Origin: Alphaproteobacteria bacterium
Lineage (GTDB): Bacteria > Bacteroidota > Bacteroidia > Bacteroidales > FEN-979
Assembly: GCA_009928665.1 (NCBI GenBank)
Contig: SACF01000016.1
Location: 7,474-71,473 of the forward strand
DNA length: 64,000 nt
Direction of reading: 5' to 3'
The translations under genes were made by a program, and so were the position numbers. The notes beneath the pieces are model-generated. The model had not been told where the DNA came from, did no database searches, and was given only the letters and a program-made list of their open reading frames with translations. This document shows, one piece after another, positions 1 through 64,000 of this stretch. Numbering within the stretch: position 1 is the first letter of the stretch; each line of letters begins with the position of its first letter.

Positions 1-163
1 TGGGGGTGTTATTCAATCCCGAACAGGGGGTTGTGACGATTTCTGATTTTGTCGCGTATCCATCGGGGGGTTGCTGCCGTTGAATGGATACCTTGCTATG
101 TTGGCCCAGCGTAAAAAGGGCGCAACAGAAGATCAGAAACAAAGTGAGGGATAATTTTTTCAT
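1..163 (-). CDS. hypothetical secreted protein, 5' part only (runs off the window edge)
   Basis: ATG (rc) at 161-163. My translation MKKLSLTLFLIFCCALFTLGQHSKVSIQRQQPPDGY... has a signal-peptide-like N-terminus. The frame stays open to position 1, and a TAnnTTTG box lies 23 nt upstream. Confidence 0.4.
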   Translation of the reverse strand, partial: MKKLSLTLFLIFCCALFTLGQHSKVSIQRQQPPDGYATKSEIVTTPCSGLNNTP

Positions 164-186
164 GGGGACCTCCGGTTAATTTAAAA

Positions 187-194
187 CAAATATA
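187..194 (-). promoter_or_regulatory. candidate Bacteroidota -7 box (TATATTTG)
   Basis: Matches TAnnTTTG on the coding strand, 23 nt upstream of the ATG at 163. Confidence 0.35.
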
Positions 195-207
195 ATCATT
201 TTGCGGA

Positions 208-2985
208 TCAGATCAATTTATCTTCATGGTCGGCACAATGTAACCGGCAAGAGCGGTTAGCATGTTCGCAGGTACATTTGCCCAGGGCTTTGTCGACGAT
301 CAGTTTCTGCTGGATTTTATGAAGTCGCGATGATCCCGTTGCAGGGCTGCCGGTAGCGGGCCGTGCAACATGGTGCAACCTGACCTCAGAAAAATTAAGG
401 AGGATGTGTTTCCAGGCTCCCATGTTCACCGGTTCCTCCTGGGCCCATTCGAAGTGGACGGCTTGGGTGTACCGGCGGATGGCCAGCCGGATCTCCTCTT
501 CCGGCAACGGATAAAGTTGTTCTATCCGGATCAGGGCGGTCTCTGTATTTCCCTGTTTTTCACGTTCTTCGAAAATGTCGTAATAGACCTTGCCGGAACA
601 CAGAACGACTCTTTTTACCCCGGATGGATCGGGGTTGTTTTCATCGATCACCGGTTTGAAACTACCGTTCGTGAATTCCGAAAGCGAGGATACACAAAGG
701 GGATTACGCAACAGGCTTTTCGGCGTAAAAACCACCAGGGGTTTTCGGAAGGGCCATTTCAGCTGTCGCCGGAGGAGGTGGAAAAAGTTGGCAGGGGTGG
801 TACAGTTGGCGATCTGGATGTTCTGGTGCCCGCATAGGGAGAGGAAGCGTTCGAGCCGGGCTGATGAATGTTCCGGGCCCTGGCCTTCGTATCCGTGCGG
901 GAGCAGGAGCACCAAGCCGTTCATTATTTTCCATTTATCTTCGGCGCTGCTGATGTATTGATCGATGACGATCTGGGCGCCGTTGCTGAAATCGCCGAAC
1001 TGGGCTTCCCAGAGGGTCAATGCTTCGGGTGCGGCCAGCGCGTAACCATACTCAAATCCCAGTACCCCGTATTCGGAAAGCAGTGAATTATAAATGGTGA
1101 CGGGTGCCTGGGCGGGTGAAATATGTCGTAGGGGTGTATATTTTTCCTCGGAATCCTCTACGGTCAGTACGGCGTGCCTGTGGCTGAAGGTTCCGCGCTG
1201 GCTGTCCTGACCACTTAACCTGACCGGATGGCCCTCTTCGGCCAGCGATCCATAGGCAAGCAATTCACCCATAGCCCAGTCAAGCTTTCCCTGTTCCAGC
1301 ATCCGTTTCCGGTCATCCTGCATTTTAATGATCTTTCTGAAAAAAGTCTTTCCTTTAGGCAGGTTCGTGAGTTTTAATCCGATTTCAAGAAGCTTTTCGA
1401 GGGGGATGGATGTTTCGGGCGAGTGCCGGAAATCGTCGGGAACAGCTTTCCGGTAGGAAGACCATTCTTTTTCGAGAAAAGGATCGATATCGCCTTTTTC
1501 AATCGTTTTTGCTTCTTCAAATCCTTCTTCGAAAAAAGATTCGGTGGTTTTCCTGATCTCTTCGAAATTCAATGACTTCAGTGCCTGCTCACGTTCCAGT
1601 TTTTCGAGGTAGATCTCAAGCGGATCGGGATGTTTTTCGATGATTTTATACAGAATGGGCTGGGTGAACCTGGGCTCGTCACTTTCATTGTGTCCGTGCT
1701 TGCGGTACCCCAGCAGGTCGATGAAAATATCCTTCTTGAAAACAGCCCTGAATTCCATGGCCAGGCGAACCGCGTATACCACTGCTTCCACATCATCGGC
1801 ATTTACATGGAAAATGGGAGCCTGGATGGTTTTTGCGACATCGGTACAGTAAATACTCGATCTTCCGTCGAGGTAATTGGTGGTAAATCCGATCTGGTTG
1901 TTAACCACGATATGGATGGTTCCGCCAGTTTTATAACCCTCCAGTTCCGACATCTGGATCAATTCGTAAATAATGCCCTGACCCGATATGGATGCATCGC
2001 CATGGATCAGGATCGGCGCGACCCGGTTGAAATCGCCGTTCCACGACAGATCGATCCGGGCGCGGGCGAGGCCTTCCACAACGGGATCGACGGTCTCGAG
2101 ATGGGAGGGATTGGGCGTCAGGGTCAGCCTGACGGAAGCGCCATTGCCGGTCGTTATCTCATGGGAATATCCCAGATGGTATTTGACATCGCCGAGCAGA
2201 TCCTCATCATGGTACTCCTTTCCTTCGAATTCCGAAAAGATCTGTTTATACGGCTTCTGCAAAATGTTACCCAAAACATTGAGCCTGCCCCGGTGCGACA
2301 TACCCAGGATAAACTCGGATATACCGAGTTCTGCTCCTTTCCGGATAACTGCATCAAGCGCAGGGATCAGGGATTCGGCTCCCTCGAGTGAAAAACTTTT
2401 CTGCCCGGGAAATTTTTTATGGATGAACTTCTCAAAGAGTACGCCTTCAGCAAGTTTCTGAAGGATGCTACGGCGTTCCTCCACTGAAAAGTCAGGTCGG
2501 TTCCTGGTGGATTCCATTTTACCTTTCAACCATGATACGATCTCCGGCTTCCGGATATAAAAATATTCGACTCCGATCGATTGGCAGTAGGTTTGTTTCA
2601 GGGCCTCAATGATTTCGGAAAGCCTGGCATTCCCTAACCCGATCTCTTTTCCTGCCTGAAAGGTCTTGTTCATATCTTCAGCTGTCAGGCCGAAATGCTC
2701 AATGTCGAGCGTTGGCTCATATTTTCTTCGCGTCCTTACCGGATTGGTCCGGGTGAAGAGATGCCCCCGTTGCCTGTAGGCGGTGATCAGGTTCACCACC
2801 TTGAATTCATTGGGGTAAATATAAGCTTCCCCTTTTTCAGCTTTATAATTCGTCTGGCAAAATTCAAATCCTTCAAAAAATTTTCTCCAGGTCTCCTCGA
2901 CCGACGATGGGTCATTTTTAAATTGTTCGTACAATCCGTCGATTACCGAATGATCCGGTTGATTCACGTAATTAAACTTATCCAT
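208..2985 (-). CDS. sucA: 2-oxoglutarate dehydrogenase E1 component
   Basis: 925-aa ORF. The N-terminus DGLYEQFKNDPSSVEETWRKFFEGFEF and the TPP-site IHGDASISGQGIIYE are typical of OGDH E1, and the length fits the family. Confidence 0.95.
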   Translation of the reverse strand: MDKFNYVNQPDHSVIDGLYEQFKNDPSSVEETWRKFFEGFEFCQTNYKAEKGEAYIYPNEFKVVNLITAYRQRGHLFTRTNPVRTRRKYEPTLDIEHFGLTAEDMNKTFQAGKEIGLGNARLSEIIEALKQTYCQSIGVEYFYIRKPEIVSWLKGKMESTRNRPDFSVEERRSILQKLAEGVLFEKFIHKKFPGQKSFSLEGAESLIPALDAVIRKGAELGISEFILGMSHRGRLNVLGNILQKPYKQIFSEFEGKEYHDEDLLGDVKYHLGYSHEITTGNGASVRLTLTPNPSHLETVDPVVEGLARARIDLSWNGDFNRVAPILIHGDASISGQGIIYELIQMSELEGYKTGGTIHIVVNNQIGFTTNYLDGRSSIYCTDVAKTIQAPIFHVNADDVEAVVYAVRLAMEFRAVFKKDIFIDLLGYRKHGHNESDEPRFTQPILYKIIEKHPDPLEIYLEKLEREQALKSLNFEEIRKTTESFFEEGFEEAKTIEKGDIDPFLEKEWSSYRKAVPDDFRHSPETSIPLEKLLEIGLKLTNLPKGKTFFRKIIKMQDDRKRMLEQGKLDWAMGELLAYGSLAEEGHPVRLSGQDSQRGTFSHRHAVLTVEDSEEKYTPLRHISPAQAPVTIYNSLLSEYGVLGFEYGYALAAPEALTLWEAQFGDFSNGAQIVIDQYISSAEDKWKIMNGLVLLLPHGYEGQGPEHSSARLERFLSLCGHQNIQIANCTTPANFFHLLRRQLKWPFRKPLVVFTPKSLLRNPLCVSSLSEFTNGSFKPVIDENNPDPSGVKRVVLCSGKVYYDIFEEREKQGNTETALIRIEQLYPLPEEEIRLAIRRYTQAVHFEWAQEEPVNMGAWKHILLNFSEVRLHHVARPATGSPATGSSRLHKIQQKLIVDKALGKCTCEHANRSCRLHCADHEDKLI

Positions 2986-3009
2986 AGGTAAAAAGATCGA
3001 TTATCGCAT

Positions 3010-3017
3010 CAAATATA
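3010..3017 (-). promoter_or_regulatory. candidate -7 box (TATATTTG) for sucA
   Basis: Matches TAnnTTTG, 24 nt upstream of the sucA ATG. Confidence 0.35.
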
Positions 3018-3101
3018 GATAATATGATGCTTCCATGCGAACGCGCACAGCTGATTTTCTCTTTTAACCCGAGGAGCCTTTGATATCCAGTGAAATATTA
3101 G

Positions 3102-3109
3102 TAATTTTG
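3102..3109 (+). promoter_or_regulatory. candidate -7 box (TAATTTTG) for the M20 peptidase gene
   Basis: Matches TAnnTTTG, 34 nt upstream of the ATG at 3144. Confidence 0.35.
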
Positions 3110-3143
3110 CACACCCAAAACATGAGTCAGAAAATAATAGCAG

Positions 3144-4520
3144 ATGGAGCAAATTAAAGATTACGTCGCAGAGCACAAGGACCGGTTTCTGCAGGAGTTG
3201 TTTGGCCTGATCCGTATTCCCTCGGTAAGTTCCGTAGCCGATCACAGGGAGGATATGGTCAGGGCCGCCGAGTATTGGAGAAAGACCCTCCGCGAAGCCG
3301 GTTGTACACGAAGTGAGATATTTCCGACTGAAGGAAATCCTATTGTTTACGGTGAAAAGATCATCGATCCGGCACTTCCCACCGTGCTGGTATACGGCCA
3401 TTACGATGTAATGCCGGTCGATCCTGTTGATCTGTGGGAATCATCCCCGTTCAAGCCCGAGGTGCGGGATGGAAAAATCTATGCACGGGGCGCAGATGAC
3501 GACAAGGGGCAATCGTTCATGCATGCCAAGGCTTTTGAAGCCATGGTACGTACCAATTCACTGCCCTGCAATGTGAAGTTCATGATCGAGGGGGAAGAGG
3601 AGATCGGATCCGCCCATATCGGTCCATTCTGTGAGGAATACAAGGAGATGCTGAAATCGGACATCATCCTCGTTTCCGATACTTCGATGATCGGTTTGAA
3701 GACTCCTTCGATCACTGTGGGATTGCGGGGACTGGCTTACATGCAGGTTGAGGTGACGGGTCCCGAATTCGATCTTCATTCCGGAATTTTCGGCGGCGCC
3801 GTTGCCAACCCGATCAACATACTCGCGAGGATGATTGCAGCCATGACCGACGATTCGGGAAGGATCACCATTCCTGGTTTTTATGATGAAGTCGTTGTAA
3901 TCAGTGACCAGGAACGAATGGAGATGGCCAAAGCCCCGTTTGATGAGGAGTCGTATAAACGGAATATCGGGGTGGATGCATTATACGGAGAAAGCGGGTA
4001 TACTACCAAGGAACGGACCGGAATCCGTCCGACGCTCGATGTGAACGGCATGTGGGGTGGTTATACCTCCGAAGGCACCAAGACCGTCCTGCCCTCAAAG
4101 GCCTATGCCAAGATCTCCATGCGTTTGGTGCCCAATCAGAACCATAAAAAGATCAGCGAATTATTTGAACGCTATTTCACATCCATGGCGCCTGAATATG
4201 TAAAGGTTAAGGTAGAAGCCTTGCACGGAGGGGAAGCCTATGTTTCGCCCATGGATACCTTCGGGTATCAGGCTGCAAGCAAAGCCATGGAGAAGGTCCT
4301 TGAGACCAGGCCGATTCCGGTTCGCAGTGGCGGCAGTATTCCGATTATCCCCCAGTTTGAAGAGATCCTGGGCGTCAAATCCATCCTGATGGGTTTCGGG
4401 CTTGAATCGGACGCAATCCACTCCCCGAATGAAAATTACCCGCTGGAGAATTTCTACAAGGGTATTGAAACCATTCCCTGGTTCTACCAGTACTTTACCG
4501 AAATGTACCGGAACCGTTAG
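3144..4520 (+). CDS. M20 family metallopeptidase (dipeptidase-like)
   Basis: 458-aa ORF with M20 (ArgE/DapE/CNDP-type) motifs YGHYDVMPVDP, ARGADDDKGQ and EGEEEIGS. Confidence 0.9.
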   Translation: MEQIKDYVAEHKDRFLQELFGLIRIPSVSSVADHREDMVRAAEYWRKTLREAGCTRSEIFPTEGNPIVYGEKIIDPALPTVLVYGHYDVMPVDPVDLWESSPFKPEVRDGKIYARGADDDKGQSFMHAKAFEAMVRTNSLPCNVKFMIEGEEEIGSAHIGPFCEEYKEMLKSDIILVSDTSMIGLKTPSITVGLRGLAYMQVEVTGPEFDLHSGIFGGAVANPINILARMIAAMTDDSGRITIPGFYDEVVVISDQERMEMAKAPFDEESYKRNIGVDALYGESGYTTKERTGIRPTLDVNGMWGGYTSEGTKTVLPSKAYAKISMRLVPNQNHKKISELFERYFTSMAPEYVKVKVEALHGGEAYVSPMDTFGYQAASKAMEKVLETRPIPVRSGGSIPIIPQFEEILGVKSILMGFGLESDAIHSPNENYPLENFYKGIETIPWFYQYFTEMYRNR

Positions 4521-6280
4521 TCCTTCACGAATTTCATGGTTGATAAGGTATTTCCGTTATCAACCCGGATGAAATAGATGCCCGGCGTCCACGATGAGAC
4601 ATCGAGTGTATTGACATTAGGACCCTGGAACCTGATCTTTCCCACTGTATTGAAGATCGTTACCATTGCCTTTTGTTCCTGATCCGCACCGGTTCCGGGG
4701 ATCCGGATATTCAGAATGTCATGACAGGGATTCGGTGCAAGGGTCATAATCGGTTCCTGAAGTTCTTCTGTTCCGACCGGTGAATACATAAAACCGGTTT
4801 CTGCTGAAAACAATCCCGGCAAATATCCGTTGTCGATGGTCTGAACGCTGAAGTAGTAATAACCTTCCGGGATTCCCGTGACTTTCCATGAGGTATCGGC
4901 GGTGGTGTTACCGCGGCAAACCACCTGTCGGAAACCACTCGCGGGATCAGCCATGGGCGCCATCGTATTAAAGGATCCGGATGCCGTACCGATCATGAGG
5001 TTATAAGAGAGTGCGTTGACGGGGGTTTCGGCATCCATCGCTGAAATCCATGTGATGACCAGGTCGTTCGACACCTGGGAAACCGTCAGGTTGCCGGGTG
5101 CGGTTGGCGGGGAATTGACAGCGAAGGTGGTGGTATCACCCAGGTTGTTCAGATACAACAATGTTTTCGATACATCAAAGCCGTCAATCCCGGTAAACAG
5201 AAGGTCTGTATGACCGTCGTTGTTAACATCTCCCCAGGTAACGCCCCCGTTCCGGATTCCCGGGAGCAGACTGCTTTCGGTTACGAAATTCATATAGCCG
5301 AGGTTGTGGTGGAGGAGCGTAACCGCGGTACCGCCGCAAGCCGGCATCCTGCCGATCAGGATCAGGTCCTGAAGTCCGTCGGCATCATAATCACCAATAT
5401 CGAACGAGGAGTGCAGGATGTTTGAGTTCGGGATTTCAAACTGAGTAAACTGATCATTTCTGTCATTCCGGTAAACGAAGAAATAGCCGTCGACGTAAAT
5501 ATCCATCCCTGACAAGGCCAGGTCAAGGTCGCCATCCCGATCGAGGTCGGCAAATTCAGCATGACCCCCGTAAAGCCCCGTGAATGGCGCCGGAGAGATG
5601 TTGACTTCAGTGAAAATTCCATGGTTGTTGCGATACAGGAGCGAATGGATACCGCCTCCCGTATCTCCACATATTAAGGCATCCAGCTGGCCATCGTTGT
5701 TGTAGTCGCCCCAGCAGCAACGTCCGCTTTGGACCGGCGGGAAGGGCGCCAGAATATCGGTGAAGAGATGATTCCCGTCGTTGCGAAAGATTTTCGAAAG
5801 ACTATTACCAGCCATCAGGATATCAAGATCGCCGTCGTTGTCGTAATCGCCCCAGGTTACCCTTCCATCCTGCATTCCGGGAAGCGCGATACCGGATTCG
5901 GTGAATACCCCTGAGCTGTTGTCATAAACTTTTGTATAGGAATTCCCCGATGCATCCATTCCCGCCAGGATCAGATCCAGATCTCCATCGGCGTCGTAAT
6001 CGCCCCATTCGGTCGCCCCGTAATGCAAGGCAGGAAGGTTTGCCCCGATATCGGTAAAAACGCCCTGATCGTTCCGCAATATCTTCGACCGTGGATAGAT
6101 CCCTTCGGCGCCGCTGATTGCCAGATCGAGGTCGCCATCGTTGTCAAAATCCCCCCAGGCGCAACTGCTGTAGCCCAGTTGAGGTAAAGTCACATGGGCT
6201 AATGAAAAGGGAGGTTGCTGCCCCGACGATGTGAAGGAGATCAACAGTAAACCAAATATCCCCAAAATATGAAGTCTCAT
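4517..6280 (-). CDS. FG-GAP/VCBS-repeat protein with T9SS C-terminal sorting domain
   Basis: Repeated WGDYDNDGDLD-type FG-GAP motifs. The C-terminus (LAPNPCHDILNIRI...GIYFIRV...MKFVKD) looks like a T9SS type-A CTD. I place the start at MRLHILGIFGLLLISF (signal peptide, ATG rc 6278-6280), because the longer track ORF (to 6349) translates the octamer repeat. Confidence 0.85.
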   Translation of the reverse strand: MRLHILGIFGLLLISFTSSGQQPPFSLAHVTLPQLGYSSCAWGDFDNDGDLDLAISGAEGIYPRSKILRNDQGVFTDIGANLPALHYGATEWGDYDADGDLDLILAGMDASGNSYTKVYDNSSGVFTESGIALPGMQDGRVTWGDYDNDGDLDILMAGNSLSKIFRNDGNHLFTDILAPFPPVQSGRCCWGDYNNDGQLDALICGDTGGGIHSLLYRNNHGIFTEVNISPAPFTGLYGGHAEFADLDRDGDLDLALSGMDIYVDGYFFVYRNDRNDQFTQFEIPNSNILHSSFDIGDYDADGLQDLILIGRMPACGGTAVTLLHHNLGYMNFVTESSLLPGIRNGGVTWGDVNNDGHTDLLFTGIDGFDVSKTLLYLNNLGDTTTFAVNSPPTAPGNLTVSQVSNDLVITWISAMDAETPVNALSYNLMIGTASGSFNTMAPMADPASGFRQVVCRGNTTADTSWKVTGIPEGYYYFSVQTIDNGYLPGLFSAETGFMYSPVGTEELQEPIMTLAPNPCHDILNIRIPGTGADQEQKAMVTIFNTVGKIRFQGPNVNTLDVSSWTPGIYFIRVDNGNTLSTMKFVKD

Positions 6281-6323
6281 AATGAGTAATTGAGTGAATG
6301 AGTGAATGAGTGAATGACTGAAT
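6281..6323. repeat. octamer tandem array (AATGAGTG-type, 5 units)
   Basis: The units read aatgagta attgagtg aatgagtg aatgagtg aatgactg. The array abuts the ATG (rc 6278-6280) of the FG-GAP gene. Confidence 0.95.
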
Positions 6324-6342
6324 TTTTCTGATCTTTTTTCCG

Positions 6343-6384
6343 TTTTCAATTTTCAATTGTCAATTGTCAATTTTCAATTGTCAA
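6343..6384. repeat. heptamer tandem array (TTTTCAA/TTGTCAA, 6 units)
   Basis: The units read ttttcaa ttttcaa ttgtcaa ttgtcaa ttttcaa ttgtcaa. The array contains the dsbD stop codon (6374-6376). Confidence 0.95.
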
Positions 6385-8491
6385 TTCTTAATGCTTCCTT
6401 ATTAAAATTTTCAAGACCGGTATTCAAAAATTTCACAAAGGCGTCCACATTCAGGTCATAGGCCCGCGGCTGTGTCAACAGGTGACCGGAGGTGTCGAGT
6501 AACACGTAATAGGGTTGTGAATTCACGTTAAACCGGGTGATTTGAAGGTCGGCGAATATCTTTCCGATCGTCTTCTTCACTTTTTTATCGTAGGTGGATG
6601 TGACCCACTCCGGTTGCGGGAGTTCTGTTTTATCGTCGACGTAAAGCGCCGTGACCAGATAGTTTTCGCGTAAGATTTTAAGCACTTTTGGATCGGACCA
6701 CACATTTGCTTCCATTTCGCGGCAGTTGACGCAACCGTGTCCGGTGAAATCGATAAAGAGAGGTTTATTCATTTTTTTGGAGCAGGCCAACGCCTGTTTG
6801 TAGTCGAAATAGCCTTCGAGTCCGTGCGGAAGCTTAAGGAAATCGGCATATTTGGGCTTGTCGCACAGGGAGGACGGGGTTTGCCCGGCGTTTCCGCCCC
6901 CGGAGCCGATCGTGGCAACTTCCGATTTCACGATGGCATTGATATCGAAATCCTGATAGGTTGTAGGGGGAAGGTAACCCGAAAGGGCCTTCAGGGGAGC
7001 CCCCCACATTCCTGGGATCATATAAACCACGAAGGAGAAGACGATGATGGCGAGGATGATGCGGGGCACGCTGATGAACGGGAGATCGGAATCGTGGTTG
7101 AATTTAAGTTTGCCGATCAGGTACATTCCCATCAGGAAGAAGATCACGATCCAGAAGGCGAGGTAGACTTCCCGGTCGAGGATATGCCAGTGGTAGGTCT
7201 GGTCGGCGATGCTCAGGAACTTCAATCCCAGCGCCAGTTCAAGGAATCCCAGCACCACCTTTACGGAGTTAAGCCATCCGCCTGATTTTGGGAGTTGTGC
7301 GAGCCACGAGGGGAAAAAGGCAAACAATCCGAAGGGCAGGGCAAAGGCAAGGGAGAAGCCGAACATACCGATGATGGGCATGAGGATGTCTCCGCTGGCT
7401 GATTTCACGAGGAGGGCGCCCACGATGGGTCCGGTGCAGGAGAAGGAGACAAGAACCAGCGTGAATGCCATGAAAAAAGCGCCGCCATAACCGCCTTTAT
7501 CGGCCTGGCGGTCGGCTGTATTTACCAGCCAGCTTGGAAGGGTGATCTCGAACATTCCCAGAAAGGATGCCGCGAATACCATGAAAATTACGAAAAAGAA
7601 GATATTCGGCAGCCAGTGGGTACTGATGAAGTTGTTGAAGTTGGCGCCCATCGTGACGGCTACCAGCACACCCAGTACCATGTAAATCACGATGATCGAT
7701 AACCCGTACACGATGGCCTCCATTCTCGCCTTGCGCTTATTGGACGTGTCATGCATGAAGAAGGTCACGGTCATCGGGATCATGGGGAACACACAGGGGG
7801 TCACGATGGCCAGTAAACCGGCAACGAAAGAGATGATGAAGAACCAAAGTAACGACTGATCGGCTGCCTTGTCGGCGGCGGTTTCGCCTAACTGTGTCTG
7901 GGAAGGAGCCGGGGTTGCCGGGTTGATCGTGACCGGGGTGATGGCCTTTTTGGAAGTGTCGGTAGCTGCGGGTCCTGCCGTTGTTCCGCCGGTAGTCGTC
8001 GGAGCGGATGAAATTTCGGCCGCAGCGGGATTGCCTTTCAGGTTGAATTCAAATTCAATGTCATTCGGCGGAAGGCACTGTTTATCGTCGCAACACATGA
8101 AATTGACCACCCCTTTCACGACGAAATCTTTGGGACTCAGGATCTTTATCTTTTGTTTGAAGACGGCCTTATCTGCAAAGAATTTCAGAATCATTCCGAA
8201 ATTGGGGTCATTTTCCTCAATGGGCTTTGATTCCCTTACTTTCCCGATCAACTGATAATCCTTGCTTTTGGTAAATGAAAAGGAGGTCGGGAGCGGCCCT
8301 TCTTTATCTGTTGGTATATCCTGGGAATAGAGGTGCCAGGTTTTGTCGATATGAGCGGTCATCACCAGGGTAGCTTCTTCGGGGGTCGGTTGTTCCACTT
8401 TGAAACTCCATTTGACCGGTTCGAGAATCTGCGAATGGACGCAAAAGGGAATCAGAAGCAGGGCCAGCAGGCCGATCCTTAGACTTTTCAT
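6374..8491 (-). CDS. dsbD: protein-disulfide reductase DsbD family protein
   Basis: Signal peptide, an N-terminal DsbD-alpha-like domain (FMCCDDKQCLPP), a polytopic core with TPCVFPMIPMT, and a C-terminal thioredoxin fold with FTGHGCVNCREME. Confidence 0.9.
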   Translation of the reverse strand: MKSLRIGLLALLLIPFCVHSQILEPVKWSFKVEQPTPEEATLVMTAHIDKTWHLYSQDIPTDKEGPLPTSFSFTKSKDYQLIGKVRESKPIEENDPNFGMILKFFADKAVFKQKIKILSPKDFVVKGVVNFMCCDDKQCLPPNDIEFEFNLKGNPAAAEISSAPTTTGGTTAGPAATDTSKKAITPVTINPATPAPSQTQLGETAADKAADQSLLWFFIISFVAGLLAIVTPCVFPMIPMTVTFFMHDTSNKRKARMEAIVYGLSIIVIYMVLGVLVAVTMGANFNNFISTHWLPNIFFFVIFMVFAASFLGMFEITLPSWLVNTADRQADKGGYGGAFFMAFTLVLVSFSCTGPIVGALLVKSASGDILMPIIGMFGFSLAFALPFGLFAFFPSWLAQLPKSGGWLNSVKVVLGFLELALGLKFLSIADQTYHWHILDREVYLAFWIVIFFLMGMYLIGKLKFNHDSDLPFISVPRIILAIIVFSFVVYMIPGMWGAPLKALSGYLPPTTYQDFDINAIVKSEVATIGSGGGNAGQTPSSLCDKPKYADFLKLPHGLEGYFDYKQALACSKKMNKPLFIDFTGHGCVNCREMEANVWSDPKVLKILRENYLVTALYVDDKTELPQPEWVTSTYDKKVKKTIGKIFADLQITRFNVNSQPYYVLLDTSGHLLTQPRAYDLNVDAFVKFLNTGLENFNKEALRIDN

Positions 8492-8675
8492 ACGTGTTGT
8501 ATTGGTGACTTCAAGTATAATATGGCTGACAGAAAACTTTAAAAACCGGGTGTTTTCGGCATTGGGTTGATGACAAAGCCGGAAGCCCGGAAAACGATTG
8601 ATTTGATCACTGCTGCAAAGATATAGAAATTTACTTATGTAATCCCGCCGGTAAGTTATAGCATGCGTTGCATGG

Positions 8676-9371
8676 TCAGTCTTTCAGAATCCTGACCTCG
8701 GTCCGCCGGTTTTTCTGTTTGCCTTCATCCGTATCATTGTCGGCCACCGGCTGGGTTTCACCATATCCCCTGGCGATGATCCGGTTTTCGGCGACACCCT
8801 TTCGTATCAGGTACGATCGCACGGCATTGGCACGGTCGGCGGAGAGTTTCATGTTGGCATCGGGCGATCCCACATTGTCGGTATGTCCCGCAATCTCGAT
8901 CTCCATTTTTGGTTTAATCTTCAGCACCGTCACCAGTTCATCGAGCGCGGTATTAGACTCTTTGCGGATGGTGGCTTTTCCGGTATCAAAGAATACGTTC
9001 TTCAGGGTGAAGATCCTGGGTGGGTCGTATTTCATCGTAAAAGTATAGGTCATACGGTGGTCGCCGCCGGGCACGTCGATCTCCTTGTATTTAACCTGGT
9101 CGCTGAAATACTTGTAATACACAGTATATTTGTCGCCCGAAGGAATCCGGATCGTGCATTTTCCGTCGGCGCCAGTGGTTCCGGCTAACTTCTGTTCCCC
9201 TGTCTTTTTTACGAGAATGATCGTTTCACCCTGGCGTGGTGTGCCGCTTTTGCTGGTGACGATCACATTGAAAACCGCTTCGGTTTCGGAGGGTTTATTG
9301 TCCTGGCTGTATCCACGGATGGTGGATAAAAGAACCAGAGCCAGGAGGACTGAAAATGTTTTGGTTTTCAT
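8676..9371 (-). CDS. OmpA family protein (N-terminal beta-sandwich plus OmpA/MotB C-terminal domain)
   Basis: Signal peptide, plus the motifs IAGHTDNVGSPDANMKLSADRANAVRSYL...NRRTEVRI typical of the OmpA-like peptidoglycan-binding domain. Confidence 0.9.
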   Translation of the reverse strand: MKTKTFSVLLALVLLSTIRGYSQDNKPSETEAVFNVIVTSKSGTPRQGETIILVKKTGEQKLAGTTGADGKCTIRIPSGDKYTVYYKYFSDQVKYKEIDVPGGDHRMTYTFTMKYDPPRIFTLKNVFFDTGKATIRKESNTALDELVTVLKIKPKMEIEIAGHTDNVGSPDANMKLSADRANAVRSYLIRKGVAENRIIARGYGETQPVADNDTDEGKQKNRRTEVRILKD

Positions 9372-9395
9372 GTGTTAATAATTTTATATTTCATT

Positions 9396-9460
9396 GGTCA
9401 CATGGAATATCCATTGTTATCATTCGCGATTTGCATGAACATGTTTCCTATGGATATTTC
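9396..9460 (-). promoter_or_regulatory. ATGGATAT-box pair (inverted, 46-nt offset) upstream of the OmpA-family gene
   Basis: The sense-strand block GATAACAATGGATATTCCATGTGACC (9396-9421) is 24/26 identical to 40074-40099. The inverted partner GAAATATCCAT lies at 9450-9460. Confidence 0.55.
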
Positions 9461-9620
9461 ATAGAATGATGTTTTGATGACAGATTTCCTGTTCTTGCCT
9501 GAATGCAGGGGTGTAGCGACAGGTATTGAATTCCACGATGGGTAGCAAAATACTTCAGATAATTAAACGGTCTGTCGGGAAATGTATTATGGATAGAAGA
9601 AAAAAGCATGCTGGGCGGAT

Positions 9621-11069
9621 TCAAACCCGGGCCGTGACCATCAGCACCTTTTTTGTCTGGCCGGTGATCCTGTATCGATGGTCTATCCTGCGGCCAATGA
9701 TCCAGATGATGTCGTTGCCCGACAACAGCAGCCAGGTATGCTCCTTGTCTATCCTCGGGATTTTTTGATCGACAAAGAAATCGCTTAGTTTTTTCGGTTT
9801 TCGCATCCCCAGCGGAAAGAAATGGTCGCCTTTCATCCATTTTCTGATGGTGAGTGGAAATTGCAGCTTGTCATAATTGAAGCAGGCAATATCAGGATCG
9901 GTCGGGATAACAAAGGAACTGGCCCGGGTCTGAACCTGGAATGTCAATGTGACCGGACAGTTGGCAATTTCGCTTCCAGTAAGGAAAATGGATGGAGCGC
10001 CAGGCGAAAAATCTCCCTTCCTGTGACTTATTCTTTTAGTTTTCGATGAAGGCGTGATTATAACAGGTTTATCCAACGGGATCGTACGCAGTTCGACGGT
10101 GTTGTGGAGCGGAACAATGATCAGCGAATCGCGGTCTTTCAGCAGTTGGTGTGTGGCGGAGAAAAACCGTTTACCAGGGGCTGCGGTAAGCGAAGCGTGG
10201 ATATCACCAGCGATATCCGGATTGAATCCGTATGGCCGGATGATCTCCCAGAGTAGATCGTGCGGGTCGGGATGTTGCATGATCCTGGGTATGGAAATTG
10301 AGATCCTTTCTCCGGAACCTTTGGTTACCAAAGTTTTTGCACGGCCAACCTCCATGTCCCAGTATTCGCTGATCCGTTCAACCTGGGATGCAAGTCCCAT
10401 CAAAGCCTCGTCGAATGAGGGGTTTAGAGAATGGATAATGGGGATCAGCTCCAGGCGTATCCTGTTCCTGAGATACTTTGTTTCGCCGTTGGAGGAGTCG
10501 ACCCTGAACCTGAGTTTACGGTTCCTCGCATAAACTTCAATTTCCTGACGGGAGGCAAAAAGCAACGGCCGGATCAGTTTACCCGACCGTGGTCTGATTC
10601 CCTGAAGGCCCCTAAACCCGGTTCCCCTGATCAGGTTTATCAGTATCGTTTCAACCACATCGTCGCGGTGATGGGCTGTGGCAAAAAGGTCGTACCCGTT
10701 TTTCTGCCTGATCTCCTCGAACCAGGCATAGCGCAGTTCTCGGGCAGCCATCTGGATGGAGATCTTTTTTTTTCCGGCATATTCCTCCGTATTGAATCTC
10801 CGGGTATAGATGGTAACCCGGTGCTGGACGGCCAGCTGTTTAACGAACAGTTCATCCTGGTCGCTTTCTTCACCCCGGAGGCTGAAATTGCAGTGGGCAA
10901 TTCCAAAGTGATATCCCGCGGAGGCAAACAGGTGGGTCATGACAACAGAATCAATTCCACCGCTGACGGCAAGCAGAATCCGGTCGCCGGGAGAAAACAG
11001 ATCCTGTTTACGGATAAAAGACAAAAAACCGGTTTCCATTTTCTTTGTAAAGCCTTGATTCAAACCCAA
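9621..11069 (-). CDS. tilS: tRNA(Ile)-lysidine synthetase
   Basis: PP-loop SGGIDS within LLAVSGGIDSVVMTHLF, and the length and domain order fit TilS. An alternative ATG at 11039 (METGFLSF...) is equally plausible. Confidence 0.9.
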   Translation of the reverse strand: MGLNQGFTKKMETGFLSFIRKQDLFSPGDRILLAVSGGIDSVVMTHLFASAGYHFGIAHCNFSLRGEESDQDELFVKQLAVQHRVTIYTRRFNTEEYAGKKKISIQMAARELRYAWFEEIRQKNGYDLFATAHHRDDVVETILINLIRGTGFRGLQGIRPRSGKLIRPLLFASRQEIEVYARNRKLRFRVDSSNGETKYLRNRIRLELIPIIHSLNPSFDEALMGLASQVERISEYWDMEVGRAKTLVTKGSGERISISIPRIMQHPDPHDLLWEIIRPYGFNPDIAGDIHASLTAAPGKRFFSATHQLLKDRDSLIIVPLHNTVELRTIPLDKPVIITPSSKTKRISHRKGDFSPGAPSIFLTGSEIANCPVTLTFQVQTRASSFVIPTDPDIACFNYDKLQFPLTIRKWMKGDHFFPLGMRKPKKLSDFFVDQKIPRIDKEHTWLLLSGNDIIWIIGRRIDHRYRITGQTKKVLMVTARV

Positions 11070-11174
11070 AGATACGACAAATTCCGGTTGAATTCGCTTT
11101 TTCTTTTTCGCTCAGGATGCATGAACAGTGACAGTTCGCTTCCTTCATGGGGGAAGTGGCGGAAAGCTCACCGG

Positions 11175-11212
11175 AAAACAAAAAGAGGGCGTTTTTTTTG
11201 AAAACACCCTCT
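11175..11212 (-). terminator. Rho-independent terminator after korB
   Basis: On the minus strand, AGAGGGTG-loop-CGCCCTCT (8-bp stem, one mismatch) is followed by TTTTGTTTT, 20 nt after the korB stop. Confidence 0.65.
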
Positions 11213-11231
11213 TTTATCGGAATTTCAGTAG

Positions 11232-12269
11232 TTATATTTCCCAGGTATCTCCTGAATTCAGCAGATCATCCACATTCCGGATCTTTGATGTTTCTTTTGC
11301 GTACTTGATCTGTTCTTCCACCATATCGTCGTAAGTGGGGAACATGGCCGAGCGAATCACTCCGAAAACCATCGGATAGTTGGGCGGGGCGATTTTGGCA
11401 AGCATCAGGTGAATTCCGGGATCCTGGCTGTACTGGTCATGAACCAGGATATCGTCGATCGTGATTCCGTTTTGCCCGATCTCAACGACTTCAAGACGGG
11501 TATCGCGAAGAACCAGTCCTTTTTCATGGTTTTTCCCGAATACCATGGGTTCGCCGTTTTTCACCACCATCATGGTCTCATCCTTTACCTCTTTCCCGGT
11601 CACCTCGTTGTGGGCTTTGTCGGCAAAGATGATGCAGTTCTGCATAATCTCGATGATGGAAGTGCCGTCGTGTTTGGCTGCCTCGAACATAGCTTCGGTC
11701 ATCATATTGATGTTATTGTCGGGAACCCTGGCGAAGAAAGTGCCCTGGGCGCCCATCACGAGTTCACCTACCGTGAAGGGATGTTCGATGGTTCCCTGGG
11801 GAGAGGTTTTCGTCACTTTACCCATGGGGGTTGTCGGTGAATACTGGCCTTTGGTGAGTCCGTAAATCTGGTTGTTAAAAAGCAGGATGTTGATGTCGAC
11901 ATTCCGGCGGATGATGTGAATGAAGTGGTTCCCGCCGATGGCGAGTGAGTCGCCGTCGCCGGTGGCCATCCAGACGCTGAGGCGCGGGTTGGCGATTTTC
12001 ACGCCGGTGGAGATTGCCGCGGCACGTCCATGAATTCCATGGATCCCGTAAGTGTTCACATAATAGGGAAACCGTGAGGAGCAACCAATCCCCGATACAA
12101 TGCAAAAGTTTTCCTTGCGGTATCCGATTTTTGGAAAGACGCGTTCCACGGCCGCCAGGATGGCATGTGCACCGCATCCGGGGCACCATTTCACCATCTG
12201 GTCGCTTTCAAAATCTGTTTTGGTGAGTTGAACATTTGAGCGTTCAACGGTCATATTTACAAAGTCCAT
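11232..12269 (-). CDS. korB: 2-oxoacid (probably 2-oxoglutarate):ferredoxin oxidoreductase beta subunit
   Basis: WCPGCGAHAIL plus the TPP-binding motif ATGDGDSLAIGGNHF. It starts 1 nt after the alpha-subunit stop. Confidence 0.9.
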   Translation of the reverse strand: MDFVNMTVERSNVQLTKTDFESDQMVKWCPGCGAHAILAAVERVFPKIGYRKENFCIVSGIGCSSRFPYYVNTYGIHGIHGRAAAISTGVKIANPRLSVWMATGDGDSLAIGGNHFIHIIRRNVDINILLFNNQIYGLTKGQYSPTTPMGKVTKTSPQGTIEHPFTVGELVMGAQGTFFARVPDNNINMMTEAMFEAAKHDGTSIIEIMQNCIIFADKAHNEVTGKEVKDETMMVVKNGEPMVFGKNHEKGLVLRDTRLEVVEIGQNGITIDDILVHDQYSQDPGIHLMLAKIAPPNYPMVFGVIRSAMFPTYDDMVEEQIKYAKETSKIRNVDDLLNSGDTWEI

Positions 12270-12270
12270 G

Positions 12271-14121
12271 TTATTTCTCCTCCAGCAGTTGGTTAAACTT
12301 ATTTGTTAACTCATTGATCATGAAAGGCAGTCCCTGCACCTTATTGAATTGTGTGAAGTTCGGCATGGGGAACTTCATCCGGAGATAATTCACGAATTGT
12401 CCGCTGTTTAATTCACAGACAACGATCTTTTTAAAGCCTTTCAGAATGTCGCTGGTATTCTTCGGAAGGGGCATGATATAATGGAAGTGGGCATGACTTA
12501 CCCGTTTGCCTTCCTTATGCATCTGCTCTACGGCCGAATGCACAGCGCCGTATGTTCCGCCCCATGATACTACGAGCAGATCGCCCGTCGGATCGCCATC
12601 GATCTCCTGCTCAGGGATAAAATCGGCTACTTTTTCCACCTTGCCGGCCCTCAGATCGGTCATGATCTGATGATTCATCGGATCGGTCGAAACCGTACCC
12701 AGGATGTTTTCTTTTTCCAGTCCCCCGATCCGGTGCCTTAAACCTTCGGTGCCGGGGATTGCCCACTGGCGGGCGAGATTTTCAGGATTCCTCTTGTACG
12801 GTTTATATTCGGGATCGTTGGCCTGGGCCATCGGTGGATTGATCGGTGGCATATCCGCCATTTTGGGAATGCGGAAGAGGGTGGAACCAAATCCAAGGTA
12901 TCCATCGGTAAGGAGGATGCAAGGCGTCATGTGTTCCATCGCCAGTTTCGCAGCCATGTAGGCATAGTAAAAGCAATTTTCGGAGGTGGAGGCGGCGACC
13001 ACAATAACCGGGCATTCGCCGTTGCGTCCGAACAAAGCCTGGTAAAGGTCGCTCTGTTCTGATTTGGTCGGGAGGCCGGTCGAAGGTCCGCCGCGCTGAA
13101 CGTCGACGATTACCAGGGGTAACTCGGTCATGACGGCCAGTCCGATCGCTTCGCTTTTCAGCGACAGTCCGGGGCCGGAGGTGGTGGTACATGCCAGAGA
13201 GCCGGTATAGGAAGCGCCGATGGCCGAACAGATTCCGGCAATCTCGTCTTCAGCCTGGAAAACCTTTGCCCCCAGCGATTTGTGCTTGGCCAGTTCCATG
13301 AGGATTTCAGTGGCCGGGGTGATGGGGTAGGAGCCAAGAAACAAGGGTCGACCCGATTTTTCGGAGGCTGCAAGCAATCCCCATGCAGTACCTGTATTCC
13401 CGGTGATGTTCCGGTAACGGCCTTTTTCCATTTTGGCGGGACCTACCTGGATGACCGATTCGAGCGCCTCAATGGTTTCGGCATAGTTGTATCCCGATTG
13501 AAGAACCACCTTATTGATCTGGATCAGTTCGGGTTTTTTCTTGAACTTTTGCTCAAAGTAATGAAAGGAAGGCTTTAAATCGCGGTTGAAAATATAGTAA
13601 AGTATGCCCAGTGCGAACATATTTTTGCTTCGCTCGGCAGTCTTGTTGTCGATGTTGAGGTCTTTGAGGCTCTCTTTGGTCAGGGTGGTGATGGGAGCTT
13701 TGATCACATTGTAGCTTTCGAGTGAACCATCCTTCAGGGGATCCTTCTTATAACCGGCCTTTTCGATTGCCTTTTCTTCAAAAGCATCGGTGTCGGTAAG
13801 AATGGTGGCTCCCTTTTTAGCCCATTTAAGATTGGCTCTCAGTGAGGCGGGGTTCATGGCAACCAGCACATCCACCATGTCGCCGGTGGTAAAAATTTTA
13901 GAACTGCCCATGTGGACTTGAAATCCTGAAACACCGGCGATGGTGTTCTGGGGCGCCCGGATTTCGGCAGGAAAATCCGGAAATGTCGCGAGGTCGTTGC
14001 CGACGAGGGCTGCCACATCCGAAAACATGGTTCCGGAAAGTTGCATTCCGTCGCCCGAATCGCCAACGAATTTAACGACAACTTCTTCCCGTTCAATAAC
14101 GGGTCTCTTTTTCTTAGTCAT
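12271..14121 (-). CDS. korA: 2-oxoacid (probably 2-oxoglutarate):ferredoxin oxidoreductase alpha subunit
   Basis: 616-aa ORF with the fused gamma-like N-terminal and alpha core typical of two-subunit KorAB enzymes. It is tightly coupled to korB. Confidence 0.9.
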   Translation of the reverse strand: MTKKKRPVIEREEVVVKFVGDSGDGMQLSGTMFSDVAALVGNDLATFPDFPAEIRAPQNTIAGVSGFQVHMGSSKIFTTGDMVDVLVAMNPASLRANLKWAKKGATILTDTDAFEEKAIEKAGYKKDPLKDGSLESYNVIKAPITTLTKESLKDLNIDNKTAERSKNMFALGILYYIFNRDLKPSFHYFEQKFKKKPELIQINKVVLQSGYNYAETIEALESVIQVGPAKMEKGRYRNITGNTGTAWGLLAASEKSGRPLFLGSYPITPATEILMELAKHKSLGAKVFQAEDEIAGICSAIGASYTGSLACTTTSGPGLSLKSEAIGLAVMTELPLVIVDVQRGGPSTGLPTKSEQSDLYQALFGRNGECPVIVVAASTSENCFYYAYMAAKLAMEHMTPCILLTDGYLGFGSTLFRIPKMADMPPINPPMAQANDPEYKPYKRNPENLARQWAIPGTEGLRHRIGGLEKENILGTVSTDPMNHQIMTDLRAGKVEKVADFIPEQEIDGDPTGDLLVVSWGGTYGAVHSAVEQMHKEGKRVSHAHFHYIMPLPKNTSDILKGFKKIVVCELNSGQFVNYLRMKFPMPNFTQFNKVQGLPFMINELTNKFNQLLEEK

Positions 14122-14143
14122 AGGTTTAAATCATTTAGACCCG

Positions 14144-14151
14144 CAAAGGTA
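14144..14151 (-). promoter_or_regulatory. candidate -7 box (TACCTTTG) for korAB
   Basis: Matches TAnnTTTG, 22 nt upstream of the korA ATG. Confidence 0.35.
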
Positions 14152-14160
14152 CTCATTAAA

Positions 14161-14208
14161 GTCAAAAGTCAAAAGTTAAGCATAGAAATCACAAATCGAA
14201 ATCAGATC
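14161..14208. repeat. weak heptamer tract (GTCAAAA x2, AAATC-containing units x3)
   Basis: The tract reads gtcaaaagtcaaaagtt...gaaatcacaaatcgaaatcag and lies in the divergent korA/ferredoxin spacer. Confidence 0.5.
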
Positions 14209-14232
14209 GGGTCGATTGTCAAATAAAATTTT

Positions 14233-14240
14233 TATCTTTG
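14233..14240 (+). promoter_or_regulatory. candidate -7 box (TATCTTTG) for the ferredoxin gene
   Basis: Matches TAnnTTTG, 62 nt upstream of the ATG at 14303. Confidence 0.3.
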
Positions 14241-14302
14241 CCGGTAAATAACATTACTTTATTAACTCGTTCTGAATCTTCAGAACCCAAATTCAATAAG
14301 TC

Positions 14303-14470
14303 ATGGCTTACAAAATCAATGATGATTGCACTGCTTGCGGAACCTGCATCGACGAGTGCCCGGTTGAAGCTATCTCTGAAGGCGATATCTACAAAATCGA
14401 TCCTGAAGTGTGCACCGATTGTGGCGCTTGCGCTGATGTTTGCCCGGTAGAGGCAATTCATCCGGAATAA
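14303..14470 (+). CDS. 2x[4Fe-4S] ferredoxin (55 aa, not in the ORF track)
   Basis: My translation is MAYKINDDCTACGTCIDECPVEAISEGDIYKIDPEVCTDCGACADVCPVEAIHPE, with two CxxCxxCxxxCP clusters. It is divergent from korAB and followed by a hairpin with a T-run. Confidence 0.85.
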   Translation: MAYKINDDCTACGTCIDECPVEAISEGDIYKIDPEVCTDCGACADVCPVEAIHPE

Positions 14471-14487
14471 TCAGTGTTGATTATTTG

Positions 14488-14523
14488 AAAAAAATGGCGG
14501 TCCCCGGGGCTGCCATTTTTTTT
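14488..14523. terminator. bidirectional hairpin terminator between the ferredoxin and lpxH genes
   Basis: AATGGCGGTCCCCGGGGCTGCCATT forms an 11-bp stem including G-U pairs. It is flanked by an A-run on the 5' side and a T-run on the 3' side. Confidence 0.65.
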
Positions 14524-15283
14524 ATCCCTCAAACTTTCTGAGCTGCAACCCGGTTCCGTCGAACACGGCATAGGTAAAGTGGGTGATCCAGTCGCCCAAA
14601 ACAACTTGGTGCGCCCCCCCGTCGAGAATCTCATCAACCGGGTAATGATAATGGCCGTAAACCAGGTATTTCAATTCCGGGTGTTTTTTTATGATCTCTT
14701 TTGAATGGACGGTGATCCGCTCCTGAATCAACCGATAGGTGATTCCGGCGTCATTTTTTTCTTTTTCGGTTGATACGTACCTGCTTTTACGCGACCAGAA
14801 CAGCGCCATCCGGATCCCGATATCCGGATGAATCCAACGGAATAACCATTGATTCAGTGGATTTGCAAAGACTTTTTTGATGAATTTGTACCCATGGTCA
14901 CCCGGGCCGATCCCGTCGCCATGCGCGAGGTAAAACCCGACTCCCGAAAAGGTGCGAAATTCGGGAGCCCGGTGCAACGAAAGATTTAACTCCGAAGCAA
15001 GGTAGTCGAAAGCCCACATGTCGTGGTTGCCCCTGAACAGATGGATCGGAATGCCCGAATCGGTCAACTCGGCCAGTTTACCTAAAAGCCGCGCGTAACC
15101 CCTTGGTATTGCCGTTTTGTACTCGAACCAGAAATCAAAGAGATCCCCCATTAGGTAAATTTCAGTGGCATCGCCACGGATCGATTCAAGCCAGGCGACC
15201 AGCTTCTTCTCCCGTTCAAGACTCTTCCCATGATCGGGAATTCCCAGGTGAAAATCGGAGGCAAAATAGATCTTGGTACGCAT
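14522..15283 (-). CDS. lpxH: UDP-2,3-diacylglucosamine diphosphatase
   Basis: Metallophosphoesterase motifs FASDFHLG, MGDLFDFWFEY, RGNHD and YGHYH in the LpxH arrangement. Confidence 0.8.
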   Translation of the reverse strand: MRTKIYFASDFHLGIPDHGKSLEREKKLVAWLESIRGDATEIYLMGDLFDFWFEYKTAIPRGYARLLGKLAELTDSGIPIHLFRGNHDMWAFDYLASELNLSLHRAPEFRTFSGVGFYLAHGDGIGPGDHGYKFIKKVFANPLNQWLFRWIHPDIGIRMALFWSRKSRYVSTEKEKNDAGITYRLIQERITVHSKEIIKKHPELKYLVYGHYHYPVDEILDGGAHQVVLGDWITHFTYAVFDGTGLQLRKFEG

Positions 15284-15332
15284 CGGAGAATTTTGAGCAA
15301 GTTAAGAAATTTTCGTAAGATGATTCCGCAGG

Positions 15333-16073
15333 TTATTCATCACTCTTTTTTCCCTGATTTCTCAGGTATTCTCCGACCCGCTGATGGTGATACTTCACAT
15401 GCTTGTTGTCGGAAAGCGTGAGCTGCAGCGCTGAATCGACCCGCATGTACCATTCAAGATCCTCCTGTGGACTGAGTACCGGGCTCAACCCGAAGGCATA
15501 GTTCAGAACAATCAGGGAAGCTGGCGAGGAGGGATATTTCCTGATGAATTCCATCTCGTACCCGCGTTGCTTGTCCCAGATCTTTTTAAAGAGCGTGTCG
15601 ATTTTTTGGGTAAGCTCGTAATAACCCTCCTGGTCCTGAAACGCAATCAGCATCATTTCGAGTGAGTCGACCTGCTTTTCCTGTTTCCGGGTAAAAGAGA
15701 AGAACTCCTGCAACCGCATTGCCTCCTCCGGACCTTTCACCTGCACCCGGTCGGGAAAATCAATAAAACTGCCGGCAAGTTCAATGCGGTCGCCCGGATA
15801 CAACAGGAGGGTCAGGATTTTTCCCGATGGCGCCCGCAAGGTCCAGAATCCTGCCGAGGTAATCGGAATTTTAAAGGTAAAGAAACCGGCAGGATCCAGG
15901 GTGATGGAATCGAAGGGATGGATGGCATGGGTGTCCATCTCTTCGAGGATCAGTTTCATCCCGGCCCCACCGGGTAACCGGCCTTGTATCGTTGCTGGAA
16001 GCCGGCTTTCGCGGTGGCAGGCTGTAAAAACCATCAGGATCGCGAAAGCAAATATCAATGCCGTTTTAGTCAT
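15333..16073 (-). CDS. hypothetical lipoprotein (DUF4369-like N-terminal beta-sandwich, by recollection)
   Basis: I place the start at MTKTALIFAFAILMVFTAC (lipobox), ATG rc 16071-16073. It overlaps the upstream NUDIX stop by 8 nt. Confidence 0.6.
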   Translation of the reverse strand: MTKTALIFAFAILMVFTACHRESRLPATIQGRLPGGAGMKLILEEMDTHAIHPFDSITLDPAGFFTFKIPITSAGFWTLRAPSGKILTLLLYPGDRIELAGSFIDFPDRVQVKGPEEAMRLQEFFSFTRKQEKQVDSLEMMLIAFQDQEGYYELTQKIDTLFKKIWDKQRGYEMEFIRKYPSSPASLIVLNYAFGLSPVLSPQEDLEWYMRVDSALQLTLSDNKHVKYHHQRVGEYLRNQGKKSDE

Positions 16074-16524
16074 GATTGAGAAAATGTTTTTGCAACCGGT
16101 GAATAAGGTATTTATCGATCGGAAAGGTAAAGTCATCTTCATGGAGATCCATGATCCTTACCCACCTGAAACACTGCGCACCATCGACGGGAGGGATCTG
16201 GTTCCTGACCTCTGTCGTTTGAAAAGTATAGGGTTTCGGAGTGGTAACGAAGTAGTAAATGTTGAAAAGTTGCATGTCGGACGGTAGAAGGGTGGTCGGT
16301 TGGAAGAAGTCGGTGGTGTAAAAGTGCGATTCGATTTCGATCGGAATGCCCAATTCCTCCCTGAATTCACGTTTGAGGCAATCGATGGTCCCTTCGCCGA
16401 ACTGGAGACCGCCACCCGGGAATTTGGTCATAAAGATCCCCAGCCGGAACTCATCGGTCACCAAAACCTGCCCGTCGTCGATGAGCAATCCGTAAACCCG
16501 GATGTTAAACTGATTGATCGCCAT
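16066..16524 (-). CDS. NUDIX hydrolase
   Basis: Nudix box GGGLQFGEGTIDCLKREFREELG. I place the start at MAINQFNIRVYG (ATG rc 16522-16524). Confidence 0.85.
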   Translation of the reverse strand: MAINQFNIRVYGLLIDDGQVLVTDEFRLGIFMTKFPGGGLQFGEGTIDCLKREFREELGIPIEIESHFYTTDFFQPTTLLPSDMQLFNIYYFVTTPKPYTFQTTEVRNQIPPVDGAQCFRWVRIMDLHEDDFTFPIDKYLIHRLQKHFLNHD

Positions 16525-16805
16525 GATGTTTTTTATGCAAAAGTATACCGAATCGGAACAGGTTTGCAAATAAAGAAACCACATTCATCCTTTAATCCCA
16601 TAAGTTTAAATTCCCCGCCTCTCAGGGACGGAACCCGGGACCAGGGCTTGCCCCGGGGTGAATACCAATTTATTAACCGGATCTAAATGCAAACCGTATC
16701 CCGATTTTCATGGTCAGGCCAATTTTTCAACCATTTTTTCGTTATTAACAGTATTGCCCTGAACTATTTTTTCAGGAATAGTAACGAAGCGATGACTGTT
16801 TAACT

Positions 16806-18044
16806 ATGGATCATTATAAAAATTTCAATTTACTGCGGGAGCGGGTCAATTATGAAGATGCGCACATAGAAGCCGGTGATGACCTGATCATCCGGAATTT
16901 TTCCTTCACTTCAGAGAATGGATTTATCCTGCCCGGCGAAAACTTCTATTTGTGTCACCAGCATCAGTGTCGTGCGGATGATTCGAATTCTTATGTTTCT
17001 TGCAACGGTACATCCGGGTCCATTCTCGACATTCACGATGCCGATATAGCGGAGAACAAGCGTTTCAGGTATCACGTGATGGCTCCGGCCGGGACTACTG
17101 TTGTCAAAGATTTCATCCTGTTGATCCATGGATTTAATGAGAAGACCTGGAACAAGTACCTGCCCTGGGCGAAAACCCTGGTGGAGCAGACGGGGAAATG
17201 CGTGGTCCTGTTTCCGATCGCCTTCCACATGAACCGGGCGCCCCTTGTTTGGTCCGACCGCCGCGAAATGCACGGGCTCAGTGAAAGCCGCAAGGCCGGC
17301 TATCCCGACATCGTGGCCTGCACGTTTTCAAATGTGGCCATCAGCGCCCGCTTGCAGCAAAAGCCGCAGCGTTTTTTCTGGTCGGGACTGCAAACCTATT
17401 ACGATGTTATCCAGTTGCTCTCGGAGATCAAAAACGGGAGCCATCCGTTCATTGCACGCGACGCCCGTTTTGATCTGTTTGCTTACTCCATCGGCGGACT
17501 GCTTGCCCAGATCCTGATCATAACCGATCACCAGGGTTATTTTTCCGAATCGAAATTATGCCTCTTTTGCGGCGGGAATGTATTCAACCGGTTTTCTCCT
17601 GTATCAAAGTTCATTCTCGACAGTGAAGCCAATGTTGCCCTCTATTCTTACATCATTGAACATCTTGAAAATCATCTGAAAAAGGACGAACGACTGCGTC
17701 ACTACCTGTCGGAATTACATCCCGAAGGCATGAATTTCAAGGCGATGCTGAATTATAACCAACACCGGGGGGAACGTGAATCGAGTTTCAGAAAGATAAG
17801 CGACCGGACACTTGCAATCGCGCTGGAAAAGGATCTGGTCGCCCCTCCGTATGAGGTGATCAATACCCTGATGGGGATCAAACGGGATATTCCTATCGAG
17901 GTGGTCGTGGAGGATTTCGATTATCCTTACATTCATGAAAACCCTTTTCCTACTCGGGAAGAGATGGCCAAGCAGGTCAATGCGGCCTTCGACCGGATCT
18001 TCAGCCGGGTGAGTCGTTTTTTCAACCAACACACGTCGCCCTGA
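16806..18044 (+). CDS. alpha/beta hydrolase fold protein (uncharacterised family)
   Basis: LLIHGFNEK and the nucleophile elbow FAYSIGG fit a serine hydrolase fold. The 3' end overlaps the convergent mnmD by 23 nt. Confidence 0.7.
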   Translation: MDHYKNFNLLRERVNYEDAHIEAGDDLIIRNFSFTSENGFILPGENFYLCHQHQCRADDSNSYVSCNGTSGSILDIHDADIAENKRFRYHVMAPAGTTVVKDFILLIHGFNEKTWNKYLPWAKTLVEQTGKCVVLFPIAFHMNRAPLVWSDRREMHGLSESRKAGYPDIVACTFSNVAISARLQQKPQRFFWSGLQTYYDVIQLLSEIKNGSHPFIARDARFDLFAYSIGGLLAQILIITDHQGYFSESKLCLFCGGNVFNRFSPVSKFILDSEANVALYSYIIEHLENHLKKDERLRHYLSELHPEGMNFKAMLNYNQHRGERESSFRKISDRTLAIALEKDLVAPPYEVINTLMGIKRDIPIEVVVEDFDYPYIHENPFPTREEMAKQVNAAFDRIFSRVSRFFNQHTSP

Positions 18045-18753
18045 GCATATGTCGTTTGCCCGGTGGCCCCGGCAACCGTTCGACCCGGAATCCGGAGGCT
18101 CTCAATGCTCTTTTCACAATTCCTTTGGATGAGTAAGTAACCAGAACTCCGTCGGGACTGAGCGCGTGGAAGAGCTTTGTAAAAAGGGAAGTGGTCCACA
18201 TTTCAGGCTGCGCCTCCGGATCAAAGGCGTCGAAGTAGATCAGGTGGAGGGACGCTTCGTCGGGTGTGAACTCCTCAAACCGGGTTTTGATTTTATGCAG
18301 GATGAAATGGTCACTGATCGCAACCGGTTGGTCCCAGGGGCATTCGTGAATCGTGTTAAACTTTCGCGAAAATCGTTCCTCTCCGGCTTTTTCAGGATAA
18401 TTCAGCCGCCTCCAGATCTCTTCGGGAAGCGGACGCGACTCGATCGAATGGTAGTGAACCCGGGTTGACCGTTTTTCGGCCTCGATCAAGGTCAACCAGG
18501 CATTCAATCCGGTACCGAATCCGATTTCGAGAATCTGCAACGCGGTGTTGCCAGTTGGTTTGGGACATGCAGGAGCACGCGATTCGTGCGCTGCAAATTG
18601 TTCCATCCCTTTCAGAAAACCTTGTTCAATGAAGATGTGGCGTGATTCCCCGATGGCGCCAAAAGTACTGTGGTAATGTTGGTTAACGGTTTCGTCGTGA
18701 ATGGTGTCGGAACCATCTGCAGTCCTGACAAGGGTCCATGGGAACGGGTCCAA
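18022..18753 (-). CDS. mnmD: tRNA (5-methylaminomethyl-2-thiouridine)(34)-methyltransferase MnmD
   Basis: SAM motif LQILEIGFGTGLN plus YFDAFDPEAQPEMW, characteristic of the MnmC methyltransferase domain and of stand-alone MnmD. Confidence 0.8.
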   Translation of the reverse strand: MDPFPWTLVRTADGSDTIHDETVNQHYHSTFGAIGESRHIFIEQGFLKGMEQFAAHESRAPACPKPTGNTALQILEIGFGTGLNAWLTLIEAEKRSTRVHYHSIESRPLPEEIWRRLNYPEKAGEERFSRKFNTIHECPWDQPVAISDHFILHKIKTRFEEFTPDEASLHLIYFDAFDPEAQPEMWTTSLFTKLFHALSPDGVLVTYSSKGIVKRALRASGFRVERLPGPPGKRHMLRATCVG

Positions 18754-18870
18754 TTTTTACAGCTTTTAGGACGATTTCAATGACTCAGGATCTCCTCCAA
18801 ATGCGTTGATGCAGTTGTATCTGACAGATCAGCATTTCGTTTTTTGCGGACCTGTTCCGATTCGGTATAT

Positions 18871-21270
18871 TTACCAGAGCTTCGGGTATTTGTTGGGGTT
18901 ATACTCGTGCATCATAAGGTAAATCGTTTCAAAAACATCTTCAGCATTGGGATTCGAGAAGTAGTCACCGTCGTTGGTATAAGCCGGACGATGGTCATTG
19001 GCGGTAAGGGTGCGGGGTTCCGCATCCAGGAAATTAAATCCGCCTTGTTCTTCCAGAACCTTCTGCATCATGAAAGCAGTGGCCCCGCCGCTTCCATCCT
19101 CATCGAAGAAGAGGATTTTATTGGTCTTCTTCAGAGATTTCACAATTTCGTGGTTGAGGTCGAAAGGCAGCAGGGTCTGGACGTCGATCAATTCGACCGA
19201 GATGCCGAAATCGCTGATCTGGGGCAAGGCTTCCTGCGCGATTTTTACACAGGAGCCATACGTGACCAGGGTAATGTCGGATCCCTCCTGCAAAACTTCG
19301 GGAACACCCAAAGGAATACGGTAATGTCCGATATTGGCCGGCATGCGTTCTTTCAGGCGGTAGCCGTTCAGGGGTTCGATAATCAGGCCGGTATCGTCGG
19401 AGGCCATCATGGTGTTGTAGAAACCTGCAGCCTGGGTCATGTTGCGGGGAACCATCACGTAGATGCCCCGGATGCTGTTGATGACCATGCTCATCGGCGA
19501 TCCCGAGTGCCAGATCCCGACCAGCCGGTGCCCGCGGGTGCTGATGATCATCGGCGCTTTTTGTCCGCCTTTGGTGCGGTAGCGGGTGGTGGCCAGGTCA
19601 TCGCTCATTACCTGTAACCCGTAAAGGAGGTAGTCGAAATACTGGATCTCGGCGATTGGACGGAGCCCGCGAAGAGCCAATCCCAGTCCTTGCCCGACAA
19701 TCGTGGCTTCCCTGATACCGGTATCGGAGATCCGCAGTTCGCCGTATTTTGCCTGCATCCCCTCCAACGTCTGGTTTACCCCGCCAATTTTTCCGACATC
19801 TTCTCCGAAGATCATAGCCAGTGGGTTTTCACGGAACAGCACATCGAAATTGGCGTTCAGGACTTCGCGACCCGTCACGACCGGGGCGTCTTCATTAAAT
19901 ACAGGAGGTATACCTTCCACCTTCAGAGCTCCGTCTTTCGATTCGCTGTACAGATCCGAACTGTATCGGTCGGCATTCAGCTTTCGCTGTTCTTCAAGCC
20001 AGGCTTCGAGATCGGCTTTCATCGGTTTTTTCATGCTGCAGGAGGTGCAGACATCGCGCATGATCTTCTTTGCGGCGGAGATGATGTCCTTGCGGATCGG
20101 TTCAGCAATAGCTTCGAGGTCGGCGACGATCTTATCGATCCGATCCTGCTTCTTGCAAGGGCAGTGGGTTGTTTTAACGACCGATACCAGGTGTTCGCGT
20201 TCTGCTTTGATTGGTGCGAGAAAATTCTTCCATGACCGGTCGCGGGCGGCTTTCGCGGTTTTAACAGCCCCCGCTTCGATGGCGTCGAGTTCTTCGGCGG
20301 TCGCGAGATTTTGATCCAGGATCCATTGCCGCATCAGGCGGATGCAGTCGTGTTCCTTTTCCCATTGCAGCCGCTCGGGCGATTTGTAACGTTCGTGCGA
20401 TCCGGAGGTGGAATGTCCCTGTGGTTGCGTCAGTTCAGTTACGTGGAAGACAACCGGGATGTGTTCTTTGCGACAGCGGTTAATGCCTTCTTCGTATATG
20501 TCGTGAAGCGCAGCATAATCCCAGCCATGGCAGGTGTACAGCAGGATTCCAGGTTTGTGTTCATCTGCCATGAATCCCTTCAGGAGTTCGGAGATGCTCT
20601 CCCGGGTTGTTTGGATTTTTTTTGGAACTGAGATTCCGTAGCCATCATCCCAGACCGATAATGCAAGTGGTACCTGGAGAACTCCAGCGGCATTAATGGT
20701 TTCGAAAAAGTGACCTTCGGAGGTAGAGGCATCGCCAATGGTTCCGAAGGCCACTTCATCTCCTTTAACGGTGAATTTTCCGGTGTGATCCCACATTTCA
20801 GGACTGTTCCGAAAAATTTTCGAGGCAAGCGCCAATCCGAGGAGGCGGGGCATCTGTCCGGCGGTGGGAGAGATATCGCCCGATGAATTCTTCTGTTTAG
20901 TCAGATCCTTCCAATTACCATTCGCATCGAGACTCCGGGTGGCATAGTGACAATTCATCAGCCGGCCCCCGTTATCGGGATTCCGTTCCAGGTCGGTGTC
21001 ACCGTACAACTGTGCAAATAAATGGTCGGGGTTCGATAAGCCGGCTGCCATCATGAAAGTCTGATCCCGGTAGTAGCCCGACCGCCAGTCTCCATCCCTG
21101 AAGAATTTGGCCATTACGATTTGCGGGATCTCTTTTCCGTCGCCGAAAAGTCCGAAGTTGGCTTTTCCGCCCAGCACCTCGCGACGTCCCAGTAAACTGA
21201 CCTGCCGGCTTTCGTTGGCAAGCTTATAATCGGCCAGTACCTCCGATTTCTTAAACACGCGTTGTTTCAT
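18871..21270 (-). CDS. fused 2-oxoacid dehydrogenase E1 alpha/beta (BCKDH-type, TPP-dependent)
   Basis: 799-aa ORF with an N-terminal E1-alpha-like TPP half and a C-terminal transketolase-like E1-beta half (IFGEDVGKIGGVNQTLEG...). No E2 or E3 gene is adjacent. Confidence 0.85.
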   Translation of the reverse strand: MKQRVFKKSEVLADYKLANESRQVSLLGRREVLGGKANFGLFGDGKEIPQIVMAKFFRDGDWRSGYYRDQTFMMAAGLSNPDHLFAQLYGDTDLERNPDNGGRLMNCHYATRSLDANGNWKDLTKQKNSSGDISPTAGQMPRLLGLALASKIFRNSPEMWDHTGKFTVKGDEVAFGTIGDASTSEGHFFETINAAGVLQVPLALSVWDDGYGISVPKKIQTTRESISELLKGFMADEHKPGILLYTCHGWDYAALHDIYEEGINRCRKEHIPVVFHVTELTQPQGHSTSGSHERYKSPERLQWEKEHDCIRLMRQWILDQNLATAEELDAIEAGAVKTAKAARDRSWKNFLAPIKAEREHLVSVVKTTHCPCKKQDRIDKIVADLEAIAEPIRKDIISAAKKIMRDVCTSCSMKKPMKADLEAWLEEQRKLNADRYSSDLYSESKDGALKVEGIPPVFNEDAPVVTGREVLNANFDVLFRENPLAMIFGEDVGKIGGVNQTLEGMQAKYGELRISDTGIREATIVGQGLGLALRGLRPIAEIQYFDYLLYGLQVMSDDLATTRYRTKGGQKAPMIISTRGHRLVGIWHSGSPMSMVINSIRGIYVMVPRNMTQAAGFYNTMMASDDTGLIIEPLNGYRLKERMPANIGHYRIPLGVPEVLQEGSDITLVTYGSCVKIAQEALPQISDFGISVELIDVQTLLPFDLNHEIVKSLKKTNKILFFDEDGSGGATAFMMQKVLEEQGGFNFLDAEPRTLTANDHRPAYTNDGDYFSNPNAEDVFETIYLMMHEYNPNKYPKLW

Positions 21271-21494
21271 CTTTTAATGATTTTTATTTTGTTATCAAAC
21301 GGAATACCCGGGTTCACATAAATTAGCTTCAAAACAGAATACCCAAGATTAGTTCATTGGATAACATTGAAGCCTGGTGATCCGATCCGGCATTACGTCA
21401 GCAGTAATCCTGATCGGAGTTACGCGGATATTTCACATCAGCCGGGATTCACCAGCCGATTCGTGCCATCCGGCTGTATGAACCCCGCCAGTCA

Positions 21495-22073
21495 TCAGTA
21501 ATTTTCGGCCAGCAGTTCGAAATAACCCATCGGGTGCTGGCAGGCCGGGCAATTCTGCAGGGCTTTGGTTCCGAAGTGTACATAGCCGCATTTACGGCAG
21601 ATCCAGTACACTTTTTCTTCTTTTTCAAATACCTTGTTTTTCTCAAGGTTGGTAAGCAGTTTGCGATAGCGATTCTCGTGATGCTTCTCGACTGTGGCAA
21701 TCATTTTGAATGCCGTGGCAACTTTGGGAAAACCTTCTTCGCCCGCGATCTTGCCAAACTCGGGATAGAGTTCCGACCACTCTTCAAGTTCCCCATCGGC
21801 GGCAGCTTTCAGATTTTCAGCCGTAGTCCCGATAATTCCGGCCGGGTAGGTCGCGGTGATCTCAACCGGTCCGCCTTCCAGGAAACGGAAGAAAATCTTG
21901 GCATGCTGTTCTTCATTGAGAGCGGTTTCTGCAAAGAGTGCCGCTATCTGTTCATAACCCTCTTTCTGCGCCTGTTTGGCAAAAAAAGTATAACGGTTTT
22001 TTGCCTGCGACTCACCGGCAAATGCCTTGAGAAGGTTCTTTTCGGTAATGGTTCCTTTGATCGATTTTTCCAT
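21495..22073 (-). CDS. rbr: rubrerythrin
   Basis: Ferritin-like diiron helices (EKNLLKAFAGESQAKNRY, EEQHAKIF) plus a C-terminal rubredoxin-like WICRKCGY...CPACQHP. I place the start at MEKSIKGT (ATG rc 22071-22073). Confidence 0.9.
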   Translation of the reverse strand: MEKSIKGTITEKNLLKAFAGESQAKNRYTFFAKQAQKEGYEQIAALFAETALNEEQHAKIFFRFLEGGPVEITATYPAGIIGTTAENLKAAADGELEEWSELYPEFGKIAGEEGFPKVATAFKMIATVEKHHENRYRKLLTNLEKNKVFEKEEKVYWICRKCGYVHFGTKALQNCPACQHPMGYFELLAENY

Positions 22074-22109
22074 AGTGATGATTTTTTTAACCAAAAATAG
22101 TAGTTTTTT

Positions 22110-22268
22110 TCAGATCATCACATAGTCCTCTTTGCCGACCCCGCAAATCGGACACACCCAGTCGTCGGGAATAAGTTCGAACGGGGTTCCCGGTTGTATT
22201 CCCGAATCGGGATCGCCTTTCGCGGGATCATAAATGTGCCCGCAGATGGTGCATTTGTACTGTTTCAT
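22110..22268 (-). CDS. rubredoxin (52 aa, not in the ORF track)
   Basis: My translation is [52 protein letters not shown], with the CxxCG...CPxCG rubredoxin signature. Confidence 0.85.
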
Positions 22269-22277
22269 ACTTTAAAG

Positions 22278-22333
22278 TAGCGATTAGTTATTAGCGGATA
22301 GAGATTAGTTATTAGCGAATAGCGAATAGAATA
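22278..22333. repeat. heptamer tandem array (TAGNNNN, 8 units)
   Basis: The units read tagcgat tagttat tagcgga tagagat tagttat tagcgaa tagcgaa tagaata. The array lies between the gpx stop and the rubredoxin start. Confidence 0.9.
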
Positions 22334-22356
22334 TGGCATTAATTTAACATCAATCG

Positions 22357-22920
22357 TTACTCATTGTTTGTCAGTCCTTTGCCATCTATCCATTTAAGGA
22401 TCCGGTCGCTGGTTGGAGATTCTCCCGGACGTGCAAAACCGACCAGGTTACCATTCTCATCGATCATGAATTTCTGAAAATTCCATTTGACCGGCGCGTC
22501 GAGAACGCCATTCAGCGATTTGGTCGTAAACCATTTGTACAGCGGATCGATATCTTTTCCCTTGACCGATATTTTCGACATCATCGGGAAGGTTACGCCA
22601 TATTTGGTGGTACAGAACTCGATAATCTCGGCATTGGTTCCCGGTTCCTGTCCCAGGAAGTTGTTCGCCGGGAATCCGATGATGGTGAAATTGCCGGAGC
22701 CGTATTTCTGAAAGAGCGCTTCAAGCTGTTCATATTGCGGGGTATAGCCGCATTTCGATGCCACGTTGACTACCAGAACTTTTTTCCCTTTCAAAGTCGA
22801 AAGATCAAAAGGTTTTCCGTCGATCGCGGTTACCTTGAAATCGTAAAACGATTTACCTGACTGGGTCTGGCCCGTCAGGGTTATAAGCGTTGCCATAATT
22901 ATGAAAATTAGTGTCTTCAT
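22357..22920 (-). CDS. glutathione peroxidase family protein with signal peptide
   Basis: VLVVNVASKCGYTPQY, FPANNFLGQEPG and WNFQKFMI motifs. The catalytic residue is Cys (TGC), not Sec. The N-terminus MKTLIFIIMATLITLTGQ is signal-like. Confidence 0.9.
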   Translation of the reverse strand: MKTLIFIIMATLITLTGQTQSGKSFYDFKVTAIDGKPFDLSTLKGKKVLVVNVASKCGYTPQYEQLEALFQKYGSGNFTIIGFPANNFLGQEPGTNAEIIEFCTTKYGVTFPMMSKISVKGKDIDPLYKWFTTKSLNGVLDAPVKWNFQKFMIDENGNLVGFARPGESPTSDRILKWIDGKGLTNNE

Positions 22921-22968
22921 GAGATAATTAATTTAATTTGATGGGTCAGATGAACTACATTCCCGATG

Positions 22969-22976
22969 CAAAAATA
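22969..22976 (-). promoter_or_regulatory. candidate -7 box (TATTTTTG) for the glutathione peroxidase gene
   Basis: Matches TAnnTTTG, 48 nt upstream of the ATG at 22920. Confidence 0.3.
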
Positions 22977-23159
22977 AGTAAAAATCTTATTTATAATACG
23001 TCTAAATAAAAATAATTTTCTTAGTTATTGCACGGTTTCCTGATGAAGAGTTTATAGGCGCTTCATCTATCGGATCAGAAATGCAATAAATTAGTAGGAC
23101 TACCCGGAGGATGTGTTTTTATGGAAGGATCGATAACCGAAAAGGCGAAAGGGTTAAAT

Positions 23160-23266
23160 AATTCAAAATGCAAAGAAGGGATTAGGAATCAGCGATTAGC
23201 GAATAGGGAAAAACGTTAATTCAAAATGCAAAGAAGGGATTAGATTTGAGAATAGCGATTAGGGAA
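23160..23266. repeat. 58-nt direct repeat (about 1.8 copies)
   Basis: aattcaaaatgcaaagaagggattag occurs at 23160 and again at 23218 (26/26 identical). Both tails contain agcgatt/aataggg words. Confidence 0.85.
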
Positions 23267-23301
23267 GCAATATTGACCATCTCCGCTACCACGCTATATA
23301 A

Positions 23302-23349
23302 AATCACTCATTCACTCAATCACTCAATTTTATTAATCAGTCATTCAGT
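23302..23349. repeat. octamer tandem array (AATCACTC-type, 6 units; reverse complement of the GAGTGAAT family)
   Basis: The units read aatcactc attcactc aatcactc aattttat taatcagt cattcagt. The array ends 18 nt from the stop of the 23367-24380 gene. Confidence 0.9.
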
Positions 23350-23366
23350 CAACCAAACAGTCCGGA

Positions 23367-24380
23367 TCACCGAAGGATCATGATTTTCCGGGTTTCGGAG
23401 TATTGCCGGTCGAGGAGTATCTTCAGGAAGTAGGTTCCGGATGGGAGTTTTGAGACATCCAGTGTAAATTGGTCGCTATTGGAAACAGATCGACGTTCCA
23501 TACATTTTCCGATATTGTTATAAAGCTGAAAATCGACATCCTGATAAATTTTGTTAAGCGTGACCAGGGCATCATTGATGGCCGGGTTCGGGGTCACGAA
23601 GCTTCGTTGGGTTCCCGGCATCAACTCCCTGATCCCTCCGCCAATATCAATGGAGAAAAGCCTGATCTGGTCGATCATCCATCCTTCGCGGGAAGAAGGG
23701 ATGTTGTCGGAAATAAAATTGAACCGGTAAATGATGGTATCGTAGTCGAGGGCAAGAAATTGATTTTTCACCGCAATTTGAAACCATGCCATGCAGCTTT
23801 GAACCCATCCGTTAGACTTGCCTGAAAAGCCATGTTCCCCGTTAAAGAGCGTCTGGTTTTCCTGATAAAGATTGGTGTTTCCCCACGCCAATGGTTCCGG
23901 GTGGAGCGGTGTAACACAAAAATATTGTTGTGAGATGGTATCATCCAGGATGTTCAGAAAGGTTTGTCCGGCATCCCATGAAACAGATATATAGCCGCCA
24001 TCCTGGAGGGTATCGGTGTCGAACTGGTGCCTGAAATCGATGAATATACTCCAGAAGAACCAACCCGCATAAAAGCCACCCATTGCCGATGGACCGAAGC
24101 CGAATTCAAATGTGGAGTGGTTATTTTCAGGATAGTTTCCCAGTGTATCGGTTACAATGGCGCGCGGGAGTGACCAGGCCTGGTTGAACAGGGTTTTCTG
24201 CGGGACCCCGATCTGCCATATGTTTGCAGGAGAAGCGATAACCGAAATATTGGAGGAGGGCTCCTCGAAGGTGATGGTGGTAAACGGACCGATGGTATCG
24301 CCCGGCGACTTGTGCTCGGTTACCTGCGCAAAGACGGCCATCTGAGCAAGTAACAGAAAAAGAAAGGATATTTTTTTCAT
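23367..24380 (-). CDS. hypothetical secreted protein with T9SS C-terminal sorting domain
   Basis: Signal peptide MKKISFLFLLLAQMAVFAQ. The C-terminus FVTPNPAINDALVTL...LPSGTYFLKILL...KIMILR is CTD-like. Confidence 0.75.
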   Translation of the reverse strand: MKKISFLFLLLAQMAVFAQVTEHKSPGDTIGPFTTITFEEPSSNISVIASPANIWQIGVPQKTLFNQAWSLPRAIVTDTLGNYPENNHSTFEFGFGPSAMGGFYAGWFFWSIFIDFRHQFDTDTLQDGGYISVSWDAGQTFLNILDDTISQQYFCVTPLHPEPLAWGNTNLYQENQTLFNGEHGFSGKSNGWVQSCMAWFQIAVKNQFLALDYDTIIYRFNFISDNIPSSREGWMIDQIRLFSIDIGGGIRELMPGTQRSFVTPNPAINDALVTLNKIYQDVDFQLYNNIGKCMERRSVSNSDQFTLDVSKLPSGTYFLKILLDRQYSETRKIMILR

Positions 24381-24510
24381 ATCTGATGAATTGGGATGGG
24401 AGTTTTATCGAATGATTCGAATGATAATATTACACTCAAATATATGTATTTTTTGGCTTGATATTCAGATTGTTGAAAAATAAATTTCGGTTTGTCAAAA
24501 TTGAAATCAG

Positions 24511-24826
24511 GCATCAGGAATTGGGCATTAGCCATTAGGGGAAAACAGATCAAGGATCAAGGATCAAAGCTCAAGGCTCAAGGCTCAAAGGGTTTCAGTG
24601 TTTCAGTGTTTACTCACAGGAGTGTTTATTTTCAGTGGTGTTCGTGATTGCTTCGCAATTCAGGGTTTCAGGGTTCAAATGAGGCAATAGGCAATAGAGA
24701 AAAAAGCAATAATTTGAAATTTTCACATTAGCACATTAGCACATCAGCACATTCTCAAATCCTCAAATCGTTTTCCGTTTTCCATTTTCCATTTTCAATT
24801 GTCAATTGTCAATTGTCCATTCTTCG
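24511..24826. repeat. 316-nt mosaic of at least 9 different 7/8-nt tandem words
   Basis: The words are gcatcag-type x4, gatcaag/gctcaag x6, gtttcagt x3, cagggttt x2, ggcaata x2, cacattag x4, ctcaaatc x2, and ttttcc(g/a)/ttttcaa/ttgtcaa/ttgtcca x8. Confidence 0.95.
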
Positions 24827-24862
24827 TCCACTTGTTCAGTGGTGCTTTGGTTTTCCCGGCTA

Positions 24863-25186
24863 TCACTCACTTTCGGTGTTCAGCTTCCTGATTTTCGCGT
24901 TAAGAACTTTGTAGATTCCCAGGGAGACGAGAAACAGGATTCCCCATTGAATCAGGATGCGGGAATAGTTGATGAGGATGTATGATTCGAAACCATACGG
25001 GCTATGGGGTGGGGTGGCAAAAAAATGGTATCCGACCGGAACTTTCCGAATATCTCCGAACGGGTCAACTACAGCGTCCCACGGCGGAAACAGGGCTGTG
25101 AGGATAAAGATCAGGAAACACAGGAACAACAATCCGTTTCTGATCCTGATCATTTGTCTTGTATGCTTTTCGTGGGTTATCTTCAT
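24863..25186 (-). CDS. hypothetical small membrane protein
   Basis: 107-aa ORF with two hydrophobic helices (LLFLCFLIFILTALF, ILFLVSLGIYKVL). I recognise no family. Confidence 0.4.
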   Translation of the reverse strand: MKITHEKHTRQMIRIRNGLLFLCFLIFILTALFPPWDAVVDPFGDIRKVPVGYHFFATPPHSPYGFESYILINYSRILIQWGILFLVSLGIYKVLNAKIRKLNTESE

Positions 25187-25485
25187 GCTGAATGTTTAAA
25201 CATGCGGAACTGCTGTTGTAGACTTCGACCAATTTAGTTTGCAAAAAATCGCAAATCCACTCGCACAATAGAATTGAATTTAGGCGATGTTACTTCCAAA
25301 AAATCACAAATATTCAACATAGCATGTTCATTTTTGGTGGTCGGGTCATGCAACCGTTGCCCGGACTGCAAGACAAATATAATTCATTTCCGGAAAAATG
25401 TTTCATTGGCTCCGACATTTGAAGTCGAAATCGAAGGGAGCTGTTTTTCGTGCTCTGGCGCCGGATTTTTCCGTTTCTTTGCACC

Positions 25486-26250
25486 ATGCCTTTGTTTTTA
25501 GCCTCCATCAATTCGGGAAGTAACGGAAATTGTTATTATATCGGCAATGAAACCGAAGCCATACTTATTGATGCGGGAATCTCGAACCGGGAAATCATCC
25601 GCAGGATGAACGGTTTGGGATTGCCGATCGAAAAGGTGAAAGCAATCTTTATTTCCCATGAGCACACCGACCATACCCGTGGGGTGGCGGTTTTGTCGCG
25701 GCGCCATCGCATCCCGGTTTACATCACCGAAAAGACACGCTGGTACAGCGGAATCGGTTTCGATAAGGATCTGGTACGCCCTTTTTCCGGTGGTGAGCCG
25801 GTGCCTGTGGGTGGGCTATCCGTTGAACCTTTTCTGAAGTCCCATGATGCCGCAGATCCGCACAGTTTTACCGTTCACGGCGATGGTGTCACCGTGGGGG
25901 TGTTCACCGATCTGGGACTGGCCTGCGACCGGGTCATCCATCAGATGGGGCGATGCCATGCAGCCTTCCTTGAGTCAAACTACGATGAAGGGATGCTTGA
26001 ACGCGGGCCGTATCCCCGCTACCTGAAGCGGCGCATACGGGGAGAGCAGGGCCATCTTTCGAATCTCCAGGCGCTGGAGCTCTTCCTCAACCACCGTTCA
26101 CCGGAGCTGAAACTGCTTATCCTTTCCCATCTATCTGCGCAAAACAACCATCCCAAACTCGTAGGGGATCTTTTTTCCTTCCATTCCAACGGGGTGCGCA
26201 TCGAAGTGGCTTCACGTTCGGAGGCCTGCGGTGTTTTCAGGGTAGAATAA
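25486..26250 (+). CDS. MBL-fold metallo-hydrolase
   Basis: HxHxDH motif in FISHEHTDHTRG. I place the start at MPLFLASINSGSNGNCYYIG (ATG 25486). Confidence 0.85.
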   Translation: MPLFLASINSGSNGNCYYIGNETEAILIDAGISNREIIRRMNGLGLPIEKVKAIFISHEHTDHTRGVAVLSRRHRIPVYITEKTRWYSGIGFDKDLVRPFSGGEPVPVGGLSVEPFLKSHDAADPHSFTVHGDGVTVGVFTDLGLACDRVIHQMGRCHAAFLESNYDEGMLERGPYPRYLKRRIRGEQGHLSNLQALELFLNHRSPELKLLILSHLSAQNNHPKLVGDLFSFHSNGVRIEVASRSEACGVFRVE

Positions 26251-26269
26251 GCGGAAGGATAACTTTAGT

Positions 26270-26345
26270 TTTACAGATTTAAAATTTTCTATTTACGATT
26301 GAACAAGATTTTCGATTTACGAATGAATTGCTGATCAATGAATGT
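26270..26345. repeat. degenerate heptamer tract (ATTTACG family)
   Basis: The tract reads tttacag atttaaa attttct atttacg attgaac aagattt tcgattt acgaatg.... Its core is shared with 44261-44297. Confidence 0.7.
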
Positions 26346-26445
26346 TATTTTCAAATTAAATATAACAGGTTAATGTCAAACCTCATGGTATATGATCGTA
26401 TTCATAAGGTGGTTACCATAAATCAGAAATCGAACATTCAATCTA

Positions 26446-26516
26446 AAATCATGTCAATTATAAATCATTGAGTTTTAAATCATGTCAATCGTAAATCATG
26501 TCAATCGTAAATTAAT
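26446..26516. repeat. ~16-nt tandem repeat (AAATCATGTCAATCGT, about 4.4 units)
   Basis: The units read aaatcatgtcaattat / aaatcattgagtttt / aaatcatgtcaatcgt / aaatcatgtcaatcgt / aaattaat. The array lies upstream of the ABC transporter gene. Confidence 0.9.
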
Positions 26517-26563
26517 ACATCTCTGATTGTGCCGGCAAGGCTTTTTAATATTTCCGGATTTTA

Positions 26564-26571
26564 TAGCTTTG
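26564..26571 (+). promoter_or_regulatory. candidate -7 box (TAGCTTTG) for the ABC transporter operon
   Basis: Matches TAnnTTTG, 26 nt upstream of the ATG at 26598. Confidence 0.35.
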
Positions 26572-26597
26572 CTTTCAATTAAAATTATCCTGTAATC

Positions 26598-28868
26598 ATG
26601 CGACACCTGAATTCTCTCCTGATCCTGATTCTCTTTTTTGTGGTCGGTTGCGGCGACAAGGGTCATGACATCATGAACCTGAAGATGCTTCACGGCGGGA
26701 AAACCTTTGCCGTGCCTACCGGGACGGTTGCCGATCAGTTCGTGTTGAAAAAATATCCCGACGCCGTGATCGAGTATTACAACAGCGTACTCGATTGTGC
26801 CATTGCTGTAAGGGATGAGAAGGCTGATGCGGCCGTGTACGACCTTCCGATCCTGATGAATATTGCCGCCAAGAACGAGGGGTTGCGGGTGCTGCCTGAA
26901 TTGCTTTTCGACGACCAGTATGGTTTTGCCGTGCAGCTTCAAAACAATTCCCTGAAGGGGGTCATCGATGAAGTGTTGGCCGAAATCCGGAAGAATGGCA
27001 CTTACGAAGATATGACGCGTCGCTGGTTTCCTTCCAGAGGAAATCCCGCTCCTATGCCCGAGATACCTATGCCTGGAACCAACGGCGTACTTCGGTTCGG
27101 AACCGCTGCGGTTACCGAGCCGATGTCGTTTTACGACAGTTCGCGCCGGGTCGTGGGTTTTGATATTGAGTTTGCCTCTCGCATAGCGGCAAAACTTGGC
27201 AAGAGCCTTGAAATCGTCGACATGGAATTCGGTGCGATGTTGCCGGCTTTGATTGCCGGGAAGGTGGATATGATCGGGGCCGGGCTGTCGATTACGAAGG
27301 AACGGGCCAAGACCGTGCTCTTTTCACAAAGCTATTACAAAAGCGGAATCGCGGTGATGGTTGCCGGAGACCAGCTACCCGTTACGACTCCGGCTCCTGA
27401 TGTGATGAAATCGCTGGAGGATATGAAAACCAAGCGTATCGGGGTGTTGCTGGGCAGCGTTCACGACACCTATGCTACCAAGAACTTTCCGCAGGCGGTC
27501 GTTCTCGAATACCAGAACATCTCCGACATGCTGTTCGCGCTGAATTCCGACAAAACGGATGTGGCCTTTTATGATCATGAATCGCTGAAGGATGTTTTCA
27601 GGAAAAATGAGGCCCTCGGCATCCTCCTCCCCAATCTCTTTACTGTTCCGATCGGCGCGGGTTTTAACCAGGAGAATGACCGGTTACGCGAATCCTTTAA
27701 CGCGTTTTTGAAAGAGATTAAGGAACAGGGTATTTATAATGACATGGTCGACCGATGGATGAAGAAGGGTATCGAGGTGATGCCAGAAATTAAAACCAGC
27801 GGCAGAAACGGTCAGCTCAGGGCCGGTGTCGTGAGCGACCTGGGTATGCCCTTCAGCCTGATGAAAGAGGGACGACTGGTTGGATTCGACATTGAGCTTT
27901 CGACACGTTTTGCCGCCTCGCTAGGAAAGGAGATGGTCCCCGTTGATCTTCAGTTCGGAAGCCTGCTTGCTTCGGTTTCCACCAACAAGATTGATATCAT
28001 CACCAGTTCGCTGATGATCACCGATGAGCGGAAGAAACAGATCGATTTCTCCGATCCCTATTACGAGTCGGGTGTGAGCGTCATTGCCCGGAAGGACAGA
28101 ATGGGACAGGTTGTGGCAGAGAACAGCGCTGCCGGACAGCAACGGTCGGGAATCGGCCGGTTATGGACGAAGATCAGCGACAGTTTCTACAGCAACATCC
28201 TGCTCGAAAAAAGATACCTCCACATTATCGACGGACTTAAAGTAACCATCATCATCAGCCTGCTGGCGGCAATCCTGGGAACCCTGATCGGCGGCCTGGT
28301 TTGCTTCATGCGGATGTCGAAGAACCGCTTTCTTTCGGGTTTTGCCGGCTTTTATATCATGCTCCTGAGGGGAATGCCGGTACTCGTGCTGCTGATGATC
28401 ATCTATTACATAGTTTTTGCCTCCGTGAACATCGATCCGGTTTTTGTTTCGGTGATCGCTTTCGGACTGAATTTCGGAGCCTATGTTTCCGAGATGTTCC
28501 GGACTTCGCTCGAGAGCATTGATAAAGGGCAGAAGGAGGCTGCCATTGCCGGAGGGTTCACCCGGGTGCAGACCTTCTGGTACATCCTGTTGCCCCAGGC
28601 GCTCCGTTCCATCTTACCGGTTTACAAGGGAGAATTCATCTCTCTTTTGAAAATGACCTCGATCGTCGGCTATATCGCGGTTCAGGACCTGACCAAAGCG
28701 AGCGATATCATCCGAAGCAGGACTTTCGATGCATTTTTCCCACTTTTCATGGTGGCAATCATTTACCTCGCGTTGGCCTGGCTGATGGCCTGGTTGCTCG
28801 GGAGGATTGAAATTTCGGTCAAACCTAAAAGAACACGCGTTCAATCAGGAAAGGAGGGAAGGGTATGA
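26598..28868 (+). CDS. amino-acid ABC transporter: lipoprotein signal, substrate-binding lobes and permease fused in one polypeptide
   Basis: Lipobox FFVVGC. SBP_bac_3-type motifs appear four times, and a C-terminal polar-amino-acid permease follows with the EAA loop (KGQKEAAIAGGFTRVQTFWYILLPQA). Confidence 0.9.
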   Translation: MRHLNSLLILILFFVVGCGDKGHDIMNLKMLHGGKTFAVPTGTVADQFVLKKYPDAVIEYYNSVLDCAIAVRDEKADAAVYDLPILMNIAAKNEGLRVLPELLFDDQYGFAVQLQNNSLKGVIDEVLAEIRKNGTYEDMTRRWFPSRGNPAPMPEIPMPGTNGVLRFGTAAVTEPMSFYDSSRRVVGFDIEFASRIAAKLGKSLEIVDMEFGAMLPALIAGKVDMIGAGLSITKERAKTVLFSQSYYKSGIAVMVAGDQLPVTTPAPDVMKSLEDMKTKRIGVLLGSVHDTYATKNFPQAVVLEYQNISDMLFALNSDKTDVAFYDHESLKDVFRKNEALGILLPNLFTVPIGAGFNQENDRLRESFNAFLKEIKEQGIYNDMVDRWMKKGIEVMPEIKTSGRNGQLRAGVVSDLGMPFSLMKEGRLVGFDIELSTRFAASLGKEMVPVDLQFGSLLASVSTNKIDIITSSLMITDERKKQIDFSDPYYESGVSVIARKDRMGQVVAENSAAGQQRSGIGRLWTKISDSFYSNILLEKRYLHIIDGLKVTIIISLLAAILGTLIGGLVCFMRMSKNRFLSGFAGFYIMLLRGMPVLVLLMIIYYIVFASVNIDPVFVSVIAFGLNFGAYVSEMFRTSLESIDKGQKEAAIAGGFTRVQTFWYILLPQALRSILPVYKGEFISLLKMTSIVGYIAVQDLTKASDIIRSRTFDAFFPLFMVAIIYLALAWLMAWLLGRIEISVKPKRTRVQSGKEGRV

Positions 28869-29947
28869 TACGGGTCGATAACCTTTCAAAACACTTCGGT
28901 TCGCTGGTCGTTTTACGCGACATAACCACAGAGATTAAAAAGGGTGAAATTATTTCGGTCATAGGTCCGTCGGGCACCGGTAAGAGTACCTTCCTGCGTT
29001 GTCTGAATTTACTGGAAACACCGACGGGGGGAGCCATCTTCATCGACGGGATCCCGGTTCTCGATAAGCACACCAACGTGCCGGAGATTCGCCGGCGGAT
29101 GGGCATGGTGTTTCAGTCGTTCAACCTTTACGCACACCTTACCGTGATCGGAAACCTGACCATCGGGCCTGTAAAATTGCTTGGAAAGTCAAAACAGGAG
29201 GCCGAATCCAAAGCAATTGAACTCCTGAAGCTGGTTGGCCTTGCTGAAAAGGCGGAGGCCTATCCCGACGAGTTATCGGGCGGGCAGAAGCAACGCGTTG
29301 CCATCGCCCGCTGCATGGCCATGGAACCTGAGATTTTACTGTTTGATGAACCCACCTCCGCCCTCGATCCTACCATGGTGAGCGAAGTGCTCGCCGTGAT
29401 CCGCCGTTTGTCGCGTGAGGGGATGACCATGATCATCGTCACGCACGAGATGGAGTTCGCACACACCATCTCAAGCCGGGTGTTTTACATGGACGAAGGA
29501 ATTATTTACGAGGAGGGTACTGCGCAGCAGATTTTCGAAAATCCGCAAAAAGAAAAGACCAGGGCCTTCATCAACCGCGTTCGCAGCTTGAATTACCATA
29601 TTCAAAGTCGCGATTACGACCTCTATGCCCTGCAAGGCGAGATAGCGGCATTTTGTGAGAAACATCTCGTGGGAGCCAAAGCAACCGGACACGTTATCCA
29701 TATTACGGAGGAGGTACTAATCCTTCAGCGGGAATTTCATGATGTCGATATCCGGCTTGCCTGGTCGGAAAAAGAGGAATTCCTGCAACTGACCTGTGAA
29801 AGCGCCGGTCCGTCTTTCAATCCCCTAGACGAGGAGGCAGTCGAAGACGATCTTCCGGTACGATTGATCAGGGCGCGGTGCAGTGAGGTCGATTATCTTT
29901 ACAGGGATGGCAAAAATGTTCTGATCTTGAAAATGAAAGGGGAATGA
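28865..29947 (+). CDS. amino-acid ABC transporter ATP-binding protein with ~115-aa C-terminal extension
   Basis: Walker A GPSGTGKST, signature LSGGQKQRVAIARC, Walker B ILLFDEPTSALD. The ATGA overlap with the permease stop suggests translational coupling. Confidence 0.9.
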   Translation: MIRVDNLSKHFGSLVVLRDITTEIKKGEIISVIGPSGTGKSTFLRCLNLLETPTGGAIFIDGIPVLDKHTNVPEIRRRMGMVFQSFNLYAHLTVIGNLTIGPVKLLGKSKQEAESKAIELLKLVGLAEKAEAYPDELSGGQKQRVAIARCMAMEPEILLFDEPTSALDPTMVSEVLAVIRRLSREGMTMIIVTHEMEFAHTISSRVFYMDEGIIYEEGTAQQIFENPQKEKTRAFINRVRSLNYHIQSRDYDLYALQGEIAAFCEKHLVGAKATGHVIHITEEVLILQREFHDVDIRLAWSEKEEFLQLTCESAGPSFNPLDEEAVEDDLPVRLIRARCSEVDYLYRDGKNVLILKMKGE

Positions 29948-29954
29948 GCAGGTA

Positions 29955-30386
29955 TCAGAGGATTGCTTTAAAATAAAGATCGATCGAACTTTTAATTTCT
30001 GCCTGAGTCGAGCAATTTTTCACGACGAGCCCGTTGCATCCTGCGATCATGGCCGAAAGGCGTGTGCCGGTTCCGGGATGGAAGAGACAGAGAATCTTTT
30101 TTTGAAGCTGCAGGGCGGTCGCGATCTCGAATCCCACACCCAGGCTTGGACTGGTCACCTCCGCTACGACGACATCAGCGCTTTCCAGCCACTCCAGGTC
30201 GCGCCCGAAGATCTCCCGGTCGGTCATTGCTGACTCGCCGGCGGCGGTGAGTTTCTCATTGCCGATATGTTCCGTGAGCACCCGCCCGTACTCCTGCAGA
30301 TACCGGATGATATCCCGGTATCGTTCAGTATTGCCCCGTCCTCCCCGGATGGAACCGGCAAAATAGATCTTCAGGTTGCCTTTCAT
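29955..30386 (-). CDS. nucleoside 2-deoxyribosyltransferase-like / DNPH1 (RCL)-like N-glycosidase
   Basis: KIYFAGSIRGGR...YGRVLTEHIG matches my recollection of the DNPH1 family pattern. Confidence 0.75.
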   Translation of the reverse strand: MKGNLKIYFAGSIRGGRGNTERYRDIIRYLQEYGRVLTEHIGNEKLTAAGESAMTDREIFGRDLEWLESADVVVAEVTSPSLGVGFEIATALQLQKKILCLFHPGTGTRLSAMIAGCNGLVVKNCSTQAEIKSSIDLYFKAIL

Positions 30387-30411
30387 TCAGCTATATGATT
30401 CATACTGCATT

Positions 30412-30657
30412 TTAAACCGAGAGGAACGACTTTTTATAATTGAAAACCTGTTCCGGATCGGTATAAAGCAAAATTAGGAAAAATCGGGATGTGACTTTTT
30501 GCTGTTTGATCCAATACGAAGGAGAAAATTTAAGGATTTCTGCTTCACCGGTGTCATTGCACGCCTCAATTTGCATTTTTTGCAACCGGTCTGAAAAAAC
30601 CTCGGTCAAACCGTCAAAGGGTTGCAATTTCTGCAATTCCGGCGTTGTTCCCGGCAA
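30412..30657 (-). CDS. possible small hypothetical protein (81 aa)
   Basis: The ORF ends 25 nt upstream of the DNPH1-like start on the same strand. I recognise no motifs and it could be non-coding. Confidence 0.25.
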   Translation of the reverse strand: MPGTTPELQKLQPFDGLTEVFSDRLQKMQIEACNDTGEAEILKFSPSYWIKQQKVTSRFFLILLYTDPEQVFNYKKSFLSV

Positions 30658-30731
30658 TTTTCAGTTTCAATTTCCGGGTTCACGGGTGTTATTTTGTCTC
30701 GTCAATGCAACCATCCAAAACCCGCTGCGTT

Positions 30732-31409
30732 ATGAAAACAAAAACATTATTATCCGTATTCCTGGGCATCCTGATGATGTCCGGGTCACTGAGTTTCGGC
30801 CAGAATGTACAGGATAGCGTCCTGATTTCACGAGCCCGGCGACTTTTGCTGAAAGCCAATGTTATGAATGGGATCTCCATTGGAATGGGAGTGGCGAGTA
30901 ATGTGGAAATGGCGCTTATCGGCGGGTTCCCGCTGGAATATGAGAATGGTTTAAATGTGGTTGTCAATATGTCGCATATGGTGCTGGCCACAAGCAGGCT
31001 CACTTTTTCCTTGTTCCCGCCGATCATGGTCGGCAGGGCTTCAACGATCCTTCGTCCTTTGAGGAATTCAGCCAGGCCGGAATATGTAGAATTCTTCCGG
31101 ACACTTGATGCAGCCCAGACTCTGACCATCATGGCTCCCGTGCTTTGCCTCTCCGGAGGCATCATGATGGCGGTTGCCGCCACCAACATGGATGCAGGTA
31201 CGAATTATGATACCTATCACCGTACCTTAAAAAATCCCTCCCTGAAAACTGCCGGTTGGATCCTGGTCGGGGCCGGTCTGGCCGCCTCCGTGGCAGGAAC
31301 CATCCTGACCGGGAACGCGCGGGCGGCTCTGGGGAAAAAAGCGGGAAACCTGCAGTTGACATCGGGCGCCGATGGCATCGGATTGTCCTATAATTTTCCG
31401 ACAAAGTAA
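30732..31409 (+). CDS. hypothetical membrane protein
   Basis: I place the start at MKTKTLLSVFLGILMMSGSLSFGQ (signal peptide, ATG 30732). Several hydrophobic segments follow. Confidence 0.55.
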   Translation: MKTKTLLSVFLGILMMSGSLSFGQNVQDSVLISRARRLLLKANVMNGISIGMGVASNVEMALIGGFPLEYENGLNVVVNMSHMVLATSRLTFSLFPPIMVGRASTILRPLRNSARPEYVEFFRTLDAAQTLTIMAPVLCLSGGIMMAVAATNMDAGTNYDTYHRTLKNPSLKTAGWILVGAGLAASVAGTILTGNARAALGKKAGNLQLTSGADGIGLSYNFPTK

Positions 31410-31472
31410 GATTTGGCAGATTTTCTGTTCCGATTTCTGTTATCTTTACAAGCTAACAGGATCTGAAAAAAC

Positions 31473-33140
31473 ATGAACTCAAAATCTGCCCGCTTTTTCT
31501 CCTTCACAATGGCAGCACTGTTATGCTGCCTGGTTGGTCCCGTTCCGGCGCACTCCCAAACGATTCCGCCGCTCAACATGGTCATCTGGGATACCTCCGC
31601 GACACAGGGATACTATTTTCTGATCCCCTATACCAACTCGCCACCTTATACCTACAACAACAACATGCTGATCCTTGACCACGTCGGAAGGGTGGTTTTT
31701 TACAGGTATGTGGAGGATAGTCCCGGAGCCTACCAGATCATCGATTTCAAGATTCAGCCGGATGGACGGATGAGCTATTTCAACCTTCCTAAAATGAGGT
31801 TCTATCTCATGGACAGCACCTTCATGGTAGTGGATTCAATCGAATGCCTTCATGGATTCACAACCGATCAGCACGATTTACAGATCATTCCGGGCGGGCA
31901 CTACCTGCTCTTCGGAACGGAGACCCGGATTATGAATCTTTCCTCCTATCATTGGTTTGGCTTCAACCATACCCAGCCGGGATCGGCTTCCGCCCAGGTG
32001 ATGGGTGTGGTGATCCAGGAATTTGACGAAAATAAAAACCTGGTCTGGGAGTGGAAAGGTCACGATCATTACCAGTTTGGCGATGTGAACCAAACCTGGC
32101 TGATGAATCCCAATAAAGTCGATTGGACTCATGCCAACGCCGTGGAGTGCGACCAGGACGGCAACGTCCTTTTATCATTGCGTCATTTCAACGAGATCAC
32201 GAAAATAAGCCGAACCAGCGGGAATATCATCTGGAGGTTCGGAGGGAAACAGAACCAGTTCCAATTTTTAAATGATACCGTGCGATTCACAGGTCAGCAT
32301 GACATCAGGCGGGTATCGCCAACCAACATCACCCTGTTCGACAACGGACAGTACACCAATCCTCGGATGTGCAGGGCACTGGAGTACCAGCTCGATGAAA
32401 CTGCCTTGACTGCTGCCCTGGTATGGGACTATGTTTACGACAGTTCGATGTACAGCGGCGCCTGCGGGAGTTTTCAAACTCTTGAAAACGGAAACCGGAT
32501 CATTGATTTTGGGTTTACCAACAGTGGCTACCCCTGGATGGTTGCGGTGAAGCCCGACCGGTCGACCATTGCTGAAATGTGGTATCCGTCGGGTTATTCC
32601 AGTTACCGGTCGTTCAACTACCCGCAGCTTCCGTGGCAGTTACACCGGCCCGTGATCGAATGCAGGAAAACCGGCGGGAACTATTACCTGGACGCCGATC
32701 CCGGTTACGATTCGTACAGCTGGTCGACCGGCGACACCACGACTTCCATCCAGATTAACGATACCGGGACCTACTGGGTTTTTGTACCGTATGGCACCGG
32801 TTTCATCAGCTCAGAACCAATCACGGTAACCGATCCGCTTCATCCGTGCGTCCCCGTCGGAATAGCGTCCACTCCCGGGTCGGATGGGGTTGAAGCCATG
32901 TGCCTGCCGAACCCGGCAACCGATCGGATCCGGATCCTCTTCGACCTGCCGGCGCCGGCGGCTGTGTGCCTTGCATTGACCGACCTGCTTGGTAAAACGG
33001 TGCAAATCAATAGTACTGCGAACTATTCTTCAGGCCGTCATGAACAAAGTTTTGACGTTTCAAGCCTGCCCGGCGGCATCTATATCGTTTCACTGACGAC
33101 GGAGCGTGAACAGATAATCCGGAAGGTGGTCATTCGCTAA
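31473..33140 (+). CDS. arylsulfotransferase (ASST)-like beta-propeller protein with T9SS C-terminal sorting domain
   Basis: WTHANAVECDQDGNVLLSLRHFNEITKISRTSGNIIWRFGG resembles the ASST family. The C-terminus CLPNPATDRIRILFDL...GIYIVSLT...KVVIR is CTD-like. Confidence 0.75.
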   Translation: MNSKSARFFSFTMAALLCCLVGPVPAHSQTIPPLNMVIWDTSATQGYYFLIPYTNSPPYTYNNNMLILDHVGRVVFYRYVEDSPGAYQIIDFKIQPDGRMSYFNLPKMRFYLMDSTFMVVDSIECLHGFTTDQHDLQIIPGGHYLLFGTETRIMNLSSYHWFGFNHTQPGSASAQVMGVVIQEFDENKNLVWEWKGHDHYQFGDVNQTWLMNPNKVDWTHANAVECDQDGNVLLSLRHFNEITKISRTSGNIIWRFGGKQNQFQFLNDTVRFTGQHDIRRVSPTNITLFDNGQYTNPRMCRALEYQLDETALTAALVWDYVYDSSMYSGACGSFQTLENGNRIIDFGFTNSGYPWMVAVKPDRSTIAEMWYPSGYSSYRSFNYPQLPWQLHRPVIECRKTGGNYYLDADPGYDSYSWSTGDTTTSIQINDTGTYWVFVPYGTGFISSEPITVTDPLHPCVPVGIASTPGSDGVEAMCLPNPATDRIRILFDLPAPAAVCLALTDLLGKTVQINSTANYSSGRHEQSFDVSSLPGGIYIVSLTTEREQIIRKVVIR

Positions 33141-33163
33141 AATAGCGCTCGCCGCAGGCTATT
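33141..33163. terminator. weak candidate bidirectional hairpin between convergent genes
   Basis: AATAGC-N11-GCTATT is flanked by A and T residues. The stem is only 6 bp, and its 3' arm contains the stop of the minus-strand gene. Confidence 0.3.
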
Positions 33164-34220
33164 TTCCATAGATCATGGTAAACAGCCCGATGTTTTCGTC
33201 GGCATAACACATCGAATCACAAAGACAATTAAATTCCTTTCCCAAACCCCGGGTGAAAACATCATGCCACTGGGATCTGAGCATGTGGTAATCGCTGCGT
33301 TTTCCGCGAGGCTGCGTAAAGAAATAGACCGCCTCCGACATCAGGAACCGGTCGATGCTGGCAAGGGCGAGCTGTACCGGTGCGTCAAATGCGAAAATGG
33401 CATCCATTAAACTGCCGTACGACTGGTACACCGAAAGCGCCAGTTCGGGGCTGTGCAGGTCGGGTGTATCGTTGTTGGCGTCGAGTTCGTAAAGGATGAA
33501 AAAGTCGATATGCCGGCCCAATCGTGTCAGGTGAAGGAGTTTGGTTTCATATGGCATGTGATGATAGGCTAACGAGGCAAGGGCAATATCATAGGTTCCT
33601 TCCATTTGTTCCGTGAAATCTTCGATGCGTGAATGAATGACCCTGACGGTAGCTTCGGGAAAGGCTGCAGCCGCGTTTTCACGCGCAAGCCGGAGCATAC
33701 CCTCTGAAGGATCGATCAGCAGAATCTCGCCAACCGCACCAATCCGGCCCGACTGCTGAAGTTCTTTCAGCAGATCTACCAGGATTTTCCCATGACCGCA
33801 TCCTATATCCATGATCCGCAGGGGTTTGGTGAACGAAGGAAGGGTGTGAACGCAGTGGATTCGGAATTGGACCCTCGAATCTGCAATAACCGGTGTATTT
33901 GCGAAATGGATGTAAGGTTCCGGGTCGGAGAAAATTGCTTCGGGAATCACCAGCCTACCCCCGTTGCGTCCCAGGTAGCTTGCAAGAAAAGCATTCGAGA
34001 AGAGAGCGCCCTGTTCGCCTTCCATACCCGCGCGGATCCATTCGAGACCTTGTGAATTCATGTTTTCCGAGAGCAACCAGGTCCCGGTATAGTAATGAAA
34101 TGCGGGTATCAATCCGGGACGGACCATACCGTTCACCTTCGTTGGATTTCCGCCGGTTGATACAATACGCTGTGCGAGGGATTTCCATTCCCCGGATTCT
34201 TTTTCATTGAGATAGATCAT
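33159..34220 (-). CDS. class I SAM-dependent methyltransferase with ~130-aa N-terminal extension
   Basis: Motif I LRIMDIGCGHGKIL, with an acidic post-I motif LLIDPSEGML. Confidence 0.7.
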   Translation of the reverse strand: MIYLNEKESGEWKSLAQRIVSTGGNPTKVNGMVRPGLIPAFHYYTGTWLLSENMNSQGLEWIRAGMEGEQGALFSNAFLASYLGRNGGRLVIPEAIFSDPEPYIHFANTPVIADSRVQFRIHCVHTLPSFTKPLRIMDIGCGHGKILVDLLKELQQSGRIGAVGEILLIDPSEGMLRLARENAAAAFPEATVRVIHSRIEDFTEQMEGTYDIALASLAYHHMPYETKLLHLTRLGRHIDFFILYELDANNDTPDLHSPELALSVYQSYGSLMDAIFAFDAPVQLALASIDRFLMSEAVYFFTQPRGKRSDYHMLRSQWHDVFTRGLGKEFNCLCDSMCYADENIGLFTMIYGK

Positions 34221-34271
34221 GGTTCAGAGTCATTGGTTTGGGAGGAATAATCAAAAAAAGTTTACGTAAAA

Positions 34272-34967
34272 TTACTTTTTTTTATGTAGCAGCTCATCAA
34301 GACATACTCCGACCCTGATCTCTGCACGGAAACCAGTCCAGTCGGTCGTATAGGATTTTATTAGCGTAACGGAGTCACTTTTGATCTCGCCCTTTTTATC
34401 CCACAGGTAGCCAAAGTCGGCCCCGAATTTCAAAAAGCGCCAGGAATAGGAGACTATCAGCCCGGGTTTGATGTAATAACTGTCGGAATAATAGGAATTG
34501 TCATACTCAACCACGGTTCCCCAAGCTTCCAGATATTCTTCAGTCTTCATGGATGTATAAAGATATCCGATGTTCAGGCTGAGTTCGGCGTCGAAATGTC
34601 CCAGCTTTAAGATCCGGAAGGCGTTGACCATTCCGAACGCGTGTCCGCTCAGGAGTTCGTCAAAATGGTAGGCGCCGGAGTAATCGGACGTGGAGATCCT
34701 GCTCGCGGTGGAGTTATAGTCGTATTCAAACCCGAGGGAATAAATTCCGAAGCCGCACCGGAGATATCCACCGAAGCTGAACCAGGAGGGAAATTCGGTC
34801 ACAACGCGGGCTTCGAAAGGCAGATCCTGATTGCTGCGTTCCAGATCTGATTTCAGATCCTTCATGGCAAAAGTACTGAACCCTGCTTTGACCCCGGTTT
34901 CCCATTTCTGGGCATAGGTCCAGGTACACACCATCAACAGAAATAATGAAAACATCATTTTTTTCAT
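34272..34967 (-). CDS. hypothetical outer-membrane beta-barrel protein
   Basis: Signal peptide MKKMMFSLFLLMVCTWTYAQ, alternating amphipathic strands, and an aromatic-rich C-terminal region. Confidence 0.55.
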   Translation of the reverse strand: MKKMMFSLFLLMVCTWTYAQKWETGVKAGFSTFAMKDLKSDLERSNQDLPFEARVVTEFPSWFSFGGYLRCGFGIYSLGFEYDYNSTASRISTSDYSGAYHFDELLSGHAFGMVNAFRILKLGHFDAELSLNIGYLYTSMKTEEYLEAWGTVVEYDNSYYSDSYYIKPGLIVSYSWRFLKFGADFGYLWDKKGEIKSDSVTLIKSYTTDWTGFRAEIRVGVCLDELLHKKK

Positions 34968-35077
34968 GCTGCTAATTTTTTTCGGTTACAGGATAATCCC
35001 TGCTCATCATATTCGCTTTAGTTGGCATGTTTATGAAAATGCAGGGGATTTCGATTAATGGAACACCGGAACTTACA

Positions 35078-36976
35078 TCAGAAAATTACCAAAGCCTTAC
35101 CCTTATTCCAGAAAATGGTATTCCCACGTAATCTTAGAATAGGGGTACTGGTTCCTGTTTTCATTTGTTTTATTTTAATCCCGGTATTCAGATCATAAAT
35201 TGCGAAGTTGCTATAACCATATACCAGGAGTCGTTCCGTGTTGAAATCAACGTTCCCGAATTCTGATCCTTCGACGGTGAAACTCCGCACCAGGCTCCAA
35301 TCGGAGCAATTCCTGATGACGAGCTCCTGGTTTTCGAGGATCACGGCCCGGTTATCATCATCCGGAAAAAATGAATAAAAAAGGTAACCGTAGGGGCCGT
35401 TCACCGAACGCCATTTTTCAGAGAGTGTCCCGCCGGAAACACTGAAAAGGTAGAGTTGGTCGGCCTTTACGAAGAGATAGGTTCCTGATGATGACAGTAC
35501 CGGACAAGGTTTTACGCTAAAGGTGTGTTCACCCAGGTTTTGTCCGTTAACGAAGTTGTACAGAATGATTTTATGGTCCCCCACAAGAGCGGCGAGTCCC
35601 TGATCGGAAATCGACACGCGACCTCCCTCGAAGGAAGAACCGAAAATCTGGTTGCCGGGGACCGTGTATTTGGTTTTAGATTCAACGTTGTAAAACAGGT
35701 AATCACTGTTCCATGCGTTCATGGTTGCCAGTAGAAAATGATTCCGGGGAGAGACTGCCGAATATTTTATGGATTGCCCGGTTTTAATTATATCCACTGG
35801 TGTCAGTGTGCCGGCATCATACCGGATAATTTCATTCGATCCGGGGATGAAAATGTCGTTGCCGACCGGGGCCAGGAACTCATAAAAATTTATCCCGGGT
35901 TTCCCGGCTTCGACATAGTTGGAGACTGAATATTTTTGCCTCGCTATCACGTTACTGTAACCGGGGAGTGGTGTTTTAGGGACATAGGATATATAAACCC
36001 TGCTTTTTCCCGGGAATGCAATATCATTGATTTCATAAGAATTCTGGTTGATATCGGGGATCATTGCCGATTCGATAAAATCGATGTACGGATAAGGTGA
36101 AACAGAGATCCGGTATCCTTCAAAATTTTCGGAATAGCGACATTTTTCCCAACTGAAGTCGGGGACCCCTCGGTCGTTTATTGTAAAAGTGGGGTTGCTC
36201 CATTCACACTCCTTCTCCGTGACCGTGATCCGGTAAGGATATAAAACCGGGCTTCCGTCAAGTCCGGTGTAAGTGGTGGCACTGTAAAATGCTTGTTCTC
36301 CGACATAGGTTGGATCGAAAAAGGAGTAGGGAGGGATCCCGGTGGATGTGTTCAGATCATAAAAGATTGAACCTGCTGTATGATCCAACGCCTTTGCCAC
36401 TTCCATCTTTCTGATCGGCGTGCTGTCGGTCGGAGCGGGCAGTGTGCACTTCAGGGAGCCTGCATTCAGCGTGAACAGCAGGGATGGAATGAAATTAAAC
36501 CCTGAAAAATCATTGTTCAGCAGCGTCACCTCTCTTTCATACTGAAATGCCTCAAGGTTCGCAGCATCCGCGACGCTTCCGGAGAGCGTGCTGCAAAACA
36601 CCCGGAGCAGGGCATGATAAATTCCGGGATTAAGTATCGAGGAAGCCTTGAAATAAAAGCCGCCGTTATCAGACTGTTGCCCTACTTTTTTAACGCCATC
36701 GATAAAAACCTCCAGGTAATATTTTCGTTTCCCGCTTGCCTGCGCGTAAACTATAATAAACCCGTCCTCTCTTGGGAACAGGGTATCGTTCACCAGGGTT
36801 CCGGTGATGGTAAGTTCAGGTTTGACCGGATGCAGTTCATGGTAGAATTCGTCGGTTGGTTTATACCGGCACGAAACCGATAACAACAGTACCAGAAACG
36901 GGTACAGGAAAATCGCGATACCGGTCCCCCGATGGGCCAGCAGCATGCCGGGATTATCCGAATGAACCTTTTTCAT
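35078..36976 (-). CDS. hypothetical exported protein (C-terminal propeller-like region)
   Basis: I place the start at MKKVHSDNPG... (ATG rc 36974-36976), followed by a hydrophobic anchor and SVSC. I recognise no family. Confidence 0.6.
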   Translation of the reverse strand: MKKVHSDNPGMLLAHRGTGIAIFLYPFLVLLLSVSCRYKPTDEFYHELHPVKPELTITGTLVNDTLFPREDGFIIVYAQASGKRKYYLEVFIDGVKKVGQQSDNGGFYFKASSILNPGIYHALLRVFCSTLSGSVADAANLEAFQYEREVTLLNNDFSGFNFIPSLLFTLNAGSLKCTLPAPTDSTPIRKMEVAKALDHTAGSIFYDLNTSTGIPPYSFFDPTYVGEQAFYSATTYTGLDGSPVLYPYRITVTEKECEWSNPTFTINDRGVPDFSWEKCRYSENFEGYRISVSPYPYIDFIESAMIPDINQNSYEINDIAFPGKSRVYISYVPKTPLPGYSNVIARQKYSVSNYVEAGKPGINFYEFLAPVGNDIFIPGSNEIIRYDAGTLTPVDIIKTGQSIKYSAVSPRNHFLLATMNAWNSDYLFYNVESKTKYTVPGNQIFGSSFEGGRVSISDQGLAALVGDHKIILYNFVNGQNLGEHTFSVKPCPVLSSSGTYLFVKADQLYLFSVSGGTLSEKWRSVNGPYGYLFYSFFPDDDNRAVILENQELVIRNCSDWSLVRSFTVEGSEFGNVDFNTERLLVYGYSNFAIYDLNTGIKIKQMKTGTSTPILRLRGNTIFWNKGKALVIF

Positions 36977-37001
36977 GACTTTATAATTAAATCGAGATAT
37001 A

Positions 37002-37781
37002 TCAAAATTTTTCAGCGATGACCAGCATTTCAAAATCTTCGGTGGTCAGCTTATCGTTTCTGGAAAACGCTCCAAGTTTGGCCCCGAAGATGTCAATTTT
37101 CACATAACCGAGCGATTTCAGGAGCCAGGTGATCTCGGAGGGGACATAATACCTTTCATTGGAATCAAGGGAAATTTTTTTGCCGGAATCATCCTCCAAT
37201 TCGGTGATGTTGTGATCGCGAAACGTTATCAGATCGAAGGTGTTGCTGCGGTAGGTAGCGTTATCCGTCCCGCCTGCTTCGGCGCAGAATTTTTCGACCG
37301 AATGGTAGAGCGGGAACAGCCCGTTGAGCGTGGTAAAAATAAATTTTCCTCCATTTTTCAGACCTTTTATTACACTTTGCAGGATGCTGAAATTCATCTC
37401 GTCAGTCTCCATCAGGGGGAATCCGCCTTCGCAGAGCATGATGGCCACGTCGAATTCCCTGTCAAACGGGAGCTCCCGGGCATCGAGCCGGCGAAAGTCG
37501 ATGGTAAGCCCTTGCTGTGCGGCCTTTTCACGGGCATGCGAAAGTTGCCCCTCCGAAAGGTCAATGCCGGTTAAATGGTATCCGCGCAGGGTCAGTTCAA
37601 TCGCGTGCCGACCGGTGCCGCATCCGACGTCGAGGATCCGGAGCGATTTGTCGCGACCGAGCTCCTGTTCCAGGAAATTACATTCGCCCTGTGTTCCCTG
37701 TGTAAAACACTCGCGATCATATTTCTGCCCGTAATTTTCAAATAAGGCTTCGTACCAGGGTTTTTCGTTCATTTCAGTCAT
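37002..37781 (-). CDS. class I SAM-dependent methyltransferase
   Basis: Motif I RILDVGCGTGRHAIEL and post-I GIDLSEGQL. Confidence 0.85.
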   Translation of the reverse strand: MTEMNEKPWYEALFENYGQKYDRECFTQGTQGECNFLEQELGRDKSLRILDVGCGTGRHAIELTLRGYHLTGIDLSEGQLSHAREKAAQQGLTIDFRRLDARELPFDREFDVAIMLCEGGFPLMETDEMNFSILQSVIKGLKNGGKFIFTTLNGLFPLYHSVEKFCAEAGGTDNATYRSNTFDLITFRDHNITELEDDSGKKISLDSNERYYVPSEITWLLKSLGYVKIDIFGAKLGAFSRNDKLTTEDFEMLVIAEKF

Positions 37782-37902
37782 TTGATCTACATTAATTGGT
37801 TACCTCAAAATTTATAAAACTATTTGTATCCTTACTTCCCTCTACTCTCTTATTTCTTTTGATAATCCATGATTTTCGGGAATCTGACAGATGAGTTAAC
37901 AC

Positions 37903-40029
37903 TCATTCCCTTATAAATTTGCCCCATCGGCTCCGGTCGGTTTCCATGATCCGGATGAGGTACAATCCCGGTTTCAACGATTGCGTATCAATGACTGTCT
38001 GACTCTTTTCCAGGGATTGCTGGTACACTTTTTCACCCCTGATATTGAAAATCGTGATGCTACCGTTAACCCGGCCGGGGTTCTCTTCGAGTCTGATGGT
38101 AAGGGTTTCGCGGGCAGGATTCGGATACATGCTGATCCGGCCGGGATCATCCGCGACCGGGCTGAAACCGGTTCCCCCGGAGGTCTTTTTCAGGATGACT
38201 CCATCTTCTCCCGCTGCATATCCCGTTCCCGAAGAGGTAAAATGTACCGCGTTTAACCGGGCCTTGATGGAGGTTGAAACCATCCAGGATTCACCCCCGT
38301 CGGAAGTCATCAGTATCGTGCCGTGAAGCAGGTTCAACCCACCGACGGCATACCCATGGTAGGCATCGGTGAAAAATACCGAATACAATCCATCCGTGAC
38401 GCCGGTCTGCAAGGCAGTCCAGGTTGTGCCGCCATCGGTGGTCTTCAGAATTGTGCCGATATCCCCGGCAATGTACCCGGTTAGTGGCTCGGGAAACATG
38501 ACGGAATATAACTCTGTTGAAGTCCCCGAAGGTCGTGACTCCCACGAAAATCCGCCATCGGTCGTTCTCAGGATGGTTCCATTATAACCTGCCGCGAATC
38601 CCGTGCGCGGATCAGTAAAGCATAAGGCGGTCAGATCGCTTGTGGTCCCCATCGCCAGCGGTTCCCACGTCGTCCCCCCGTTGCAGGTACGGAGCATGGT
38701 TCCTTCGGCGCCTGCAATGTAACCGGTATCTGAATCGGGGAATACGACGGACTTAAGGATTTCGGAAGTGCCCGTGGACAAAGGAATCCAGGTACTGCCA
38801 CCGTCGACAGTTTTCAGAGCGGTGCCACCGTACCCGACGGCAAACCCGGTATCGCGGGCTATAAATTGCAGGGAGAAAATGGTTTGACCCGTTCCGGTGT
38901 TCTGAATGGCCCAATGTTCTCCCTTGTCGGTGGTCTTCATGATCAGCCCGCCTTCACCCGAAACATATCCCGTTTGCTCATCTGCGAAATAAACGGAAGT
39001 CAGCCAATTGGTGGTTCCGGTGACCTGCCTGGCCCAGGTTGCCCCACCGTCGGTTGTTTTCATGATGACGCCCTCGGAACCAGCCATGAATCCTGTATTT
39101 TTTGCATCTTTTAAAGGAAACACGATCGAGCTGAACGTGATCAGCATCCCGGCATCCTGTTCGGTCCAGGTAATTCCGCCGTCGACGGTCTTACAGATCC
39201 TGCCCAGATTTCCGGCCAGGTACCCGGTATCGGCTGCAGTAAAATAGATGGAGTTAAAAAAGTGATCTTTGGGTCCGATTTTGGCCTGAAGGCTCCAATT
39301 AGCGCCACCATCAATGGTTTTAAGGAGATAGGTGGTGTCAGCTTCGCTGTACGGAGAATCCGATTTGGCATATTCGTAATGACCGAGCGCGTACCCGGTT
39401 CTCACACTGGTAAAAAAGACGGCGGTCAGTTCATGTTCGGTGCCGGAGTTCTGTGAGATCCAGGTAGTTCCACCATCGACACTCTTCAGGATGACGCCGT
39501 CCATTCCTACGGCATATCCCGTATCGCGATCGGGAAAGTATACGGAATTCAGCGTCGCTGTGGTCCCCGAAGTAATCGGACTCCAGCTTGTGCCACCGTC
39601 GGTGGTTTTGAGGATGACGCCATAAAAGCCGACGGCAATTCCGTTCCCTGTGCCCTGGTCAGGGAAAAACGTCATGGAAGTCAGGGTGCTCGCGGTACCT
39701 GAAGAACGGACAGACCAGTTCTCTCCCCCGTCGGAAGTATTCAGGATCATCCCGCTTTCGCCCACGGCACAACCATCGCTGGCATTGGTAAAACAGACCG
39801 ACAGCAACGGAACCGGGGTCCTGGTATTCAGCAATCTCCAGGTTTCGCCGCCATTCTCTGTTTTAACGAGGGTACCCTCGTCACCGGCGGCGTATCCTGT
39901 GAGGGAATCGGTGAAACTTAGGGAGTGAAGCTGGTATCCCGGGGGACAGGGATTCAGCCAGCGCCACTCCTGGGCCGAAAGATGACCCCAGAGGGTGAAC
40001 AGGCAGATTATCAGGATTATTCTTTTCAT
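37903..40029 (-). CDS. BNR/Asp-box (Ycf48-like) multi-propeller protein with T9SS C-terminal sorting domain
   Basis: A dozen or more T(T/S)DGG.(T/S)W Asp-box repeats, a signal peptide, and the C-terminus MYPNPARETLTIRL...GLYLIRI...KFIRE. Confidence 0.85.
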   Translation of the reverse strand: MKRIILIICLFTLWGHLSAQEWRWLNPCPPGYQLHSLSFTDSLTGYAAGDEGTLVKTENGGETWRLLNTRTPVPLLSVCFTNASDGCAVGESGMILNTSDGGENWSVRSSGTASTLTSMTFFPDQGTGNGIAVGFYGVILKTTDGGTSWSPITSGTTATLNSVYFPDRDTGYAVGMDGVILKSVDGGTTWISQNSGTEHELTAVFFTSVRTGYALGHYEYAKSDSPYSEADTTYLLKTIDGGANWSLQAKIGPKDHFFNSIYFTAADTGYLAGNLGRICKTVDGGITWTEQDAGMLITFSSIVFPLKDAKNTGFMAGSEGVIMKTTDGGATWARQVTGTTNWLTSVYFADEQTGYVSGEGGLIMKTTDKGEHWAIQNTGTGQTIFSLQFIARDTGFAVGYGGTALKTVDGGSTWIPLSTGTSEILKSVVFPDSDTGYIAGAEGTMLRTCNGGTTWEPLAMGTTSDLTALCFTDPRTGFAAGYNGTILRTTDGGFSWESRPSGTSTELYSVMFPEPLTGYIAGDIGTILKTTDGGTTWTALQTGVTDGLYSVFFTDAYHGYAVGGLNLLHGTILMTSDGGESWMVSTSIKARLNAVHFTSSGTGYAAGEDGVILKKTSGGTGFSPVADDPGRISMYPNPARETLTIRLEENPGRVNGSITIFNIRGEKVYQQSLEKSQTVIDTQSLKPGLYLIRIMETDRSRWGKFIRE

Positions 40030-40073
40030 TTTTGAATAATTTTATAATTAATGTGCTTATATTTATTTTTTCG

Positions 40074-40208
40074 GGCCACATTGAATATCCATTGTTATCG
40101 ACAAGGGTCAGCATGTACGGTGTACTGATGGATATTTCCTTGGTCAAATGGATTATCCATGATAATCATATGCAATTTGTATTAATCTGGTTCCGATGGA
40201 TATTTCAT
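40074..40208 (-). promoter_or_regulatory. ATGGATAT-box array (4 boxes) upstream of the BNR/T9SS gene
   Basis: The boxes lie at 40082-40092, 40128-40138, the palindrome ATGGATTATCCAT at 40148-40160, and 40196-40208. The first two have the same 46-nt offset as at 9404/9450. Confidence 0.55.
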
Positions 40209-40366
40209 AAACGGGAATATATAAACAGCCATTTTTCGGGAAAGCGGAACCCCGGAAAACAAATTTTCTGATGGTAAATATAATCATTTATCAGATTTAT
40301 AATTTTTCGAGGGCATTTATTAGGCGTTTTCTTCCGGATTTGCTTGACAATCACCATTTAGAAAGT

Positions 40367-40374
40367 TAACTTTG
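40367..40374 (+). promoter_or_regulatory. candidate -7 box (TAACTTTG)
   Basis: Matches TAnnTTTG, 20 nt upstream of the ATG at 40395. Confidence 0.35.
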
Positions 40375-40394
40375 TCATAACATTTTTTTTCTCC

Positions 40395-41126
40395 ATGCAA
40401 ACCAAGACGAATAAATTCCAGGTTATTCTGTCAATTCTCAAAGATTTGACGGTAATACTCCGCGACGGGACCATCCTGATCCTGTTTCTGCTCCTGATCA
40501 TCACGCCGGGTAGGATCAACAACATCCTGGTGTCGGCCGGGTTCACCAAAGGGACGATTGGCGGACTTTCGTGGGAAGCGAAGTTGAAGACAGCGGCCGA
40601 TGAGACCAGGTCGGTTGGACAGAGCGTCGACCTGGCCCGGAGGAATTATGACAGTCTGGCCGGTCGTTTGAAAGCGCTGGAGCAGAAGATGAAGGATCCC
40701 CGGTTGAAGTCGGAGGTTAAGCAGATCAACGACCTGGTGACCATTTCACAGGGTGAACTGGATGCGGCCGACCGGACCGTAAAACGCAGCCTGGCCTCCC
40801 AACAACAGATCGTCGCCGAGATCGCTCCCACGCAGGCCTCCGTTGGCGGATGGCTTTACGTTGGAAAGGTCAATCAGGATAAAAGCAACTGGGAGCAGGG
40901 CTCGCCGGTGACCGTAGCCTCTTTTGCCCTGCCTTTCAGGGTTGGCAGGATATTGAATGTCACAGATGATGCGTACCTGCGGGCAGAAGGATCCGAGGGT
41001 GCCCGCGCTTCTGCATCCATTGTCGGGGTAGTGAAAGCAGGTGCGGAGGTCCGGGTCGAATCGTGCGACTTTTCACCTGTCCCCGGAGGTGGGTGGTTTG
41101 TATGGGCGCAGGTAAAGGTTCAGTGA
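40395..41126 (+). CDS. hypothetical membrane-anchored protein (coiled coil plus SH3-like C-terminal region, inferred)
   Basis: An N-terminal TM helix ILILFLLLIITPG and a heptad-like middle region. A TAACTTTG box lies 20 nt upstream. Confidence 0.55.
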   Translation: MQTKTNKFQVILSILKDLTVILRDGTILILFLLLIITPGRINNILVSAGFTKGTIGGLSWEAKLKTAADETRSVGQSVDLARRNYDSLAGRLKALEQKMKDPRLKSEVKQINDLVTISQGELDAADRTVKRSLASQQQIVAEIAPTQASVGGWLYVGKVNQDKSNWEQGSPVTVASFALPFRVGRILNVTDDAYLRAEGSEGARASASIVGVVKAGAEVRVESCDFSPVPGGGWFVWAQVKVQ

Positions 41127-41219
41127 TAAGAATCCACACGGGATCGCCTGGCATTCGAATGTTGATTCCCGGGATCAGGCCATTTAGAGTTTCATAGGAT
41201 CGAAATGATTTTCAGGCCT

Positions 41220-43166
41220 TTAACAGGTAACCTGCCGCATGTCGGTGAATACCCTCCGGCCTGCCTCCTCCACGTATTCATTCATACTTTGAACGACCTT
41301 CTCCCGGGTTAATTCATCCTTCTGTCCTTGGGTATCTGATCGGATTTTATCCGGCTGTTTGCCATTTCCGATCTGTTTTAACACCCTGACCAGGGTATCG
41401 ACATCTTCCCGGCTGTTTTCCATTCCGAGGCTGACACGTGTAAGTCCGGGGAACCGGACCGAAGTAAAAAGGGTAGCGATTAACCATTGGAACCGTTCGA
41501 AGAAGGGGCCGACGCCCACCAGTTTTTTGATGAGGATGTGGGCGCAATGACAGCCGAACCTGACCCCGATACCGCCCCGGATTGCCAGCTCCTGTGCCAG
41601 TTTGTTGGAGAACATGTTCTTAAAGTCAAACACGATGACTCCTGCTTTACAGGAAAAAGACGGTGCGTCGGGATCTTTGATCCCGTAACCTTTAAAACCC
41701 TTTATTTTGGATAATTCCGACAATGCGTGGTGATGCAGGGCCTGTTCTTCGCGGATGATCACCTCCATCCCGATGCGGCCCATCAGGTGAAAGATCTTTC
41801 CCAGTGCTGTAATGCCACCCGGATTCTCTTCACCCGATTTGCGGATTGCCTCCATTTCCTGCGGATTGAAATGGAGAAGCGCTTTACGGACGATGAGGGC
41901 GCCGCTGCCGAAAGGTGCGTAGACCTTATGGGCTGAGAATGCCAGGTAGTCAATGTCAAAACCCGAGATATCGACTTTGCGGTGGGCAACGAGTTGCGCG
42001 GCATCGACCAGCAACCGTGCGCCATACCGGTGGACGATCCTGCCAATCGCTTCCGGGTCGTTGCACACCCCGAGGACATTCGACGCCCCGCTGATGGCAA
42101 CGAGTTTGATCCTTTGATTTCCGTGGATCCCATCCCGGTTGTATTCCGCGAGAACCTTCTCCAGTTGGATCAGATCCGTAAATCCCTCTTTGTCGATGTT
42201 AAGACGGATCAGCGGATGCGAGGTGACTTGCCGCCATGGAAGGTCGTTCGATGAGTGTTCGAGCAGCGAACTGACGATCACCGTTTCGGTGCCGGTATCG
42301 GGATCACGTTTCAGATTTTCGGCCGCCAGGTTGATGGCCTCGGTGGTGTTGGAGGTGAAGATCACCTCGTAGGTGTCGGGAGGGGCATGAAGCATGCCTG
42401 CGCATATCTTTCCGACTTCCGCTATGAGTTCCCGGTGTGTTTCGGGCGCCAGGCGCCAGGTACGGCGCACTGCATCCCAGACCGGTGTGAAAGTGGGGGT
42501 GCTGGCGCTGTTGTCGAGATTCACATAACGCGTCCAACCCGCTGTTGTCGGAACCTGTGTTTCAATCCCGATCCGGGTCGCGCGGAGTTTTTCGAGGAGT
42601 TCCCTGCCGGTCAGCCCGTCGGTTTCATCCCGGTACAGAATATCCGCGACAGCGCATTTTTCCTTATCCTCCACATGAAACAAGCCCGGACCGGATGATT
42701 TCAGGAGGGTCAATGCTTTAGCAAAGGCGATAACATTGATGATGGCGGGCGTTCCTGCTTCAAACTTATCGGGAGCCTTGTCCCAGATGACCCACCCGGA
42801 TGCCATAAGCCTTGCCGTTCCGCCGCCGCTCTCGAAGGGCGTCCCTTCGGGGAGATGCTTCTTTTGAACCGCTACAGCCTGTACCCCGAGCGGCAATCCC
42901 GTTTCTTCGCCCGTAATCACCCTGAAACTGCCGGGTTTGAGATTTCCGGTGAATTTCCCGGTACGGCGCGGCGAACAGAAGATCACCGTGTATTTTTCAG
43001 GAGGAAGGTCAAGATAATCCAGTACCAGCTCGCGTGACTGTTCATAAAGACCGGTCGAAACCATTGAATGATGCCCGGTTCCGCGATGCACGTTTGAATA
43101 GGTTTCCAGGGCCGCGGTGATGCTCCGCTCAAGCTCCCTGAAGGCCAGTTTGCTTTTATCTGTCAT
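41220..43166 (-). CDS. aminotransferase class V-fold PLP enzyme (cysteine desulfurase-like), 648 aa
   Basis: YVNLDNSASTP, IFTSNTTEAINL, the PLP-Lys context AFSAHKVYAPFGSGAL, and RFGCHCAH. An extra N-terminal ~215 aa carries SNVHRG and GGG...KFEAGTP motifs. Confidence 0.8.
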   Translation of the reverse strand: MTDKSKLAFRELERSITAALETYSNVHRGTGHHSMVSTGLYEQSRELVLDYLDLPPEKYTVIFCSPRRTGKFTGNLKPGSFRVITGEETGLPLGVQAVAVQKKHLPEGTPFESGGGTARLMASGWVIWDKAPDKFEAGTPAIINVIAFAKALTLLKSSGPGLFHVEDKEKCAVADILYRDETDGLTGRELLEKLRATRIGIETQVPTTAGWTRYVNLDNSASTPTFTPVWDAVRRTWRLAPETHRELIAEVGKICAGMLHAPPDTYEVIFTSNTTEAINLAAENLKRDPDTGTETVIVSSLLEHSSNDLPWRQVTSHPLIRLNIDKEGFTDLIQLEKVLAEYNRDGIHGNQRIKLVAISGASNVLGVCNDPEAIGRIVHRYGARLLVDAAQLVAHRKVDISGFDIDYLAFSAHKVYAPFGSGALIVRKALLHFNPQEMEAIRKSGEENPGGITALGKIFHLMGRIGMEVIIREEQALHHHALSELSKIKGFKGYGIKDPDAPSFSCKAGVIVFDFKNMFSNKLAQELAIRGGIGVRFGCHCAHILIKKLVGVGPFFERFQWLIATLFTSVRFPGLTRVSLGMENSREDVDTLVRVLKQIGNGKQPDKIRSDTQGQKDELTREKVVQSMNEYVEEAGRRVFTDMRQVTC

Positions 43167-43312
43167 GTTTGTCTTTTAAGAGCCGTTTAGACGCAAGGTT
43201 TTCCCCGCGGTTAACAATTTGGTGAAAATTCTGTTCATACGAGAGGTGTATCCTTCAAATTTCAGGGGTTCGGCAAAGCAATCAAAGTGTCTGGAATATT
43301 CGCAAATCGGGA

Positions 43313-44134
43313 TTATTCACCGAAATTGGGATAACCATTGGAATGATAGGTGAGGGGTAAATCAACATGGGATGTGGTTGTCAGTCCAAAAGTGGAATCC
43401 GATGTTTTCCCATACTGATTGATCGTGTAGGCCCGGTAGTTATTTTGTGAAAATGCCCTGAAGAAGGCGCCGGTTATGTAATACCGGTTTTTAAACGGGT
43501 TGGGGTGATCATCATAATCGAGGAACAAAATCTCTTTGATTGAATATAAATTACCCTGAGGGTCGTAATGTTCGGCAGTTACTTTTACGAGGTTATTGTT
43601 ATCCATGAAGAAGGTTCTCCGGGTATAACTGGTCTTAAAAGTTTCGGTGATCTGGTCGTTGGCGTAAGTATAATTCAGGTCATATCCATCCGGATTTAAA
43701 CCATCCTTTCTGAAAACCTTCACCAACCTGTTCTGTGCATCGAGATAAAAAATGAGGGGATTGGTGCTTTTTTCGAAGGTATTTCCGTCGTCGATGATGT
43801 ATTTTTCAAAGAGCTGAAAGGTATTGTTACCGGTAGTAATGGAGTCGTACACCGTGGAGTATGAAAAAATATAATTCAGCAGGTTGGTCCCTGCAGGAAC
43901 GGGAAAATAACCCCCGGTGATGCGGTCCACTGATCCCTGGTTGTAACGGTAGGAGCAAATATAAGGACCCGAAATGCCGCTCATGGTTCCGAAATCAGTA
44001 AAGGAAATATCGTCGCGAAAGAAGAGGTATTTGACCTGGCACGACTCTGGCTCATTTCCCGGCTCCCCGGATTCTTTTTTACTACATCCCATCGAGATCA
44101 GGATCAGGAGGCAGATTGTCAAAACTTTTTTCAT
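43313..44134 (-). CDS. hypothetical lipoprotein
   Basis: Lipobox MKKVLTICLLILISMGC. I recognise no family. Confidence 0.6.
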   Translation of the reverse strand: MKKVLTICLLILISMGCSKKESGEPGNEPESCQVKYLFFRDDISFTDFGTMSGISGPYICSYRYNQGSVDRITGGYFPVPAGTNLLNYIFSYSTVYDSITTGNNTFQLFEKYIIDDGNTFEKSTNPLIFYLDAQNRLVKVFRKDGLNPDGYDLNYTYANDQITETFKTSYTRRTFFMDNNNLVKVTAEHYDPQGNLYSIKEILFLDYDDHPNPFKNRYYITGAFFRAFSQNNYRAYTINQYGKTSDSTFGLTTTSHVDLPLTYHSNGYPNFGE

Positions 44135-44260
44135 TTGTAAATAATTCTATATTTCATCTGATCAGATCTTCAGGATGCATTCAAAACGGATATAAAGTTA
44201 TGCATTATTTTTATATCTGTTAAAGGATGATTTGTTTTTTTCTCAGGAGAAAAAACTTTT

Positions 44261-44297
44261 ATTTACGATTGACAAGATTTACGATTTACGATTGGAA
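44261..44297. repeat. heptamer tract (ATTTACG family)
   Basis: The tract reads atttacgattgacaagatttacgatttacgattgg, about 31/35 identical to 26291-26325. Confidence 0.85.
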
Positions 44298-44342
44298 GGA
44301 AATTTTAAACTGTCTCTAAGAGTCTGTTTGTAATTGGGCGGA

Positions 44343-44936
44343 TCAGTAAATCCATGGGATCAGTCGGCGGGTTTTACGCATGTATTCCCGGTATTCCGTT
44401 CCGAATTCGTTAATCAACAGCCGTTCCTCGATACGGATGCGGTACAGGAATGACGGAACGACAACGAGCAGGATGACTGCCAGGCTGATCGCGTTGTTCA
44501 ATGACAGGGAGAAGCCAATGAACGAGATGATCGACCCCAGGTATGAAGGATGCCTTATCCACCGGTACATCCCGTTGGTCTTGATCCGGTGTTCTTCACT
44601 GATGGTGAGGTTCACAGTGAAACGTGACCCCAACGACCAGACCGCGAGGAACCGCACGGCCATGCCGGCCAGGATGATTGCCAGTCCGGCATATCCGGTG
44701 TAAGGCCACGCGAGAATCCTTGCAGGGAGGTAGTTTGCGGCGAGAATACTCAGCACGATCGCGAGGGTAATGGCCAGCCAGATCAGCCGCATCGTCCCCC
44801 GGTCATGATCTCTTTGAATGCTGTAGTTCGCACGGCGCAACCGGTTGAGCATGATTTCAGAAAGAAACCAAAGGACCCATATTACGATGAAGGTGATCAT
44901 AGGATCATTTCCCTCAAAAATACTCATAAATATCAA
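44343..44936 (-). CDS. isoprenylcysteine carboxyl methyltransferase (ICMT/PEMT-like) family membrane protein
   Basis: Polytopic protein with the C-terminal motifs YRWIRHPSYLG...EERLLINEFGTEYREYMRKT. The start could be the internal MITFIVIW. Confidence 0.8.
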   Translation of the reverse strand: MIFMSIFEGNDPMITFIVIWVLWFLSEIMLNRLRRANYSIQRDHDRGTMRLIWLAITLAIVLSILAANYLPARILAWPYTGYAGLAIILAGMAVRFLAVWSLGSRFTVNLTISEEHRIKTNGMYRWIRHPSYLGSIISFIGFSLSLNNAISLAVILLVVVPSFLYRIRIEERLLINEFGTEYREYMRKTRRLIPWIY

Positions 44937-44988
44937 ATACTTCGATATAAACGATCCTATTTTTTATCTTTACTCAAAATCTTCAGTC

Positions 44989-46290
44989 ATGGAACAGGTT
45001 TATCCGGTGATAGTCGTGCCGGGGATCACGGCAACCTATCTCGACGACCACTACCTCCTGCCACCTGAAACGGTATGGTCGGTACTCACGAAAAAATTCG
45101 GGCAGGTCGCGCTGCATCCCGACCAGGTCCGTTATGAAGCGTTGGAGCCGGCGCGGGTACAGTCCGGACAGATCTATGAGATCGCGTACCGGGAGCTGAT
45201 CCAGGAGTTGCGGCACAACCTCAGCGCGTCGGATGAAAATCCGGTTCCCGTTTATCCATTCGGTTATGACTGGCGGCAGCCGTTGGAACATACCGAAGCA
45301 CGGCTCGAAGCGTTAATAACCGAAGTGATCGAGCGGACCCGGCTGATGCGATATTATCACCATGACTGGTTTCTCAAAGATCCAAAAGTCAACCTGGTCG
45401 GCCATTCGATGGGCGGACTGATCATAGCCGGTTATCTGGAGAAGCATAAAAAAAATCACCGGGTCGATAAAGTCGTTACCCTTGCAACGCCTTTCGGGGG
45501 TTCGTTCGAGGCGGTCATCAAGCTGGCGACCGGCACAGCGAACCTGGGAACCCCGGCGCCAAGCAGCCGGGAACGGGAAGCTGCGCGCGTAACGCCGTCG
45601 CTTTATTACCTTCTGCCCGATTGCAAAGGGGTGGAGGCTCCCGGGGATGTGAACCCCGACCTCTTCGATCCCGCTGTTTGGCAACCCAGCATCGTGGAGA
45701 CCATCCGGCAGTATGTTGAAAAGCACAGCGTGACCGGAGGAGATGATACAGAAAAGGCAAGCCTTCTATTTTCCGGTTTCCTGCAATCAGCCCGGGAACA
45801 CCGGCTCCGAATCCGGAAGTGGAAGCTGGAAACCGCCGGGCTGAAGTCCGGAAACTGGCTGTGTATTGCCGGCGTGAATTCAACTACCCGTGTTGGCGTG
45901 AAGATTGACCGGAACCAACAGGGCTTGTTCTTCGATTTTAACCGAAACGACCGGAAGAACGAGTGGTCCCAACCCGAATCCGACCGGCAGATGCTTACCG
46001 GCGACGGCACTGTTCCGCTAAGGTCGGCCATTCCCGGTTTTCTCGACCCGGCCAACATCGTCTGTTTGTCGCCCGACGACTTTGGCTATTGGGAAATCCA
46101 GGACCGGGCAACCGAAAAACTCGCCGGATTCCATGGTCTCCTGCCCAACATGAATGTCATTCACCGGCTGATCGTCAGGCATTTTACCGGCCGGGCCGAC
46201 CGGTACAGGAATACGTGGGGAAGATCGCTCCCGGGCATCGGGATGACAAAGTGGAAACCGCCTTTCGATCTTTTCAGGAGAACAGATTAA
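44989..46290 (+). CDS. alpha/beta hydrolase, LCAT/PGAP1-like lipase/esterase
   Basis: I place the start at MEQVYPVIVVPGITATYL (ATG 44989). The nucleophile elbow is LVGHSMGGLI. Confidence 0.75.
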   Translation: MEQVYPVIVVPGITATYLDDHYLLPPETVWSVLTKKFGQVALHPDQVRYEALEPARVQSGQIYEIAYRELIQELRHNLSASDENPVPVYPFGYDWRQPLEHTEARLEALITEVIERTRLMRYYHHDWFLKDPKVNLVGHSMGGLIIAGYLEKHKKNHRVDKVVTLATPFGGSFEAVIKLATGTANLGTPAPSSREREAARVTPSLYYLLPDCKGVEAPGDVNPDLFDPAVWQPSIVETIRQYVEKHSVTGGDDTEKASLLFSGFLQSAREHRLRIRKWKLETAGLKSGNWLCIAGVNSTTRVGVKIDRNQQGLFFDFNRNDRKNEWSQPESDRQMLTGDGTVPLRSAIPGFLDPANIVCLSPDDFGYWEIQDRATEKLAGFHGLLPNMNVIHRLIVRHFTGRADRYRNTWGRSLPGIGMTKWKPPFDLFRRTD

Positions 46291-46461
46291 ACCGGCTGTT
46301 CACCCGGCCTGGCAGCGGAATCACTTGCTGGGTTTGCGTCGGGGTTTAAATCGTGATTCAAATACAGTATGCAAAGGGATCGGGATGTAACTTTCCTTCA
46401 GATCCATCGTCAATTTAATAGTTTAATTGTTATCTTTACATCTTGCTCATCTTCATATTTA

Positions 46462-49400
46462 ATGGGGAGGATTACGCTGGTCATCGTTTGCCTGCTTTAT
46501 GGTATTGCCGCTGAGGCACGGCAATACCTGTTTCACAATTATTCGATCGAGGAAGGGCTATCGCAAAGCGTGGTCAACTGCATGTATCAGGACACCCGGG
46601 GCTTTTTATGGATCGGGACCCAGAACGGACTGAACCGGTTCAACGGGTATGATTTCACCCAGTTTCTTTACAATCCCGACGATACCAACTCCATTTCCAA
46701 CAATTGGATCTATGCCATTAACGGGGATAAGGAGGGCAATTTATGGATCGGAACCAAGAACGGGATCAACAAATACATTCCCACCGAAAATCGCTTTGTC
46801 AGGATACCTTACACAACCGGCTACATTTCGACCGTGAGCCGGTGTGCTTATGATATCATGGTATCACGTTCGGGGTTGATCTACATTAATACGCCTCCTG
46901 TACTGTCGGTTCACGATCCCGTTAAAATGACCATGGTTCATTACCAGACCGAGCTGCGGTATCTCGGAGCCGTTAACGATAACCGGATCCCGCTGATGGA
47001 GGATGCCGACGGATCGGTGTGGATGGGTTCTACCTCGGGACTGGCCTGTTTTGATCCCCGTACCCATACCTTCACCTATTTTCTCCACGACCCCGGCCAG
47101 CCGGGTTCCATCAGCAACGATAATATTACCGCACTGTGTCAGGACCGTAACGGAAAGATCTGGGTTGGTACTTCCGACGGGCTTAACATTATCGACAAAA
47201 AACGGGGTATTATTTACCGGTTTCCACTCCAGGAATCAGAACCGTCGGATAACAACACCAGGTTCATCCGGGCGCTGATCCAGGATCCGGATGGTTCCAT
47301 CTGGGTCGGGACCGAGGGAGCGGGTTTGATCCGGATTACCACAGAACAAAACCGGTACCGGGTGGCCGACCGGTATACCGCATCCCGGCACGGTCTGGGA
47401 CATGACATTGTTCTGACGCTTGCCATCGACCGTTCCCGGAACCTCTTGGCCGGCACCCTGCAGGGGATCAGTAAAACAGACCTGAAACCGACCAAATTCA
47501 GGTTATACCGGCGCGACAATACCTCCTCATCGGTCGACCTGAGCGGCAATGTCATTGCATCGATCTATAAAGATGAAGGTGGCTTGTTATGGATCGGAAC
47601 CTGGGGACAGGGATTAAACCGCTATAACAGGGAAACGGGAACGGTGGAACGCTTTTCCATGTCGTTGCCCGGCGACCATTACATCACCAACGATTTTGTT
47701 CATGTGATCTTCCGCGACAGGGAAAAGAACATGTGGATCGGAACACGCGACGGGCTGCATGTCTTTGATGCAAAGAACCGGCGGTTTACCCGTCTGAAGG
47801 AGTTTTTCAAAGCGCCGATGGCGCCCGATTTCAGGGGGACGCGGATTTGTATGGTCATTCAGGGGAAAGATGGATCGTACTGGATCGGAACCCAGTCGGG
47901 ACTTTACCGGATCCTCCCCGGATGGTCGGCAACAGAAGTCTTTACAGCCGATTCGCCACCACATCACTGCATCGGGGGCAACCTGATCTATTGTATCCGT
48001 GAAGATCATGAAGGAAAAATATGGATTGCTACCATCAATGGTTTGGATGTTTACGATCCGGTAAATTTGAAGATGGTCCATTTCAGGAAGAATGAATCGA
48101 AGAATTCGTTGTGCGATAATTTCGTGATCTCCCTGTGCGAGGATGAAAACGGCGACATGTGGATCGGCACCGGATCTTATGTAAACAAATATGTGAGAAA
48201 AGATTCGACTTTTCTGTACTATGCCAAAAAGGACGGACTTCCGAACAACAACATTTTTGAAATCTTGCGGGACCATCAGAATACCATGTGGTTTGCCACG
48301 GGCAGCGGGTTATCGAGGTTTGACAAAGCCACCGGAACCTTTCGCACCTACACGGTTGACGAGGGATTGCAGAGCCCCGAGTTCAACATCAGAGCCTGTT
48401 TTAACAGTCCCGACGGCGAAGTCTTTTTTGGTGGCATGAACGGGCTCAACTCCTTTTACCCGGAGCAGCTCGGCGACAATCTGAATATCCCGGAGATCCT
48501 GATCACGGCGGTGTATAAATCGACCCGGACAGGGAAGGAATACGTGGAACCCGATCGAAACGGAACAGTATTATTGCAGCACAGCGACCAGACATTCACC
48601 ATCGAATTTGTTGCGCTGGAGTACACGAATCCTGAAAAGAACCAGTACGCTTATACGCTTGAAGGATTGTCGAATGGATGGGTTTACATTGGCAACCGGA
48701 GGTTTGTTCCGTTTACGAACCTACCGCCGGGTGAGTACACCTTCAGGGTGAAGGGTTCGAACAACGACGGGGTATGGAACCAGGCAGGCAGGTCGATCCG
48801 GATCCTCATACTTCCCCCGTGGTGGAGAAGCTGGTGGGCATGGACAATTTACGGACTTATACTGGCCGGGGTCATCATCGTTTACATCCGGCTTAGGGAA
48901 CGGAAACTAAGGCAGGAGCGCGACATTCTGGAAAATAAGGTTCATGAGCGAACCCTTCAAATTGAAAAGAAAAATCTCGAAATTGTTCAGAAAAACGAAA
49001 CACTGAACAACCTGAACAGTGAGTTAACGGCGCTCAATGCCACCAAGGACAAATTCTTTTCGATCATCGCGCACGATTTGCGGAACCCCTTCAATTCGAT
49101 CATCGGACTTACCGATATTGTACTCGGAAACCTCGAGAGCCCTGATATTCCGAAGATCCGGAAATCGGTTGGCGACATCCGCGATGCATCCCGTCATGCC
49201 TTCGACCTGTTGCAGAACCTGTTGATCTGGGGAAGGTCCCAGACAGGGAATCTTGATTTTAAGCCGGTTGCGTTTGATCTTGCCGAGCGGATCCAGGAGA
49301 ATATCGATCTTGTTGCGGGGCAGGCGACCCGGAAAAACATAACCCTCAGATCGGACATCACGGATCTGATTGTGGTTCAGGGAGACGTCCAGATGATCAA

Positions 49401-49731
49401 TACAATTTTCAGGAACCTGCTTACGAATGCGATCAAATTTACCGCCCGTGAGGGTGAAGTGGTGGTTTCGGCCTGTGTCAGCGATTCGATCTGCCGGGTC
49501 AGTGTTAAAGATACCGGGACCGGGATCGCTCCCGAAATTATGAACAAATTATTCCATATCGAGAGTAAGTACACCCGTAAAGGAACGGAGCAGGAACGGG
49601 GCACCGGCCTGGGACTGATCCTGTGCAAGGAGTTTGTCGAAAAGCATGGAGGGAGGATCACCGTTACAACGGAACCCAGAAAGGGCAGTTGCTTTACGGT
49701 TACCCTGCCATTAGTTTCTGGTGTTGAATAG
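46462..49731 (+). CDS. sensor histidine kinase with periplasmic two-component-regulator propellers and Y_Y_Y domain (no receiver or HTH)
   Basis: Repeated (L/I)W(I/V)GT..GL motifs, YAYTLEGLSNGWVYIG, a TM helix, a coiled coil, the H-box FFSIIAHDLRNP, and the N and G boxes NLLTNAIKF, DTGTGI and GTGLGL. I place the start at MGRITLVIVCLLYG (ATG 46462). Confidence 0.9.
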   Translation: MGRITLVIVCLLYGIAAEARQYLFHNYSIEEGLSQSVVNCMYQDTRGFLWIGTQNGLNRFNGYDFTQFLYNPDDTNSISNNWIYAINGDKEGNLWIGTKNGINKYIPTENRFVRIPYTTGYISTVSRCAYDIMVSRSGLIYINTPPVLSVHDPVKMTMVHYQTELRYLGAVNDNRIPLMEDADGSVWMGSTSGLACFDPRTHTFTYFLHDPGQPGSISNDNITALCQDRNGKIWVGTSDGLNIIDKKRGIIYRFPLQESEPSDNNTRFIRALIQDPDGSIWVGTEGAGLIRITTEQNRYRVADRYTASRHGLGHDIVLTLAIDRSRNLLAGTLQGISKTDLKPTKFRLYRRDNTSSSVDLSGNVIASIYKDEGGLLWIGTWGQGLNRYNRETGTVERFSMSLPGDHYITNDFVHVIFRDREKNMWIGTRDGLHVFDAKNRRFTRLKEFFKAPMAPDFRGTRICMVIQGKDGSYWIGTQSGLYRILPGWSATEVFTADSPPHHCIGGNLIYCIREDHEGKIWIATINGLDVYDPVNLKMVHFRKNESKNSLCDNFVISLCEDENGDMWIGTGSYVNKYVRKDSTFLYYAKKDGLPNNNIFEILRDHQNTMWFATGSGLSRFDKATGTFRTYTVDEGLQSPEFNIRACFNSPDGEVFFGGMNGLNSFYPEQLGDNLNIPEILITAVYKSTRTGKEYVEPDRNGTVLLQHSDQTFTIEFVALEYTNPEKNQYAYTLEGLSNGWVYIGNRRFVPFTNLPPGEYTFRVKGSNNDGVWNQAGRSIRILILPPWWRSWWAWTIYGLILAGVIIVYIRLRERKLRQERDILENKVHERTLQIEKKNLEIVQKNETLNNLNSELTALNATKDKFFSIIAHDLRNPFNSIIGLTDIVLGNLESPDIPKIRKSVGDIRDASRHAFDLLQNLLIWGRSQTGNLDFKPVAFDLAERIQENIDLVAGQATRKNITLRSDITDLIVVQGDVQMINTIFRNLLTNAIKFTAREGEVVVSACVSDSICRVSVKDTGTGIAPEIMNKLFHIESKYTRKGTEQERGTGLGLILCKEFVEKHGGRITVTTEPRKGSCFTVTLPLVSGVE

Positions 49732-49863
49732 AATAGCAGCGATAACACCGGGTATCCAGCCACAAAGGGTCAGCAGGAAAACGAGGAGCACGGCTCCGCA
49801 ACCGCGGTCCACAACCGCAAGCGGCGGAAAGATGATGCAAAGGATGGCACGGAAACAGCCCAT
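49711..49863 (-). CDS. YqaE/Pmp3 family small membrane protein (50 aa, not in the ORF track)
   Basis: My translation MGCFRAILCIIFPPLAVVDRGCGAVLLVFLLTLCGWIPGVIAAILFNTRN matches the UPF0057/Pmp3 pattern (PPLAV...GC....L..LLT..G.IPG.I.A). Confidence 0.7.
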   Translation of the reverse strand: MGCFRAILCIIFPPLAVVDRGCGAVLLVFLLTLCGWIPGVIAAILFNTRN

Positions 49864-49936
49864 AAGCAGTCAGATCTTCAATTGGATAATACGTTTTGAC
49901 AAATCGCGGAGGACGAACCCCCGGGATGTGGTTGAA

Positions 49937-50581
49937 CTATTTGGTCATTACCTGACCGCCTGTTAATCCGTTCCTTACCCAATCGGCATAGATATCTTTC
50001 GCGATGTTATTGGCAGCCTGATCCACGTAGTTGGGATCGGTAACCGTGATGTCGCCCGTCCAGACGGCCTCTTTGCTGTTTTTCACATAAAGAGATGCCT
50101 TCAGGTTCAGGGTCGATGTGGTCACCCAGTAGCCTCCGGTGGCAACACCGCCACCCCAGTAGCCGCCGCCCCAATAGCCGCCTCCCCAGTAACCGCCACC
50201 CCAGCCGCCATAATAGGTGGGAGGAACATAGCTTTGTGATTTATCAGTGCCGGTATATTTAAAGACCAGGACACTGTTGGCTCCCAGGCTGTCGATCTTC
50301 TTCAGCACGTCGTCCATGGGATACTTCACGGTGGGATTGAGAAAATCAAGCGAACCGATGGTTTTCAGCCCTTGCGACTGGAAATAGGCAACCATTGATT
50401 GCTCAAAGGGCTTGGTGTACTCAAGTTTTTCGAACAGCGGGAAAATGACCACCCGCGTGACTTTGGTATTGTCGGCCGGGTTTTTCCACGAGGTCAGGGT
50501 GACCGGCGCATCACAGGAATTTAAAAAGATAACGGCACAAAGAAGTGCTATTACCCCGAACATGCGGTTGAGTGTTTTCAT
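49937..50581 (-). CDS. hypothetical lipoprotein with internal (GGGYW)n insert (DUF4136-like, by recollection)
   Basis: I place the start at MKTLNRMFGVIALLCAVIFLNSC (ATG rc 50579-50581). The insert reads YYGGWGGGYWGGGYWGGGYWGGGVATGGYW. Confidence 0.65.
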   Translation of the reverse strand: MKTLNRMFGVIALLCAVIFLNSCDAPVTLTSWKNPADNTKVTRVVIFPLFEKLEYTKPFEQSMVAYFQSQGLKTIGSLDFLNPTVKYPMDDVLKKIDSLGANSVLVFKYTGTDKSQSYVPPTYYGGWGGGYWGGGYWGGGYWGGGVATGGYWVTTSTLNLKASLYVKNSKEAVWTGDITVTDPNYVDQAANNIAKDIYADWVRNGLTGGQVMTK

Positions 50582-50731
50582 AGGGTTATATTTGATCTGA
50601 CAAATATAGAAAAAGTAAGTATTATTATGAACTCCGTTTATACACATCACTTAAATTTTCGAGATCCTGACCTGAGCCTGGTCTTTCAAGGATATTCCCG
50701 GGTATTGCTGCCCGATATTCAAATGCCATGA

Positions 50732-51067
50732 ATGGACTTCAAGGAAGTTCTTGAAGCCATCCCAATGAATGAAAAAATTAAGGCCCTGCTCATCCGTCCG
50801 GGAAAATATGAAATCTATGACCTCGTTGCCGGGAATATAACGTTCAGTGCGCCGCTTACATCATACCTTGATATCAGCATCGATTTCAATGTGGGCCTGA
50901 TCCTTACTGAGGAGGAATACGGTTACAAGATTTATGACATCGGTTCAGGGATGGTTGTGAAATCGATCGGTCACTACATTGACTATCCAAATTATTATAA
51001 AACCTCATTGCACGGGCGTACGCTCTTAAATGGCATCGGAAGATGGATGACTTTTACTGAGGATTGA
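50732..51067 (+). CDS. hypothetical protein (111 aa)
   Basis: ATG-initiated ORF with no overlapping competitor. I recognise no motifs. Confidence 0.4.
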   Translation: MDFKEVLEAIPMNEKIKALLIRPGKYEIYDLVAGNITFSAPLTSYLDISIDFNVGLILTEEEYGYKIYDIGSGMVVKSIGHYIDYPNYYKTSLHGRTLLNGIGRWMTFTED

Positions 51068-51342
51068 TCCCCCAGTTTTTTCGTGGTTTGGCTTAGCTGA
51101 TATTACTCCCGGGAGGCATCCCGGGCACTTGTTCCATCTCCCGGCTGAAAACCTGAGCGAGTTGGCCAGCGAGAACGTCCTGTCATAAGTTTTTTCGCGG
51201 GTTGTTCTTTTCCACCTGAGTCGTATTTGACTTTTGAATTTTCGTTTTCTCCATTCTCCTCAAATCAGGTGAAAAACAATACGGTCAAAAACTTAACCCG
51301 ACCATTTACTTATTATAGATTGCGTCAAGGGAGATAGTGACT

Positions 51343-51350
51343 TAACTTTG
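51343..51350 (+). promoter_or_regulatory. candidate -7 box (TAACTTTG) for the LruC gene
   Basis: Matches TAnnTTTG, 34 nt upstream of the ATG at 51385. Confidence 0.35.
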
Positions 51351-51384
51351 TCCTTATTTTCCGGAAAAATAAATATTAAAGCCT

Positions 51385-53904
51385 ATGTCGAAATATCTTA
51401 CTCCCAAAACATTATTGCTATTCAGCTTAGTCCTACTGGTAAGCCTACTTAACTCCTGCAAGAAAAACGAACCCGGGACGATCCCAACCGGGAACCAGAT
51501 GCAGGATCTGAAGGTTCCTGCCACCTTTGACTGGGAAACTTCACGGACCATCACTTTCCGGATTAGTTCCGATCATTCCGTTGTGTTAAACATCACATCC
51601 GAATCAGGAGAGATCTCCTATTTCAGGGGTTATTACAACGGGATCGGCGACTGGCTTGAGATACCTGTAAATATCCCGGCTTATGTTACCGCGGTGAAGG
51701 TAAACGGAAATCTCGTTTCGCTTTCAGGGAGTGTGGTTTCTGTCGATCTTTCAAACGGCATCGCGCTATCGCCTGATTTTCAGCCCGGTACCATTCCCCT
51801 TGCAGGATTGGTTGCTGCGTGGCATTTCGATGAAAATCAGGGAATTGTTGCCGGGGATGCGGTTGGCGGTCATAACGGAACCATCACGGGAGCTCTGTGG
51901 ACAAGCGGGATCAAAGGGAGTGCGCTTCATTTCGACGGAACCGGGAACCAGGTACAGGTTCCGAATTCCGGCTTAAACCTGACCGGCAATGGCATCAGTT
52001 TTTCATTCTGGTTCAGGCTGGATGCAGTGGGCGATAACGGTGCATTCATTTTTCAAAACGTAAAATATATTCTTAAGATGGATGCGCAGGGAAGGATCGG
52101 ATTTGCGATTTACACTCCCGTTTATAAAGCGGTTGTCATGAATTATTCCGACAGGATCCTCGATACCGACTGGCATCACGGTGTGGCCACCTACGATGGT
52201 TCTGAGATGAAGATTTATGTGGATGGTAACCTGAAGATTACGAGAGCCAATTCAGGCAATTTACAAAGTACTACTTCTGATGTTTACATCGGATTCCAGA
52301 AGACCCTCAATCCGTTCAAGGGGATAATTGACGAAATGCTCGTTTACGACCGGGCGCTGACACAACAGGAGGTAGAAGAGATTCTGATTTCGACCCCGGA
52401 TCCCGGCAACGGTGAAACCGATATGATCTCCTGGTGGAAACTCGATGAAAACGGGGGCGCTGTGGCTGCCGACAGCAAGGACGGCAACGATGGGGTGATC
52501 ACCAATGCTGTCTGGGGAACCGGGATATCGGGAAGTTGCCTGGTATTTGACGGAACAACCGGCCTGGTTTCGGCGCCAAACAAACCAAACCTGAATCCGG
52601 TGACCGGTATCACCATGATGGCATGGGCTAAAACAAAGGAGAACAAAACCTGTAAGATATTTCAGAAAGGCGACTGGGATGGTCATGGTATTGGCCAGGG
52701 GAAATGGGACGGATGGCAGGTACAGGTGAGAATGGCCGATAATACCAGCCAATCGATCCACTGGGGAGGCGGGTTGCCAATCCTCAACGAATGGTACCAT
52801 CTCGCAATGACGTATGATGGACAGCAGCTGAAGTTCTATGTTAACGGGCAACTCCGGAATTCAAAACCGGTTACCGGCGTGCTCAAGGTGAACAGCCGCG
52901 ATCTCTCGATCGGTTCGGATAACGGGGCTCAGAAGTTTTTTAACGGATCCATCGACGATCTTAAATTTTTCGGAAGGGCGCTGGATATTACGGAAATCCA
53001 GGCCAATTTTGAACAAACCGGATCATCGCCAGACCAGGATGGCGATGGGATCCCCGATGGGGATGACAGTTATCCGAACGATCCTGCCAGAGCTTTTAAC
53101 AACTTCTATCCTGCTGCAGGATACGGTACGCTGGCTTTCGAAGATCTCTGGCCTGGCAAAGGTGATTACGATTTCAACGACCTGGTGATGAATTACCGTT
53201 TTAAAATCATCACCGATGCCAGCAACAAGGTGACAGAGATCTCATCAACTTTTGTAATCATGGCCATCGGAGCTGGCTTGCAAAATGGTTTCGGATTTCA
53301 ACTTCCCACTGCCTCGGTTGTCCAGACCGATATCGAAACCTCCGGAAGCAAACTGACAGAGAGTTATATTACCGTTGGTTCCAACGGACTGGAGTCGGGC
53401 CAGGAAAGGCCTACCATCATCGTATTCGACAACGTCAATAAAATCATGCCATCTCCCGGCGGATTTGGCGTTAATGTTCAGCCCGGTGCGCCGTATGTCG
53501 ATCCTGACACAACGGTTGTCTCTTTGCTCTTCAAACCCGGTACCTATTCCATCAATGACATCGGGATCGACCGTTTCAATCCTTTTCTGATTGTTGACAT
53601 GGATCGTGGTAAAGAGATTCATCTGCCCGACCATGTTCCGACCAGTCTGGCAAACCCGGCGTGGTTCAAAACTTCGGAGGATGATTCAGATCCTGCTTCC
53701 GGAAGGTATTACAAAACAATAACCAACCTTCCCTGGGCTATCCGCATTGCCTCCGATTTCGATTACACAATCGAAAGCGTTCAGATCACCAGCGCCTACC
53801 TGAAGTTCGCCCCATGGGCCGAATCAGGCGGAAGCTCATATCCCGACTGGTATCTGGATACGACCGGCTACCGGAACGAAACCAATATCTATCACAAACA
53901 GTAG
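51385..53904 (+). CDS. LruC domain protein with two LamG/ConA-like domains and a TSP3-type Ca-binding linker
   Basis: Lipobox LLNSC. Two LamG_3-like modules (DEMLVYDRALTQQEV, IDDLKFFGRALD), the linker DQDGDGIPDGDDSYPNDP, and then FNNFYPAAGYGTLAFEDLWPGKGDYDFNDLVMNYRF, typical of LruC/DUF4842. A TAACTTTG box lies 35 nt upstream. Confidence 0.8.
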   Translation: MSKYLTPKTLLLFSLVLLVSLLNSCKKNEPGTIPTGNQMQDLKVPATFDWETSRTITFRISSDHSVVLNITSESGEISYFRGYYNGIGDWLEIPVNIPAYVTAVKVNGNLVSLSGSVVSVDLSNGIALSPDFQPGTIPLAGLVAAWHFDENQGIVAGDAVGGHNGTITGALWTSGIKGSALHFDGTGNQVQVPNSGLNLTGNGISFSFWFRLDAVGDNGAFIFQNVKYILKMDAQGRIGFAIYTPVYKAVVMNYSDRILDTDWHHGVATYDGSEMKIYVDGNLKITRANSGNLQSTTSDVYIGFQKTLNPFKGIIDEMLVYDRALTQQEVEEILISTPDPGNGETDMISWWKLDENGGAVAADSKDGNDGVITNAVWGTGISGSCLVFDGTTGLVSAPNKPNLNPVTGITMMAWAKTKENKTCKIFQKGDWDGHGIGQGKWDGWQVQVRMADNTSQSIHWGGGLPILNEWYHLAMTYDGQQLKFYVNGQLRNSKPVTGVLKVNSRDLSIGSDNGAQKFFNGSIDDLKFFGRALDITEIQANFEQTGSSPDQDGDGIPDGDDSYPNDPARAFNNFYPAAGYGTLAFEDLWPGKGDYDFNDLVMNYRFKIITDASNKVTEISSTFVIMAIGAGLQNGFGFQLPTASVVQTDIETSGSKLTESYITVGSNGLESGQERPTIIVFDNVNKIMPSPGGFGVNVQPGAPYVDPDTTVVSLLFKPGTYSINDIGIDRFNPFLIVDMDRGKEIHLPDHVPTSLANPAWFKTSEDDSDPASGRYYKTITNLPWAIRIASDFDYTIESVQITSAYLKFAPWAESGGSSYPDWYLDTTGYRNETNIYHKQ

Positions 53905-53934
53905 ATATCAGGGGAAAAATAAATTCAAAGTTAA

Positions 53935-53960
53935 AATTGCAAACTGTTGACGTTGCAATT
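53935..53960. terminator. weak candidate hairpin between convergent genes
   Basis: AATTGCAA-N10-TTGCAATT forms an 8-bp AT-rich stem that overlaps the stop at 53959-53961. Confidence 0.3.
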
Positions 53961-55452
53961 ACTGCAGAATAAGTTTCCCGGAGCCATTCCAATCGGATGA
54001 GGTTACTTTCCAGAAGTAAATCCCCCGTGGCAGGAAGTCCGTTGCGATGCTGATAACGTCGTGATTTAGATTTGCATACAAAACCTGTTTGCCCTGCAAA
54101 TTGTACAGGCTGAATCCGGTTGCTGCGTCAATCGCAGACCCCGTCGGTGTGACGGTTATTTTATCCGATGCCGGGTTAGGGAACACGGTTACAATAGGTT
54201 GGACTCCAATGGGGTGGTCCTCAATGCCAACCAGGGTCTGGCAATCAGGTGCAACCGGGGTTCCCCAGGTCTCCCCGCTGCGGTTAAACCAGACCAACGA
54301 CTCTTGCGATCCGGACCACATCTCCAGCGTCTGGTTATGGGTCAATCCCAACCCCGGAGCGTATTCTTCCAGGTGCCAGTACTCCCACAAAGAGTTACTC
54401 CAACAGGTCGGGAGTGTGATTCCGAAATTGTAACTGTCATACTCAATGGCCTTGACCTGGCGGTTGTTGAAATCCTTGCTGCGACGGGAGTAACGGTTTG
54501 CGATCTGGTCGGGCAATGTCGTAGAACTCACGCTGAGCTCACCGGGAAGCGGCGTGAATGGGGTAATCGTGTCTAACGCCAGGAAATTGTACCTGATCAG
54601 GATGGTGTCATGAAGGGTGGTAACTCCCGGCGGCGGAGCAGCTTCCATCCTCCGGCACCGCTCGAAGATGTAATCTACCGAGTCGGTTCCGTTGCCTGTT
54701 TTCCCGATCACATTCATGATCGTTTTTGTGTCGGCCATACCCCCCATATCATCGATATGCCCCTCATAATGAAACTGATCACCCACGGAGAAATCATAAA
54801 CGTCGCGCCAGCCGAAATCCTGTGCGCCCATCGGAGGAGTCGATTTTCCTTCGAGGGAATAGAATCTGACCTGTTCGGGGAGGAAATAGACGTCATAGAA
54901 GGTAACCAGTCCGTAATGCTGGCTGAGTTTGAAAGGCTGGTCATTAAGCGGATGGCTGATGTTGGCGCCCGACTGATTTTTCGCCTGAAGCGTGATCAGT
55001 TTTACCTGGTCCGATTGCCCTAAAACCTGTTCGACCGTGAGGGAATTAACCGTTGCCGTAACATATCCGCCACCTGAAAGGTTGCAGAACCGCCACGACT
55101 GACCTGTAGTGGAAGCCGTATTGATCCTGATGGTGTCGTCGTTCCGGTTGAAAAAATAGTACCATCCGTCGTGGGTGAGAATCACCTTTTCACCCAATAC
55201 CGATCCACCGGTTGTATCGAGGCAATTAAACATATTAAGAGAATCGCGGATCGTACGGTACGAATAACAGGCTGTATCCTGGCCCGGCAACACCAGCGTG
55301 GAGTCGAGCCGGAAGGCTTTTATATTCTCCACAGTATCTGAATTGCTGTAAAAAGTGGTTCCCGGCGAACAAATGTTTTGCCAGCTCTGGGCAAAGAGAA
55401 TCCCCGGAAGAGAACAAAGGATTCCAAAAAGTAGGCGAAGGGGCGTTTTCAT
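53959..55452 (-). CDS. hypothetical secreted protein with T9SS C-terminal sorting domain
   Basis: Signal peptide MKTPLRLLFGILCSLPGILFAQ. The C-terminus VTVFPNPASDKITVT...GIYFWKV...KLILQ is CTD-like. Confidence 0.75.
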   Translation of the reverse strand: MKTPLRLLFGILCSLPGILFAQSWQNICSPGTTFYSNSDTVENIKAFRLDSTLVLPGQDTACYSYRTIRDSLNMFNCLDTTGGSVLGEKVILTHDGWYYFFNRNDDTIRINTASTTGQSWRFCNLSGGGYVTATVNSLTVEQVLGQSDQVKLITLQAKNQSGANISHPLNDQPFKLSQHYGLVTFYDVYFLPEQVRFYSLEGKSTPPMGAQDFGWRDVYDFSVGDQFHYEGHIDDMGGMADTKTIMNVIGKTGNGTDSVDYIFERCRRMEAAPPPGVTTLHDTILIRYNFLALDTITPFTPLPGELSVSSTTLPDQIANRYSRRSKDFNNRQVKAIEYDSYNFGITLPTCWSNSLWEYWHLEEYAPGLGLTHNQTLEMWSGSQESLVWFNRSGETWGTPVAPDCQTLVGIEDHPIGVQPIVTVFPNPASDKITVTPTGSAIDAATGFSLYNLQGKQVLYANLNHDVISIATDFLPRGIYFWKVTSSDWNGSGKLILQ

Positions 55453-55485
55453 ATGGTTAAGAGTTTAAAATTCACAGAAGCGATT

Positions 55486-55534
55486 ATTCGCTAATCCCTA
55501 TTCGCTAATCCCAAATCGCTGATCCCTGATGACT
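55486..55534. repeat. heptamer/14-mer tandem array (ATTCGCT AATCCCT, 7 heptamers)
   Basis: The units read attcgct aatccct attcgct aatccca aatcgct gatccct gatgact. The last unit overlaps the stop of the PQQ-propeller gene. Confidence 0.9.
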
Positions 55535-56786
55535 ACTGCCTGATTTGATAGGCCATCAGCGCATTACCATGCCTGATATAAAGAACCCCACGGTCGATCA
55601 CCGGGTGTGCGAAATGTTCCTGTTTCCCCATGGTCGCCTTGAACATGCTCACCAGCTCGGGGCCGGTTGATGAGGGCCGTATCAGGTTTACCTCACCCCG
55701 GTGGGTGTAATAATAGAGCATCCTGCCGTCTGAAATGAGCGCTCCAATGCCACATTTCAGCACGCTTTTAACCTCCCCGGTGGTTATATCAACACTGATC
55801 AGCGCCTTTCTCGAGTCACTACCCGTGTAGATAAGGTTTCCCTGTTTGATAAAACCGCTCATGTAGTTGTCGACGGTCGGGTTTCGCCATACCTGCCTGA
55901 TGCTGGCGCCATCAGGGCCAAGGATCAGCCGCACCGCCCCGTTCCCGTCGCCGGCCAGGTAAAAGATGGCTCCGTTTTCATACCATATGGTGTTACTGTG
56001 TGTATCACCGTTTCCCAATTTGCGTTCGGCGGGTGGAATGTTGTCCTGCGGATGGGTCCAGAGCAGCTTGCCCGTTTTTGCATCGATTCCCAGCAGGGAA
56101 TAGGCCGAAAAGGTTACCAGGATCGTCCGCGACGGGAGCCTGATGATCAGCGGGGAGTTGTAACCCTGCCGCTCTCCGTCGCCAGGACAACCCCAGACAT
56201 GTTTACCCGTAAAACGGTTCAGTGCGACGACCCCCGTATCTTTGCCTCCCGGTGTGAAAAATACCAGGTCGCCATCTACCGCCGGCGACTCAGAATGGCC
56301 GTACAGAGGCATGATCTGGGACCCCGGCCGGTTGTCGAGCCTCCATTTCTCCTTGAATGTGTCCAGGTCGATGCATACCAGGTCTCCCTGTCCTGTGCTG
56401 ACGTAAATGAGGCCGCCCGCAATGGTTGGCGACATGCGCGACCCCGGGTAGTTGACCACCCACTCCTTGCCGAAGGATACCTTGCGGAGCAGTTTTCCCT
56501 GACGGTCGAATTCGAAAAGCCAGGCATTTTCACCCAGTGCACCGCAGATGTATAACTTTCCGTCAAGACAAACCGGTGAACCATATCCTGAACCAATTTC
56601 AGATGATGACCACAGGAGTTCAGGACCTGTAGCCGGCCACTCTTCAAGCGTCTGTTGCTCAGGGTAAACACCCCGTCGGTCATTCCCGCGCCATTGGGCC
56701 TGAACCTGTGGTTGTGCCTGATAAACCGAACCAATAAGTAAAATTGCAGTCAGCGTAATTCTGACCCGGATCAATGGTGAAAGCAT
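55533..56786 (-). CDS. PQQ-like (BamB-like) beta-propeller repeat protein, paralog 1
   Basis: Signal peptide. WRGNDRRGVYPE...GYGSPV...NYPGSRMSPT...AHPVIDRGVLYIRHGNALMAY is collinear with the ORF at 59944-61173. Confidence 0.8.
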   Translation of the reverse strand: MLSPLIRVRITLTAILLIGSVYQAQPQVQAQWRGNDRRGVYPEQQTLEEWPATGPELLWSSSEIGSGYGSPVCLDGKLYICGALGENAWLFEFDRQGKLLRKVSFGKEWVVNYPGSRMSPTIAGGLIYVSTGQGDLVCIDLDTFKEKWRLDNRPGSQIMPLYGHSESPAVDGDLVFFTPGGKDTGVVALNRFTGKHVWGCPGDGERQGYNSPLIIRLPSRTILVTFSAYSLLGIDAKTGKLLWTHPQDNIPPAERKLGNGDTHSNTIWYENGAIFYLAGDGNGAVRLILGPDGASIRQVWRNPTVDNYMSGFIKQGNLIYTGSDSRKALISVDITTGEVKSVLKCGIGALISDGRMLYYYTHRGEVNLIRPSSTGPELVSMFKATMGKQEHFAHPVIDRGVLYIRHGNALMAYQIRQ

Positions 56787-56902
56787 TAGTGATTAATTGA
56801 AGGATGAATACCATGAAGAACTTTGTTAATTTCGCAGGGGTTGTTCCGCTACCGGACAGATACCCTGACAGATACTTCAAAATTCTGGATTTTTTTCAAT
56901 AG

Positions 56903-57103
56903 ATGAACAAAAAGGTTGAAATTTTTATCGGAAGTCCGAGAGAAAATGGGAATACCTCTTTCGAGTGGCGCTGTCGTCCACTATTCGGCAGAGGCATTGA
57001 CGTTTACCACCGGACGGACAGAACTATTGTGCGCCGGCGATACTACTTGCCGGTTTTTTGTCCCGCTGGATTGAACCGAAAGGTGATGACCCTGTTGTCG
57101 TAA
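56903..57103 (+). pseudogene. possible remnant of a flavodoxin-like / NADPH-dependent FMN reductase gene (N-terminal ~20 codons only)
   Basis: MNKKVEIFIGSPRENGNTS resembles the conserved N-terminus (...I.GSPR.NGNT) of iron-sulfur flavoprotein/FMN-reductase families. The rest of the 66-aa ORF is unrelated and overlaps the 3' end of the convergent gene. Confidence 0.3.
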
Positions 57104-58947
57104 AGGGTCGGGGCGACCAGCAATCCGGTTTTGGGGATGTAACAGAATGCCGCCAGCGAAATACCGGCAGCCGTGGTATTGATCAGCAATTTCTTTTCAC
57201 CGGCAGGTGTGACTCTGTAGACCTTTCCGTTAAAATCACCTACGAGGTAGTTACCCTGACCGTCAGGAACAAGACCGTCGATGATGCTTCCGCTGCCAAT
57301 GCAGGCAAGCAGGCTGATGTTTTTGGTTTCCGGGTCGATGATCCTGACGCAGCCATCGGCGGATGTCCCGGCCAGTATCCGGCCATGGTCATAAAGAATC
57401 GCGTTCACCCTCGCGAGTTCCGGACTTTCAAGCCAGATTTCCATCTTTCCTTCTTTGAGGCGGTAGATACAGCCTTTAAAACTGTCGGTGATGTAAAGTT
57501 CCCCGTTGTCTGAGGCACAAACATCATTGGGCAAACCCGGTCCGGGAAATGGATAACGGTTGAGGATGGTGCCCCGGTCAGGATCGATCTCCACGAGACT
57601 TTGCCTGCCCACCGTATATAAACGGTCACCCGAAAGGCATAACCCTGAGGGCTGGAAAACGCCTTTAACCCATTCGGCCTCTGCAAGGGTTCCGTCGGGC
57701 CTGAGCTTAGAAATGGACCCACCTGCGTCGAGATAATAGTTCGAAACATAGACGACCCCCCGTTTCGAATCATATTCAGCCGATTCGGGATACCTGAAGC
57801 CGTTCCGAATCTCCCAGGCGCGTGCCACCCCGCTGTCGAGGTAGATGGCGCTGCAATCCCTGAACATGAACCCCCAGCCGCCGAACGATTCGGTCACCAT
57901 CAGCAGCAGTTCATTCTTCCCCTTTTTCAATGGCAGGTTGATGTAATCGTTCAGCCCGACAATTCCCTGGAAAGAGGGATCGCGGCTCATGTAACTGCTG
58001 TTGCCGATGAAAACCAACTCGCCGTTCAGGAATATCGAAATAAGATCGCTGTAGCCGAATGAAAACAATTTCGACTCTTCCTGGTCGGAAGTAAGGGTTG
58101 TCCTGGCCAGTATTACATCAGGTGAATTGCCTGACCGTGGATAATAGCGGGAGATATCAACAATGCCATCGGGCCTGCAGGTGGCCATCTTCCATTGCAG
58201 ATCGGTCAGCCCCTGTTTCGCGGGGTGTATCTCGTTGTTAATGGAAGATGCTTTGATAACGGACGATAGCTCCCATTCCGTCACGATTCCGAATGGCACT
58301 TCCTGCATTACCGGGGGTTGAAACACCAGTGACTTGTCTTCCCTGCAGGAGAAATTGGAAAAGAATGCGCTGCCATCGGCCGGTCCCGAAAGGCCGATCT
58401 TTCCATTCCCGGCCCCGTGACCCAGGTTGGGCACCTCTAAAGCCGGCCGTTGATCGTTATTCAGGAACAGCCGTGCCTGCCCGCCCTTGAATTCCAACTT
58501 CACATGAAACCATTCATTCCTTGTGATGGCGGCGCTGGCAGTGTAACCCTGTCCGTTGTACAACTGCCATGAATCGATGTCGTTGAAAGTCGACACATAC
58601 TGGATCACATTCTGGAACGTGACCGGCAGATGCGGACGGATATAGATCCTTTCATAACTGTCGTCCGTTGTTATCCTGAACAGGATCCCCGGGTAGGAGC
58701 GCTGACCCGTGACCGCCATATCGAATTCCACAACGCCATCGGAGAGGGTCCGGTTTTTCAGGATGGCGCTGCCCTGGAGTGCAGACCTTCCCATGTATTC
58801 AACGGCAACGGCATCCATGAATTCCCAGTGGGCCGAATCGAAAGGGATGGTGTTTACCTGGGCCATCAGGCCCGGCATTGAAAAGGTGTAAAACAGGATA
58901 GCCAGGAGCAGGGAATTGAACCTCCCGGAAGATAAAACAGTTTCCAT
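57043..58947 (-). CDS. secreted multidomain protein: ConA/LamG-like (DUF1080-like) N-terminal domain plus SMP-30/NHL-type propeller C-terminal domain (inferred)
   Basis: Signal peptide ...FSMPGLMAQ. The N-terminal pattern DGVVEFDM...YPGILFR...NEWFHVKLEFKG fits a jelly-roll fold, and the C-terminal repeats (LYITD, GNYLVGDF) are propeller-like. Confidence 0.6.
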   Translation of the reverse strand: METVLSSGRFNSLLLAILFYTFSMPGLMAQVNTIPFDSAHWEFMDAVAVEYMGRSALQGSAILKNRTLSDGVVEFDMAVTGQRSYPGILFRITTDDSYERIYIRPHLPVTFQNVIQYVSTFNDIDSWQLYNGQGYTASAAITRNEWFHVKLEFKGGQARLFLNNDQRPALEVPNLGHGAGNGKIGLSGPADGSAFFSNFSCREDKSLVFQPPVMQEVPFGIVTEWELSSVIKASSINNEIHPAKQGLTDLQWKMATCRPDGIVDISRYYPRSGNSPDVILARTTLTSDQEESKLFSFGYSDLISIFLNGELVFIGNSSYMSRDPSFQGIVGLNDYINLPLKKGKNELLLMVTESFGGWGFMFRDCSAIYLDSGVARAWEIRNGFRYPESAEYDSKRGVVYVSNYYLDAGGSISKLRPDGTLAEAEWVKGVFQPSGLCLSGDRLYTVGRQSLVEIDPDRGTILNRYPFPGPGLPNDVCASDNGELYITDSFKGCIYRLKEGKMEIWLESPELARVNAILYDHGRILAGTSADGCVRIIDPETKNISLLACIGSGSIIDGLVPDGQGNYLVGDFNGKVYRVTPAGEKKLLINTTAAGISLAAFCYIPKTGLLVAPTLYDNRVITFRFNPAGQKTGK

Positions 58948-59093
58948 CTTTGTTTATTTTACGTGAATAGATCAATACCGGTGGGTGACAGAATCCTGCA
59001 CCGGTTCTTTACGGTTTGCGTTTCGCGCTTCGTTCATTCTGCTCCGCCTGTCACTCATTTCTTAGTTCGCCCATTTGCTGTGATGAATTTTCA

Positions 59094-59813
59094 TCAGGGT
59101 TTCGGCATACTGAAAAGCCCCGGATCGATCTCCTTGTTGAGTTCGATCGTTTCATACTGCAATGAATTATAAGGTTGCCCGCCGATCCGGGTATCCTGTT
59201 TGAATCCGAACATGATGCCGTCGACCGGCCGGTAATCGCTGAAATAATTCTCCATCAAGATCTCCCTTCCGCGGACCGTCCTGTTGTAAAGGCGTTTTTT
59301 GATCAGGTTATCGCCCGGGTCGATGAAGAGGTATTCGACCCCTCCGTCGTTCTTCGTGATCTTCAATTTATTCATGATTACCTGATTAACGGTATCCTTT
59401 CCCGCAAGTTCAACCAGGTGCCCCTTGGCTTTCCAGTTAAACAGTATCCCTTCAAATTCGGCGGTGATCTTCATGGCGCCAACCCTGTCAGGCGGCATGA
59501 CCTGCGGCTTCGGATTTCCCGTCCAGGGGGTGGTCATCCATGCCGTGGTACCGTCGTACCCCTGGTATGCCGTGAGGTCGGCAATGTCGAATTCCATCAG
59601 GTACTTGTCAGGCCTGAGCCTGTATACCTTTACCGGCATGACGTCATTCTGGGTCATCAGGCCTGTCATGACCATCGAATTAACTTTTTTGAGGTGGTCG
59701 ATGCCCATAGCCTTGTAATATTTATCAAGAATATCGTCAAGCGACTGCTCCTGAGCCACTGCCGGAATGCAGGCCAGCAGGCTGAACAAAAGGTTAACGT
59801 AAAAGCTTTTCAT
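59094..59813 (-). CDS. outer-membrane lipoprotein-sorting (LolA-fold)-like protein
   Basis: Signal peptide MKSFYVNLLFSLLACIPAVAQ. The pattern LDDILDKYYKAMG...YRLRPDKYLMEF...GYDGTTAWM recalls the LolA-like/DUF4367-type family. The assignment is by recollection only. Confidence 0.6.
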   Translation of the reverse strand: MKSFYVNLLFSLLACIPAVAQEQSLDDILDKYYKAMGIDHLKKVNSMVMTGLMTQNDVMPVKVYRLRPDKYLMEFDIADLTAYQGYDGTTAWMTTPWTGNPKPQVMPPDRVGAMKITAEFEGILFNWKAKGHLVELAGKDTVNQVIMNKLKITKNDGGVEYLFIDPGDNLIKKRLYNRTVRGREILMENYFSDYRPVDGIMFGFKQDTRIGGQPYNSLQYETIELNKEIDPGLFSMPKP

Positions 59814-59861
59814 GAGTGATTGACTGATTTATTGAATGAGTGAATGAGTGATTGAGTGAAT
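59814..59861. repeat. octamer tandem array (GAGTGAAT-type, 6 units)
   Basis: The units read gagtgatt gactgatt tattgaat gagtgaat gagtgatt gagtgaat. The array abuts the ATG (rc 59811-59813) of the LolA-like gene. Confidence 0.95.
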
Positions 59862-59917
59862 TTTCAATTTTCAATTGTCAATTGTCAATTGTCCATTGTC
59901 AATTGTCAATTGTCCAT
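59862..59917. repeat. heptamer tandem array (TTTTCAA/TTGTCAA/TTGTCCA, 8 units)
   Basis: The units read ttttcaa ttttcaa ttgtcaa ttgtcaa ttgtcca ttgtcaa ttgtcaa ttgtcca. The first 30 nt are identical to 6343-6372. Confidence 0.95.
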
Positions 59918-59943
59918 TGCCGACTGCCTGTTTTCCGGCCTTT

Positions 59944-61173
59944 TTACCCTTTCACATGGTAAGCAAGCAGCGATTTTCCATGCCTGAGGTACAACACCCC
60001 ATTGCAGATAACCGGGTGTGAAAAGTGAGCCTTGGTCCCTCTGGTCACTTTAAAAACACTCACCTGTTCGAGTTTCGGGCCGTTGGGTTTAAAAAGACCC
60101 AGTTGTCCCTTTTCATTATAAAGATATAGCATTCCGTCGGCTTCGACGATGCTTCCCCGGTCGAACCTCAGCGAGTCGACCACCGCACCGGTATTCACAT
60201 CCACCGAATAGTACTGCCTTTTTTCATATCCGCCGGTATAGAGGTGATCTTTCACTTTGATAAATCCACCGAACAACCCGTCGGCTTTGCCGTTTTTCCA
60301 TGTCTCGGTAATGGTGCTCCCATCGGAGGATAGCTGTATTCTGAATGTTCCATAGCCGTTCCCGTTCACGCAGTAAAGGCTTCCGTTTTCATAAAGCGGG
60401 GTGTTGCACTGGCAATCAATTTCCTGTCCTTCCTGTTTGTGCGACCAAAGCAAACTCCCGTCTTTGGTGTCGATTCCCAGTAGGGTTGTCATCGAGAAGG
60501 TGACGAGGATGGTCCGCTGAGGCAGGCGGATGAGCATGGGTGATGTATAGGAGGTCATTTCGCCGGATCCCTTGCTGATCCAGATGATTTTGCCGGTAAA
60601 CCGGTCGAGTGCCACCACGTTGGTGTCACGACTGCCGGGAGCGCAGTAGACCCGGTCGCCATCCACCAGCAGGGATTCTGAAAACCCGAAGCGGGGTATC
60701 TCCCCATGGAAGTCGCTCGTCAGGTTAAACGACCAGCGTTCTTTGCCTGTTGCTGTCTCGAAGCAGGCCACCTGTCCCATGCCGGCGGTCACGTACACAA
60801 GGTCGCCGGCCACCGTGGGCGTGTTGCGCGATCCGGGATAATTCTGAACCCATTCCCGGCCGATCTTCGATTTCCATTGCAACTTACCCTGCAGGTCGAG
60901 TGCGAACAAGTAACTAACAGTATCGATTTCCCCGTTAACGAATATGTTGTTTCGCGTGATGACCGGGCTTCCGTAGCCATTGCCGATGCCTTCTGATTCC
61001 CATTGCATGACAGGGCCCTCAGGTGGCCAGCTTTTCAGCAGGCCGGTTTCATGGTAAACCCCGCTGCGGTCCTCTCCCCGCCATTGGAGGATCTCCCGGG
61101 TTTGAGCTGTTACATGAGAAAAGGTAGATAGTGCCAGTAAAATGAGCATGCAGGATTTCAATGGTTGCGACAT
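59944..61173 (-). CDS. PQQ-like (BamB-like) beta-propeller repeat protein, paralog 2
   Basis: I place the start at MSQPLKSCMLILLALSTFSHVTAQ (ATG rc 61171-61173). It is collinear with 55533-56786 (WRGEDRSGVYHE...GYGSPV...NYPGSRNTPT...SHPVICNGVLYLRHGKSLLAY). Confidence 0.8.
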   Translation of the reverse strand: MSQPLKSCMLILLALSTFSHVTAQTREILQWRGEDRSGVYHETGLLKSWPPEGPVMQWESEGIGNGYGSPVITRNNIFVNGEIDTVSYLFALDLQGKLQWKSKIGREWVQNYPGSRNTPTVAGDLVYVTAGMGQVACFETATGKERWSFNLTSDFHGEIPRFGFSESLLVDGDRVYCAPGSRDTNVVALDRFTGKIIWISKGSGEMTSYTSPMLIRLPQRTILVTFSMTTLLGIDTKDGSLLWSHKQEGQEIDCQCNTPLYENGSLYCVNGNGYGTFRIQLSSDGSTITETWKNGKADGLFGGFIKVKDHLYTGGYEKRQYYSVDVNTGAVVDSLRFDRGSIVEADGMLYLYNEKGQLGLFKPNGPKLEQVSVFKVTRGTKAHFSHPVICNGVLYLRHGKSLLAYHVKG

Positions 61174-61328
61174 GTTTTTTCGGGTTTTGATGCGGCCCAA
61201 AAATACAAAACCATTTCCCGGAAGTCACACGAACTCGATGAATCACTTGATTTTCTTGTTGAAAATCAGGATTGACAGGCATATTAGGCAGGGGACAGTA
61301 GAAAGCAGACAGTCCGAAGAGTGCAAAG

Positions 61329-62096
61329 TTATATTTCGCGGGATATGGACAATCCGAAGAGGGCAAAATCATATTTTACCGGGTCTTCAGGATCGAGGCG
61401 ACGTAAATGGCCGGTCAGCTCAACCGCGGCTTTCCAATCGTTTGTGTTCCGTTGGAGCAAACCGAGCATGCGGGCGGTTTTCCCGGTGTGGAGGTCGAGG
61501 GGACAGATGAGGGCGGCCGGACGGATCGATTTCCACAACCCGAAATCCACACCGCGTCCATCGTTTCGCACCATCCATCGTAAAAACATGTTGATCCGCT
61601 TTGCAGCCGAGCCTTTGGCGGGATTCGCAAGGTGCTTCTCCGACCGGGGCAGATGATCTGTTTCGAGGAACAGGGAACGGAACCGGGAAATGGCATGCGC
61701 GGCGCCCTGTTCGTTCATGCTTTGAAACAACGGCTCAAAGCCCGGGTATTGCTGACAGATATTCCGGAGTGCGGTGATGAAAAAGAGCGCATCGTCACCG
61801 TTAAACGTACGGTGGACAAATTTCTGAAAGGGCTTCAGATCAGCCGGGGAGGCGTTGACCAGGAAATCGCGGGGGGCATCGTCCATCAGGCGGAGGAGCT
61901 GCCGCGCATGTACAATGATCGACTTCCGGTTGCCCCAGGCAAGGGTGGCCGACAAAAACCCGGCAATCTCAATGTCGCCGGGCCGGGTAAAGAGGTGGGG
62001 GATGCTGACGGGATCAGAATCAATAAAACCCGGATTGTTGAAACGCAGGTACTGCTCCTCCAGAAAATCCTTTATCTTATGTATAGATGGCTTCAT
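61329..62096 (-). CDS. TIGR02757 (DUF2400) family protein
   Basis: The PLDLHTGKTARMLGLL...DWKAAVELT..LRRLDPEDPVKYDFALFGL pattern matches my recollection of the TIGR02757 family. Confidence 0.75.
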   Translation of the reverse strand: MKPSIHKIKDFLEEQYLRFNNPGFIDSDPVSIPHLFTRPGDIEIAGFLSATLAWGNRKSIIVHARQLLRLMDDAPRDFLVNASPADLKPFQKFVHRTFNGDDALFFITALRNICQQYPGFEPLFQSMNEQGAAHAISRFRSLFLETDHLPRSEKHLANPAKGSAAKRINMFLRWMVRNDGRGVDFGLWKSIRPAALICPLDLHTGKTARMLGLLQRNTNDWKAAVELTGHLRRLDPEDPVKYDFALFGLSISREI

Positions 62097-62360
62097 TCGG
62101 GAGTCTCAGATTATTAAAACGAAGCGCTGACCTGATTCATTCACAAAAATATTATTTTCCTTGCTATGCTGTAGGTTTTCCGTGACCCTCTTTTCCATTT
62201 ATTACAAGGAGAACCACTGGAGATTACACAGAACCAAGGGTTCATACCCGTGATTGCAATTTAGTTGGTGGATGTGGCGCCGTGGTGAAATTCGTCACCC
62301 AAATTCAGGACGGGTTATTGTCAAATCCGAACGATCCGATTCCGGGTCTGGATTGCCGTG

Positions 62361-62398
62361 AAAAAACAAACCGGAGGAATTCCCTGCGGCTCCTCCGG
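62361..62398 (-). terminator. Rho-independent terminator after the oxidoreductase gamma subunit
   Basis: On the minus strand, CCGGAGGA-loop(12)-TCCTCCGG is followed by TTTGTTTTTT, about 85 nt after the stop at 62482. Confidence 0.6.
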
Positions 62399-62481
62399 TC
62401 CGGATAATAAGATCAACGCCGGTAAAATGGTTCCTTTACCCCGGGTGATGTTTGTTAACGGTACGTCAGATCAGGGTTCCG

Positions 62482-63036
62482 TTAATTAAGAACCTGGATC
62501 GGCTTTAAAATCTCTTTCCCCAGCTCGATGGCTTTCTCGTTTTCGGGAATGAGTTTGTGATGCCGTGCGGGTAACGATTTCTCCAATCCTTTATGAATGA
62601 ATTCCGGCGCAACCAGCGGTTTGAGCTTGAGGAACCCGCCCAGCACGATCATGTTAAAGATCTTGGAAAGACCCCGCTTTCCTGCTTCATCCGCAGCTTC
62701 AATGGAATAGATGTTGATATCCTTCCGCTCCGGGAAACGGGTAATCCCGTTGGGATCGTAGATGAGCAATCCGCCCGGTTTAACGGTCTTTTCAAATTTA
62801 TCCATCGACTGCTGATTGAGGATAATGGCAGTGTCGAAGGAATTCAGTATGGGGGAACTGATCCGTTCATCGCTGATGATAACGGTAACATTCGCGGTAC
62901 CGCCCCGCATTTCCGGTCCGTAGGAAGGCATCCAACTGACCTCTTTATTTTGCATCACCCCCGAGTAGGCCAGGATCTTTCCCATGGAAAGAACGCCCTG
63001 TCCGCCGAAACCTGCAATAATGATCTCTTCTGTCAT
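62482..63036 (-). CDS. 2-oxoacid:ferredoxin oxidoreductase gamma subunit
   Basis: IIIAGFGGQGVLSMGKILA...GPEMRGGTA is typical of the POR/VOR/KOR gamma subunit. Confidence 0.85.
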   Translation of the reverse strand: MTEEIIIAGFGGQGVLSMGKILAYSGVMQNKEVSWMPSYGPEMRGGTANVTVIISDERISSPILNSFDTAIILNQQSMDKFEKTVKPGGLLIYDPNGITRFPERKDINIYSIEAADEAGKRGLSKIFNMIVLGGFLKLKPLVAPEFIHKGLEKSLPARHHKLIPENEKAIELGKEILKPIQVLN

Positions 63037-63120
63037 TATTTATTGATTGAATTATTGATTGACTGATTGATTGATATATTTATTGAGTGAATGAGTGATT
63101 GACAATTGAAAATTGAAAAC
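63037..63120. repeat. octamer array (8 units, (T/G)A(T/G/C)T(T/G)A(T/A)T family incl. GAGTGAAT) followed by inverted heptamers (ACAATTG AAAATTG)
   Basis: The units read tatttatt gattgaat tattgatt gactgatt gattgata tatttatt gagtgaat gagtgatt, then gacaattgaaaattgaaaac. The array abuts the ATG (rc 63034-63036) of the gamma subunit. Confidence 0.9.
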
Positions 63121-63141
63121 TAAATATTCTCTAAGGCTTGA

Positions 63142-63195
63142 TTTGAATTTTGAATTAAAAATTTTCTCTATTCGCTATTCGCTAATATCTAATCC
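63142..63195. repeat. heptamer tracts (TTTGAAT x2; CTATTCG x2, CTAATAT, CTAATCC)
   Basis: The tracts read tttgaattttgaat ... ctattcgctattcgctaatatctaatcc and lie just 3' of the beta-subunit stop. Confidence 0.85.
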
Positions 63196-63212
63196 CTCCT
63201 TTGAATTAAAAT

Positions 63213-63968
63213 TCATTCATTCTCCTTCTTTTCAATGAGTTTTCCGTCTACTTTAATGTCGCCAAGCGGGTAAAAGGGGAACATATTTTCTTCCATCCAT
63301 TTATTGGCCTGGACGGGAGTCATTTTCCAGCCCGAGTTGCAATTGGAGACCACTTCGATGAACGAGAGGCCTTGCTTTGCTTTCTGAATCTCAAAACCCT
63401 TCCGGATCGCCTTTTTGGTGCGGCGGGCGTTGACGGGGGTATGGACCGACTGTCGGGTTACGAAGTTCACGCCCGGAAGGTGGGCTATCAGTTCGGTCAT
63501 TTTTATAGGATGACCCATATGTTCCACGTCGCGGCCGTAGGGCGAGGTGGAGGAACGCATTCCCAGCAGGGTAGTTGGGGCCATTTGTCCGCCGGTCATA
63601 CCATAAATCCCATTGTTGATGAAGATGATGGTGATATTTTCGCCGCGGTTACAGGCGTGGATAGTTTCGGCAGTGCCGATGGCGGCCAGGTCGCCGTCGC
63701 CCTGGTAGGTAAACACGAAGCGGTGGGGCCAGAGGCGTTTGATGGCGGTGGCGAGGGCTGGGGCGCGGCCGTGGGCAGCTCCCAACATGTCGACGTTGAG
63801 AAAATCGTAGGCAAGCACCGAGCAGCCGACGGGCGAGACCCCGATGGTCTGTTCTGCAATGTCCATCTCTTCGAGCACCTCCATGAGCATGCGGTGTACC
63901 GTTCCATGACCGCATCCGGGGCAGTAACTCAGGGGTCGGTCGACCATCAGGTTGCTCTTGCGATACAC
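63213..63968 (-). CDS. 2-oxoacid:ferredoxin oxidoreductase beta (TPP-binding) subunit; start uncertain
   Basis: SYCPGCGHGTVHR and the TPP motif YQGDGDLAAIG. The track start at 63968 is a GTG and the frame stays open to 64000, so the true start may lie at or beyond the window edge. Confidence 0.85.
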   Translation of the reverse strand: MYRKSNLMVDRPLSYCPGCGHGTVHRMLMEVLEEMDIAEQTIGVSPVGCSVLAYDFLNVDMLGAAHGRAPALATAIKRLWPHRFVFTYQGDGDLAAIGTAETIHACNRGENITIIFINNGIYGMTGGQMAPTTLLGMRSSTSPYGRDVEHMGHPIKMTELIAHLPGVNFVTRQSVHTPVNARRTKKAIRKGFEIQKAKQGLSFIEVVSNCNSGWKMTPVQANKWMEENMFPFYPLGDIKVDGKLIEKKENE

Positions 63969-64000
63969 GATATTTTCCGGTTTCCTGATATCCAGTTTTG

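Follow-up and report, generated by a model that had tools for sequence, protein, structure and literature searches.

Tandem words of 7 or 8 nt fill about one quarter of the intergenic gaps in the window, the 64,000-nt stretch of Bacteroidota DNA analyzed here, and the arrays that they form are a known sort of repeat, long simple-sequence repeats of the STRR/LSSR type, rather than a novel element. The arrays are specific for these two periods, keep their positions in related genomes, vary between strains in whole units and show a polarity relative to gene ends. Judging from sequence, we consider it slightly more probable than even that they are slippage-driven repeats of probably untranslated spacers, that their orientation is filtered by translation and that their copy number possibly tunes expression, which would be their putative function.

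Exact period-7 arrays of at least two copies numbered 17 in 7,970 intergenic nt and 2 in 56,030 coding nt, and the corresponding counts for period 8 were 7 and 0, whereas shuffled spacers contained a mean of 0.43 period-7 arrays (maximum 3) and 0.09 period-8 arrays (maximum 2). Pooled over both periods, 24 intergenic arrays were found against about 0.5 expected from the shuffles, and exact arrays made up 5.3% of the intergenic but 0.05% of the coding bases of the window. In the window spacers, exact arrays of periods 4–6 showed no excess over chance, period 9 was represented once and periods 10–12 were absent. When the named words were counted singly, their intergenic density in the window was 2–100 times the coding density (about 9-fold pooled), and the same 7/8 enrichment was seen for unseeded words in approximately 1.6 Mb of other loci. 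With 24 intergenic and 2 coding exact arrays in the window, the original prediction of real, dispersed arrays whose words are enriched outside coding sequence was borne out. Tandem Repeats Finder (TRF) also returned period 7 or 8, or the multiples 14, 16, 21 or 24, at each of the ten spacers that had been listed as repeat-filled (6281-6386, 14158-14176, 22278-22329, 23302-23328, 24548-24821, 26438-26512, 44261-44293, 55485-55527, 59812-59919 and 63038-63184); it gave no row for a degenerate trace claimed at 51226-51269.

Table 1. Tandem-word arrays of the 64,000-nt window
Array	Position	Strand	Copies and context
ATTCACTC/ATTCAGTC array	6281..6323	-	about 5 copies on sense strand; TRF period 8, 5.4 copies
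TTGACAA/TTGAAAA array	6336..6389	-	about 7 copies, sense strand
Weak array between two minus-strand genes	14158..14208	.	AAAGTCA, 2.7 copies, and degenerate GAAATCA-type heptamers
TTCGCTA/TTAACTA-type heptamers, 21-mer super-unit	22278..22333	-	on sense strand
Composite mosaic	23159..23352	+	two 27-nt TAATTCAAAATGCAAAGAAGGGATTAG copies, TAGCGAA-type heptamers, AATCACTC (3.4 copies), AATCAGTC/ATTCAGTC
Largest mosaic, at least 9 words	24511..24826	-	TRF 24548-24821
ATTTACG-type words and 16-nt unit TCAATCGTAAATCATG	26270..26516	+	TCAATCGTAAATCATG, 4.8 copies at 26438-26512
ATTTACG array in divergent spacer	44259..44297	+	4.4 copies with indels
GGGATTAGCGAATA array	55485..55534	-	3 copies, sense strand, just past the 417-aa PQQ-like gene's stop codon
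ATTCACTC/AATCACTC/AATCAGTC array	59812..59861	-	about 6 copies, sense strand, abuts ATG at 59813
TTGACAA/TGGACAA/TTGAAAA array	59859..59919	-	8.7 copies, sense strand, 3′ of the 409-aa PQQ-like gene's stop codon
kor intercistronic mosaic	63037..63212	-	between beta (TPP_enzyme_C) and gamma (POR) subunit genes

The claim that the arrays stop at gene borders holds in general but fails for the 6336..6389 array, which runs into the end of the DsbD-like gene (6374..8491, minus strand): the final four codons of that gene, and its TGA stop, come from the first units of the array. The 6281..6323 array ends 3 nt short of the ATG at 6280, the start of a gene whose product is an FG-GAP protein bearing a T9SS sorting domain, and the sense strand of this array has a G fraction of 0.03 and contains neither ATG/GTG nor a stop codon; a distance of 9 nt separates the end of the 22278..22333 array from the downstream ATG of rubredoxin at 22268. 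The kor mosaic lies between genes of a 2-oxoacid:ferredoxin oxidoreductase (kor gene cluster), and reads on the sense strand TAGCGAA-type heptamers, AATTCAA, TTTTCAA/TTGTCAA and then ATTCACTC and AATCAATC octamers that end at the ATG at 63036; because of its location inside the cluster, this array is probably transcribed. On the sense strand of the genes, the 23159..23352 mosaic reads GAGTGATT immediately 3′ of the stop codon of 23367..24380 (minus strand). The largest mosaic, with the plus-strand words GATCAAG/GCTCAAG, GTTTCAGT, TTCAGGGT, AGGCAAT, CACATTAG, CTCAAATC and TTTTCCA/TTTTCAA/TTGTCAA, is flanked by the stop of 24863..25186 (minus strand) and by a conserved, promoter-like non-repeat stretch of approximately 140 nt, which carries TATATTTG and lies upstream of the ATG at 24380.

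Recurrence of the same words at unlinked loci of the window was confirmed and extends to composites of 78–82 nt. Positions 23167-23244 and 63130-63207 are 79% complementary over 78 nt, the 23159..23352 mosaic being collinear with that at 63037-63212 in inverted orientation; a composite is also shared by the unlinked spacers at 6291-6372 and 59809-59918, and the 26270..26516 array has a complementary match to 44258-44289.

The same arrays were present at the same loci in independent assemblies of strains with 92–96% nucleotide sequence identity, showing that they are not assembly artefacts, and the same alleles turned up in samples of independent origin. Copy-number polymorphism, which had been proposed as a check, was found in these sister genomes in whole-word steps. 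The kor beta–gamma spacer had alleles of 134, 142, 150, 168, 176 and 211 nt, with 2–5 copies of ATTCACTC, which vary by whole words between otherwise fixed ends; the GPx–rubredoxin spacer, which contains the 22278..22333 array, had alleles of 88, 95, 109, 123 and 130 nt, the 55485..55534 spacer alleles of 66, 80 and 93 nt, and another array spacer alleles of 128, 130 and 153 nt. In sister strains, the 59859..59919 array ranged from 2 to approximately 14 copies. Allele lengths differed by 7, 8, 14 or 21 nt, that is, by whole units. By contrast, two repeat-free control spacers were stable in length (145–146 and 255–257 nt). The blocks of the largest mosaic expand independently of each other in sister strains, and one sister assembly has an N gap at this mosaic. 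In a more distant relative, a Prolixibacteraceae MAG with 80.6% identity over approximately 800 nt of the gene adjoining 55485..55534, the orthologous spacer is also array-bearing, and word-to-word junctions such as TTGAAAACGGAAAA and TTGAAAATTCACTC recur.

To describe polarity, we counted de-duplicated arrays among the matches listed, with gene borders taken from a crude longest-ORF caller and not from curated annotation. Within 60 nt upstream of a start, ATTCACTC occupied the sense strand 36 times, as compared to 7 for GAGTGAAT (p=9e-6). At the other end of genes, among arrays that include the stop codon or lie no more than 20 nt past it, the TGA-bearing strand prevailed both for the octamer (31 versus 13, p=0.01) and for TTGACAA (31 versus 9, p=7e-4). 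As a translational filter would predict, since AUG is absent from both of their strands, TTGACAA/TTGTCAA had no start-side bias in the same set (12 versus 13). The window arrays follow the same orientation rules, with one orientation favoured right upstream of starts in 3/3 cases and the DsbD-like stop being array-derived. Elsewhere, same-word inverted pairs account for 26% of the arrays among the matches listed and have a single arrangement, the stop-bearing arm coming first (31:0 and 31:3). In other genomes and phages these pairs stand on either side of a spacer, in some cases with a terminator hairpin between the arms, and their interiors are unrelated between loci. Their frequency and fixed arrangement exceed what would easily be expected of independently filtered, unrelated arrays, and may reflect selection for pairing or a mechanism that generates the pairs.

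Among the matches listed, the trimer (ATTCACTC)3 occurred in no fewer than 119 genome stretches, of which approximately 88% come from several orders of Bacteroidota, and TAACTGA arrays were found in 2 of the other loci examined. Leaders in the window are G-poor (16% versus 25.6% overall), and no Shine-Dalgarno (SD)-like motif was evident in them on inspection; Bacteroidetes lack SD sequences, and mRNA structure tunes initiation (PMC6847099, PMC7797042). As RNA, the array spacers have weak predicted structure.

We infer that slipped-strand mispairing, which would add or remove whole units, gives rise to the arrays and alters their length; unequal recombination may be an alternative source of such changes. 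The arrays, with composite mosaics common to unlinked loci, would then be neither mobile elements nor structured RNAs. Beside a stop codon, the TGA/TAG-bearing strand would be tolerated and could even supply the stop; since neither 7 nor 8 is divisible by 3, its TGA/TAG triplets occur in every reading frame. Next to a start codon, the tolerated strand would be the one with no G, AUG or stop codon (ATTCACTC, AATCAATC), which would form a weakly structured leader of the kind that the ribosomes of SD-less Bacteroidota use. Expansion until a coding constraint is met would explain why arrays abut gene borders. A change in copy number would alter the length of a 5′ leader or intercistronic spacer, with a possible tuning effect on how strongly the adjacent gene is expressed. 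MacGregor's TAACTGA arrays put the stop-bearing strand upstream of starts (PMC4679880), an arrangement that is not expected from a simple filter. Nor does such a filter account for why units of 7 and 8 nt are used almost exclusively, given that 5, 10 and 11 are likewise indivisible by 3.

A possible but doubtful alternative is that the arrays are cis-acting RNA or single-stranded DNA sites, in which a single domain of some abundant protein with affinity for single strands would occupy each 7–8-nt unit. Candidate binders would be ribosomal protein S1, a cold-shock-domain protein or an RRM protein, and the arrays together would form a copy-number-dependent post-transcriptional regulon. The G-free TMV omega leader, with its 8-nt direct repeats, is an SD-independent enhancer that acts via S1. 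The strong sense-strand polarity beside start codons, the probable transcription of the kor-cluster array, the presence of the same octamer across many Bacteroidota orders and that of arrays in phage contigs, which rarely keep junk, are consistent with such sites. So is the resemblance of the unit to the heptamer-per-protein binding reported for CspB in the paper where MacGregor proposed single-strand binding for TAACTGA (PMC4679880). However, the window uses at least 14 different words, which speaks against one specific binder, scrambles of TTGACAA with unchanged composition are only 2–16 times rarer than TTGACAA in viral contigs among the matches listed, and arrays are equally common right after stops, in the opposite orientation.

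It is unlikely that the arrays are contingency loci, in which slippage would alter promoter or 5′-UTR geometry and switch neighbouring genes for surface or secreted proteins, by analogy with (ATCTTTC)n of hmw1A. Copy number is indeed polymorphic between strains, and three array-downstream genes carry T9SS sorting domains (4517..6280, 23367..24380 and the 497-aa gene 53959..55452, the last by a precomputed Pfam match on an orthologue), but housekeeping genes, those for the kor gamma subunit and rubredoxin, are equally affected, the largest mosaic lies upstream of the conserved promoter-like stretch and not within it, and arrays after stop codons cannot act in this way. In the hmw1A/hmw2A system of Haemophilus influenzae, as in the window, heptamers of variable copy number lie upstream of genes; there they are transcribed into the 5′ UTR, where copy number sets expression, act via a long hairpin whose G-rich arm is cut by RNase III, and are confined to adhesin genes (PMC12721329). 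Unlike those repeats, the window arrays are spread over numerous loci, lack a complementary arm or hairpin and are found beside housekeeping genes and stops as well. The promoter precedent originally drawn from hmw fits only in part: one array is intercistronic in the kor cluster and others abut start or stop codons. Still less probable is a non-autonomous mobile or recombining element (MITE- or REP-like) that inserts at gene borders, with the words as its decaying or expanding arms. The 78–82-nt composites common to unlinked spacers, the junctions shared with the 80.6%-identical relative and the inverted pairs that bracket spacers elsewhere would fit it, whereas the window has no terminal inverted repeats or defined element ends, the interiors of the pairs are unrelated, and whole-word differences within fixed ends fit slippage, not insertion or excision.

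Among known repeat classes, CRISPR arrays need repeats of approximately 24–48 nt and unique spacers of similar length, neither of which is present here, where 7–8-nt units run head to tail, and the original prediction was right to set them aside. It was equally right about REP/BIME elements (imperfect palindromes of approximately 20–40 nt, often in inverted pairs after stops), as the window's array spacers contain no inverted repeats and are predicted to fold weakly. As to MITE and IS elements, which it also set aside, the arrays showed no terminal inverted repeats, and no transposase was found among the 10 of the window's approximately 47 proteins that were put through Pfam. The window had no Rfam match at gathering score and no tRNA match.

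The proposed comparison with the STRR repeats of heterocystous cyanobacteria is apt as an analogy: in both, several families of tandem heptamers occur at many dispersed intergenic sites of a genome. The consensus units of STRR1-3 are CCCCAGT, TTGGTCA and CAACAGT, none of which occurs in tandem in the window. The window arrays, by contrast, have other words in a host of another phylum (Bacteroidota, with T9SS sorting domains), octamers as prominent as heptamers, and several words abutting within one spacer. They are a little-studied relative of the STRR repeats, yet not members of that group.

As LSSRs, they consist of head-to-tail units within the 5–11-nt range, in arrays longer than chance, that change by whole units between close relatives. 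According to the summary of Mrazek et al. (2007) in PMC4679880, heptanucleotides are the commonest LSSR class in prokaryotes, units other than triplets are kept out of coding DNA and slippage was proposed as the origin; that summary names no Bacteroidetes among the ten genomes richest in 5–11-nt repeats and does not mention the gene-border polarity found here. The claim that such arrays are undescribed for Bacteroidota is contradicted by MacGregor (2015), who reported TAACTGA direct repeats in Beggiatoaceae, Cyanobacteria and five Bacteroidetes, in which these and "larger assemblages of heptamer repeats" lie mostly just upstream of starts (PMC4679880). Like that family, the window arrays are intergenic, often lie, in one orientation, a few nt from a start codon, occasionally stand in reverse right after a stop, form mixed heptamer assemblages and coincide with contig breaks (PMC4679880). 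TAACTGA itself occurs in the window as one single copy and never in tandem, and, unlike this word with its two stop codons, the strand that precedes starts in the window has neither G nor stop codons. The spread of (ATTCACTC)3, the array polarity, the order of inverted pairs, the kor-cluster array and the array-derived stop codon are new here, and MacGregor (2015; PMC4679880) did not report strain-level hypervariability, octamers or the fixed inverted-pair arrangement.

Tandem Repeats Finder (TRF) returned arrays with a period of 7 or 8, or multiples thereof, in 10 of the 10 intergenic spacers named in the original prediction, and the words listed there were confirmed on reading the sequence; the supposed degenerate trace at 51226-51269 was the sole listed site without a TRF row. 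On a crude gene map (46 long ORFs plus a 52-aa rubredoxin gene spotted by eye), according to which about 87% of the window is coding, exact arrays of at least two copies covered 5.3% of intergenic bases versus 0.05% of coding bases. Seventeen exact arrays of period 7 were intergenic and 2 were coding, with a mean of 0.43 and a maximum of 3 in shuffled spacers; for period 8 the counts were 7 and 0 (shuffles, 0.09; maximum, 2). Exact arrays of periods 4-6 occurred in the window at chance level, period 9 was represented by one array and periods 10-12 by none. Taken singly, the named words were 2-100 times denser in intergenic than in coding sequence, and about 9-fold denser when pooled, as had been predicted. 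The array feature is real and statistically strong. Arrays occupy 10 of about 44 spacers, and 8 of these 10 lie between co-directional minus-strand genes.

The genes bordering arrays encode an FG-GAP/T9SS protein, a DsbD-like protein, glutathione peroxidase, rubredoxin, two PQQ-like beta-propeller proteins, and the beta and gamma subunits of a 2-oxoacid:ferredoxin oxidoreductase (kor). From gene order, the mosaic separating the two kor subunit genes is most likely transcribed. The glutathione peroxidase, rubredoxin and rubrerythrin genes form an oxidative-stress cluster with an array between the first two; the rubredoxin gene had been overlooked by the 80-aa ORF list. T9SS C-terminal sorting domains in two proteins flanking arrays point to a Bacteroidota host, and window 55495-56287 has an 80.6% identical counterpart at a locus of an "uncultured Prolixibacteraceae" MAG. 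The DsbD-like gene, 6374..8491(-), ends in ...ALRIDN* (codons ATT GAC AAT TGA). Its last four codons and TGA stop are the first TTGACAA array units (window 6374-6389), so that the array supplies the stop codon and slippage could change the C-terminus of the protein.

Sequence features of the window and length alleles of array spacers across sister contigs (kor, 2-oxoacid:ferredoxin oxidoreductase subunit genes; PQQ409, 409-aa PQQ-like gene; GPx, glutathione peroxidase)
Feature	Window position	Length (nt)	Observation
Shared composite	6291-6372 with 59809-59918	82	70-74% identical
Shared composite	23167-23244 with 63130-63207	78	79% complementary
Mosaic	63037-63212	176	Separates kor beta and gamma subunit genes
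kor beta-gamma spacer		134, 142, 150, 168, 176, 211	(ATTCACTC) 2-5 copies; 21-mer block 1-3 copies; middle module optional
PQQ409 to 239-aa gene spacer		128, 130, 153, over 200	(TGGACAA/TTGACAA) 2 to ~14 copies
417-aa to 497-aa gene spacer		66, 80, 93	14-mer units vary
GPx to rubredoxin spacer		88, 95, 109, 123, 130	Heptamer units vary
Large mosaic	24381-24862	482, 468, 458	Independent block changes, e.g. GATTTGAG 2 versus 6 copies
Oxidative-stress cluster	21495-22920		GPx, rubredoxin, rubrerythrin
Leader of five minus-strand genes	Starts 9371, 21270, 40029, 44134, 55452	~30	70-90% identical; example, ATGAAATATAGAATTATTTACAA before ATGAAAA
GC-rich hairpins	14488-14522; 11181-11215		Clean; flanking A and T runs; repeat-free spacers
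Dispersed repeat	9386-9463; 40064-40141; 40132-40209	78	64-81% identical; internal palindrome type ATGGAATATCCAT...ATGGATATTTCAT; just 5' of gene start 9371(-) and in divergent spacer 40030-40394
Intergenic motif AAGTATACCGAATCGGAACAGGTTTGCAAATAAAGAAA	16541-16578; 18835-18872 (inverted); 30431-30465 (inverted)	35-38	83-87% complementary; three unlinked spacers
Tandem unit CCGCCACCCCAGTAG	50148-50204	15 (unit)	3.8 copies within ORF 49937..50647(-)

On the sense strand of the genes to either side, the words adjoining the upstream stop codon were stop-bearing (TTGACAA/TTGAAAA, TAGCGAA/GGGATTAG and GAGTGATT/TTGACTGA) and, with neither 7 nor 8 divisible by 3, their stop codon occurs in all three frames. 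The downstream ATG is adjoined by the octamers ATTCACTC, AATCACTC, AATCAGTC and AATCAATC, which are nearly G-free and contain no ATG, GTG or stop; octamer arrays terminate 0-3 nt 5' of the start codons at 6280, 59813 and 63036. Word order and word-to-word junctions are common to unlinked spacers in the window, including two shared composites (see table). Window leaders are G-poor (16% versus 25.6% overall), and no Shine-Dalgarno (SD)-like motif was evident in them on inspection. The leader common to five minus-strand genes is likewise A/T-rich and G-poor, with a composition like that of the start-proximal words.

Polarity was analyzed among the loci listed after masking the arrays, calling ORFs crudely and removing redundant loci. 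Within 60 nt upstream of a start codon, the G-free octamer ATTCACTC was on the sense strand in 36 cases versus 7 for GAGTGAAT, the same octamer flipped (p=9e-6). Within 20 nt after a stop codon, or containing it, sense GAGTGAAT outnumbered sense ATTCACTC by 31 to 13 (p=0.01), and TTGACAA outnumbered TTGTCAA by 31 to 9 (p=7e-4). The two heptamers showed no bias within 60 nt upstream of starts at these loci (12 versus 13), an initial 23:12 excess of TTGACAA having vanished on de-duplication. This orientation rule is kept in the window by 4 of 4 octamer arrays and by 3 of 3 stop-proximal heptamer arrays. Among the loci listed, arrays lie against one end of their spacer (median distance 11-20 nt to the near border, 87-112 nt to the far border), and about one quarter have an inverted partner of the same word within 250 nt. 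The arrangement 5'-(GAGTGAAT)n...(ATTCACTC)n-3' was found 31 times and its reverse never, and 5'-(TTGACAA)n...(TTGTCAA)n-3' 31 times versus 3, with loops of 18-160 nt; arrays of the window have no inverted partners. The frequency and strict arrangement of these pairs suggest either selection for pairing or a mechanism that generates them. Phage contigs show a recurrent layout, stop-(TTGACAA)4-[GC hairpin plus T run]-(TTGTCCA)4-ATG, seen in the IMG/VR contigs L267, L274, L280, L290 and L294 (52-58% GC). The ATG directly follows (TTGTCCA)4 in L290, the layout occurs three times on L274, and the inverted arrays lengthen the stem around the terminator-like hairpin.

Exact-protein look-ups with the gamma subunit and rubredoxin yielded 20 sister contigs from ENA, NCBI MAGs, JGI and Logan, built by differing assembly pipelines; ten gamma-subunit contigs (L001-L010) share 92-96% nucleotide identity with the window. 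Arrays were present at the same spacers in all sister contigs, ruling out the reading that they are an assembly artefact, and identical array alleles were found again in independent samples. The copy-number polymorphism anticipated for sister genomes was also observed, spacer lengths differing by whole words (see table), while two repeat-free control spacers on the same contigs (145-146 and 255-257 nt) showed point changes only. One strain has other words in place of the stop-proximal half of the large mosaic. The approximately 140 nt adjoining the ATG are conserved across sister strains and contain TATATTTG, matching the Bacteroidota -7 box consensus TAnnTTTG. In L254 (GCA_035403445.1), a run of N at 1522-1620 coincides exactly with the position of the ~470-nt mosaic of sister strains (by orthology, window 24381-24862); short-read assemblies are broken or gapped by the arrays. 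Because alleles differ in whole-unit steps, expansion and contraction by whole units, as slippage gives, is well supported as the mechanism of variation, although unequal recombination is a possible source of the same steps.

When one genome per GTDB species was scanned for the exact 24-mer (ATTCACTC)3, at least 119 genome stretches matched, and 105 of the 119 matches listed are Bacteroidota by record title. These include Cytophagales (Dyadobacter, Spirosoma, Larkinella, Hymenobacter, Arcicella, Cyclobacteriaceae), Chitinophagales (Saprospiraceae, Lewinellaceae, Phaeodactylibacter, Chitinophagaceae) and Bacteroidales-type lineages (Marinilabiliaceae, Prolixibacteraceae, Marinifilum, Draconibacterium). 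The large groups Flavobacteriales, Sphingobacteriales and Bacteroidaceae appear in no record title among the matches listed, and on these matches the spread within Bacteroidota looks patchy. The others listed come from two cyanobacteria, Chloroflexota, beta-proteobacterial MAGs, a Verrucomicrobiia MAG, Cloacimonadota, Aegiribacteria and a Metamycoplasmataceae MAG. In the last of these (CBDHHR010000159.1; L021, 4392-5114), ATTCACTC, together with close variants, reaches about 90 copies over ~700 nt; further long arrays have 53 copies (L096, Bacteroidetes bacterium UKL13-3) and 24 copies (L094/L112). In a Prolixibacteraceae relative, the orthologue of window spacer 55453-55532 contains TAGCGAA-type words and (ATTCACTC)7 beside a gene 80.6% identical, so that array positions persist or are re-created at this degree of divergence. 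(TTGACAA)3 was present in at least 120 metagenome stretches, and arrays of unseeded words in both locus sets listed were almost all of period 7 or 8. In viral contigs, TTGACAA arrays occurred in 32 stretches versus 2, 15 and 17 for same-composition scrambles; a strong specialness of TTGACAA was therefore dropped, and word identity is only modestly special.

Readings of the arrays as structured or mobile elements were also weighed. Predicted RNA folding of the array spacers is weak (-0.04 to -0.17 kcal/mol per nt), with z of about 0 to +1.4, one spacer at z=-2 and no excess structure overall. Since the window array spacers contain no convincing inverted repeats, REP-like, hairpin and terminator readings are rejected for the window; the CRISPR reading was rejected as well. 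A MITE reading is unlikely, with no terminal inverted repeats seen at the arrays and no transposase among the 10 of roughly 47 window proteins scanned against Pfam. An Rfam scan of the window at gathering threshold matched no family, and a tRNA/tmRNA search found none. In two 20-kb stretches, sigma-70-type promoter and intrinsic-terminator sites were at shuffle level and array spacers held no convincing intrinsic terminator; the sole promoter-scan matches inside arrays were the trivial TTGACA, not meaningful for Bacteroidota promoters. The two GC-rich hairpins in repeat-free spacers are typical of bidirectional intrinsic terminators, so that canonical terminators are present in the genome and distinct from the arrays. 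Of the other window features, the 78-nt dispersed repeat resembles an operator or promoter region common to its sites rather than a tandem-word array; the AAGTATACCGAATCGGAACAGGTTTGCAAATAAAGAAA motif is a possible regulatory site or promoter common to its three spacers. The CCGCCACCCCAGTAG unit is a coding pentapeptide repeat that contains CCCCAGT by chance and is unrelated to the intergenic words.

The simplest account starts from simple-sequence repeats that grow and shrink by whole units, as slippage would give, with selection on translation setting the orientation that survives at each gene border. AUG and UGA recur at 8-nt intervals in GAGTGAAT (mini-ORF AUG AGU GAA UGA), which should therefore harm a leader. 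ATTCACTC has no G, start or stop, which agrees with the G-poor window leaders lacking an evident SD-like motif, and with published descriptions of Bacteroidetes as SD-less, with initiation tuned through mRNA structure (PMC6847099, PMC7797042). AUG is absent from both strands of TTGACAA/TTGTCAA, so that such a filter predicts no start-side bias for this pair, and none was seen. At 3' ends, a stop-bearing array might expand up to, or slightly into, the gene, while a stop-free array would extend the protein and hence be barred from reaching it. Arrays would then enlarge until halted by a coding constraint, and this would account for their position against gene borders; the orientation filter and the growth limit, like any function, are inferred. 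Copy number may also tune expression of the neighbouring gene, as the transcribed 5'-UTR heptamer array (ATCTTTC)n of hmw1A is able to do (PMC12721329). The simple account leaves the restriction of periods to 7 and 8 aside, and it fits poorly with the frequent, strictly arranged inverted pairs and with TAACTGA arrays, whose stop-bearing strand is placed before start codons (PMC4679880). A more ambitious reading, which we consider improbable, takes the arrays jointly as slippage-tunable translational control for non-SD ribosomes. S1 or a different single-strand RNA-binding protein could use the G-free octamers before starts as landing pads, stop-bearing arrays after stops could insulate cistrons, and inverted pairs could loop out the spacer, coupling or processing adjacent cistrons. 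Copy number could then be a heritable, rapidly mutable rheostat on hundreds of genes in many Bacteroidota. If true, this translational-control reading would also provide a testable function for the STRRs of cyanobacteria, which are related repeats.

Cultivable Bacteroidota, among them Dyadobacter, Spirosoma, Larkinella and Hymenobacter, carry the arrays in abundance, their copy number differs among strains within one species-level lineage, and the orientation rule at start and stop codons is simple; the question of function is therefore experimentally tractable. In practice, arrays can supply stop codons and thereby shift gene ends, and for strain typing in metagenomes they offer ready-made markers.

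The arrays are long simple-sequence repeats by definition, and STRR-type heptamer arrays have been known since about 1990; no general function has been assigned to them in the literature drawn on. The 16-mers (ATTCACTC)2 and (GAGTGAAT)2 were absent from the full-text literature among ranked matches, and a broad literature search for STRR in Bacteroidetes gave nothing relevant. We found no earlier description of the octamer class, of unit-step hypervariability between strains, of the orientation rule at stop and start codons with its single inverted-pair arrangement, or of wide occurrence in Cytophagales, Chitinophagales and Marinilabiliales-type lineages. The suggestion that such repeats were undescribed in Bacteroidota does not stand, heptamer "assemblages", proximity to start codons and contig breaks at repeats having already been reported (PMC4679880). 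The present arrays work like two known families, the STRRs of cyanobacteria and the TAACTGA repeats found in Beggiatoaceae, Cyanobacteria and five Bacteroidetes (PMC4679880), but share the consensus of neither.
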